NCBI GenBank assembly: GCA_958009085.1
Contig: OY253670.1
Span: 1,488,001 to 1,552,000 of the forward strand
Direction of reading: 5' to 3'
Length of the DNA stretch: 64,000 nt
Source of the DNA: Protoeuglena noctilucae
Taxonomy: Eukaryota
Shown: in pieces, positions 1 to 64,000 of the stretch
How the letters are laid out: each line of letters opens with the position of its first letter
Numbering within the stretch: the stretch's first letter is position 1
Translations under genes and position numbers: made by a program
Notes under the pieces: generated by a model
Databases searched by the model: none
What the model was told of the DNA's origin: nothing
What the model saw: the letters and a program-made list of their open reading frames with translations, nothing else

Positions 1-2191
1 CGCGGCCCCGGCAACGGCGCAGACAGGCGAGGGCCGATCCGCGTGGCCGCCACCCCTGCCATCACCTGCCCTAGCTCCCCGCCCTCCCCATCCGCGACGT
101 CCCCCGCCCGGCCCGGCCCCGACCGTCGCCCGGCCACCGCCCCGCCCGCGCGCCCCTCTGGCGGTGTGGTCGTGCGGACCGACGACGTCCTCCCCGAACC
201 CTCCCGGGAAGCGAGGCCCTCTGCCCCGCCCTCCGCGGCGCGGGACGCGGGCCGGGATCCTTGACTCTGGCTGCGGCTCGTACGCCGGTCCTCCGCGGCC
301 CCCAGGTCCGCTGCTGCCGCGTCGATGTCAGAGTCCCGTGACGGTGGCGCATAGCCCGCGTACCCTCGCGCAGACAGCTGCCGTCCCCAAGGTCGATGTC
401 CGCTCTCTCGTAGGTGAGAAGCATGTGCCGGCGCCTCCGGCCGCGTGTGGGGCTGCGGGTGAGCGAGAGGCCATGTAGGAGGGTTGCAGCATGCGGGTGG
501 CTGCCCACGTCGCCCCGTGGTCACTCGGCATTCCACCGCACCTGCGCCGCTCTCGTCTGCGGGGCCACCCCAGGCATCACGTAAAAGGACTCGGAGGGCA
601 TCGACTCCCCCGGGGGTCCCACCTCGGCCTGGCCACGGCCGCTGGGGAGGGCGCCAGGGTGGCCCGACGGTGCAGGGGCAGCGGCGAGCTTCGGAGTGCC
701 CGCGTGGTCCCTTCCTGACGGGCCCGCACCGCCGTGTGCGCTGAGTGGCCCCGCGCCCTGCGCCCGTTGCGGCCGCCCCGGCGACCCCGCACTGGCGTCC
801 CCCGCTCCTGGCGCAAAGCCCCCGAGCCCAGCCACGTCCAAGGCCCAGAGCCCCACGGAGCCGTGGCGCGCGGCGCATGCGATGACGCGGCTGTTGCGCA
901 GGACCATGTCACGCACGTTGCCCCACGGAGCGTCCACAATGCCCAGCTGCGTGGAGGGCTCCCAAGCCCACGAGCGGCACCCCTCGGACGTGGCGCCGAG
1001 CACAGCGTCGCCTGGAGGGACGAGAGGGCAGATGCGTGGGAGCGCCAACGTCAGGGCGCTGTGAGGGGAAAAGCACGCTCCCCGCTGGCTCACCGTCCGG
1101 AGAGAAGACGAGCGCGCGCACGGGGAGCGTGTCCGGCCCGCAGACGTCCACCGGCCCTGCGTGCGGCGACTCCGGGTCGACGTCCCACAGGCGCACCGTG
1201 CGGTCTTGGCTGCCCGACGCGAGGAGGATGTCTGCGCGGGAGGGACCGTCGAGCGTATACATGCGGAGTCGATGCACACGTGGCTTCCCTCCAACCGCAG
1301 ATCCATGCACCGGGGCGCGCGGCGCGGGGGCACCTGTCGGATGGAACTCCAGGGCATGGACTGCCCCGCGGTGCGCAGTGAACTCGCGCCAGAGGCGTCC
1401 CGCGGTGAGATCCCATACGTGGATCGCTCCCGAGTCGGAGCCGGTGGCCACCCAGCGCCCGTCGGGGGAGAAGCGGACCTGGTTGATGGCACCCGCGTGC
1501 GCTTTGTACGTGTGGATGCATCCCCTGCGCCGGAGGTCCCACAACTTCACCTGCGTGTCTTGGGAACCCGACGCGACGAACTCCCTGGAAGCGAGGGGCG
1601 GAGAAGCGTCTGACGACGGCGAAGGAGGCGAGAGTGGCGCCGGGTATCGTCGGCAAGGCTACAGCGGTCACCCGAAGGGATGGAAGTCAATGGCGCAGCA
1701 CGAGGTGCGATGACCCGTCAGCGTGCGCACGGCGCGCGCCTCCTCCAGATCCCAGAGCTTCACGGTCCCGCCCTGGGACCCGGCCACGACGACCTCCTCG
1801 GCGCGGTCCAAGGTCACGCATTCCACGCGGCTCTGGTGTCCCTGAAGGGACAGCAGTGGCTGTGGCTTGCCGATAAGCCACACGTTGACCTGGGAGGAAG
1901 GGGACGGCGGGGCAAGGTGTGGTTGAGTGGCCCAGTGGGACGCCTCTCTGTGATGGGACGACCCGGCGGGACTGGACTCGCTGCCACATGTGAAGGATGA
2001 CGTCGTCCTTGATATGACAAGCAACATGTCGCATGCGATGCCTTTGCATCGTGGGAGCGGCCCCAACGTGACACCTTCTTGTCATCTCCGCCGGTCACGA
2101 GGACTCCCGCGGACTTGCGCCCGATGTACAGGCACGTTACATCGCCTTCGTGAGCGAGGAACTCCTGGACGCGCGTTCCGCGGACCGACAT
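1..2191 (-). CDS. KATNB1: Katanin p80 WD40 subunit (spliced; 3' end runs off window)
   Basis: Spliced translation MSVRGTRVQEFLAHEGDVTCLYIGRKSAGVLVTGGDDKK|VNVWLIGKPQPLLSLQGHQSRVECV...KLWDL...HPFG|EFVASGSQDTQVKLWDLRRRGCIHTYK...RFSPDGRWVATG matches the katanin p80 WD repeats; GT-AG introns at 1890-2074 and 1585-1671. Confidence 0.93.
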
Positions 2192-2213
2192 GGCCGCCAG
2201 GTCCCCCTTTCCT

Positions 2214-2218
2214 TTACA
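2214..2218 (-). promoter_or_regulatory. Possible TGTAA polyadenylation signal of the coiled-coil gene
   Basis: TGTAA (chlorophyte poly(A) signal) about 185 nt after the TAG at 2403. Confidence 0.35.
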
Positions 2219-2402
2219 TGTGACGATGCGGCTTCCTCTCCCTCCAAGAGCCGAGGAACGACCACTCAGGCGGCTTTCAACGTATGAGACGCACATGCGC
2301 ACGCGATTGGAGGTGACCTCAGCGCTAGGCCTCGCCAGAACCACGAGGTGTCGTGCGGCACGGCAGCATCCCAACACCGCCACTCGCTCCCCTCGCGCGG
2401 CC

Positions 2403-5400
2403 CTAACCCCGTAGCATGGCGCTGTCCTTGACCGTGTCTGCGCCCGTCACGTAGTGGATCATCGAGCCCAGGATCCCCCGCTGCTTCTCGTGAGACACCC
2501 CGTCTGGCCCACCCACGTCGCTGGGACTCGGCTGTCCCTTCGATGACGCAGCGCTGCTCTGAGACTGCACGGTCCGGTTCACTGCGGCGGCGACAACATC
2601 AGGCATGAGTGAGCACTCAAAGCGCAGGCGACACAGCAGTCGAGAGCGACACCCGACAAGGACCGTGGTCACCAAAATGGCTTGAAGTGTCCATACCCTT
2701 CTTTACCTGATGCGTAGTAGGCCGCGGCATGCACCCCCGGAGGAAGCCTGTCCATCAAAGCGTCCCCCGCACCGTCCCCTGCACTCGCGCCCATCTTCGC
2801 CGGCAAAGGCTCCCCTCCGTCATCTTGCCCAGGTGCCTGCCAGGACCCGCGATGCCCCACTGCCGTCGCGACCCGTTCCCCATCATACGGCTGAATCTCC
2901 CCCCCACCCCCAGCATCTGCACCTAAACTCCCCGCCCCATTAGCCCCGCCGTTCTCACGCCAGCGCTGTGGCTCCCCGCCATCCCCGCCCATGCCAGGCC
3001 CCGCAGCGTCCCCGCCCGTCCCCTCCCCACCACGCCCCGCTACGTACCGTTCTGCCTCGGCCATCAGAGCCTCCACGTCGCCGCCCCACCCGCGAATGGT
3101 CTCCACCAGGAACCCCACCAGCGCCCCACTCCGGGCAGCCTCCCGGGACAGCTGATCCCTGCGTGCAGGAAAGAGGCACCCTCTATCCTACGGCACCCAA
3201 CCCCCGGTTCCCGCCAAGCCCGCCACTCCACCGCCTGTCCCTCGCCTGTCCGCCAGCACCCGCTCCACGCGATCCCAGAGGCCCTCGTAGTACTCCCACG
3301 TGTCCCGGTCCACCACCACACGCCCCTCCCCCGCCTCCCCCGCCACGCCAGCCCCGTCCCCGTTCCCCTGCCCTCGCCCCGCCTCCCCCGCACCATCCCC
3401 ACCCCTGGCCGTTGCGTCTGCCGCCCCGCCCGTCTCCTCCCCTGCCATTGCTAGGGATTGGGAGTCCCTCCCCATGGCTCGCTGGAAAAGGGCCTCGTTC
3501 TCCGCACGAAGGCTGTCCACCTCCCGCATCAGCACCTCCACTCCCGCCACCGCGTCACGACTGCGCCGGACCTGCGGAACACGACCACAGCAGAGTTGTG
3601 TGCGGGGGCCAGAGCTTTGTGAGCCGTGCCCACCGAGACAAAGAGCAACGTCTCACGACACTCGCCTCCTCCAGCAGCGCGTGCAGCTCCCTCGTCGCTG
3701 TCCCGGACAGGTCCGACCCCGCCGCCAGCCTCAGGGCGTCCGGCACGTCCACCGGCCCCGCCCCCGCTGCCGGCCCAGCGCCCTCCGCCGCCCGCGCCGC
3801 CGACACCCGCAGCTGCGCCTCCAGCGCCGCCACCTGTCGCGTCAGCCGCCCCACTTCCTCGGAAGTTCCCGCCACCTCTTTGGTCTCTACAACCGCCGCC
3901 TCCCGGTCCGCCCTCCCTGCCTCCATCTCAGCCACCGCGCGCTGCAGACGCGCCACCTCCGCCCTCGCCTCGTCGCGATCCGCTGCAATGCTCGCCACCT
4001 GCGGCAATCACAAGGACAGGCGCTCCAAACACACGCCCACCCTCGCCAGTGCCGTCCCCGTCTGCACGCCCGTCCCCTCACCTCTGTCGCCTTGTCATCC
4101 AGGCGGCGCTTCAGCGTCGACGCCTCGAACGCCGCCGCGTTGGCCTTCTGCTCCAGCGCCCAGATGCGCTCCTCCACCGATGCACCACTGCAAAGGGGGC
4201 ACGAGCGTCACTTAGTAACCCTGCCCAGTCTTGAACAAAGACCTACGCTCTCGACCAGTAAAGACCGTCTGTCTCCGACCGCATGCGTGGCATGGTGCGC
4301 GCCAGTGCAGCCTCCCCACGCCCCACGCACCTCGCCCCCGCGTCGCTGGGTGCCGCAACCCCCGCTGCCTCCCCGCGCCGCCCGCCCTCCGCAGAGGCGC
4401 GCGCCTTCGCGCTCGCCGCCTCCCCATCCGCCCGCGCCCGCAGCCCCGCCACCTGCGCCGCCAGCTCCGCTGCTTCCCTCTGCGCCGATGCCCTGGCCGC
4501 CTCTGCGTCTCCCAGCGCCTGCGCTTGTGCCGCACACTTGCTCTCCAGAGAGCGGCGCACCTGGCAGAGCACGGCAGAGGTAACTGGTGATCGCCAAAGC
4601 TACTTCAGCGGCCCCACACGCACATGCCAGGCGCACTCCACCAGCCACCCCGTGGGCCGCACCTGCTCCGACGCCTCCAGTTCCGCGGCAGCCCTGGCGA
4701 GCTGTGCCTGGAGAGCCGACAGCTCTGCTCCCGGGGCGGAGGGCGGGGCGGTGGGTGTGCCAGTAGGCGTCCCTCCCCCTGTTGTACTTGTCAGCTCCGC
4801 GATGGCCTTGCTCATGGCGCTGTTCCGGTGCGTCAGGGCGTCCACCTCCCCGGACAGCTGCTCCACGCGGGACCTGAGCGCGGCGCTCTCCTGAAGCCAG
4901 GCACGGCAGGGGAGGCAATGAGGTGAGCACGCGCGATGAAGCCACACAGCCTGGCAGCAGGCCCCACGCCCCACGCGCCTGCTGGGCCCGCTGCGCCGCC
5001 TCCACGGCGTCCCCTCGCTCCTTGGTCACGCGCTGCAGCTCCTCCGCCAGCCTCTCGTCCGCGCCCGGATCCCGGCCCATCTGCCGGATGCGCCCCTCGA
5101 GCCTCTCCGCACGCAGGCGCTCCCGCTCCAGCGCCTGCTCGGCCATGGACAGGCGCTGGCGCAGGACGGACGCATTGCCGGACGCCCCCGACGGCTGGGG
5201 CGCAGGGAAGGGGACACGAGCGTGGGGTGCATGCCATCACTGGCGGGTGGAAAGGGGGGCGTGCGAAGAAGCCATCACCTCCGCTTGCGCCGTCCGTCCC
5301 CCCACCTCCCGCCGCAGAGCTCGATTCTGCTCCTCCTCGAGCTGCAGCTGCGTGCTGAGGGCCTCGTTCGTAGCACGCTGCCCTGCGACCTGGGCCCTGC

Positions 5401-6042
5401 GCGCGAGAGAAACCACGGCTTGATGCCGTGCGAGACCCGACCCGCGGACCCCTGTCGCAGTTTCCAGACAAGCAACGCGCACCTGAGGGACCGGACCTCC
5501 TGCTTGAGCCCCTGCACCTGGCCCCGCAAGTCCTGCAGCTCGGCCTCTGCGACCCCCGGCTGGGCCACAGGCTGCGGTCTTGCCGCTGTGGGAGGCTGGA
5601 CGGGGACCGGGCGCGCAGGGCCCTCGTCCTCGTCACTGGAGGTGTCCGGGGCGCATATCATGTCGTCCCCATCAAAGTGCACACCCACAGGGGCGGTGGC
5701 ACCCTCCGCCTGGGGACCAGCGCTGGGTGCCTCGGGAGGGACGTCCATGGAGCGATGCGATGACCCCGGGGAGTGCGTCTGCTGCACCGCGGCTGCCGCG
5801 CGCGCCAAGGACTGCTGCGGGCCAAACGAGGCGGATGCGTCGAGAGAGCCTGGGCACTGGATCGACGCGAGCGGCGTTTCGCACGCGCGATGCGACGCAC
5901 ATGCGGAGCATCGGATGCATCGTGATCAGATGCGGACGCCTGGAGGTTGACCAGGGCGGAGGAGGAGGAGGCGCCATCGTGTCCCGGCATCACAGTGTGT
6001 GAATCATCCTGTCCCGACGCCGAGGCGGGCATCCGCTCCATG
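2403..6042 (-). CDS. Long coiled-coil protein of unknown function (golgin-like); 5' end uncertain
   Basis: Successive heptad-rich exons (AELQDLRGQVQGLKQEV; EQALERERLRAERLEGR; LRSRVEQLSGEVDAL; EVDSLRAENEALF); C-terminus GILGSMIHYVTGADTVKDSAMLRG*; GC-AG introns at 3572-3665 and 4891-4978. Confidence 0.7.
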
Positions 6043-6725
6043 TCCTGGCCATTTTCTGGGAGCACGCAAAATCCGCAGTTCTCATGTGAAGCGATAGCGA
6101 AGAGAGCGAAGGGTTGCACTGCCCCGACGTGGGACTGCAGCTGATTCAGTCGCTCCGTCGGCTGAGAGCATTAATCTGCGTAGCCCGTGCGTAGTCCGTG
6201 ACATGAGCACCAGCGAGCCGGGCGAAGAAGCGATGCCATGATGTTTTCTCACCCGTGCCCAAGCCTTGGTCAAAGAAGGCCACGTCGCTGTCCTCTCTGC
6301 TAGGCGGTCCCTGCAAGATGCGGCTACCAAACGCTGGACCCGGCTCCATCACCACGTGTGGCCATGGCTCGGAGGCGCTGCCTCGACGAGCGCTTCAGAG
6401 GGCCAGATGAGAGGCAAGCACAGCGATGGATGCGCTGTGCAAACTGCCACGAGCACTTGTGATCCCATCCGCGCCGCGGGAGGGCCTAAGAGACTCTCTG
6501 AGAGCAAGGTCCGGCAGTGTCGCCCGCGTGCCAGATCTGGCTGGAGCGAATATGATTGGCTGTGGCTGCCAGCGAATGCTCCCATCGTGTCCTTATTCGT
6601 ACTAGGCGCCATCGTCGCTCGCCTCGGTCGCCTCCACGGCCTCCGTGCACCTGGAGCTCTTGACCCACGAAACAAAAGGATCGGGCTGTCGTCCCCGGCC
6701 AGCCTCCGGCTGTCCTCCTGGTCTG

Positions 6726-7344
6726 ATGTACGACTTCTGTTTGACGCCTTTCTTCTCCGGGATCCTCGTCCTGGGCGGGCTGTTCGCCAACTGGCACAAG
6801 GGGAGCGCCATTTCGCTCGCGACGTCGCTCGTCGCGGGCGGCCTGATCGGTGAGTCTGGCTCAGGCCGACACAGCATGACGCTCTCCAGCGCGTACATGC
6901 TTGACCCACGCCTATGGACCATCGACCGGGGCGCCCGCTCGCAGCGCTGCTGGGTTACGCCAACATGCGCAACTACCACAAGGGCTTCGTCTCGAATGCC
7001 GTCCTTGGCGCCGAGGCTGCCATCGCAGGGACCGCGTGGGTCGTCATCTTGGCGAGGTGAGCGAGCGGGTGCCCTGGAAGGTGGCCCCCTGCCCAGAACT
7101 CTCCCGATGCTAGCCGCATGGGGGACTTTCGATTCCTCTCTGGTCCTCTGCCATCGCGACATCGCCACTCTGCCCTCCCCTGGCCCGCTCTCTTCGCAGG
7201 TGCGTCCACACGGGGTCCTACCTGGATGTTGCGCACGTGATCTCGTGGCTGAGCGGCGGCATGATGTGCTTCTTCCTCTGGGCGCTCTCACTGGGTCCGC
7301 GGCCCAAGCCTGCGTGGAGGCCCCGGGATCAGAAGACCAAGTAG
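6726..7344 (+). CDS. TMEM14 / FATTY ACID EXPORT (FAX)-family membrane protein
   Basis: Exons 6726-6849, 6945-7056, 7200-7344 give MYDFCLTPFFSGILVLGGLFANWHKGSAISLATSLVAGGLIALLGY...; the DFC...GG...KGS..SL motif is typical of plant FAX/TMEM14. Confidence 0.8.
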
Positions 7345-8009
7345 AGGGGTTCGGTAGACCTGACTCGGCTGACGGTTCGGCCAGGCAGCCGTCGGAGGCC
7401 CCATGAGCGCCGTCGGTGGCCCACATGAATCACTTCCGCTATTGATTTGCAAGTCGAGCGCGACGGACGAGCACCGCGACGTCTAGCGGCAGCACTGCGC
7501 ACGCGACGGCGTGCCGACCCGACCTGCCGATCCAGCCGGTTCCACAGCCGAGCCGACCCTTAGTGGCATTAATCTCTGCGTTGTACTCGTGCACGCATGG
7601 GCTGCCTCACCATCTCGGCCGGGAAAGCCTCGAAGGCATCCCAACAGGCAAGCAGGCCGCACTCACCCGTCGCGGGCTCAGGCGGGCATCCAAGCAATGA
7701 TTGGAGCTAAATGTATGCTTTTGCATCCGTGTGCCTACCGTCGCTGTCCGTCATGTCCTGGATTGGCGCGCCGGGGCCCCAGTGCCCCTTCACAGCCCAA
7801 GCGGACCCCGCCGCCTTCACTGCGAGTTAGGGCCCTCACTGGATCCACACTGCTTTGATAGCTTCTTAAAAAGCTGAATTCGGGCTTTGATCGCCGGATG
7901 GCAGCGCCGGGGCACCCCGACGGTGCGGGGCACTTTCAGACATACCCCCATCCGTCGCGCGCAGGGGAGGGCTCCCGGGCCACTCGACATCAAGGCAGCG
8001 CGAGAAATC

Positions 8010-11000
8010 ATGCCTTTCGTGAGCCAGATCTGCTCGGGGAAGGATTCGGGCCGCAGGGTGGGGCCCGGAGGCACCCAGTGCCACGACTCGTCCATTACGC
8101 TCCCGTTCACGACGCCGGTGAGAACGGGCTGGCTATGGGCGCAAGCCACCTACTCCTTCATTCGCGAGCCAGTCGTTGCCAGTTGTCGGTCCCGAGCAAC
8201 GCCTGCGGGCCCCTCTGACGCAGGCGTGCGTTCACAAGCTGGGCTCTGCCCGTCCCGAAGGGTGGCATGCCGACCAGTTCCGGTGCTACAAGAAGCTCGG
8301 CAGCGGGTACAAGGGCGAGGTATACCAGGTGCGAGGGCGGTCGCGCGGCCCAAGCTGATGGTCCTGAGAGCTTCCCTCCCGCCAAGACCCCACCCCACCA
8401 TACGCGCCCGGCCCCCGCAGTGCACCGACACCGTCTCCGGCTCCGAGGTGGCCGTCAAGACCTACCGCAAGTCCCGGCTCAGCCAGGAGGAAACCCTCAA
8501 GGTCCTCTGGGAGATTGAGCTGCAGGTGCGTGCCAGCAGCACGGTGTCGTGTCCTGCCACGCTGCGCACGCTACACAGCCTTCCCTGTCGCTTTGGATAT
8601 TGCATCTCCGGCAGAAATCGACGCCTCGGCCATGCACGCTCTCCCACACCCACGGCAGCTCTCCACGACCGCCCCCGCTCCCGCCTGCAGGGCAGCCTGT
8701 CCCACCCCCACGTGCTCCTCCTCTACGCCGCCTTCGAGGACAGCGACCACCACTACCTCATCCTCGAGCTGGCCACGGGCGGCGACCTGTTCGAGGCCGC
8801 CCACCGCCAGCTCTTCCACGAGGCGAACGTGGCCCAGCGCGTGCTCTTCCCCATCCTGTCTGCCCTGGACTACATGCACGCGAGGTGAGATACGCTGCCG
8901 CGCTGGCAGGGCGGCCCGAGCGGGCCCGCAGGCAGCTGGGCAACAGCAGACATCAGCCGCGTGCGCTTGCAGGAACATCTTGCACCGCGACCTCAAGCCG
9001 GAGAACCTGCTCTTCACCAAGGAGGGCGTGCTCAAGATTGCCGACTTCGGGCTGGCTATCAACCAGAAGCAGTACCGCCCAGTGTCCAGGCTCGGGACCC
9101 TGGTGAGGCTAAGCGCGGCTGCAGGGCAGTGGAGGGCGCCCGGTGAAGCCAGGGGAGCGCGGTGTTGCGGCACTCTCACAGAAGCCACGTGCCTGGCCAG
9201 CACGCAACGAGGCAGCTCCTCGTGTCCCAGCACCTGTGCCCTTGCATGAGCCCTACCCGCTGTACCCCTCACCTCCCCCAGGAGTTCATGGCCCCGGAGG
9301 TCCTCGACGCCGGCGCCCACGCCCGGGAGACGTACGTGGGCAACCTGAGCAACGGCAGCGACGCCATCCCCAAGATGTGGCGGGCGGGGTACGACGAGAA
9401 GGTGGACGTCTGGAGCACTGGGACCCTCACGGTGAGTGGTGCTGCTGTGCCATGTCCCTTCCCTGAGTGGCACCTGGCGCATGCCATGCACTGAGCGTGC
9501 TCCGTCGCTCCTCTCCGCAGCTGGAGCTGCTCTCCAAGCGCAGCCCCTTCAAGCGCGCGGACAAGGAGTCGTGCATGAACGCCATCCGCAAGGGGCAGTA
9601 CCTCCTGCCCTCCTTCCTGAGCGGCCCGTGCCGTGCTTTCGTCCAGGCCTGCCTTCAGGTCGACCCCAAGAAGAGGCCCTCGACCAGGTGAGCGTGGCTC
9701 GCCATCCCTCACAGACCGTCGCTCGCACGACCACCGCCGTGCCCCTCAGCCCCTGGATGGCTCACTGCCTGTCGCGACTACCGCCCCCGCCATTCCGCTG
9801 TGTCGCAGAGAGCTCCTGGTCCACCCCTACCTCACCCTCCATGTCGACGCGGCTGCCAAGATGGCCAGCCGGCAGACCAACCCCGACTCGTCCAGGCGAG
9901 CTGCGCTGCGCCCGAGGAGCGCTCTTAGCCATGCACGCCATGCAGGTTCTGGAGTTGTCCCGTGCTGGCAGATGGGATGGCCGAGACTTGCGAGGTGCAT
10001 CGACGTCTCTGACCCAGCGACCCATCCGCGCCTGCAGGCTCACTGCGGACGTCGATCCCAGTGTGGTGGCCAAGAGCGACTCCCAGAGGACCCTCGGCAG
10101 CGACAACGGCTCGCTCGTCACCCCCCATGGCTCTGCCGAGGGCGCCTGGCAGACCCCCGTCAAGCCGTCCCGTGCCGCGGGGCTGCCGACCTCCCCCGAG
10201 GGCACGGAGCCCAGCAACAGTCCCGCGACCACCGTGGCCGTCAGCGGCGTGCGCTCTCCGGGCTCCTCCCCCTCTGCCGTCGCCAGCCCCACCCTGTCGA
10301 CAGGCGACCATGAGGCGACCCCCGAGGGGGCGTCCGAGGAGGCGTGCGGGCGGGACAAGAGGGACCGGTGGTCCCTGCGGAGGAGGCTCTTCGGCCAGGG
10401 CAAGGCCAACGCGACCCGCACCGACTCGGTGGAGATCCGGGCCGAGGACGTGGAGGTGGCCGCGCACAAGGGCAGCTCCACGAGGAGGGAGCCCGCCAAG
10501 GCCGCGGCTGCCGCGCTGGATGCCGAGAGAGCGCCCTGCGAGGCGCGGGCGGAGGGACCGCTCGTGGCCTGGACGTTCGGGTCGGGCGCGAGGGGCGCGG
10601 GGGCCAACGCCACCTTCACCCAGGACGACATGCGCAGTGCGGCTGCCGGGAAGGCCCCTGGGGTCCCCAAGGGGGCGGCGAAGGAAGTAAAGAAGGCGGG
10701 AGAGGCGCCCAAGGTCCTGCGGATGCCCAAGTGAGGGCCTTGGCAGAGCATGGGCCGCACGCATGCGCTCGCCCAGGGAAGCTGGCCCCGGCTGTCACCC
10801 TACGCTCTCCAGCACAGCTCCTCTTGTTAACTTGCCCACGCAGAGCGCAGCCCAACATGTCGGATGTGAAGAAGATGACCGGGTCTCTTCTCGAGAACAT
10901 GACCTCCAAGCGCAACCGGCGCGTCCTGAAGCCCACGGCCGCCCCCGGGCCCGGCACACCGGGCAGCACCCGTACCAACGCGCTGGCTCTTGGTGGCAAA

Positions 11001-13818
11001 GTGTCCTCATCGACGAGCGAGGACCGAGGTGAGCTGCATGCATGGCTGGCTCTGGTTACCACTGCCAGTGCCTGCCAAACACCCCGCCCCTGTGCATCTT
11101 TCAAGCACCTTTCTTGCATTTTGCAAACGTCACCGCAATCTCGCCTTCTTCGTCGTCGCAGGCGCCCTGCCTCTCTACCGCGCGCTCCGCCCCGGCGCCC
11201 CCACGGTCGGCCACGCCCGCTCGCTTCTGGCCGTCGCCACCGCCCCGACCTCGCGTGCGCCCCATCTGGCGTCGTCCCAGCCGGCCAGCGTCCCTGCCTC
11301 GCCCCCGTCTGCCCGCCGCGCCGACGGCTCCGCCAACCCCGAGCGTGGGCTCTTCCTCACCCCCCCGCCCTCGCCCCCCGCCTCGTCCCACGAGGCCGGG
11401 GACCCTGCCCGGCGCCGTGTGGGCTTCGCGCCCTCTCGCCGCAACATGCTATGCCTGAGCCAGGACTCTCGCCAGGGATCGACGGCCGAGGCCAGCAGCC
11501 CCGCCGTCGCGTGCACGCCCGCGGCTGACGCAGCGCATGTGGCTTCGTTGCTGGCCACCGAGGAGGTCGCGGCGGCATCAGCGGGGCTCGCAAACGAGAC
11601 GCAGAAGGCCAGGCAGGCGTCTTACCACGGCATCCGCGCTGAGGGCGGGGCGTCTGACGAGGTGACCGCGCGGCAGCGTGCGATGCCATGGCAGCTTGGA
11701 CGCGATCCGCTCTGCTTTGACTCAAGTCGGGTGCGTGAGTAAAGCCATTGGAGTATTTGCCTTATGCAGATGGACGCTCAGGGCCAGCTCGCTGCGCCCA
11801 GCCTGGAAGGGACGTGGGAGAGCTGCAAAGCGGCAAGTGGTTACCAGGACGACTACGGCCTGTACATCCAGAAGGAGGCGGACTCCGGGAGCGGCAGTGA
11901 CACCGTCAGTGTCGGTGAGTCCAGGCGGCTGACCATGCGGCAGCAGTTGTGCCCACCGCCCCGGTGCTCTGCGGCGCCAGTCCCAAGCATCTCGACCTCG
12001 ACTCCACGCCTCGTCCCACGAGGCCGGGGACCCTGCCCGGCGCCGTGTGGGCTTCGCGCCCTCTCGCCGCAACATGCTATGCCTGAGCCAGGACTCTCGC
12101 CAGGGATCGACGGCCGGTGCCACCGCCCCGACCTCGCGTGCGCCCCATCTGGCGTCGTCCCAGCCGGCCAGCGTCCCTGCCTCGCCCCCGTCTGCCCGCC
12201 GCGCCGACGGCTCCGCCAACCCCGAGCGTGGGCTCTTCCTCACCCCCCCGCCCTCGCCCCCCGCCTCGTCCCACGAGGCCGGGGACCCTGCCCGGCGCCG
12301 TGTGGGCTTCGCGCCCTCTCGCCGCAACATGCTATGCCTGAGCCAGGACTCTCGCCAGGGATCGACGGCCGAGGCCAGCAGCCCCGCCGTCGCGTGCACG
12401 CCCGCGGCTGACGCAGCGCATGTGGCTTCGTTGCTGGCCACCGAGGAGGTCGCGGCGGCATCAGCGGGGCTCGCAAACGAGACGCAGAAGGCCAGGCAGG
12501 CGTCTTACCACGGCATCCGCGCTGAGGGCGGGGCGTCTGACGAGGTGACCGCGCGGCAGCGTGCGATGCCATGGCAGCTTGGACGCGATCCGCTCTGCTT
12601 TGACTCAAGTCGGGTGCGTGAGTAAAGCCATTGGAGTATTTGCCTTATGCAGATGGACGCTCAGGGCCAGCTCGCTGCGCCCAGCCTGGAAGGGACGTGG
12701 GAGAGCTGCAAAGCGGCAAGTGGTTACCAGGACGACTACGGCCTGTACATCCAGAAGGAGGCGGACTCCGGGAGCGGCAGTGACACCGTCAGTGTCGGTG
12801 AGTCCAGGCGGCTGACCATGCGGCAGCAGTTGTGCCCACCGCCCCGGTGCTCTGCGGCGCCAGTCCCAAGCATCTCGACCTCGACTCCACGCCCGCAGAC
12901 ACGCCAACTAGGCTCAGCGGCAGGGATGACGTGAGGGTGGGCCCTAACGCCTGCAAGTCACCCATGACTGGCAAGGGGCTGTCACGCCTCAGGCGAGCAC
13001 GCATGCCCTCAGGCGTAGGCCATTGAGACCATGCACCATGGAGTCCTGGCCAACATGCCTCGTCCCGTGGCTTGCAGGAACTCGGTCAGCCAGCGCAACG
13101 CGAGTGAGGACGGCGGCGCCAGCAGTGAGTGGGCCGGGTGGTGGGAGGGCAAGCGCATCTCCCCCATGACGTCCGGCGCCTTCAGCGGGTGGTTCGAGGG
13201 GGCCAAGCGGTCCTCCTCGTCCCGCCGCAAGGCTGCGTCGGAGAGGAAGTCGACAGCGGACTCGGCGGCCTGCAAAGCTCCGAGCGTGAAGGGGCAGCCC
13301 ACCGCACTTGCCATCCAGGTGAAGGAGGGTGCATCGCTGGTCGAGACGACGCTTGTGTGCTGGCGTCAAGCGCAGGTCGGCAAGTTGGCCGCGCCGTGTG
13401 CTGAAGTCGTTGCTTTCTTCCGCCCAGTGTAGGAGCCGCATGGAGTGGGACGGCAGGCTAAGAGGGGTGCCAGCCAGTTCGCCAGGGGACCCCGCTCGTG
13501 AGCACGTCATCCGGATGGAGCACATGGCCCGCCCCGCCCAAGGTGAGGGTCGATGGGGCAGTGGCAGCAGGGCACTTGATGCCTGCGCTGGTGTCCGCGG
13601 CACTTCATCCCTCCCTCGGCCCGCTTCTGACCCCAGACGTGCGCTTCTTCGAAGGCGTCCGCGGCGACTTCATTGTGGGCCCTGGGGGCGGCGCCAGTGG
13701 CGTCCTGGCTATGGTGGACCGGGCGGTGGCCAACGGAGCCCAGAGCGCCCGGGCGGTGCACGAGGCCTTCGCCGCCACTGCCGCTCGGCGCTTCTTCGTC
13801 CAACAGCATCAGGCGTAG
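8010..13818 (+). CDS. Aurora-like Ser/Thr kinase with long low-complexity C-terminal tail (3' end approximate)
   Basis: GSGYKGEV, VAVK, HRDLKPEN, DFG, GTL|EFMAPE and DVWS motifs across spliced exons 8224-9895; tail exons to about 13818; GC-AG introns at 9896-10037 and 12993-13077. Confidence 0.9.
11236..12893 (+). repeat. Direct duplication of 775 bp (11236-12010 and 12119-12893) with an extra 110-bp copy of 11379-11488 at 12007-12116
   Basis: Sequences appear identical at offset 883, and the ORF track gives identical ORFs at 11678/12561 and 11357/12240. Junctions: 4-nt microhomology cgcc and a 2-nt gt linker. Confidence 0.95.
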
Positions 13819-14069
13819 ATACACAGCCGCACTGGCTCTCTGTAGATGTGTGTCCGCACAGCGACAAATTGACGTCTTTGATGACAACTGCCTTGACCCA
13901 ACATGACGCGACCCATAAGCGATCCTTTCTCAGCCTTTCTACCGCACCAGCCCGATTGCAGCCTTGAACTTCAATCCATAGTCTTGGCCATCGCATCTGC
14001 AGCCGCTCCAGTTAGCCCTACGCCAGCGGCTCTTCGCGCACGTCACGCCAGTGACTGCACACGCCGACT

Positions 14070-16866
14070 CTAACCCTTCTTGGGCCAGATGGTGTTCCAC
14101 GTCAGGGTCATCTTGATCTGCCCCGTCGCCACCTCCTGCATGGCAGCAGAGGCGCCATCAATGAGCAGGGCGATAAGCCAACGTTAACGCATGCGCCCCC
14201 GCCCCTCAAGCCACGCCCCACGCCCCTCCAGGTCCCACCTGCAGCATGAAGTTCTCGACGATGCGGTCGGCGTCGACCACGTCCGACACGTTGATCTTGA
14301 GCCTGCCGAGGCTGTTGGGCTTGCGCACGATGGTGCGCACCGACAGGAGCTTGCGCGAGGTGTCGACCACCTCGACCAGGAGCTTGCAGGCGCCGTGGAC
14401 CTCGCAGAAGTCGAACGACTCGTTGAAGACCGGGTTGCGCGTCGCGGGGTCCACCTTGGTCTCCTCCTGCATGAGCTTCTTCTTGCTGTCCTTGTCCAGC
14501 ACCGTCAGACGCACCATGGCCGAGGCCTTGGGGTTGATCAGGTTGAAGCACCTGAGGCCACGAAGCAGGCTCGTCTCTCCAGCGCAACCAACGGTGCTTT
14601 GGCCTGCCACCGGGCAACGACGTGGCAGGCCACCCACCTGTCCACCTTCACCCCCAGGATGCCCTTCTGCTCCTCGGGGTTCTCGGCGTACCTCCTCGCC
14701 AGCATCATGCGCTTGTACTCGGTCGTGTGCGGGAAGGGCTCGTACCGCACCTCGCACTGCAGCGTGCCGCCCGAGCCGTGTTTGGTCTTCTGGGGCACGC
14801 GGACCTGGGGGGGACAGCACGGCCAAGGAGCCTGTCGCATTGCGCACGGACAATATGCAAAGACGGGCGCAGTGCAGCTAGCCCTGCACGGACCACCGCC
14901 CCGGCCGCGCACCTGCAGGTACTCTCCCGCCATGGACTTGGTGAGGATCTCCGAGCCCGCCGCCAGGGAGAAGTGGGCGCGGAGGAGCTCGACGTCGATG
15001 CGGAGGTCGTGCATGACGACCAGGGTGAGCTGGTGATGCTGGGCCGAGAGGACGGGGAGGAAGAAGTCGCCCTCGAACTGGTGCGAGGACTTGTTCCACG
15101 CCGTGACGGTCTTGCGCTGCGTCAGGGGCTGCAGGGGGCGGCCCTCGCCGTCGCCGTCCAGGACGCGCGTCGTGAGGAAGCGGACGTAGGGGTCCACCTG
15201 CGGGGACGGGGATGCTGGGGAGAGCTGGCACGGCGGCCCTGGCTACCCGTCGATGCCAACGGCTCTGCCCCAGCCCCCTCTCGGCGAGCCAGGCCCCATG
15301 CGCGCTCGCCTTGGAGATGGAGAGCGTCTTCCCGGGGCGCAGGTCCTCGACGCGGACCTTGCGGATGTGGAGGATGCCGTCGGGCTCGCCCACGGTGCCC
15401 TGGTCGATGGGGATGCCCAGGGTGCGGGGGAAGCCCATGATGGCCATGACGAGGCGGGAGAAGACGAAGTGGACGGCCGTGTCCACGCCGGGGAAGGCGG
15501 TGAGGTCGTAGGGCAGCAGCGTGGAGACGTCGAACTTGATGTCGGGCGTCTCGGGGAAGGCCAGGCTGAGCGTGCCGAAGAAGAGGAGGGCGGGCTGCAG
15601 GCCGTCGAGGCTGATGCGGATGGGGCCGTTGATGATGAGGTTGGAGATGGTGAAGAGAGGGAGCGTCAGGTAGTAGCCCAGGAAGCCCAGCTTGAAGCCC
15701 AGGCGGACGGCCATGTCGGAGCCCCACATCAGGTGCGCCTCGAAGGCCGCCTGGTCCTCCACGCTGCGGGGGTCGCGGGCAGGCGCGCATGAGAGTGCGT
15801 CCGCAGGAACCTCAGGCAAAGCAAGGAGCGCCCGCACCAGGCGAGCACAGGGGGCTGTGTTGTGCTCCGCCCCCGCGGACATCACCTGGCGTAGCTCTTG
15901 ATGCCGCCGAGCTTGAGGGGCCGGGAGCCGAGGTCGACTTCGATGTCCAGATTGAAGATGGGGAAGAAGAAGAAGAACGAGTTGATGTACTTGCGCACGT
16001 CCGACACCATGTTGTCCACCGAGGCGCGGATCGACGGCCACATGGCCTGCCGGGGGCGGACGGGGCACTCAAGGATGACGCAGGCGAGCAGAAGGGGCAG
16101 CCGCGGCAGCGAGAGCGTGCAAGCGGCGCATGTGCCCTCGCCTCAATCACGTCGTTGATCCAGGCCACGCGGTTGAAGTCCTGGTGCGTGAGGAACTTTG
16201 GCTGGGCCTCCTTGTGCTGGAGGAGCCATCCCCCGATGATGGGGCGGGACGTGGCCGTGTCCCAGCTGGTGGAGGCGTCGCGCTTGCGGTGGAGCAGGGA
16301 GAAGCGGGGCACGCCAAGCACGAGGTACTGGAATGCCACATGGCCGACCAGCCACCCGGCGACGAGGCCCACGAGGCCCACGGTGGTGACGAGGTCGAGG
16401 TTGTTGTAGATGTTCTCCCTGAAGCATTGCAGCAGCGTCTGGTCGAGCTGCAGGGAGGGCACGGGGCAGGGATGGGCGCCTTTCATTCAGCCCTTGCAGC
16501 AGCACAATGCTCGCCAGGCTGCAGGGGCTCACGTCCTTGATGAGGGGCCAGGCCCACTCAGAGATGGCGAGCGTTGCGGCTTCGACGGGCGCGCGGACCC
16601 ACGCGGGGATCCATAGGTACAGGGCGCAGACGATCACCCAGAGGGCCGTGAGGATCCAGAGCGCTGCGGAGGGCGCGGATCGACGGCGGTTGGCTCTCCA
16701 GCTGACAATCCGAGCGAGCATGCCAGTCACGGCAGGCACGCGCGTCACCGATCCGCCAGACGGGCGCGGCGAGGTACAGCCCCCAGGAGAGGGCCGCTTT
16801 GAAGGGCCAGAGCAAGAGACCCCCGATGGAGGCCAGGAGGCCCATGAACATGCTTCCGATGCCCAT
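14070..16866 (-). CDS. Synaptotagmin/E-Syt-like protein (TM-SMP-C2)
   Basis: Hydrophobic N-terminus; SMP start PKFLTHQDFNRVAWINDVIE|AMWP, DLGSRPLKLGGIK, PDIKFDV...DLTAFPG; C2 motifs VDPYV and NPVFNESFDF; stop TAG at 14070. Confidence 0.85.
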
Positions 16867-17893
16867 GTTTCCGGAGACACCGGCCGGGCCGCGTCAGCCT
16901 GCGCGGAGAGGCTAGAAAACGACGTGAGCATGGCGCGGCATGGGCAGGTGGGTAGGCGCAGCAGCGCTGGGAGCCAGGGCAACGTCACGGCATGTGGCGT
17001 TTCAATGCACTGGCCCGAGGTGCATGCGAGGTCGCGGCCTGTGCGCGGGGCCCCGGAAGCAAACGACCAAGCTGGACGGAGGCCGCGTGGAGGGCTCAAC
17101 CATGGAAGGGGCAGAGAAGCATGATCAAGTAAACAAAAATGCCATTCCGCTGCCTTGCCGGGGAATGGAGGCCGCCTCGCCTGTGGCACTCAGGCGCGGC
17201 TCTCGCAGGCCCGCCAGGAGGACCCAAACCGCAAACGCGCTCGGATGATCGGACGTTGATGCAGGTCTGCGGGCCCGATCGCGCTCTGGGCGCCCCTGAG
17301 GGGAGATCGGCGAAGGCTGGCATGTGAAACGGTTGACCAAGCCCGCTCCGGCAAAATGGGACGAGCAGCTGTGGGCCCGTGGTTTTTGTTTCCGGTTTCC
17401 TGCTGCTCAGGCGCACTGTCGGCTCTCAGCCTGCTAGCACTGGGACGCGGGAGCCAGCCCAGACAGCAGGGCAGCGTGCAGGAGTCATAGACTAGCTCCA
17501 GGTGCGCGCATTGACGTAACAATTCGCGGACATGACACAGATTGCCGCGGCGGCACGCCGAGGCTTTGCGCAAACTGCTCTTTTGACTTAGTACCGAGGA
17601 AACCCGATCGACTAGCCCGCGACCTTTCGATAGCCTCTTTCGAAAGCGAGCAGTCCCTCTCGCGAACGATCGCCCGGCCTTGTCGTTAGGTCTGGCCCCC
17701 TGAGATGTCTGGGCTTGACCAAGTCATGGAGGCCCCGAGAGGCTGCAGCGACTGCCGTTGTAGTATCTTCGTTGACTAGTCTCGCGCGGAGCAGGAACCG
17801 TGTGTGTTTTCGACGCCCACAGAACCGCGGGCGGCCTCCCAAGCTGCCGCGCTTGTGGACCCCGGCCGGGGCGCCCGCGAGCGAGCGATCGCC

Positions 17894-20800
17894 ATGAGCT
17901 GCTTCGGACTGGATGCCAAGAGAAGGCAGGGCACAGGGACGGCAGTCACCGCTGCGGAGGTCCCGAAGGAGGGCAAGAAAATTGAGGGCATCTACGACGT
18001 CTTCCAGCGTGACAGGTGAGTGCGCGGCATGCCCCCTCTTGGCGAGGAAGGCCCATTTTCTGTGTCGCCTTCCTCCAGGGTGCAGGGGCGCTCTTGGCGA
18101 GGCCGGCGTGCCTGCCCAGGCTCGCCGCATTGAGCGCTTCGATGCCTGGCCTCCTCGCAGGGCTAAGATCAGGGAGGATGACACCACGACAGGTGACGCG
18201 CCTTGACGATGGCAGGCTTGCTCAGTGGCCTGGCCGCTGAATGCGGCGTTCGGCAAGAGCTGGAAGCCTTTGTCATAAACGCTTCCCTTGCCCGCCGACC
18301 TCCCAGGGTTCTTCGTGAGCTTCGCGGAGGAGATCGTCGACTGGTTCCTGGCCATCCCTTACGTCGTCCCCCTGCTGCGACTCATGGCCTTCAAGGTCGA
18401 GGAGCCCGTCATGATCCGGGGGCAGTCAGCGCGGGAGGTCAATGTCAACGTCCTGTACCTGCTGCCCCTGTTCGGGCTGTGGTGCTACTACCACCACGAC
18501 GGCATCATGAAGAGCTCGTGGTGGGGTTGGGCCTGGTACAAGGTGAGCGGCAGGCGGCGGGGCTGCAGACCCGCCTTGGGACCCATGCACCTGCCACCTT
18601 GGACTCACTGCCAACTCCCCCCCTTTCATCCGGCAGGCCCTGGTCACGTCGGCGCTCGGCGCGTACCGCGCCTTCCACGAACTGATCGTCGATCAGGTCG
18701 CGCGGCGCAAGCTGGCCGTGGCGATCGTGCTGGCGCTGGGCTTCGTGCTGGGGCTGGCGGCCTCCTTCCAGCGCTTCCGCAACCGGGCGTACAAGCTGAC
18801 GCTGGCAAACGCGCTCCAGACCGAGCCCGGTTTCTCCTACGTCAAGACCGTCCTGGGCAAGCTCCCCTTCTACATCAGCATGCGCGGCGAGGGCGACACG
18901 TGCGAGTGGCTCAACATCATCGTCTCGGAGATCTTCCCGGCCTTCTCCGGCTTCCTCGCCAACCTCATGGCCTTCGCCGTCGAGCCCGTCCTCGACTGGG
19001 CCAAGCCCCCGGGCATCAAGTCCATGAAGTTCCGCCGCTTCACGCTCGGCACGCGGCCGGCGCGCTTCACGGGGGCGCGCGCGGTGCAGTTCACGCGCCG
19101 CGCCAAGGACCACGTGGCCATCGACCTCGACTTCACCTTCGACTCGGACGCGGAGATCCAGGTCGGTGCCGCGGGGCTGCGGGGCGGGGCCGGGAAGGAT
19201 GGGTTAGGACCGTGGGCACTTGGAGGTCGTCGTCGAGCTGCGCGGTCGCCTATGAAGCAGGGACGTGTATGCGACGCGCCCCTCGCGCCCTGTGTTTGCA
19301 GTTCGCGGTCGAGGTGGGCAAGATCACGTCGCTCGCCGTGGTGCGCGACATCAAGATGAAGGCCACGATCCGCATCCTCCTCAAGCCCTTCTTCGACCGG
19401 CCACCCATGTTCCAGGTGGGCAGGGCCAGAGCACATGCCGTGGGCCGTCCCCACTTGGCCCCGGGAACGCTGTTGGCGGGTGAACTTCGTCATTTCCCCC
19501 TTCCCCCCCGCAGTCCCTGAACGTGTCCTTCGTGGGCAGCCCCTTCATCCGCATGCGCGTCGAGTCCAAGGGCATCCCCCTCCCCAGCTTTGTGCTCAAC
19601 TTCATCTCACAGTTCGTCACCAAGCTCGTGCTCAACATGTTCGTCTGGCCCGACCGCCTCATGGTCCCCATGGACTTCTCGGTCAAGTACTACGAGCTCG
19701 AGCGCAAGCCCAGCGCCGTGGTCCTCTCGCGCGTCATCCGCGTCAAGGTGCGATCCCCCGGCCAGGGCGAGGAGGCCGTCATCAAGCCCAACCTGCGCTA
19801 CCGCCTCGCCATCTGGTCCGGGAACGCCTTCAACAAGTCCTACACCTCGGGTGAGAGCGAGCATGCGGCCGGGCGATGGAGCTCGGCGCTGCACGCGTCT
19901 TGACGGGGCAGGCCGCGAGCCAGGACTCCCTTCGCGGCTTCTCCCGCAGTCGAGACGCTCCGCGGCGACGAGCTCGTGTTCGGCCTGGACAAGGGCTCAA
20001 ACGCGGCAGGCGAGCGCTTCGAGATCGTCGTCAAGGAGCCCCAGATCGAGACGATCCGCGTGGCCCTGGAGATGATCCACGGGAACACCGTGACGGGCTT
20101 CGAGGAGGAGGAGGTGGCGCGCTACGAGGTGGGCAGCTGTGGCTGGCACGCCACCTCCAGACGCAGCCGATGCCGGCGCTTGCGACGGGGACGCTCGGTG
20201 CGTGGAGGTCACAATTGAGCTTCCCGCCTGTCCACGCAGTTCAAGCTCCGCGACCTCATGAACGACAACCTGGAGGCCAAGGAGGACCTGGAGGTGCGCT
20301 ACACGCTGCCCCTGTCGACCGAGGAGTTCGGCAGCCCCGGCGGGCGCATGGTGGGGGACCTGCAGGCCGGCTTCATCCTCAACCAGATCTTCCAGGGCCT
20401 GGGTGAGTCCCGCGGGGGCCAGGGCATCTCCCTGCAAGCGCTGTGCTGCGTTCCCAGGACGCCCCAACGCCACGCAACCGCGCGCGTGTGTTCCCTCCAG
20501 ACTCGGACTACGGCGCCCTCTACGTCAAGATCATCTGCGCCAAGGGCGTCCCGAAGGTGGACGTGGCGGGGTGGGCCGAGCCCTACTTCCTCATCCGCCT
20601 CCCGGACGAGTCGGGGGTGCACAAGGAGGTGTTCCGCACGCCTGCCAAGAAGTGCCGCGACGACCGGAGCTCCGTGTGGTACGGCGTCGAGTACACGGGC
20701 ATGAAGATCAAGATCCGGGACGCGGTGAAGGGCCCCTTCCTGCCCGACCGCGACGTGGTGGTGGAGCTGTGGGACAAGGACCGCATCACCAAGGACACGC

Positions 20801-21128
20801 GCATCGGAACGTGGAAGATGCCAATCTCGGAGCTCTGCAAGGAGGAGCACGGGGGCGCCATCGCCAAGACCTTCCGCATGGACGGTGCGTGGGGGGACGG
20901 CTGGGTGGCATGCGACGCGTGCGGGCGGGCAGCAGCAAGCGCACCCCTCGTCCGGCCCCTCCCGCAGGCGAGTGCGACGAGAAGCTCATCCCCAAGCACC
21001 GCCGCCACTGGAACGAGAAGAAGCTCGGGCCGCCATACGTGCCCGAATACACCCCCACGGACAAGCCGGGCCGGTCCTCGTGCAAGATCGAGTTCGAGGC
21101 CATCTTCGCCTGGCTGGGGTACCACTGA
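17894..21128 (+). CDS. Synaptotagmin/E-Syt-like protein (TM-SMP-C2-C2)
   Basis: TM helices; SMP CEWLNIIVSEIFP...VEPVLDWAKPPGIKSMKFRRFTLGTRP...VWPDRLMVP; C2 GALYVKIICAKGVPKVDVAGWAEPY...VELWDKDRITKDTRIG; all traced introns are GT-AG. Confidence 0.88.
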
Positions 21129-21275
21129 GGGCAGCAGGCGGCACCTAAGCGGACAACGCGCAGGGTCTGACGTGCATCTGACCAGACTCTTGTTTTCGGC
21201 AGCATTGAAGTAGCAGCAGCTGATCGCACCGCCAAGAGGCGGTCTATACGAGTGTTCTATCCCAGAACACACGCG

Positions 21276-24200
21276 TCAATGCGCGGGGGAGGCCGTGCCG
21301 TCGGTGGCACCAAGGAGCGGCCCTCGCACGGATCCCATCTCTGGGAAGTCGAATTCGTCCGCCCCAAGTCCCGAGTCGGGGCTGCCCAGGAACTGCCGCC
21401 AGTCCGACGGCGCCCCGGCCAGCCCCTGCCGCAGCGTCACGGCGTCCGTGGCTGGGCCGTGGGTTGTGCCCGCCCCCACCGGCCCACGCCGCACCCTCGC
21501 GCCCCGGGCAGCCTTGCATGGCGACCCTGGCTCAGGCGACTCTGGGGCCGAGGGCCCCCAGGCTGCCCCATCCCCACCGCTCCCAGGCCGCACGAGCTGT
21601 TCTGCATCTGCGCCCTCTGCTATGGTCTCGATCTCTGCGACACTGGGGGTCTCATCCTCGCCCCCGCCGGGTCCGTCCTCCGCCTCCTCGTCGGACGGCC
21701 TGCCGCGCCTGAGCGTGCCATCGAGGCTCCCGATGGGCAGCGCCCACTCTGCGGGACATGGGCAGGCATGTGTGCCTGGCCACATATCCAAGCACTCTCT
21801 GGCGTATGGTCGCCAGCCTCGTAAGCCAGGTGGAATGCAGCCGAGCGCCACCGTCGCACCACGCTGTCACTCCACGCTGTCAGCCCATGCTGCTCACCCG
21901 ACTGAGACGCCCCATCGCTGTCCCCGGTGTCGCTGGGCAGGGGCCCCGTGGCGGTGCGGATGCGGACCTCCACCCTGTCGTTGAACCGCACCGCTCGCTC
22001 GCGGGGGGCGCAGGGCTCGCCACCACTCTCCCCTCGGCTGGCGGCGCGCAGGGCGGGGGCGGCTGAGGCGGCCACGCCTTCCCCACCGTCGCCGAACAGG
22101 CGGGCAACCACTGCGGGGAGGGCAAGGACAGTGTGAGCGCATGGGCGGTGTGATGTCGCCGCAATTACTGTGGCAGCAAGGTACGCGGAGCCAGCAGGGG
22201 TCCAACGTCGCAGCTCCGCAGCCTCGCACCGGTGCAAGGGGGCGAGTCTCCAGTGCAGTGGGCAGCGTTGCCGTCGTCAAAGAACTCCCGCCAGTCATCC
22301 GGGCCCCCCGCGCTGACCGAGCGCGCCGGCCGTGGGGTGCCGACGCCCACGCCGGCCACCGCCATGGCCCCCACGCCCAGCACGGACGCCTTGCACGAGC
22401 GGCTGCGGGCCAGCCCCGGCCGGCGCGGCGTGTGCCCGGGCGTCCCGCCCGGTTGGGCGGGGCTGACCCCGGCGGGGACGCTGCTCCGGGCGGCCCGGGC
22501 CTTGCGAGCGCCGCCGCCGCTGCCCTTGGCCACGATCGGCAGGGCGGCGGCGTGGACGGCCAGAGGCTCGTGGCGCGGCACGGGGGACGCCAGGACCACC
22601 AAATCGCTCGGTTGGCCCGGCAGGCAGGCGTGCACGAGGGCGGGGGGCGGCGAGCGAGCCTCCTCCTCCGCCGGCCCCGCCCAGGAGGCCCCGCCATCGC
22701 GGGAGGGATGAGGGGGCGTGGGCGTCGATGGGGGAAGGGCGTGGGGGAGCAAGACTGCCCCGCTGGCCCTCTGGGCGTCTGCTCCACCCAGCACAGCAAC
22801 ACTCGCCCCCTCAGCCCGGTCGTCTTGCGACCGTGACGCCGCCGCGGGGCTCTCGGTCCCCCCGTCACCTCTCTGCGACTCGAGGCCGGCCCCACCAGGG
22901 AGACCCCCATGGCGCTCTTCCACCCCAGCCACGGGCCCGCTCGTCTCGTCGCTGGCCTCAGGCGCGCCGTGCCGCTGGGGGTCGCCGACGCGGCTCACCC
23001 TCAGCCACGGCATGCCGAGGGGCCGGAGGAGGGTCGGGCGGCTCGGGAGGGTCACGCCCCAGGACACGGAGGCCTCCGTCGACGCCGACACACGGGGATC
23101 GCGGTCTGCAGGGACCGAAGGTGGCACTCATGCTTGCAATCTCTCACACCAGCGCACGCCACCCAGGCGACCCTTTCACGTGCACTCACCCACGGCGGCG
23201 GACCCCCTCGGGCCCAGCGCCAGGCTCTCGCGCCACTCGGCGCGGCTGGCACCCACTCCCGGCGCAGGGCCGTCAGGGCACGCACCGTTCTCCTCCGCCC
23301 CCTCCCCCGCGCACTCGGACCTCCGCGCACCCACTCGCATGCATCGCCCCTCCCCGTGCCCTCCCGGGCCTTTGCCCCAGGACCCCCGCATGTCCTCGCG
23401 ACACACGACACCTGTGTTGCTGCCATGGGACTCTGGCGATGGCGCGCTGCCCTCGAGGCCCGCCCAGGGCTCTCCTGTAGTCCCGCCACCCTCCCCCGTG
23501 TCTCCTCGCCACCCCCCTCGCTCCACGCCCGCCGCGGACTGAGATGCGTTCATCTGGCCTGCCGGAGCCGCGCTCGGCCCCTGGACGCCGCTGACCGTGG
23601 CGCGCCCCGACAACGCCACGCTCACCGTCACCGTCACGCCCTCCCCGCTCGCCCGGAGCCCCCTCGGCCCCGCAGACCCCTTGGGCCCAGCTGTGCCACG
23701 CAGCGGCTGCGATGGGCGGGAGGCCCGGTCCCCGCGTCGCACCTCCTCTTGGAGTGCCTGGAGCTCTCCCTGGGGACAGAGCCAGACCAGGGGCGTGGGG
23801 GTGCGCCTAGGAAGCGAGTGGGTGCCTCGCCACCCAGCTCACAGGCACACGCTGCAGGTTCCAGCCATACAATGGCAGCCACGCGTTGGGCAGCGCATGC
23901 ACCAGTCACACCTCGAGGAACGCCGCCCGGTCGGACTCGCGCCTCGCATCTGCCCGCCAGCCCTCCGCAGCGCCCGCGATGTCCCGGAAGGCCGCCCCGG
24001 CCGACGCAGCGGCGGCGTGCGCGGCCATGCACGACCGTCGGAGTTCGAGGGCCGCGCGTCGCAGGAGGCCAGCGAGGGGCCCATCGATGGAGGACGCAGC
24101 CTGTGGGGTATGGCACAGGGCGAGGGTCACACTAGCACACGAGCAGAAACGATCCAGCTGAGGTTCACGGCATGCTCCCTGTCACACACCTCCAGCGCCT

Positions 24201-25503
24201 CCGCCACAGCAACCGTCCGCGTCGTCGACGCCCGCACCGTCGCGAGCGCACTGGCCGCCTCCGGCGGGAGGTCAGAGCTCAGAGACGACTCAGTGCCACC
24301 CAGCACGTTTGTTGGTCCTGAGGTCCCATGAGAGGCTGTGTCCCCACTCATGGCGCCGTGCCATGCCTCCCCTGGCAACAGCGCATTGGGCAAGGCCACT
24401 AGCCGACGCGTCAGGGCGGCTTCCACGGCATCCGCCTTCTCCTGCAAGCCACGCAAAAGGGTCGCGACGTGTTGCTGGGGAATGCGAAGGGTGCGGCACC
24501 AGGGCTGCCGTGCACAGTGCTGGCGTGCGGCCTCTCACCTGGGCCGCCTGCGCCCTCCGCGCCTCGTATGCGGCAGGGCGTGTCGCGCTCGCGTGGGTGG
24601 CCGGCCGGTCCCTGCTCGGGCTGGGCAGCCCAGGGACGGACTCTAGAGCCGGCAGGGCACTGGCGACGGGCGCCAGCGGCCCAGCCCTCCTCCCACCGCC
24701 CGCACCCGCACGCGCAAAGGGGTCGCGGGGCTCTCTGATCCCTTGCCGCGTGGCTCTCGGGCCTGGGGACTCGACGGCCCGCGCGTCGGCACCCGCGGGC
24801 CTGGGCCCAGCTCCGGTCAGCGCTTGTGGGCGCACCACAGCTGGCGACTGGGCACGCATCGGGGCTCCAGCGCCTTTCCTCAGCGACGGTAGCTGAGGGT
24901 GTGGCGCTCCCGGAGCCTCGTTCTCAGGGCCCCTGGGGGGAGGTGGAAGCCTTGAGGGACTGCGGGCACACGGCAGCGATGGTCGCACCAGGGGCATGCG
25001 GGATGCATAGGACTCGGGAGATGCGAGGTCTAGGTTATGGAGACGCTGGCTCACCGGGGCAAGAGGGACTTGGGGCCTTTGCCGTCCGTGGGGGGCTTCC
25101 CCTGCCGCCCCGGCGCTCCGAGGCTGGTGTTGGGCTCGAGCGCCTCGAGAGGCCGGCGGTGATGGGATGGCCTGGATGCCGGGACGTCATCCGGGCGCGG
25201 CGGAGGGGCGGCGGTGATCCTGGGGGGGCGCTTCGTGGGTCGGCGCGGGGCGGGTGCTTGCAGGGTGGGGCTCTCGGGAGCCTGGCCGCGTGCAAGCGCC
25301 GGCGGCAGGGAGCCCAGGATCTGACTAATGCGAGCGCTCTCCTCCACGGGGATGAGATGCGTGAGGACGTGCAGACCGTCGTGGCTGGCGCCGCTCGAGA
25401 GTGGAGACGGCGCGAGCTCCGCGCCTCGCGTTGGACCGGTGATGCCGCCCGGTCTCGGCAGCCGGACGTGGCCCCATATCGCGCTAGTCGCGTCCGCAGC
25501 CAT
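21276..25503 (-). CDS. Hypothetical low-complexity protein with a short coiled-coil; start uncertain
   Basis: Long Pro/Ser/Ala-rich exons joined in phase by GT-AG introns (e.g. PPCT|VVARLFG; SQS|EWALP); helical segment EKADAVEAALTRRLV; no recognisable domain. Confidence 0.5.
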
Positions 25504-25963
25504 ATCGAGGGATGGCTCGGGCGAGGCCGGCCCGCAACCACGGTGTTGTTAGCGTCCCGGGCGATGGACGGCCCGCGAGGGAAGAGCAAGGTGGGGATAT
25601 CTCAATCAAAAAAAGTTCAATAATGGAAGTGCTATGAGCCTGGGCGTCGTCAGGGGCTCATGCATAGGGATCTACGCGCCACGTTCATGCAAAGGGAACC
25701 CGCAAACAAAGCTGCATCGCCCGTTGAGCCGGCCAATGACATGCCGATCACTTGCTGTCGCTCTGATGCAGGGATTGGCTCTGTATCTTTGCTGGACATC
25801 ACACACTGACACTGAAACTTCTCTTGATGTCAGTGAAAAGAGCAGCTGAGAGCCCCGAGCCGGATTGCATCGCCGGCATCGTGCTGTTTGTTTGTTTGCG
25901 CATCACTTGCATACCATCGTGCCTCTGTACTTGCTCGCTACTCGCTCGCTTCGTCCTCGACTC

Positions 25964-28022
25964 ATGGCCCCCCGCCCCCAGGAGCTCGCGCAGGCCTGTT
26001 CGACCCTGGCCGGCTGCCTGGCGGCAGTAGAAGCAGGTCATTTCTTACTGCTACGAGAATTCATTGACGTGGCTCGTGACCTGGCGGAGGATGCGGGGGC
26101 GGTGCAGTGGGAGGAGGCGTCGAGCGCATTTGCAGCCCTGAGGTGCTCGCGATGGCTGCGGCCATCGCTTCGGAGAGGAGAGTTATAATGGTAGCTATGA
26201 CGACAATCCACACCCCCCCGCTTGCCCGGTGCGTGCCCAGGAGCATCCCTGCTCACGGCGCCGAGCTTGCCCAGGCCGTCATTGCCTCCGGGTGCCTAGA
26301 GTCCGCGGCCAGGTTCTCCCGGGTGACCTATGCGAAGCGCAGTCCACTTACTGCGGGTGCTACTAGCACCCGTGGGGCCTGGTTGAGGTGACACTTGCTG
26401 TTCTCGACTCCGATGACGCCACCATCGATGCCCGCCAGCTGCAGGATGCCGCATCGGGGGCGAGCGGGGGTCCCGCGGCCGCCGCCCTGCGCGTGTGCTT
26501 GCAGGCTTTGGGTAACATGAGCGTGAGACGCCCCGAGGAGACACTGCGAGCGTGCAACGACGGGTGGCGTGCGGTGGCAGCTGCATCGGCGTCCCCCTCC
26601 CTGCTGGCGCCCGTGGCCATGGCGCTCTTCAACTGCGCCCGCGTGAGCCCCACGCTAGCTGCGCGTGTGGCAGAGGCCACTGCGCTGCCCCACCTGGTGG
26701 CGTCCTACCAATCCGCGTGGGCATCGGCTGCTGCAGCAACAACTCCGGAGGCACCGACATCCGCCCCAGCCAGCGAGCTGCCGATGGGACAGGGCGACCC
26801 CCGCCGCCCTACGCATGGCGCCCCCGCCGACCCCTTGCGCCCCGTCCCAGGCCTTGAGTGGCTGGCGATGCTGGTGGAGGCGCTCTGCTTGCGTGGGCCC
26901 CACCTGGCCACGGTGCTGGCGTCCCTGCGCGGGGTTTCCGACCGGGCGTTTGTGCTGCAGCTGCTCGAGGAGGAGATGGAGGGTCGCGGGGACGGGGCAG
27001 CAGACGCCCCGGGGTCCGTTGGCCCTGGTCCCTCCAGGGGACCTCAGGCGGCCCAGCAGGCCCTGCAGCTGCTGGAGCAGTTGACACAGTGCCTGGAGCG
27101 TGCGGTAGGAACTGCGGGCGACGACCCCGCCGAGCTCCGGGCGTGCCTCGGGGCGCTGCGTGCATTGACGCAGCGTCGCGGGGGCGCACCTGAAAGCCCG
27201 TCAGACGGGGCGGGCCCGACCGGGGAGGCGGGGCTAGCGGATGGCGCGGAGTCGGCGTGGGGCTCGAGGGCCGTCGCGTGCGGGCTGGTCGGGGCCTTGC
27301 TGGACATGCTGCATGCGCTGGGGAGCCCGCCGGGTCCCCGGGCACGCCGAGAGGCTCATGAGAGCAAGGGTAGAACAGAGAGGAGCGACCGCAGCGCAGA
27401 GGATGCTGCATCAATTGAAGGTGAGAGAGTGACGAACAGAGAGTCTCTATGAGGAGATGCAAGGTGCGGCTCACATGAGGATGGGCGTCTGAGCGCAGAT
27501 GTGGGACGCCGCCTGCCATCGCGCATGGCGTACTTTGGATACCGGACCGACCTCCTGGCCGTGCTGGCCAACGTGGCGTTCGGCAGGCAAGGGCTTTAGC
27601 AATACACGGGTGATGCGCCAGTGTTGCCTGGGGGGCCACGCGTGCCCCCGACATCCCCTGCAGTCCCGCGGTGGCTGAGGCGGTGGTCGAAGCAAACGCG
27701 GTGGAGCTGGTCCTGTCCCAGTGCCAGGTGGATGACCTCAGCCCCATGGCGCGCGAGTGGGGGCTCTTTGCGGTGCGGAACCTGTGCGAGGCCAGTGTGG
27801 CCGTGCAGGACCGCATCAGGAGCATGAAGGCGAGGGCCACAGGCTGTGCCACGCATTGGAGCGGTAGCCGGCCCGGCGTGGCGAGGGTGTTGGGATGCTG
27901 CCGCGCAGGTGCAAGGGGTGGAGCAGACCGACGAGCTGCGGAGGCTGGGGTTGCGCGTGGAGGTGCGGAACGGCCAGGTGGTAGTGGAACGGGAGGAGGC
28001 GGCGCCACCCAGAGGGGACTAG
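25964..28022 (+). CDS. ATXN10: Ataxin-10 homolog (ARM repeats)
   Basis: C-terminal GYRTDLLAVLANVAF...ELVLSQCQVDDLSPMAREWGLFAVRNLCE...LRRLGLRVEV matches the Ataxin-10 domain; GC-AG introns at 27587-27663 and 27830-27908. Confidence 0.88.
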
Positions 28023-28099
28023 CGGCGGTGGCCGTGGCCAGGGCGATGCTGACGGCGTGGTTATTTGAAAGGACTCCGCAGCATCCCAACTCCGCTGTG

Positions 28100-29656
28100 C
28101 TACACGTCCGGCTTGCCCAGTGCCGCGAAGAGGTCTTGGCTCGCCTGGACCAGCGCGTCGTGGGTGACCATCATGCACAGCCGCAGGGCCTTGGGGTCGT
28201 GCCTCTGCGGGGGCACAGACGATGGCCGTGTGGGGCAGGCACGGCCCTGCCCGTGTGTCGGAGGGAGAGCAAGGCGCTCAGTGCCCAGCTAGCGCGGGTC
28301 CACGTGCCTTGCTCACGCGCCCCGCCTCGGGGAACGCAAACGCCCACGTGGACCTCCTCCACAGGTACTCATCCTCGGGTCGGGTGCACGCGAAGGGCAG
28401 GTCCTTGACATCCTCCCTGACATCCCCCTTGGACCGCTTGGCCTTGGGCGCACCCCCTGCGCTGTCCGCCGCGAGGCCTCGCGACAGTGCCGCGGTCTCC
28501 GCCCCCTGCTCCACCCACACCCGGGTGCACATCAGGTACCTGCGGGCCCGCCGCAGCCCTCGTCTCGCAAGCCTGACAGCGCCGCCATGGCACGGGTCCA
28601 GAGACCCAGCCACTCACTGCGTAAAGGTCAGTGCCTTCTTCTCCGAAGCGTCCAGGTCCCTGTCCTCCCGGCCCTGCTGCATGTCCTTCAGCAGCAGCGC
28701 AAACTGCGGGGCATAGCAGGCGCGGGGGGCGCTGAGACAGCCGGGGGCCCAGACGCCGCTGACAAGGCGCCCCGGTGCGCGCCACACCAATGCCGTGGAG
28801 ACGTTTGGGGGCACGTTAAGGAAGCGGTCGTTGAGGAGCAGCGCGGTCGAGGGGTGGGCGTCGAACGCCTCGCGCACGGCGGCCCTAGCTGCGTCGTTCG
28901 GAGCCGCGCTCGCCAGGAACTTGCTGACGTCACTGAGGCAGTCGAGCTTCTTCACCTCGTGGAAGTACCACGTGCTGAGGACTGCAAGGGGCGACCAGCC
29001 AAACGCGTGCCGCCACAGCCAGCACCGGACGTCGCAGCAGCTCTGAGCATCCGGGGTTGTGTCCGGATGCGGGGCTCGTCGTTGGCCTCGCAGCTCACCG
29101 GTCAGCAGACCCACCGGGTCCAAGGCCCCGTCCGCCTTGACGACGGTGCCGCACCAGAACTGCCCGATGATGGCGTCGCAGAGCTCGCCCGCGTTCCACG
29201 TGGCGCCGTCGAGGTACGGCGTGAGCAGGGCTTTCAGGCCCAGGAAATCGATCTCCGCGGGGGCCTGCGGCACGGCCACGGTCCACTGCCCTTACGCCAC
29301 CAAGGGCACGACGATGCCTGCGCTTCAGCGAGCGTGGCTCCCGCGCGTGCGACTCACCTCAAAGTCGAACTCGACGTTCATTTCCTCCTTGTCGCTCGCC
29401 TCGTCCTCGCTCGGGGAACTCTCGTCGCCCTCCTCGCCGCTCTCGTCCGAATCGCTGGGCAGCGAGTCCTCGCTCCCCGAGTCATCATCCGACGCCGGGC
29501 TATCCTCTGGGATCAGCGGAGCGTCCGGACGCCATCGTCGGCCCCGCATCGCGGCGGGATGGCCGCTGACCTGGCAGCCGCCGGGCGCACACCTTGCTCC
29601 GCCTCCTCCTCGCGCTGCGCTGCGGCCGCCGCCGCAGCTCTTGATCTCTTAGGCAT
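28100..29656 (-). CDS. BCCIP: BCCIP/BCP1 family protein
   Basis: Acidic N-terminus, VEFDFE, DFLGLKALL...ELCDAII...GTVVK, LLLNDRFLNVPP, RPEDEYL; stop TAG at 28100. Confidence 0.9.
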
Positions 29657-30252
29657 CCCTTCCTCCCGCCCAGCCCTCGCTACTCCCGCTTTGCAGTGCT
29701 GGCAGCTCCCTGACCCCTGCCCTTCGCGTGCCGATCGAAATAAAGGCGCCTGCGCGCACGGCGTCGACGCGGGTGGTGGTCCGTCATCGTGCACGCGACG
29801 GTGGGGATCGTCGAGTGGGCCAGCGTCCGCACAATCGACGCGTGCATGCGTGGCGAAGCGTGCTCTCGCACCCGGCCGCGTAGCCGATCAGATCGAAAGC
29901 AGCGATGCCCAGGATGAAGAAAACGACTGCGACCACACAGTTCAGAGCCACAGAAAGCATCCAAGTATTTTCTAGAGCTTGAAAACCGCCGGGGGGTCGG
30001 GTACGCCGTCACTGTCCAGCACAGAGAGACGATGCGCACGCGGAGGCAGTTCTCCCGGTTGTTTTAAACGAGCGAGGATGTGGAGTTGGAGCTCATCATG
30101 AGGATCGAGGCCAGAACTCCCCCGTCAGACTTTTGCAGTGCCAGATGTTTCTGGCACCCCACGGGGCGCGTTTTGCCGTGTTGTTCCTCCCATCCACGTC
30201 ATTGCCAGCATTTACATCTCATCACGTGTCTTCAACCGGAATTTTCGCTGAG

Positions 30253-31423
30253 ATGACGTCGTCGGCGGCTTTCAAGGTAACGCTGGGCCCTCTGCGTTCA
30301 TTTCCTGTGCATCTTCAGGACCCTGTATGATAACTCGTGCCGCAGGACCGACCATGGGCCCTTCGCAACGCGTGGGGAGCCCGGCGCACCGTTGTTAGAC
30401 GCGCTCACACGCTGTCCGCTTGCGCTTAGACCGCATCATGCCAACATTAAACTCAATTTCCGTTTCACACAGCCGATCGCGGGCCTCGCGGCCGCGCTCT
30501 TCGTCGGCGCCTTTCAGGCCATGCGAGCCGCGCTGGCGGCCACGCTCTCGGCCAGCTGGGCCATCAAGATTGCCATCCTCGTCGGTTTGGTCGTCCTGGG
30601 CGTGGTGGTCGTCTCTGGCGTCGCCAAGCTGCGCGGTGGACGTGAGGAGCGCCGCTGTAGCACGGTATGGGCATTTTCACGGCTACAGCCGCCACCGCAT
30701 GGTACCCCCGCTACCTGTCGCAGGCATTCCAAGGGAGCTGCGCAAAGCGCCCCGCATCGCCGTCCCCGCCGGGATCCCCGAGAACCGGGGGCGCGTGAGG
30801 CGCGGCGCCAACGGAAAAATCCTGTCAGGCTCTTTCATCCCCGAAGTCAACGCCTTCTACGTGACGACGGAGCAGGAGAAGAAGACCCAGGACCAGCCGA
30901 TCACCATTGCCGACTTCAAGGTGAGCTGCAATTTACGGGAAGGTTGCACGTCCACGCCATGCGCACGCCGTTGGCTGCTGGTCTCGCGAGCAAGCCCTAG
31001 CAGTATGCGCGCGCCCACAGGACCGCGAGTACGCCATCCAGTACATCATGAGCGGCTTCCGCGTGCCGCTGATCTTCGAGTCCGACCCGACCAAGATCTG
31101 CCAGGGCGCCATCCGCGCCACGGTGCAGCGGGAGAAGAAGAACTCCCTCGCTTGCATGACCGGAAGCGAGCCGCTGATGAACGTGACCGGCGGTGCACCC
31201 TGACGAGCCAGCCGCAGGGGCCCTCGACGATCGCCCGGCCATTCATCGTGCTGTTCCGCGCCCGCAGTGGGAGTCGGTCAAAAACGACCTCAAAGCTATC
31301 CACGTGGCAGTCGACGCGAAGCACGGGAATCGCGGTTTCAGGTTTTCGTGGGAAGTGCCCGCCTCGGACGAGAACGTGGAAGAGGTGTACAAGGCTGTGG
31401 TGTTCCCCGCGGGGGCCTACTGA
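30253..31423 (+). CDS. Hypothetical single-pass membrane protein
   Basis: Spliced exons with a TM segment IAILVGLVVLGVVVVSGV followed by a globular-looking region (SFIPEVNAFYV...AIQYIMSGFRVPLIFESDP...FSWEVP); start uncertain. Confidence 0.6.
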
Positions 31424-31731
31424 TATGCAGAAGTCACCAGCCCATCGCTCACGAGGCGCTATTGGACGGCGCATTGACATTGACGCGCGATTGAATTCCC
31501 TGTGATCACCCTGGCGCGTCGACTTACAGCTGTCAGCCCGCATCCATCGCCCCTGAACTTGAAGCCGCCCCGCCGCACTCTGCCTTCGATAATCCGTGCG
31601 AATGCTCGTTGACGAGCGCCCTCAGCGGACCCGCGCGGTCGTGCGTTTTTGAAATCAGCGGATTGGGAAGAAAGAGAAACAACGGACGGTTTGCGCACGC
31701 CTTGTGCGCATCTGGCGCAGCGCCAGGCGCC

Positions 31732-32717
31732 ATGCGCCGCCAGGAGTTCCAGCGGGGCCCAGCCGCGGGACCCTCGGGCCGCCACGACGACGTGGGCACG
31801 GTGCCGGCCAACCTCGAGCTTCCCGGGACGAGGTGCGCGGACTGCACGGCCCCGCGCGCGGTGCGCGACACACTCTGTCGCAGTGCTATCCTTTCTCACG
31901 CCCGGGGTTCCTGCAGCGGCGCGTAGGCGCCACCGTGGCTCGCTGTTCGTCTGCAGGGTCGCGTCGAGCCTCATGCTGCAGCAACTGCTGTTCTACGGGC
32001 GCCTCTTCTACCCTTTCTACCTCGTCAGCGAGATCGCCATCCTGCATCACAAGTACGGGGACGGAGTGGTCCTCCGCGACCAGGACAAGGCGCGCGTCGC
32101 CATGCTCTCCATCTGGGCCATCATTGAGCCCTTCCGCCTGAGGTGCGGGGCCTGAAGCGAGCGTAGCTGAGGCAGGGCCCGACTTCTGCGGCCGTCTGCA
32201 TGACGTGACGTGCAATGCGCTGCGCCTTGCACGCAGCCGTGGGTACCACGGCAATCTGCGCGAGGACTTCCCCTCGCTCCTCATCTTCTTCGGTGAGGCC
32301 CCGCAAAGCCGCCTCGCATGGCCGTGGCCCGGTGCACCTGCCATGGTTCGAAGACGCCCCGCATGCTTGTAGCCAGCACGCGCACCGTGACCACGACTGC
32401 CCCCCACCGACCCAGTGCTCTCCCTCCTGGGCGTCCCGCTCATGATCTACATGTGGATCGCACAGTTCAAGATCACCTCCGTCGACCGGGCCCTGACTGT
32501 CATGCTGGTGAGCATGCATACCCCGGCACGACCGGCCAGGGGTGCAGACCTGCCAGGGATATGTTGCGTCCATGCACAGGAATTGCCGTGCGTGCAGATT
32601 GTGTACGTGTGCCTGAACATCTTCTTTGCCGGACACGCCATGCGGAGCGTCCTCCGGGAGCAGGGGCGCCGCTTCGACCTTGCCAAGATGACGGAGCTGG
32701 CCCATCTGAACCTGTGA
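31732..32717 (+). CDS. TMEM17: TMEM17/TMEM216-family ciliary transition-zone protein
   Basis: SSLMLQQLLFYGRLFYPFY...IEPFRL..GYHGNLREDFPSL, the signature of the Transmemb_17 family; 5 exons. Confidence 0.82.
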
Positions 32718-32909
32718 GGAGAGGTTTTTGAACGTGCGCGCTTCGAGTGATTCACTAGCGTCCTAAATGTCGTCTCCTGAGGCACCATGGCGTACCAGCC
32801 CTTCTGCCGAAAGTGTACTCTTTAAATCCACAATGGTCGAAGATGCCCTGATGCCCAGCGCGGCGCGTATGGCCAAGCCTCCCGCGCAGCTCTGGAAAGC
32901 CACGCCTCG

Positions 32910-34010
32910 TCACGTGCTGTGCGGCTTCCCAGATGCGACCTGTGCCCCCCGACCGAGGATCCTCTTCCGCTGCGACAACATGTACGTGTAGAGGCTGCGG
33001 GGGCGGGAGGGAATCAAGCGTGATGATGGCCAGCCCTGATAGGCACCCCGCCCTAGCACACCAACGGACAGGCTCGGCACAGTGACCTGTAGAACCCCGG
33101 GAGGTAGGCGGCCAGGACGAACAGGGCCAGGAAATACGAGTCGAAGGCGAAGTTAAAGCGGTTGGGCATGGTCACCGAGTAGGGGCGGGTGGCCTGCGGG
33201 CACGTTCGGGTGGGTTGCAGATGGGCGTGTGGCCTAGGGCAGCGAGAGGCATGCATTGGCCCCTCCGTCGCCATCGCGCGCGTGCCCAGTTCGTTCCCTG
33301 AGTTGTCACACCTTGATGTGCGGGAGGGCCATCCACAGGAGCGCGACCTCAGACGCCACGCCCAGCGGGTAGAGCACGAGGAAGGTGGAGTAGCGGAGCC
33401 ACGTGAGGGCCCAGGGGGCGTCGCCGGCCGCCTCCCGAGATGCGTAATATGCGTATCGGATGACCTCGGTGGGGCCCCACGCGAGGAGCAACGTGAGGGT
33501 AGAGAGGGGGAGCGGCAGGGCGGGGAGGGCCAGGGCACGGCCCGCGACGTGGGGCACGGCGTGCAGCACGCACCAGACCACGAAAAGGCGCGAGAAGACC
33601 TGGGAGGACGCCAACAGAATCGCGTGGGCGCTGGGAGCTGGGGCTGGAGCATTGGCTGTCCCTCACGATGGCCGTCATGACCGGCAGTCACCTGGACGGT
33701 CGTCGTGGCAACGGGCGATCGCACCAGCCCCAGCGCTACATGTGCGATTTCGAGGATTGCACACGTCTGCACGATCTTGAGGGGCCATCCGGCTACCTCC
33801 CACGCCGCGGGGAGACCCCTGCGAGCAGAATGGCGAGTAGAACGACTCAAACGTCGTTGCCGGCAATCCAGCGGGCATTGGTATCATGGCACCATTGCTC
33901 TTGACTCACCGGGTGAGCGCGGCGAGGACCAGGCGCCCCGTGACATAGGCCCACCCCGCGGCCGACGCGGAATTGTACACAATCAGGTACGGTTGCCGAA
34001 GCCCCGACAT
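32910..34010 (-). CDS. PAS2: Very-long-chain 3-hydroxyacyl-CoA dehydratase (PTPLA/PAS2/HACD)
   Basis: YLIVYN, QTCAILEIAHVALGLVRSP, SRLFVVW, EVIRYAYY, WLRYSTFLVLYPLGVASE, LYTYMLSQRKRIL. Confidence 0.93.
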
Positions 34011-34271
34011 GTCTGCCACCACCACATTCGGAATGCTTCGAGCTGCGAATCCACAGAGGAGATCAGGGATCTCCTCTGTGGATTGATGGATATCTGATTC
34101 ATCGCTGGCGCGGGGCATCCCCACCCATTCCCTCCTCGCCTCGTCCACCCCAGGCAGCCGTCTTGCTCACCGTGTCAGTTGTCAACAGCTGTCACTCGTA
34201 TGCCCTGCCCGATGGGCGCCTGGGTGCAGCGGACAAATTATTGTGCTGACCTTCCCTCGCCACGCTCCGCG

Positions 34272-35262
34272 ATGCGCAGTCTGGTCTCGCGTTCCACGTT
34301 GTCTGGGGGCCTGGGGCGATGCCTGTCGTCGAGCAGCCTTCGCTGGTGCGGGCACAGAGCCGCGCTGCCGCGCTGCGCGACGCCGGCGTGCAGGTTGACG
34401 CGACCCACGCTCCAGCGATGCAACGTGACCGTTCGCGCGGCCGTGGATGATGAGGATGGGAAGGGCAAGTCCCAGGACTCGAGCAATATGACCCGTGGAT
34501 TTGGGAAGAGCAGCCGGGGAGCCAGGATTGGCCGGGACATGAGCCAGCAGGACGCTCTCATTCAGAGCCTCAGGTAAATGTCATTCTCTTCCGATCCCTG
34601 CGGCTGCTGCAGCGCAACCCCGTGGCCCCTGCGTGTTCTTGGCCTCGGCACCGCGCTTTCCCCAAGCCCGGGAGCGCGCGGGCACCTTCAGCCGCGATGC
34701 GACTTATGTTGACATGCACACAGTGCTGTGGGGCGCATGGAGGGCCGGACGTCGCAGGGGAGGAACGTGGTGCTGGGCGGGGAAGCCAAGACGGCCGAGG
34801 AGGCGGTGGACAAGTGGAAGGAGCTGGATCAGCGGCTGGGGACCGAGTACCCGTGCATGAGGAACTTCAAGGCGAGAGCTGAGTCGCAGCGATTGGTGCC
34901 CAGCCTCCCAGGGCCTTCCGCTCTGAGCATTTGCCCCGGCACGGTGGGCGCAGGCCATCGGACACGCGGGGGAGGACTATGCGAGCATGGTGCGGGAGAC
35001 GGTGTCGCAGGGTATTGGTTATGCTGTGCCGGATATCATGGTGGTCACGAGGGCCAGCAAGGTGACGGCTAGACAGACGCTGCCCCTCCGCGCCTCAGCA
35101 TGGGAAGTGTCTTGGCCTGCCACCGCAACGTGCCCGCTCTCGTTGCAGAACGGGACGTACTGGACGGTGGACGTGGGCCCTGTAGAGGTCAAGACGCAGG
35201 AGCAGGTCATCCAGATCTACGCGGCACTGCGGGCCGACCCACGGACCAAGTTCATGATCTGA
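34272..35262 (+). CDS. DUF493/YbeD-like plastid-targeted protein
   Basis: Ser/Arg-rich transit peptide; WKELDQRL..YP..RNFK|AIG...GTYWTVDVGPVEVKTQEQVIQIYAALRADPRTKFMI*; GC-AG intron at 34872-34953. Confidence 0.8.
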
Positions 35263-35348
35263 CCACCCGCACGGTAGGGGTTGAAGAGACGAGCGCACGA
35301 GACAGCCGGATGAAACCCTCAGCTCACCGTGGCTCACCAGACTTCCTC

Positions 35349-35353
35349 TGTAA
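35349..35353 (+). promoter_or_regulatory. TGTAA polyadenylation signal (DUF493 gene)
   Basis: TGTAA about 87 nt after the TGA at 35262. Confidence 0.5.
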
Positions 35354-35377
35354 GCACGGTCCCTGCCTCTTGAGACG

Positions 35378-37290
35378 TCACAGCCCAAGCGCGTCGAGCG
35401 CGGCCCAGTGCTGCCACGGCGTCGCGAGCGAGTTGGCCACCCACATGCCCGAGGCGCTCGCGGCAGGCGTGCCGATGCCCGGCCAGGTCGAGTCGCCGCA
35501 CACATACAGCCCCGGCACCGGGCACGTGGCCTGGGGCATGCCGCTGTACCGCTGCAGGTTCCGTGGCCCGTACGTGCCCCGGTGGCGGCTGAGGAACCGC
35601 GCGTGCGTGAGGGGCGAGCCCGTCAGCCCCAGGATCTGGCGCCCCCGCACCCCCGGGCACGCCGCCTCCGCCAGCGCCCACAGCCGCCCCTCTCTCTCTG
35701 CCTTCTGCGCCCGGTACGCCTCGCCTCTGGGGTCCAGCCCCTCCCACGCGCCGTACGGCTCGGCGAAGTAGGCATGCATGACATGCGTGCCCTCCGGCGC
35801 AGCCGTGGGGTCCAGCACGCTCGGGATGCACACGGTGGGCCAGGAGGACGCATTTCCCACGACGTCCGGGTCGAAGAAGAAGGTGTGGAAGGGGAGGTCC
35901 TCACCGGCACGGGCCTCGAATGCACTGCGCGAGGCGAGAGCAGCCACAGGTTCCCTCGGCAAGGGCGGAAGGAGGAGGTGCGGCGACGTGGCGACCCGCA
36001 GCCCCGCCTCGCCTGTGCAGATGCATGAAGCTGTCATGCGTGCCCATCTGCGTCAAACTCTGTGCAAAGTCCTCCGACAGAGCTGCACCGTCACTCTCCC
36101 CGCCACTCTCCCGCTCGGACACCCCTGCCCCCCCCAGCAGCGCTGCCGTGTCCCACACGGATGCATTCGACACCACCGCGCGCCGCGCTCGTACGCGCCT
36201 GCCACCCTGGATATCCACCCCCTTGGCCGTCCCCCCCTCAACGACCACTTGCGCCACCCGCGAGTTCAGCGCCAGCAGACCCCCCTTCTTTCGTAGACCT
36301 CTCACAACGGCCTCCACAACCCCCTGCCCGCCACCGAGTGGGTACTCGAGCCGGGACCCCTCCTGGTAGAGCTGGTTGAAGGTGCGCACCATGTAGCTGG
36401 CCACCACGTCGTCAAGGCCAATGCCCGACGTGGCCTTGCACAGGGTGTCCACGAACGTGAGCACGTTGGGGTCCCTGCGTGAATTACCCCAGGAGGACTA
36501 GTGGCAACGGCGCGGATGACGCGCCCATGCGGACAGGTACATGCGGCCACGCCGTCACTCACCGGACCACCTCCCTCACCACCGCGCCGAACTTGCGGTC
36601 CCCCAATCGGCGTGTTGCCGCCATGCTGCGGGCTAGCTTGCCCGGGCTGCGCAGCGCCGCCGTCAGGGCGATGGCGTTGTCGAAGCGCACCACCATGGGG
36701 TGGATGGCCGTCGCGTCCGCCCCCAGCTCCCGGCAACGCGCCTGCAGCGCCTGCCACTCACGCCGGGCAGTCACGCCCCACATGCCCTCGACGGCGCCAG
36801 CGAAGGCCGCGCTCCCGATCTGGGTGCGGAAGTGCCCCTCCCGGAAGTGCAGGGCCGTCTTGCTGTCGGGGCACGGCACGCACTCGACCCTCTCGCCGAG
36901 CAGGTCCAGGAGCGCCGCGATGGGGTTGTCGCTGGGCCGGTCGCGGAGGCCGAAGAAGAGCGACGTGCCGACGTCGAAGTCGAAGGTGCGCTCCCCCACC
37001 CGGCGAGTCCAGGTGTGCGCGCACCCGCCGGCCCTGCTGTGTGCCTCCAGCACGGCCACCCGCTGCCCAAAGTGGGCGAGCATTGCCGCGGCCGTGAGCC
37101 CGCCCACGCCTGCTCCGATGACGACCACATCCACCACGTTGGGGATCGAGTCCGACCGCGACGATTCCAGGGTGCCTCGCGCGGCTGCGGAGGGCGCGCG
37201 TCGACGGCGGCAGCGATGGCCCGTGTGAGCCACAGGACGGGCTCGGCCATCCAGCGCACTGAGACGCGTTGCGGCGCAGGAAGCAGCCAT
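35378..37290 (-). CDS. CRTISO/phytoene-desaturase-family FAD oxidoreductase, probably plastid-targeted
   Basis: DVVVIGAGVGGL, LEAH..AGGCAH, FDVGTSLFFG, EYPLGGG, SNASVWDT, PSVLDP..AP.G, GSPLTHARFL.R.GTYGP, GDSTWPGIG; two introns, one of them GC-AG at 35925-36012. Confidence 0.88.
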
Positions 37291-37572
37291 GAGCTGCTCT
37301 GTTGTACGCACGAGACACCGAATGCGCCACGCAGGTGAGGCCTAGCACTCTAACAACCCAAAAAACCACTGTTTCTGACTAGGGCAAGAGATGCAAGCCA
37401 AATGAGAACTGGGGGTGCGCAGGTGCCTTCACTTTGGCGCAAAGATTCATCCAGTGCACAGCAACCCGCTGGGACGCCAGTGATTTGCTGCTCACTTGGG
37501 CACTTGTGGCGCGCATAGCACCCTTCTCTGTCCAGCGTTTCTTTCCCAGCGCGCGACACATAGAGGGAACGT

Positions 37573-38960
37573 ATGGTGGGGGGACCCACGCCCCCCCCGG
37601 GCCCTGGCCCCCAGGCGCCCAGCGCACCCAGGCGAGTCAAGCTCGAACGCTGCAGCCGCGAGGAGGCTCGTCATGCCCCTGTCGCTGTGCCTTCCTGCTC
37701 TCCACAGCGTTCGTTTTACGCCGTTTCGATGGCTCGGCCCGAAGCGCGCTGAGCGGCCGTTCTTACCGCCCACATGGCGTCGTGCCTTGCAGGCCCCCCG
37801 CGCAGCCCCAGCCGCCACCGGCGGACAATGCAGACGACATCTTCACTCTTAATGTGGGGAAGAAGGCGCCCGTTGCGGGTCGCCGGCAGGGGAGGCGCGC
37901 GGGGCCCACTCCCCCACCCCCTCACGTCCCTTCGGGGCCCATTGGGGCCCTGGATGCGGACCTGGACTTGGGTGATGCCGCAGAGACGCCCGCTCCCAAG
38001 AGACCCCAGGCGATCGGCGCTTCCAGGACGAACGCATTCGGCGTGGAGGACGCGTCGGAGCCGAAGAAGCCCCAAGGACCGTCCCGCCAGGTGCTTGCCT
38101 CTTTGCTGTCATCGCGACGGGACTAGATGTGCGGGCCGAGTTGCGCGGAACTGCCAGTATGCCCCTCCCCTTGGTGACACAATGCAGACGTCGAGCGTGA
38201 ACCGACAGGCTGTTGCCGCCGGCACGTCCACATCGACATCGACCACGCCGATGAGCCCCGCGGAGCCCACGCCTGCTCAGGGGGGCCCGCGTTTCATGGG
38301 CATCTCGAGGCGCAAGGCCGTGCAGCAGGAGTCCAGGCGAGGGCGCCGTTGCTTTGTCCAGCACGCGCTCTCTGGGACGATGTCCCCGATATCCACGGGC
38401 GCCCTCCACGATGCGCAGGAACCGCGCGGGAGCGCCCCTGACGCTGGAGGAGCGCAACCGGCTGAGGCATGAGGAGATGGAGAGGGAGGCAGACGTCCTC
38501 GACATCCAGGAGCTGGAGGACGATGGGGGGGAGGACATCACGCGCAAGGTCGCCGAGCCTCCCAAGGCTGCCGGGCAGAGGTGCCGCGCGGGGCCACGCC
38601 AGGGCAGGTGGGGTGCGCTGGTTGACGTGAGGTCCTGAGGCAGCGGACGCCGCCTGTGACTTGGCCCGCAGGGTGGACGGCATGGACGAGTTGCGCGATG
38701 AGACGGGCTTGATACTTCCCGACACCGGCAACGAGGCGATCGACCTGACGCAGCTGACGCAGGTGCGGCGGGTGCTCCGGGGTACTTACCTCGCCCGTGT
38801 GCGAACGAGGTGGCGAGTTCCCGCGCGGAGCGGCCCGCAGGTGCTGACGCCCATCGGTTTGGTCTACGAGGAGGACATGGACGAGGTCTGGGACCACAAC
38901 CTGCTCCTCACGCAGCTCTCGTCTGATATCAACGCGGAGCGCGAGGCCTTGGCGCGCTGA
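37573..38960 (+). CDS. IFT43: Intraflagellar transport protein 43
   Basis: DIQELEDDGGEDITRKVAEPP...IDLTQLTQ|VLTP..EEDMDEVWDHNLLLTQLSS matches IFT43; GC-AG introns at 37632-37792 and 38337-38418. Confidence 0.83.
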
Positions 38961-39269
38961 GCAGGGGCGTATTCGTGCCCCGCGCCGCGCAGGTCGGAAT
39001 AGGATGCAAAGTCGCTCCATGGGGGTTAAGTGACGCGAGGTTTTACCCAGTGCCGACTGGCAAGCGGCCAAGCCGTTGACCTCGCGCTCCCGGCCGCAAC
39101 GGCAGTGGCTGGGTGTTCGTGGAGTAGATAGAGGTCCCGCGGTTACAAGAAGTCGCCTGCCTTTTGGCCCGTCGGGTGCAGCTGCGTCGCCCGCCCGCCC
39201 TGGATCGTTCAAGCGGCGGAGGTGCGGATGGGGGCTGTCGCTGGACGTTAACTAATCCCCTGAACGCGG

Positions 39270-42194
39270 ATGCGCCGGCGCTGGGCCGCGGGAGGGCCTC
39301 CTGGCAAGCCCCCACGGCGGTCCGCGTGGGCGCACTTTTTGCGCTCCCGCGGCCCCGGGGCTGCCCCGTGCACCTCCCGCGATGCTCTTAATGTCACATT
39401 TCCGGGAGTAGCCCCCCCGGGCGATTCGGGCGCGCCCTGGGGGAACGCGAGCGGGGAGGACGGTGTCGACCCTGCCTTCGCCTTTCGGCGGCGACCACGA
39501 CCTCCGGGCGTGCCGCCATCGGCACGTCGAAATCGCATCTCGTTCCCCGCATCCGCAGGCGCGGGCATGTCGCCGCACCACGCCCAGGTCCCCCAGGGGG
39601 TCTTGGCGCTGGGCTGTGCGTGCCCCAAGCACCTTTCCGACCCCGGGATGCTCTTCTTGTGGCGCTTCGAAAAGGTCTCGCGGTGAGCGGGGGCGACTGG
39701 CTGGGCCCGGCGGGGGTAAACGCTTCGGCGCCTCCTTCGCGTATCGCTGGCGGATTCGTGCAAATGAGAGCGAAATTAGCGGCCCGGTCCCGCGCATTTC
39801 CGCGAGGGGGGCCTGAGTGAGGTGTCCAACGACTCGATTTGGTGTTCCCGCCCCAGGATCGGGGAAGGCCTGGCCTCCCGCGTCTACCAGGTCACGGACA
39901 CGCTGGTCGGGACGTCCCTCGCCCTGAAGGCCTACGACCTCGCGGCCATCTCGGACAGCATGATGCGCTCGGTGCTCACGGAAATCAGCATCCACGCTGC
40001 CCTGGGTGAGCGGCCCCGCGGGCGATTCCATGCCGCTGCCTGCTTTTTGGGCCAGTGCCGTCTCTGGCGGCGCGCGTCCCGCGTCGGGCGTGGCGGGGTC
40101 GGAAAAAGTGCATCCACGAACATGCGACGTTGACCGAGCCCCTCCCCGCCGCGCAGACCACCCGCACATCACGCCGATGTGGGCCGCGTTCCGGGAGGGC
40201 GACTTCCTCTGCGTCCTCATGCCCCTGGCGGAGAACGGGGACCTGTACACGCGCTTCTTACACATCCACCATGACGAGAGGACCATCGCGAAGGTGCGGC
40301 GGCCGTGCGCCGGGCCGTGGCGTGGCCGCTTGTTCGAGACCTGTGGAATTGGCGAGGGAGCCGGTCCGACCTCGCGAGATGACGTGCCGTGCCCGCAGCA
40401 CGTCATCCTGCCGCTGCTGAGCGCGCTGGCCTACCTCCACGCCCGCGGCGTCATCCACCGCGACGTCAAGCTCGAGAACATCCTGCTCGACAGTCGCGGC
40501 AGCGTCCAGCTCGCCGACCTCGGCTTCGCCATCCAGCCCACGCGCCGCCTGCGGGTCATGACCCAGGCGAGCGCTCGGGCCGGGCTCCCCTGGGCCTCCT
40601 GCTCGTGCCTCCCCTCGCCCGCTGCATCCCACTCGCCCACCCCCGCGCGCCCGCAGGTGGGCACCCTGTCGGCTATGGCGCCCGAGGTGCTGCTGTCCAA
40701 CGTGGCGGACCCCTCCGGACCCCTGCGGTCCGAAACCCCCCGCGACAACCGCACCACCTACGATGACAAGGTCGACGTGTGGGCGTTCGGGGTCCTCTGC
40801 TGGGAGCTCCTCTGCGGCACACGTGAGGCCCGGCCGCAGCTGAGGCCCTGCGGCCCCCCGGTCCCCTCCGCCGCCGCACCGCGAGCGCACAGGCGCTCCC
40901 CGCCCGCAGGCGCCTTTCACGGCGACAAGGAGCGCGACATCATCTGCTCCATGGTGGCCGGCTTCTCCACCCGCCCCGAGTTCACGCGTCTGAGCCCCTC
41001 GGCCCAGGCCTTCCTGGCCTCGGCCCTCAAGTGGGACCCCGCGCAGCGCCTGTCCTGCGAGGAGCTCTACTCCCACCAATTCGTCCTCCACAACGTGCCC
41101 CTCAAGTCCTGGGAGGCGCTCTCCCCCTCGATGCTCAACGTGCGCCCCACGTCCTCGGGGCAGGAGCCGCAGGACAGGCCCTCGAGGTGAGAGGCGCTGG
41201 GTGACGCGGTGGCTGGTCTGAGCTGAGGGAGAGGAGAGGGGATAGCCGGGGGAGCAGCCGTTGGCCGCCCCTGCGCCGCGTGCGACAGCCTGGTGATTGC
41301 GTTGCGCCACGTCCCCTCACCTCCTCCGCAGCCTGCGCCTGGGGCCCGAGTCCGCCAACGGGGAGCTGGTCCCCGAGCCTCGCACGCGCATGGCGGCCGC
41401 CATCGCCCCCAGCCACGACCGCAGCCAGTCTGAGTCGTCGCAGCCCCCGGCGGGGAGGGGCAAGGACGAGCAGGCGTCCATCCGCACCCTCAGGTGAGCC
41501 TGCGGTCGCCGGGGGTGTCTCTGCTGTTGCTAGGCACGCAGAGGCGTCGCAGCATGACGCACCAGCGCTTCTCCGCCCCCGCAGCACCCTGGCCCGCACG
41601 CTGCCGCCGTCCGGGCGGCAACTGGTCAAGCCGGCCGAGGCCGCGGGGGCGAAGGACATGGCAGGCCTGTCGGTGCGTGGTTTTAGGAGGCTCGACGGAC
41701 TTTGCTCTCCACTCCATGCTTTGCTGCTATGCCCACACACTGCTGTTCATGTCCCCCCCCGCAGCTGTCGCGGAGCCAGGGGAGCGGGACGCGCGCCCGT
41801 TCGCGGGGGAAGGAGACCGACGGGAACGCCAAGCCCACTACGCGCACGTCCAGCGGTGAGCGAGACGCCCGCATGGGATATGGGCAGCTCATGCGGCGGC
41901 ATCCAAGGGGGCAGGGGCTCCACCTTCACGAGAAGCCATCGGCAGTCCGTCAGGGTGCCCTGCGTTCCGCTCACGCGCCGCCCTCCGCCCTCCGTCCCCG
42001 CAGTGGCTGCGTGCGACACCCCGCTGTCGGTCATCACGGGCATGCATGGCAGCATGGGATCCACGCAGGACCAGGACCCCGAGAGGCCGGCCAGCTACGG
42101 GAGGCCGTGCGGGCCCAGGTCTCCGACGGCCACGGTGCCCGCGAGCCACCTGGCATGGTACAAGCGCCTGGTGCTGTGCGGGATGGCGCGGTGA
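39270..42194 (+). CDS. Aurora-like Ser/Thr kinase (second paralog); ends approximate
   Basis: [44 protein letters not shown] intron at 40567-40656. Confidence 0.88.
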
Positions 42195-43210
42195 GGGGGC
42201 CGTCCGGCACGTGGCACCTGCAAGAGGGGCGCCTCGCGCCGCGTGCCTTTTTGGCGAGTCCAGCAGTGTCACAACAGCGACGCCGCATCGCCTGCCCCCC
42301 CCCCACGCAGTGCCCCCCGCCGCGTGCAGCACGTGGGCAGCGCCGCCACCGACTGACAGCGCGTCGTCCTCCTCGACTCGCCTCCCGTTGTCGGATTCCG
42401 TTAAGCCACCACGCCGTCTGTCTCCTTCTCCCTTGGCCAAGGTCAGCCAGCGCGGCCCCCCGTGGGATCCACTCCGCAGCGCGACCAGGGCACCCCCCTC
42501 CCTCGTGTCTCCATCCACAGCCTGCAGGGCTTCCCGTACAATCTATCGCCTGGTTTTTTCCATTCGCATCGCGAAGGACTCGTTTTGTGTTTTCCCCGGC
42601 GATGTGCGCCGCTCGGGCCCCCTCGCCCGTCCCCGTCCCCACCTTTGCTCAGCTCTGCTGCTGGTGGGGCCTCCGCTCCCCCGGCACGCCCTAGGCCACC
42701 CCCCGTCCCCGCGCCTGCGCCCGGAGCTGCCAGGCCAGGCGCGGGCCCCGTTGCTGCAGTGGCCGGGGTCGCCGGGGGGCCGAGCTCGGGGGGTCAACGT
42801 CCGGCCGTCGACGTGTGTTCGCGCCCACAACACCGACTGCATGTCTCCGTGCTTTTCGCGACAACCAGCCCACCCCGCGCCCAGTGCGCCGCAGTTTTCC
42901 CCCTCTGCGTGTACCCCTCCTGCCTTGCGGCCCGCGCGCACCCCCGTAGCTGCGCTCCCCAGACTCCGCATGGGCTGCCCCGGTGGCTTTCCATTGCCTA
43001 GACCACACCCTCCCCACGCCCCGGGCAGCCCATGGGTGCTCGCATTCCATGATTTTCGCCCCTAGCGCCAGTCCCGCTGCAGCCAGGTGTCCCAGGTGCC
43101 TGGGCCCTGTAGTCGCGCGGGCTCGCGTTCCCGCAGCGTTAGTGCCACAGCTCTCGTTCGACCACTACCGCGCTTCACCTGGCCGCGCCGTGGCCCATAT
43201 AAGCGTTGCG

Positions 43211-43215
43211 TTACA
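43211..43215 (-). promoter_or_regulatory. TGTAA polyadenylation signal (CCB4)
   Basis: TGTAA about 52 nt after the CCB4 stop. Confidence 0.5.
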
Positions 43216-43266
43216 GAGTGCATGCATGCCACATGCCGTTGAAGTCTCGTCGGTCATCTCGCCCCG

Positions 43267-44559
43267 TCATCGGAAGCCTTTGCCCGCCGGCTGCCACCCC
43301 AGTCCCTCCAGCGTGGCGTCCATCTTGTCCGCCAGACTCGACACCCACGCCTGGTCCAGCTGCAGGCTTAACAGGGCACGCGGCAGTCACGGCCCAGCGC
43401 CGACGCATGCACGCTGCGGGGGTGCTGTTGCGGGGCCAGCCTGCCTGCGCACGCGCCTTCGTGAATCCACGCACGCGGTTGTGCCCCAGGACCAGGACGC
43501 CGCGGGTGCCGATGGGCTGCACGATCGCCGCCTGGGAGTTCTCGGGGAGGAACGCCGTCAGCTCCACCCGACTGCGGTGACAGGCGTTTCCTGGTTGGGA
43601 AGTGCAGAGACGGAAAGAAGGGCGGGTGTCTGACCATGCACAGCCGATGTGCGGTCGCTCACCCAGGGTAGGGGGCGAGATTGGAGAAGTAGGAGGCTTG
43701 CCCTGATGCCGTGGCCTTGCGGCATATCTCCCCCGGCTTGCTGCTCCCCGCCCTGTGGCCCCGCGCCGCCAGCCCCATGTGCATCACGCACCTGCCCGCG
43801 CAAAACACCACCTGCGCGGAAGGGCCGGGATCGTCGATTGGCCGACGCTGAGTAGATCGGACCGCGCATCCCGCGGCGCGCCTGCCCGCCGCTCGCCATC
43901 GACGTGGCCCCTGCAGAGGTGGAGGCGGCCTCCCACGCCCACTCCATCTCCTCGCGAGCGACGCGCGGGAGGCCCGCGTCGACGAACGAAACCGGCTCCC
44001 CCTCCAGCTCAACGGCGTCGACTACCCTGGGGCGAAGACTCAGCCACGACAGCCCGGTGAGGAGCAGCACCGCTGACATGACGATCACCAGGACGTCCGC
44101 GCGGCTCTGCGGAGGATCGGAGGAGGAATTGCCACGCTCTGTGGTTACATACACGACACGGATGCCACCTCGCTTGCAAGCGCCGCGGCGGGAAGGCGGA
44201 AGCCGCCGAAGCCAAGGGATCGAGGAGGATGGCTGCACCGGCGGGGTCTGCGGCACCGCCCGGTTCACGGCGCCTCGAAATTTCGGGGTTGTCACCTGGG
44301 ATGAGGACGAATCAAACACCGGGGACACTTGCGACGTGGTGCGATTGACGAGGCACGCGACGAAGCCCGTCGCACCGCCCACCAGCGGCAACATGCGCAG
44401 CTTGTCAGCGTCCGACCCTTCGCTCCCTCCGCTTGGGCCTTGCACGGCTGTCGCCAGGACGTGCCGTCGCGTTGGTCTCCACTGCGCGAGCGGCCTGCGC
44501 CTGAGGAGCGCTGGCCCATCCAAATGATGAGCCAGCACAGGCCGGCACGCACACGTCAT
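43267..44559 (-). CDS. CCB4: Cofactor assembly of complex C subunit B4 (cytochrome b6f heme ci attachment)
   Basis: LRMLPLVGG...VNR...SSSQ|SRADVL...LLLTGLSWLSL.P...EMEWAW...NLAPYPG|RVE..FLPENSQA.IVQPIG...RGFTK|LDQAWV; GC-AG introns at 43812-43896 and 43360-43456. Confidence 0.9.
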
Positions 44560-44780
44560 CTTCCCGCCGATGCTTGGCCTGATTGAAGTGTTGAGGAATT
44601 GTACAATGCACTCAAGTCTGACTCACTCGCATCGACCAAACCAGCTGGCGACAATGATGCTCTGACGCATGAGCAGCGCCGGTCTGGATGAGTCAATCGC
44701 GCGACGTCGTCGGGAGGTTCACAGAATGCAGCTCAAGCTGGTTTCGATGTCAAGCGAGGGCAGGAGTCGTCACTAGGGCG

Positions 44781-47700
44781 ATGAGCGGGCAACAAGCGGG
44801 CCGGGGGGGAGGGCGATGGGGTACGTGCGCACGCTGATGGCTGGGCATCTCTCCTGCCCCGCTCACTTCTGCAGTCGCTGTGCCACAGGTGTGCAGACTT
44901 AGCCCTTTCCCGCTCTGCCACATCCTGCAGGGCGCGGAGGGCGCATGCGGGCGAGCGAGCGGCCCGTGGACGAGGACACGCGCATCGACATCACGCAGAT
45001 GCTGCGCGATTTCCAGGCTTCAGATGAAACGGAGCTCGTGTGCCCCCCGGTGCGTCCCGGCAACGTTCGTGCCCTGCGGCTCCTATTTGCGCCCATCAGG
45101 CAATGCAAGTTGCGATGTTGATGACGGTTGTTTCGTGCCCAATCCGTTTATGTGCCCCGGCTGGCTGAAGGGGCCTTGCGTCGGCGCAGAGGTCCTCCAG
45201 AAAGCCCGCACGTGCCGCGTGCAAATTCGCAGAGCCTGACGAACCACGAGCGCGCTGTCATCCACACCGAGTGTCGCAAGTATGGCTTCGTCTCGAAGAG
45301 TTACGGGAAGGGCGACGAGCGCCGAATCCACGTTCGGAAACCGCCCAAGAAGGTGCACAGCGCACCGTGCCCACTGTTTCACGATTGCGCCCGATGAGGC
45401 CGCACATCTGGACGTGGAAGCGACGTCGACTTGCCTGCGCACGCGCAGGTCCGACAGGAGACCTTCCTGATGCCGTTGGATCCCCAGTCGCTGTCGGTGC
45501 TCGCGTCCCATATGGCGCACTTCCCGCCGTCCCCCAAGGAGGTGGGCGAGGCGCTGCGGGACGGTTTCGGGGCCGAGGGCGGCTGGAGAGAGCGCAAGGC
45601 CGCGGGCGACGGTGGCGGTACAATGGATACGCCGGCGGAGGGGCACAAGCGGCGCCGGGCCGGCCCGCATGCCGCGCTCATGTCGCGTGACGAGTGCCTT
45701 CGGATGTTCGCGGAGAGCCAGGCGCGAGCGGGGTCCGCAAAGCTGGCCGAGGTGCAGCGGGCGCGGTGAGTGTTGCAGTGGGGGGCGCGTGGGCCATGAG
45801 CATCAGGCGCCTTTGGATGGTGCACCCCGCTCCGCACAAGCGCCTGCTCCCTCGCGATGCACAGCCTGCTCGATCCCTCCGCAGTGCCTCGCTGCCCATC
45901 GTGGCCCACCGGGAGGAGATCCTGGCCGCGGTGCGCGACCACCGGGTGGTGCTGGTGGCGGGGGAGACGGGCTGCGGGAAGACCACGCAGGTGGGGGGCA
46001 TCGCTGGACACACTGCGTGCGAATGAGACTCCGCGCTACCTGGGATAAGCTGGAATGTTGGGCCGGGAAGGGACGACGAGGCGTGCGCGTGCTGCCAGCA
46101 TTCACCCTGTGCTCGCGTGTCCCTCCCAGGTGCCTCAGTTCTTGCTGGACGACTGCTGGGCGCGGGGGGAGCCTTGCAGGCTGATGTGCACTCAGGTGGG
46201 GCGCGGTGTGGAGGCGCAATGGCATCGGGCGCCATGAGGCTTGGCCAGAGGCAGGACGAGCGTTGTTGTTGAAGTTGTTGCAGTGATGGGTAGCCTTTGC
46301 TGGCGTCCCGACGACCACGCTACCCTCTTCTCAACTGTCGATAGCAACGCTCACCCCACCCCACCCTTCGGCCCCACGCCCCCAGCCCCGCCGCGTGTCT
46401 GCCATCACTGTTGCGGAGCGCGTGGCGTTTGAGAGGAACGAAAGCCTGGGCCAGAACGTCGGCTACACCATTCGCCTCGAGTCCAAGGGCGGCGACCACT
46501 GCCCCATCATGTTCTGCACCAACGGAGGTGTGACTGGGATTGGTCATTGACTCTCCGACGCAGCCAGTCGTTCCCGAGAGCCAGCTGTGACCTGCCGCGC
46601 TCCTCCCCCGATGTCGCAGTGCTGATGCGCATGCTGACGGCGGGAGAGGGGCTGTCAGGGATCACGCACGTCGTGGTCGATGAGATCCACGAAAGGTGAG
46701 AGAATTCATGTATGGTGTTTCCACGCATGAGATCGCACACACGCACGCCCACCCCACGTGCCCCTGCATGCAGGGACCGCTTCGCCGACTTCCTCCTCAT
46801 CATCATCCGCGACGTCCTGGCCACGCACCCCTCCCTCCGCATCGTGCTCATGTCCGCCACCCTCCACGTCGGTGACGAGCCGTCCCCTGCGCTCACTTCG
46901 TCACCCTCACCCCTGTGATGCTCTGTCCGCCACCGTCACCCCTGTGCTCTGTCGCTACCTTCACCCCCCTGCATCTCTTCAAATACCTCACCTCCCTCCT
47001 CCTCTCCCATCACCCCAGACCTCTTCTCGTCCTACTTCGGCGGCTGCCCCGTGGTGCGCGTCCCAGGCACCGTCCACCCCGTCGTCGACTGTTACCTCGA
47101 GGACGTCCTTAAGCTCACCGACTACGTGGGCCGAGTGGGGCTCACGATGGAGCAGATGGCCAGGGCCACGGAGGACCTGCGGGTGAGCGACCACGCAAGA
47201 GGCACGGGATGGAACATGGCTGGACTGCGCTGCCCCTGCGCTGCCCCACACAGCACAGGGGCGCCTGGCGCACTGGCAGCGTGTCGCCTGAATCAGTCAC
47301 GAGCACTGCGCTGACTCCCCAGCCACCGACCGCCTCCCTCGCTGCCCCAGGGGTCCCGCACCCGTGCCCGCCCCGCCGTGGCTCCCGGCTCCGCTGAGGC
47401 GCGGCGCTGCGAGGCGGCCATCTCCGCGGCGTTCCTCTCCGGCACGGACGCGGACTTCTACGAGCTGCTCGAGTCCACGGGGGCGGCTGAGGGCGGCGGA
47501 GACACGGACGCCAGCCCTCTCGTCAACCACCAGGCGAGTGGCAGGTTCGATGGGCAGACGAGGGCTGATAGAGTCGCTCACTCTCCAGTCATGTTCATCG
47601 ATAAGCAACTCGCCTCGTCAGCTCACTCGTCACTTCCATTTCACTCCTCTCCCGCAGCACCCCGACACGGGCGCCTCACCCCTCATGGTCGCGGCTGGCA

Positions 47701-50700
47701 AGGGCCGCGTGGACGTCGTGGAGGCGCTCCTCGCCAACGGCGCGGACCCGTCCCTGCAAGCCCGTAACGGCATGGTGGCGCGCGACTGGGCTACCCAGTT
47801 CGGACACACCGGTGACTCGCACCCATAAGCCTGCGCCCTGCCTGCACTTTGCCACTCTCCATGATAGAATGACCCACCACAGCGCACCCCATCGCACCCC
47901 GTCGGTCCGCAGAGGCCGCGTCTCTGCTGGAGGCATTTGAGCGGCAGAAGCGGGAGCAGGACGCGGTGGCATCAGACACCATTGCACTTGCTCATTACCA
48001 GCTGAACGCCCCCGCTGAGGAGATCGACACGGCGCTGGTGGTGCGGCTGCTGGAGTACATCCGCTGTGGTGGACAGGGGGGGCGTCCCATTGTGGACGGT
48101 GCTGTGCTCGTGTTCCTGCCTGGCTGGGACGACATCCTCCGCGTCAGGGATGCCCTCGAGAGCCACCCCAAGGGACTCTTCCGGTGAGGGGCAGGGGTTG
48201 GGGGGTGTTGTGGTGAGGGATGCTTGATAGTACTCAAGCGTTTGGAAAGGTGCACGGTGGAACAGGAGAGTGGTTCGCATGAGAGGGGCAGCTAAGCATT
48301 GGACTGAGCCACCACTTGACGCCGCGTGTCCCCCCTGCTCTCTGCAGGCCCGACACGCACGTGGTGCTGCCCCTGCACTCCATGATCCCCTCCGCGGAGC
48401 AGCGCAAGGTCTTCAAGCGCCCTCCCCCAGGCGTCGGCAAGATCGTCCTGGTGAGCGCTGCAGGCTGCGTTTGACCCTTGCCAGCCATGCCCTCCTTCGC
48501 TGCAGGTTGTATGCACTCCTCGCCTGGCTTCCGCATTCGCCCATCTCGCCAGCCGCGCCCATGCTGAGACAGCCCACCCCCATCCCCCTGCAGTCGACCA
48601 ACATCGCTGAGACGGCCGTGACGATCGACGACGTGGTGTGCGTGGTGGACGCGGGCCGGCTCAAGGAGAAGAGCTACGACCCATACACGGGCGTGGGCAC
48701 GCTGCAGTCGTCGTGGATTAGCAAGGCCTCGGAGCGGCAGCGCAGGGGGCGGGCCGGGAGGTGCCAGCCGGGCGTGTGCTTCCACCTCTACTCCCGCACG
48801 CGCTCCCTCTCCCTCCAGGTCAGCGCCCGTGCCAGCGCCAGCGGCCCCACCGCCTCTCGCGCGCGCTCCTCACCTCGCGCTGCTCTGCAAGCAACATCGT
48901 TGCCTAGCGCCCTCACCTGACACGGCTCTATACGCAGCGTTGCCCATCGTGGTCCCTCTCTGTGCTTTCTTCATTCAGGACTTCCAGCCCCCCGAGATCA
49001 AGCGGTCTCCTTTGGATGAGCTGGCACTGCAAGTGAAGCTGCTGGGGCCACTGGCAGGGGGCGGGGCGGGGGACGTGCGGATTGAGGAGTTTTTGGCCAA
49101 GGCACCCGAGCCGCCCCTCAGGTGACCTGAGCGAGAAGCGATGGGCTAAGCAGAGGCGTGGCTGTGGACTGTTCCAGCTTGCTTTTCACCCTGTCATCGG
49201 GCTTGCTGCTACTAGGTAGCAGCTCGGTGTGGGGCCATGCAATGTCCCGTCATCATGTCGTGAGCATCTCTCGCCCGCAGCCATGCCATTAGCGCCGCCG
49301 TGACTCTCCTGGAGGACATCGGAGCGGTGGACGGCCAACAGCGACTGACGCGCATGGGTCGCCACCTGGCCGCCCTGCCCCTCAGCCCCCGCGTGGGGAA
49401 GCTCCTCCTTTTGTCTGTGCTCTTCCAGTGCCTCGACCCCATGCTCACCGTCGCGTGCGGTGAGAGGTTGCTGCATGGCCCTTATCACCAGCCCAGGCCC
49501 TTCCCACTTCATAGGCGGCTGCCGTGGTGCATACAGGGACCATACCATCTGGACAATTGCTTAGCACCTGTTTCTGTGGCAATTGACCGTGACATTCGAC
49601 CCTAATCTCAGTCCCTCTGCCCTCCCCACCTCCCCGCAGCCAGCGCCTACCGCGACCCCTTCGTGGCCCCCATGGACTCTGCCTCGCGACGCGCGGCCAA
49701 TGCCATCCGCAAGCGCATGAGCCAGGCGGGGGGAGGGGACAGCGACCACCTGACCGTCGTGGTGGCACTCAGGCGAGGGGGCCGGGGGATTGCTGCTGGT
49801 GCCGACTCATTACATATGCGGTGTCGGGTCACTGCGGATGCGAGTCACTGCTGCTGCTCTGTCACTGCTGATGTGCTGATGCCGAGTCATTGCGGATGCC
49901 GAGTTACAGCACCGTGCCTGTGTCGCTCTCTTCACCGCCTCTCTTATATCCCCACCTGCACAGGGAGTGGGAGGCGGCGCGTGAGAAGGGGGACGACTTC
50001 CGCTACTGCGCCCGCAACTTCCTCTCCCCCGCCACCATGAACATGCTCGACGGCATGCGGCGGCAACTCCTGGGGGAGCTGCAGAACCGGAGCCTCGTCC
50101 GGTCGCTGGCAGAAGCATCGGCGCACATGAGCGACATCGGTAAGGCCACGTGCCGATAGAGATACTGACAGTGGTGCCGCTGCTAACCGCACGATGTCGC
50201 CTGCAGTGCAGGCCCCTGCAGCGCGGCGTGTCTCGCGCACCCCTGCGCTTAACTGACCCCCGCTCTGCGCGCGCTGTTCCCAGGCGTGCTGCGCGGTGTC
50301 ATCGCGTGCGGCATGTACCCCCAGGTGGGCCGCCTGATGGAGGTGCAGCCGGGGAACGTGGCGTCCCAGAGGGCGACCATCGTCACGCGCAAGGGCGACA
50401 AGGTCAAGATACACCCGGGGAGCGTCAACGCCGACTTGCAGGCGAGCGGGGCGTGCTTGGACGGGGGGCATGGGGCGACCAGGGATGCCGGCTGCGGGAG
50501 AGCCAGCCTAGCTGATCTGCGTTGTGCATGGTTATCGTCTCATGTAACGAGTGTCGCATCTCCATCTGTCGCATTCACCGCCATTGCCTCGCCGCCTGTC
50601 GCAGGGACCCCTCCGCGACCCCGCGGACCCCTCCCCCGACCTGGAGCTGCCGCAGCTGGTGGCGCACGATGACTTGGTAAGAGGAGACGCCGCCACGTTT

Positions 50701-51879
50701 GTGAGGACGTGCACGACGGTGGGACCCCACGCGCTGGTGCTGGCGTGCCACTCGCTGCGGGTGGAGGGCGGCGGGGAGGCGTGGGCGGCGTTTGCGCGTG
50801 TCGCCGGCACTGGGGCGGTGAGATGCGCATGCTGGGCAGCGTGCTAGGCAGCATGCGGTCGGTTGGGCCGTTTGTGCAGTCGCGGTGGTGCCTCACCTGC
50901 AGAATGGCGACGCTGAGGAGGACGACGGCGCAGGGACTCCCATGGGGCGGGGAGGGGTGGAGGTGGAGGATGGGGGCGACGTGGGGGCAGGTGGGGCCGC
51001 TCATGTCAAGCGCACATGCAGTTGCGGGGCTATGCTCGCGGACCCTTCGACCCCGCAGGCCGCGCTGGCTCGCCCGCTGTGGCTTGGACCCCTTGCATAG
51101 CATGCAGGCGGCAATGCCCACTCTAACCCCCACCCCTCGCAGACTTGGACGGCGCTGTTCTCACTGCGGACGGCTGGCTGCGTTTCCTCGTCGACGATGC
51201 CGCGGCCCCGGCCCTCGTGACCCTGCGCCACCGCCTGACGCAGGCCTTCGCCTGGCTGGTCGAGCGGCCGGGGCAGCCCATGCCCGCGCACCACGCGTCG
51301 GCGGTGCAGGCCATCCGCAGCCTCTTCAGCGCGGAGGGGGGGCTCGCGGTCATGCACGACCCACGCAGGGCAACCATGGCGGGGGTGAGGGACCTGCGGG
51401 TAGCCTGGGTGTTGGATGCATGCCGCAGCGCATGAGACTGGCACTCGGCCTTCTCTTGTTAGGGCACGCGGACGCGCGCTGCGGTTGCTGGCCTGGCCAG
51501 GCCCTCCCTTGCTGACCCCTGCGCCCCTGCGTGCTCGCCCCTGCAGCCTTCGCGAGGCCCGGGCCGTGGGTACGGACGCGGACCTCCGCGGGCGGTGGTG
51601 GTGGAGCCGCTGCAGCAGTCGGGCGGTCAGGGCCGTGGCGGTGGGTACAGCAGGGGTGGCGGTAGTGGGGCTTCCGGGCGAGGGGGCGGGCGGGGGCAGG
51701 GTGCAGAGGGTGGGGGAAGGCGGGGCAGGGGAGGCGGGGGACAGGCGGGCGGGGGGGAGGGTCGGGGATATGGAGGGGGCAGGGAGGGTTACGGGGGTGG
51801 GAGGGGTCGGCCCAGGCAGGGCGGCGGTGGGGCACGGGGGACAGGGCGCGGGCGGGGGATAGCCGTGGCGCCGCTGTAG
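44781..51879 (+). CDS. R3H-DExH-ankyrin-HA2 RNA helicase (YTHDC2/DExH6-like) with RGG tail
   Basis: R3[46 protein letters not shown]; ankyrin [50 protein letters not shown]2 LT.MG.HLA.LP; IHPGSVN; about 20 introns. Confidence 0.93.
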
Positions 51880-52037
51880 CTGAGAACATCGCAGGCAGTG
51901 GACTTAGGCTCGACAGCGGGCCAGACTTGGTGTGACAGGTCCTGACGTCGACCTCCAAGCGTTTAAGGGCTCAAGCAAGGCTTGGCATGAAGCCGCAGCG
52001 TCAACTGGGACTGCCTCCGCGGGCTCGCGCAGGAAAG

Positions 52038-53221
52038 TCACCAGCGACCCGTCAGCCCCCCAATGACTTTGACAAGGTCAAAAATGTTACCCTTCTTGGA
52101 CCTCGCCCTCCGGTTCTCCTCCATGGCGCGCTTGACGGACGCGGGCGTGCGCGGGTCCTCGGTGGCGGCAGCCAGGGCCGCGCGCCAGGAGACGAGCAGG
52201 GCGAAGGTGACGGCCATCGACACGGCGATGAAGGGAGTGGGAGGGACGCGCATCTGGAGCAGCCCGCTACGAGGAACGGCGAGGGTGGGGCCATGAATCG
52301 CACTCCCCATACTTCAACCAGGCATCCCCGCCCTCGTCATGCGTGGCGGAGCTTGCGATGGCTCCCGTCCCCAAGTGAGCCAACGAGAGCTTCGCTGTCT
52401 TGACGACGACGCTCACCGGATGGCGAGGCCCGCGGGAATGCCCACGGCCCAGCATTGCGCGGCCTTGGCAGCGGCCGGCACCGCCTCCCAGCCCCGTGCC
52501 GCCTTCCCATATCCATCCAGCCAGGCACACGACCCCAGCCACCCCAGCACGAAAGGCAAGGCCGTCCCCAGCGTCTCAAGGCTCGCCACCGTCTCATGGT
52601 GGGAGCCCCTGTGGCAGCGACATGGGGAGCGATGAACGGCTGCCCAGGGTCGTTGCTGTGTCGACTGACTATGTATCCTATTTGTCAGAATATGATACAA
52701 GCATCGATGCGCTCCTTGCCTGCCGATGGCGGCGAAGAGCACCAGCGCCGCCACGTCCCCCGCGACCAGCAGCGCCACGCGCCCGGCCCCATCCGAGTCC
52801 CTGCCCGCCTGGTCGACGAACGCGACGCCCTGGACATCCACGCCCGGGTCCTGGACTCCGTACACCTGCGAACATCAAGTCGATGCTCGCGGTCGCATGC
52901 AGGGCGGCGCGGGTGCGGAGATAGGCCTTCAAGGACACTGCGCTCACCTTGGTGCCGGGCGCCACGAAGCCGGGAGGCGGCGGGGGCATCGTTCGAGGGA
53001 GGCCGCGCTTAATCAAGTCCTCCTCTGTCAGGACCCGCCCAGAAGATTTGGCGGGAGCGTTGCTCGGCGCGGAAACCTCCGCGCTGCGCCTGGGATCCTC
53101 AGCTCGCACACACACGGGGCCCCGCAGGACGGCGCAAGCCGCCCCACATGGCAAGGCTCGCGTGAATGACGGGTTGAGCACCCTGCGACGAGGCGTCGCG
53201 AAGTTGGCATGACAATGGCAT
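52038..53221 (-). CDS. DUF3054 family plastid membrane protein; start approximate
   Basis: GDVAALVLFAAIGR|GSHHE...TALPFVLGW...WAVGIPAGLAIR...PPTPFIAVSM...KKGNIFDLVKVIGGLTGRW*; GC-AG intron at 52609-52719. Confidence 0.82.
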
Positions 53222-53550
53222 GACGAGGGGACTCCAACACCGCGGATGGGTCACCCGCTCCCTCGCGTGCGCCCTTGCCTTCGAATGGCGCTCATCGCGG
53301 GGACCGATAAGGAGGAAGGGAACCAACGGCGTCGAGTGCCACTGCCTCAGTGCGCGAGCGGCTCAGATGTGCTGCGATCGTCGTCCACTCTCGACGGGCG
53401 ATGCTGCACGCAGCCGATTCGTTCAAAAACGCCGCGGCTGCTTGTTTGTTGCGGGACTTTGCCAAGGTGGCGCAATCATAGTCAGCGCGAGACGCTGTCA
53501 GAGAGCGACAGGCGCCAGGGCAATTCGTGTTTTCGGGGCAGGGTGTCCCC

Positions 53551-60431
<6,881 letters not shown>

Positions 60432-61100
60432 CGCGTGTCGTCGCACGCCAGTCCGCGGAGAACTCAAGCTCCTAAATGCAGGCTTACAATCGAGAGGGGC
60501 CCCGCCAACGGAAATCAGGCTCAATTGCATGCTCCCATGCTCGCAGGCCTAACCCTCACTGGCTGGCAGATCGCGAATGGCTGCATGCAGGCAGAGGCGT
60601 TGGGCTGAGAGCTGATGGCTGGCACGGCCCACTTGTCTGGCGCTACGCCCGTCTGCCAGGGACCATTGAGCAACTTTGTGCACGCGCTTTGCCATCATTA
60701 CTTTCGTGGTTGAGCTCAAACCCCTTCTGCGGGACACGGTGGTCCAACGACCAGCTGCATGCCCAGCTTTGTGCAGGACCCTTTAAAGAGCTCCCTGAAG
60801 GTCATCTGAAGGAATCCATAGCAACATCAGCTTTAGGACATTGAGTATTGTATGGTCACGAGGTGGACGTCGTCTGAAAGCAGGCGGTCCGCGCAGGCGA
60901 GGAGCGGTGCAGGGCGCAAGCGGGCGAAAGCGTGCTGAGCGAGGCTGAAGCCCCGCTGTGGAACTCGCTTGACTCTTCTTGAGGTGTTCGCGTCATTAGC
61001 TAGCAACAGGCGCTTTAACCTCTGCCAAGCGACGTCAAAAAAGCCAGCCAAAACCATTCGTTGACGTTCTGATGTGCAGGGCCAGCCGGCGTCGTCCGGT

Positions 61101-64000
61101 ATGGCAGGGACGTCGACGCAGACGGACACAGTCGAGCCCAATGGGAGGCCCGATGACGAGTCCCGCCCTCGTGGGGCAAAGCAGGTGGGTGTCGCGGCGC
61201 GGCAGAAACAAGAGACCGCTGTCTGCTCAGGACACGGTGGCACGGTGTCTCCCTGCAGAGTGTCAGTATCCTGCACGAGGGGTCGGAGGAGACCGGGACG
61301 TGCGGCGAGGGCCTCGTCTTGTTCCTCAAGTTCGGGCCCTACACTCGACGGCGCGCGTGGAACGGCGAGGGCAGCGCGCCTCGCCCAGCGCCCCTGCATC
61401 TTTCCATCGCTCGAAGCAAAGGCATTTACCGCGCAGTCTGGCCCGCTACGCGCAGGGAAGACGTGGCATGACCTTGTAGAGCTTTTCCAGCAGACCTTCT
61501 CTCTCCCCCCCGCGATGCTTTTGCTTGAGGACGACTTCTCTTTGCGGCACAGGCGAGTGTTTACTCGTGGCAGGCGGAGAGGGAGCTTGGCGCCGCGCAG
61601 CCGCGCGCCAAGACGATGTTGTGCTTGGGCCCCTGCAGAGTGTATGGCGTAGAGTACAGCAACTTCAGTTTGTCGGACCTTTACCCCCACGCGGTCGTCG
61701 AGCTTCGGGAGCCTCGCAGCTGGGCGGCGGCCAACGGCGGCGAGTCGCACACGGAGCAGCTGCGCAGGGATGCAGGTGGGCGGTTCCTTTCCGAAGTCCC
61801 TGCTGTCGCAGTGGGTGCTTGACGTGCCACATCATGCATTCTGTCATCGCATCTTGCCCCGCTCGTCTCCCTCAGCGGCTGTCGATGTGCCCCGGGCCAA
61901 GGGGGACCCCCCAGGGTCGCTGGGTGGGGCGGGGAGCGGCGAGGAGGCGGCAGGGCTGGACGACGACGACAAGAGTGAGCGCCTCGCTGCCAAGCAGCCG
62001 AGTATGCTTTCCATCCTGACGCTCCTCGCGTCTTCCAACTATGTGCCGCTGCTCTGGCTGCTGCAGTCGCCCAGGACCCCGAGGGCTTCCTGCGTTCGAT
62101 GCGGGAGAGGGCGCGCACGGCCATGAACGCCGGCATCCAGGCGCGGATCCGCGACAGGCGGCCCAAGTGGCTGCAGAAGGCGAGTGCGGGAGAGACACCT
62201 GCGCATCAGCGACCGTGCCCTGCGCATGCGTGGCATCTCCCAGCCCCACGCTTGTCCCCACGCTCCCTGCAGGTGTGGCAGTTCCTCGACGACCCGTCCA
62301 GCTCCCTCGGGGCACAGCTCTGGATGGTGTTCATGATCTCCGTCATCGTCTACAGCACCATCACCTTCATGGTCTCCACCCTCCCTTACTACAACAAGGC
62401 GAGTCGCTGGCTTTGGCAACCTCCTCACGCATCGCACTCCCACTCCCACCCCCACTCCCAACCCCACTCCCACACAGGAGATGGTCGACAGCCCCTTCGG
62501 CCGCTGGTTCGCCATGGAGGCCGTGGCCATCGCCGTCTTCACCTTCGAGATCGCCCTGCGCCTGGCCTCGTGCAAGAGCATCCTGCAGTACTTCTTCCCC
62601 CTCGTCCCCGGCGCCGACCCCTCCCAGCAGACCCGGAGCGTCAACCTCATGAACTGGGTCGACATCGTGTCGGTCGTGCCCTTCTACGTCGAACTCGGGT
62701 TCCAGCGCAAGAGCTCCGTCCCGGGACTGCAGGCGCGGGGCTGGCGGACGCGATGGCACGTGTGATGGACTGACCATGCGACTGCGACACGCTTGCAATG
62801 TGCCAGGCGCTGGTCTCCACCTGTGCCCGTCCACCTATGCCGATATCTACCTGTGACCCCATGTCATGTTCTCATTTTCAGATATCCCCTTCTCTCTCCC
62901 CCCCAGGTGCTTCGGGTGCTGCGCCTGGTCCGCGTGTTCCGCCTCTTCCGCGTCAGCCGCTCCTCCATCGAGGTCTTCCGCCGCACCATGGCCGCCAGCT
63001 CCCACCCCATGTCCATGCTCCTCTTCTTCGTCGCCATGGGCGTCGTCATCTTCGCCAGGCGAGCAAGGGGGGGACCTGAGCAGGGGTTTTTGTGACGACA
63101 CAATCCTAGGCACAAGCATGATACTTAGGCGAACCCCGGGCCCGTGTCGATAAGGGTACAAGCATGATGCCTAGGCAAACCCTGCCAGTGCCTTGCGCCT
63201 CGTGCAGCCTGGAGTACTACTGCGAGAGGGGGACGTACGACACGGCGCTGGTGAGGGTGATGTTGAGACAAACAAGAAGGGGCGCAGTGCACTGAGAGGT
63301 CCAGGCCTAGTGAGAGTGAGAGTGAGAGTAGACTTGTTCATTCGTGTTCGCAGAAGATCTGGAAGCGGCCCGTCGGGTTTCATTGCCTCTTTGACGCCGA
63401 AGAGACGGCCTCGGGGGTGGCCATCAACGACGCATGGATCGCCAACAACGCGCCCACGTGCGTCGTCAGCCAGCAGATATCCACGGTGAGCCAGCGCCTG
63501 CCATGCATGCGCACACCGGGGTGCCCCACCCCGAGCACCCGGCAGTGACCACGACCGTACTTGGTGTGCCACCCCCGCGGCTCACCCCAGCCTCATACTG
63601 TCCCTGCCCCTTCCTCAGACGCATGCCGTGCTGGACTGCCTGGTGGAGTACCGCCACGTGCCCTCCCGGTCCCAGAGCGACTGCCTCACCGTGTACCAGG
63701 TGTCGCCCTTTGCGTCCATCCCGGAGTCCTTCTGGTTCACCATCGTCGCACTCATGGCGGTCGGATACGGAGACGTGTACCCGGTCCTGGCGAGTTTCTC
63801 ATTTGCACAATCAGCATTTGCGCTGGGAGCGACAGGCGCGGCTGCGTGACACAGTGAAGAGCTCACCTGCCCCTGCAGTGGTACGGCAAACTCATGGCGT
63901 CGCTGGTCATGATCTTCGGCGTCCTCATCATCGCCCTGCCCATCTCAGGCAAGTGCTGTCACCAGGATGCCCCTCCAGCAATGCTGGCCGCGCCCCTCGC
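61101..64000 (+). CDS. Voltage-gated K+ channel (Kv-like, S1-S6); 3' end runs off window
   Basis: LDDPSSS, FTFEIALR, NWVDIVSVVPFYV, S4 LRVLRLVRVFRLFRVSR, pore SIPESFWF...VGYGDVYP, S6 GVLIIALPIS. Confidence 0.93.

Follow-up and report, generated by a model that had tools for sequence, protein, structure and literature searches.

Introns that begin with GC in place of GT (GC-AG introns) make up 1.3% of 2.46 million introns in the survey of Iwata & Gotoh 2011 (PMC3033335), about 1% being generic in animals and plants. Abundant GC-AG introns are, however, already described in other GC-rich algae, and the original prediction was correct to mention GC-rich donor use in other algal lineages (PMC3033335, PMC4028052, in the available parts of both). 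That survey, as far as its available part goes, gives 39.6% GC-AG for Aureococcus anophagefferens (genome 69.5% GC), 22.2% for Micromonas pusilla CCMP1545 (65.9% GC) and 7.7% for Chlorella sp. In Emiliania huxleyi (~65% GC), 56-65% of the junctions use a GC donor, according to Feldmesser et al. 2014 (PMC4028052, excerpted text). The pelagophytes, stramenopiles with few introns (0.19-0.92 per gene), have GC-AG shares of ~14-17% among strains of Aureococcus, and Pelagomonas calceolata has ~14% (bioRxiv 10.1101/2024.10.30.620910, excerpted text).

The window studied here (the whole 64-kb stretch of DNA that was analysed) represents a different lineage. Its host is a marine green alga of ~67% GC, related to pedinophytes, and the introns are nuclear. 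In two gene trees the nearest named relative is a pedinophyte of 70% GC, next to which the organism falls, and not a member of the Mamiellophyceae or pelagophytes. GC of the window runs from 0.64 to 0.72, coding sequence reaches a GC3 of 0.906, and introns have a GC of 0.663. The window resembles the algae of the 2011 survey, to the extent of the text available from it (PMC3033335), in a composition of ~66-70% GC, a GC-AG share in the tens of percent, AG acceptors and GC-AG introns as long as GT-AG ones; the genes are much more intron-dense (one beta-galactosidase model has 20 introns by the predictor), and the figure given here describes one window rather than a genome. With E. huxleyi it shares GC-AG introns confirmed by RNA and junctions that GT-only prediction often mis-sets, but GC is the majority donor in that haptophyte whereas GT keeps a majority, ~70%, in the green alga (PMC4028052, excerpted text). 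With the pelagophytes it shares a high GC-AG share, attributed there to high genome GC (bioRxiv 10.1101/2024.10.30.620910, excerpted text).

Share of GC-AG introns in the window

RNA contigs from metatranscriptome runs X9, X10 and X12, with the DNA run X4 as control, were examined over positions 44001-64000, where they give 62 joints; the readings below come from the best 15 of these. Each of the 15 permits exactly one GY-AG reading, GT-AG at ten and GC-AG at five, and at none of the five does an equivalent cut yield GT-AG. The original prediction had asked whether spliced reads might use GT instead; among the 15 of 62 joints read, the answer is no for these five, where GC-AG is the only reading possible. 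None of the five is present in X4. They are 52609-52719 (minus strand, cag|GCAAG, in a DUF3054-like gene; X9, X10 and X12), 53183-53278 (minus, aag|GCAAG; X9 and X10), which was missing from the original list, 53710-53809 (minus, ends CT..GC, in the beta-galactosidase or GH2 gene; three runs, also predicted ab initio), and 62733-62906 (plus, cag|GCGCG) and 63059-63207 (plus), both in a K+ channel gene and both seen in three runs. Across the first of the channel introns the Pfam Ion_trans match is contiguous. A sixth GC-AG joint, at 55481-55586 (minus, GH2 gene, also predicted ab initio), may be inferred from coordinates: in X9 record 23 the piece 55587-56046 begins at record position 937, right behind a 114-nt piece starting at 55367. 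The mRNA lacks these introns, which are spliced out and carry GC at +1/+2.

Because the joints read are 15 of 62, the majority of introns depend on our own predictor, a self-trained exon-chaining program that recovered 13 of 16 RNA-supported introns. Over the 64-kb window it assigns GC-AG borders to 27-32% of 106-122 coding introns (31/115 to 37/122 in rounds with a learned PWM, 34/106 under a neutral model). Together with the 5 of 15 RNA joints, this puts the share in the window at roughly 25-33%, or a quarter to a third of coding introns. The original estimate of about one fifth (34 of ~155, or 22%) was right in being far above ~1% and is probably a slight underestimate, the share lying closer to 25-33% than to one fifth. 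GC-AG introns are real here and far more frequent than in model plants and animals; the dinucleotides are those of generic GC-AG introns, at a frequency 20-30 times higher. The share varies from gene to gene in the predictor's models: the K+ channel gene has GC-AG borders at 5 of its 7 introns, an SMP/C2 gene at 0 of 9.

Donor context and probable tolerance of GC

Apart from a donor at 63949, the original prediction comprised 33 intervals. All 33 begin with GC and finish with AG; all have G at -1 and 30 have AG before the border, much as described, and the intron starts are of the four kinds named (GCGAG 25, GCAAG 4, GCGCG 3, GCGTG 1). The further proposal that -1 G separates GC from GT donors did not hold, G occurring there in 97-100% of GC and 92-93% of GT donors (Fisher p 0.19-0.66), and in 10 of 10 RNA-supported GT donors. 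The positions that do tell the two apart are -2, +5 and +3. A at -2 is found in 85-87% of GC donors vs 54-56% of GT donors (p 0.001-0.004; 6/6 vs 4/10 in the RNA-supported set), G at +5 in 97% vs 81-82%, and A at +3 in 19-24% vs 1%. With +2 ignored, the median donor score is 5.8 for GC and 3.8 for GT, bearing out the expectation of a stronger rest-of-site. GC donors were among the sites used in self-training the shared PWM, and these contrasts are therefore not wholly independent of it, but they remain in a predictor model that ignores +2. Animal and plant GC donors, according to Burset in 2000 and Thanaraj and Clark in 2001, reportedly also show a stronger consensus at other donor positions. 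Within sense gene context, AGGCGAG serves as a donor 24 times and is unused in exons 7 times. Lacking A at -2, GGCGAG is a donor 4 times vs 33 unused (24 in exons, 9 in introns), while GGTGAG is a donor 29 times and goes unused at 7 sites, 5 of them exonic and 2 intronic.

Other features are common to both classes. The acceptor is CAG with a pyrimidine fraction of 0.68-0.71 in GC and GT introns alike, median length is 106-118 nt for GC-AG vs 112 nt for GT-AG, and U12-like donor or branch motifs occur in 0 of 34 GC-AG introns. The GC-AG introns are U2-type, not U12-like.

Very probably, then, these are ordinary introns of the major spliceosome whose GC 5' splice sites are tolerated in a high-GC genome. 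C at +2 would lose one base pair with the 5' end of U1 snRNA and would therefore be accepted only where the remaining donor pairs well (-2 A, -1 G, +5 G). GC-biased mutation or biased gene conversion (GC3 0.91) would drive T to C at +2, selection against this change would be weak at well-paired donors, and GC donors would settle at a high equilibrium frequency, as in other high-GC algae. GC pressure is a plausible driver; the U1 pairing and mutation-selection arguments are those that we infer.

Composition as sole predictor is contradicted by Micromonas RCC299, which at 64.1% GC has only 2.7% GC-AG introns against the 22.2% of M. pusilla (PMC3033335, available part). This insufficiency of GC content among relatives lends something to an altered spliceosome, one that reads C as well as T at +2 through changes in the U1 snRNA 5' end, U1C, Luc7 or Prp8, with the high share as an adaptation; Iwata & Gotoh themselves propose base modifications or U1 snRNP proteins as a possible cause (same part of PMC3033335). 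We consider such a change improbable. The stronger rest-of-site of GC donors is expected of a costly mismatch, not of a fully accommodated C, and the U1 5' end is canonical in both M. pusilla and Aureococcus, the two best-studied algae with high GC-AG shares (PMC3033335, available part). The window holds nothing on the splicing machinery, and a search of its 64 kb found no snRNA genes.

Placement of intron borders

Tolerated GC donors must also be weighed against the possibility that many GC-AG borders are mis-set, the true donors being nearby GT sites or the intervals being coding insertions. Several of the 33 intervals are free of stops on read-through, three of them in frame (40567-40656, 57660-57869 and 62180-62272). 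The interval 37632-37792 (plus), the 1 of 33 that is phase-inconsistent, has coding flanks near zero and is not supported as a GC-AG intron. At 50779-50902 (plus, candidate gag|GCGTG, borders uncertain) an in-frame GT at +39 scores equally, and the predictor places 50771-51142 (also GC) instead. For six intervals the evidence is phase consistency: this one and five more candidates, namely 12993-13077 (plus, donor uncertain), where the predictor keeps the acceptor and takes a GC donor at 12808 and the upstream coding score is 0.1; 38337-38418 (plus, IFT43 gene); 43360-43456 (minus, CCB2/CCB4 gene, acceptor putative), whose upstream exon ends at Pfam position 182 of 195; and 61365-61455 and 61553-61638 (both plus), with weak coding flanks and outside the predictor's models, the former upstream of the K+ channel gene model.

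Against mis-set borders stand the five RNA joints with GC-AG as sole reading and three further introns at which homologs adjoin exactly. For 32 of 33 intervals, no in-frame GT lying within 45 nt reaches a comparable donor score, 50779-50902 being the exception, and 32 of 33 are phase-consistent, vs 16 of 56 random GC..AG pairs. Gene models restricted to GT donors fit worse, with a Viterbi score of 1413 vs 1644 when GC is allowed, and homolog bit scores of 486-669 vs 690-838 for GH2 and 664-727 vs 781-891 for a helicase. The predictor reproduces 21 of the 33 intervals exactly, 24 have exact independent support, and two match its models at the GC donor: 4891-4978 (minus, donor cag|GCGCG, plausible acceptor), where the predictor uses another acceptor and the exon directly after the listed one, 4792-4890, matches bZIP_1 weakly (E 0.005), and 34872-34953 (plus, DUF493 gene, acceptor putative), where the predictor's acceptor is 35148. 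Mis-setting is largely refuted for the validated subset, and as a general account we judge it very unlikely.

Introners, which are mobile elements, occur in large numbers in M. pusilla and Aureococcus. These are the algae with the top GC-AG shares in the available part of PMC3033335, but the chance that the GC-AG introns here are copies of an introner with a GC donor is negligible, as all-against-all blastn of 129 introns returned only 4 pairs, 2 from the tandem duplication 11662-13077 (which includes 12993-13077) and 2 that are 18-23-nt chance matches; the introns of the window are unique in sequence and not repeat-derived.

Support gene by gene

Homology contiguity is exact at three further introns. 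In the GH2 gene (minus strand), the borders of 57093-57196 (cag|GCAAG) bring together homolog residues 588/589 (P0003) and 564/565 (P0008) by tblastn, and positions 235/236 of Pfam Glyco_hydro_2_C. The stop-free 57660-57869, 210 nt long, corresponds to 70 codons skipped in homologs, with Pfam positions 118(+1)/120 contiguous, and is also predicted ab initio. At 43812-43896 (minus, atg|GCGAG), in the CCB2/CCB4 gene, positions 97 and 98/99 of Pfam CCB2_CCB4 adjoin. Contiguity is approximate (Pkinase positions ~157/158) at 40567-40656, a 90-nt interval in a protein kinase gene (plus) that the predictor read through.

Ab initio prediction recovers 58435-58533 and 58699-58824 in the GH2 gene, both phase-consistent and both meeting a stop on read-through, and suggests an unlisted candidate at 56551-56649. 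On the minus strand it also gives 3572-3665 and, in a FAD/amine-oxidase-like gene, 35925-36012, both phase-consistent, and two introns of a C2-domain membrane protein gene, 15198-15309 (strong coding flanks, 43 and 36 nats) and the phase-consistent 16047-16141. Its plus-strand introns include the phase-consistent 9896-10037 in a protein kinase gene, and 27587-27663 (cag|GCAAG, stop on read-through) and 27830-27908 in an ataxin-10-like gene, where the Pfam Atx10 match stops at the last residue of the exon before 27830 and the downstream exon has no match. The R3H-ankyrin-DEAH helicase gene (DExH6/YTHDC2-like), whose homolog scores rise with GC donors, contributes 47534-47657 and the phase-consistent 49773-49963 and 50442-50604.

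In the K+ channel gene (plus), the predictor finds 62180-62272 (phase-consistent), 62399-62477 and 63790-63878 (ctg|GCGAG, stop on read-through). X12 record 11 covers 62476-62729 from its position 19, weakly hinting at a joint for 62399-62477. The intron of the last donor, cag|GCAAGT at 63949, continues past the window end at 64000; the last 10 exon bases before it contain no GT, and contigs of X10 and X12 depart right after 63948, a loose end that fits a GC donor at 63949.

RNA evidence for GC-AG introns

GC-AG introns are abundant in the window, and RNA contigs document the removal of several of them directly. Contigs of three metatranscriptome RNA runs (X9, X10 and X12) and one DNA run (X4) were compared with positions 44001-64000, yielding 62 joints. 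The 15 best supported were examined, all sequence-equivalent cuts being enumerated for each. Exactly one GY-AG reading exists for each of these best 15 of 62 joints, 10 of them GT-AG and 5 GC-AG. The sole GY-AG readings with a GC donor are 52609-52719, 53183-53278 and 53710-53809 on the minus strand, and 62733-62906 and 63059-63207 on the plus strand; at 62733-62906 the Ion_trans Pfam positions on the two sides are contiguous as well. Intron 53183-53278 was absent from the original prediction, which had listed 33 GC-AG introns and one additional GC donor. The five joints are missing from DNA run X4, of which a 57-kb contig spans the entire 44001-64000 without difference. The intervals with RNA joints are thus removed from mature RNA and present in DNA.

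The intron 55481-55586 (minus strand) would appear to be a sixth RNA-spliced GC-AG intron, judging by the coordinates of X9 record 23, where a piece starting from 55587 begins at record position 937, immediately behind a piece of 114 nt whose own start is 55367. The additional donor, predicted at 63949, fits the RNA contigs of X10 and X12, which depart from the window exactly after 63948, with no GT in the preceding ten bases. For the remaining 27 claims there is no RNA joint among the best 15 of 62.

RNA contigs also part from the window in other ways. At 47415, 50723, 62931 and other positions they match the window and then run into unlike, paralog-like coding sequence (beyond 50723, for example, a GYGD-type pore motif); such contigs are likely chimeras or come from relatives in the metatranscriptomes. 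A single C>A at 55789 occurs in one X9 RNA contig and not in X10, X12 or X4, and is probably population variation or assembly error. Within the intron 62399-62477 lies a CCCAC-rich low-complexity run (62435-62473, plus strand) where several 31-33-nt X4 contigs fall, along with one X4 joint whose inserted letters resemble the C-strand of a plant-type telomere repeat, probably an assembly-graph artefact.

Reading frame and homology

A coordinate check finds an initial GC and a terminal AG in all 33 listed intervals. Splice phase gives broader support: codon-usage frames agree across 32 of the 33, vs. 16 of 56 random GC..AG pairs whose flanks look coding. The exception, 37632-37792, combines a phase mismatch with coding flanks near zero and is unsupported. 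Coding log-odds are negative in the read-through frame for every claimed intron, and a comparable in-frame GT lies within 45 nt for only one of them (50779-50902). Taken over the whole list, 24 intervals are exactly supported by RNA, homology or the gene predictor described below, two share only the GC donor with the predictor's models, and six are supported by phase alone.

Homology fixes several boundaries to the residue. When the green-algal GH2 (beta-galactosidase) proteins P0003 and P0008 are used as tblastn queries, query residues abut exactly across 57093-57196 (minus strand), at 588/589 and 564/565 respectively, and Pfam positions abut at 235/236. Across 57660-57869 (minus strand) the query residues abut at 481/481, with Pfam positions 118+1/120. 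This interval is 210 nt long, in frame and free of stops, and the corresponding 70 codons are missing in homologs. Pfam matches on flanking exon pieces are contiguous across 43812-43896 (minus strand; CCB2_CCB4 positions 97/98-99) and roughly contiguous across 40567-40656 (plus strand; Pkinase positions about 157/158). The exons downstream of 27830-27908, 27587-27663, 58435-58533 and 50442-50604 have no Pfam match and were counted as neutral, not contrary. An exon-based homolog search for the voltage-gated K+ channel gene gave 330 candidates, none at E <= 1e-5, so that in this gene the introns lacking an RNA joint have ab initio support.

Three of the introns, 57660-57869 (minus strand), 40567-40656 and 62180-62272 (both plus strand), have lengths that are multiples of three and contain no in-frame stop. 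Reading of ORFs alone is therefore blind to them; a 215-aa GH2 "exon" encloses one such stop-free, in-frame intron and so aligned with homologs as two separate segments, 40% and 27% of its length.

Number of introns and the GC-AG share

The predictor is a self-trained exon-chaining model that combines codon log-odds with donor and acceptor weight matrices shared by GT and GC donors, both of which are permitted, with flat splice models at the start. At convergence it yields 18-20 genes with 106-122 coding introns. Of the 16 introns with RNA support it finds 13 (10 in the final rounds, in which position +2 is ignored), and of the 33 claims 21-23. At a sensitivity of about 80% the true coding count lies near 155, in line with the rough total of about 155 introns first proposed. 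GC-AG introns make up 27-32% of those predicted in the window, from 34 of 106 with +2 ignored to between 31 of 115 and 37 of 122 with +2 learned, and 5 of the best 15 of 62 RNA joints, again in the window only. An abundance far above the usual is thereby confirmed; the original figure of about one fifth is probably somewhat low, the predictor and RNA joints giving 25-33% for the window.

When GC donors are disallowed, the Viterbi score drops from 1644 to 1413 and the predicted proteins match their homologs less well. In blastp against six homologs each, the GH2 protein falls from 690-838 to 486-669 bits (best match 838 to 669), and the R3H-ankyrin-DEAH helicase (DExH6/YTHDC2-like) from 781-891 to 664-727 bits (best match 891 to 727); for each gene, five of the six homologs drop by 139-317 bits under GT-only models. 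Because homolog scores fall in this way, and one or more GC-AG introns occur in 11 of 18 gene models, gene calling restricted to GT-AG on such algal MAGs would corrupt most multi-exon proteins.

Sequence context of the GC donors

The 33 listed intervals begin with GCGAG (25), GCAAG (4), GCGCG (3) or GCGTG (1). As originally described, every one has G at exonic -1 (33 of 33), and in 30 of 33 the exon ends in AG. The further idea that this -1 G distinguishes GC from GT donors does not hold: G occupies -1 in 97-100% of GC donors vs. 92-93% of GT donors (p 0.19-0.66), and in 10 of 10 RNA-supported GT donors. The classes differ elsewhere, in contrasts that derive partly from self-trained predictions in one window: A at -2 (85-87% of GC donors vs. 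54-56% of GT donors, p 0.004 and 0.001), G at +5 (97% vs. 81-82%) and A at +3 (19-24% vs. 1%). In the RNA-supported set an exon end in AG is seen at 6 of 6 GC donors vs. 4 of 10 GT donors. With +2 ignored, the median donor score is 5.8 for claimed GC donors vs. 3.8 for predicted GT donors.

Use and non-use of matching motifs tell a similar story in sense gene context. AGGCGAG serves as a donor 24 times, with 7 unused exonic copies. Lacking A at -2, GGCGAG is used 4 times, with 24 unused copies in exons and 9 in introns, while GGTGAG, again lacking that A, is used 29 times and has 7 unused copies, 5 exonic and 2 intronic. The proposal of compensation on the exon side of the donor is thus borne out in part: compensation is seen, at -2 and +5 and not at -1.

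The canonical 5' end of U1 snRNA is AUACUUACCUG. We infer that the donor-context contrasts are what would be expected from a costly C/A mismatch with U1. C at +2 would be admissible at donors whose -2, -1 and +5 bases pair with U1, and GC-biased mutation or gene conversion may drive T to C at such well-paired donors. In the window, coding sequence has a GC3 of 0.906 and introns have a GC content of 0.663. About 70% of donors retain T at +2, well in excess of the pyrimidine background, and therefore +2 remains under selection.

On a stronger reading, GC-AG introns would reach 25% or more across the genome, a share arisen independently of Micromonas pusilla, and a lineage-specific change in the U1 snRNP or another reader of the 5' splice site would ease C at +2. 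If true, no higher GC-AG share would be on record for green plants and algae, and this organism would offer a natural experiment on the reading of +2; we consider this reading unlikely. Somewhat less probable still is that the spliceosome of this lineage has itself adapted to read C at +2. The need for compensation at GC donors speaks against a U1 able to pair with C. An Rfam scan of the window gave no matches and no snRNA gene.

Source organism and comparison with other algae

The window has a G+C content of 0.636-0.717 in all of its 4-kb bins, and is dense with short exons separated by introns of about 80-200 nt. Pfam searches of codon-bias-defined segments reveal eukaryotic genes on both strands, encoding a WD40 protein, protein kinases, two SMP/C2 membrane proteins, ataxin-10, BCCIP, TMEM17, PTPLA, IFT43, CCB2/CCB4, the R3H-ankyrin-DEAH helicase, a DUF3054 protein, the GH2 beta-galactosidase and the voltage-gated K+ channel. 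About 5 kb (21200-26400) is without a gene model and weak in codon periodicity, though its GC reaches 0.72. The genes for IFT43 and TMEM17 indicate a flagellate, and CCB2/CCB4 the presence of a plastid.

The closest named homologs of the helicase and GH2 proteins are from green algae. In quick maximum-likelihood trees, limited to these two genes and sampled from search hits only, both are sister to Pedinophyceae sp. YPF-701 (helicase, SH-aLRT 99, 56% identity; GH2, SH-aLRT 100, 48% identity). The source is provisionally a marine green alga, apparently related to pedinophytes yet deeply diverged from YPF-701. Micromonas, a haptophyte or a pelagophyte is rejected as the source: core green algae supply the top named matches of both proteins, and each tree joins the window's protein to the pedinophyte. 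Pycnococcus provasolii was likewise set aside as a candidate source, the homolog searches with the two proteins having returned no named protein close to identity. Protein-cluster matches of a GH2 exon are solely to bacterial or unlabelled GH2 clusters and say nothing about the taxon. The segment 54001-64000 is present in marine metagenome DNA runs, in DNA runs coded "organism A" and in four metatranscriptome runs.

That GC-rich donor usage occurs in other algae had been correctly anticipated, with abundant GC-AG reported from 2011 onward (PMC3033335, PMC4028052). Against 1.3% overall in 61 species, Iwata and Gotoh (2011, PMC3033335) give shares of 39.6% for Aureococcus, 22.2% for Micromonas pusilla, 7.7% for Chlorella sp. 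and 2.7% for Micromonas RCC299, tying high GC-AG to genomic G+C and describing U1 5' ends as canonical. Emiliania huxleyi has 56-65% GC donors (Feldmesser et al. 2014, PMC4028052), and pelagophytes 14-17% GC-AG (bioRxiv 10.1101/2024.10.30.620910). The Pedinophyceae sp. YPF-701 genome is 28 Mb with 70% GC, and its codon bias is the strongest among the green genomes compared (bioRxiv 10.1101/2021.10.04.463119). We found no published report of splice-site dinucleotides in pedinophytes, and that preprint, supplements aside, does not contain the word "splice".

In its own G+C content the window falls in the range of the high-GC class (about 64% or more), and over its 64 kb it shows the pattern of the high-GC, high-GC-AG algae known since 2011, here in a phylogenetically separate green-algal lineage. 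The phenomenon is already known, and what is added is one further lineage. Its biological significance is modest, the finding alone opening no new question; its main value is as an annotation warning for gene calling on high-GC algal genomes, together with a small, clean data set that places the compensating position at -2 (with +5) rather than -1.

Intron class and sequence relationships

The GC-AG introns look like major-type (U2-type) introns by their sequence features. U12-type introns carry the donor RTATCC and the branch motif TCCTTRAY, and the major-type donor consensus is AG/GYRAG (the slash marking the splice site). U12-like donor or branch boxes occur in none of 34 GC introns and none of 84 predicted GT introns, and the GC donors fit the major-type consensus. 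Both classes end in CAG, have an upstream pyrimidine fraction of about 0.7, and are alike in median length (106-118 nt for GC vs. 112 nt for GT).

Introner copies are ruled out for the introns of this window, an all-against-all blastn of 129 intron sequences yielding four pairs and no family; two of these pairs lie within a tandem duplication and two are short chance matches. The two SMP/C2 genes, neighbours in divergent orientation that were considered as a paralog test for GT-to-GC conversion, have only 20% identity over 195 residues and no common intron positions; 3 of 8 introns are GC-AG in the gene at 14070-16866 (minus strand), and 0 of 9 in that at 17894-21128 (plus strand). The tandem duplication, of about 883 bp, occupies 11662-13077 (plus strand) in the tail of a kinase gene model. 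Its exons 11770-11914 and 12653-12807 encode an identical peptide start, and its introns 11662-11769 and 12545-12652 match at every one of 108 nt (100% identity).
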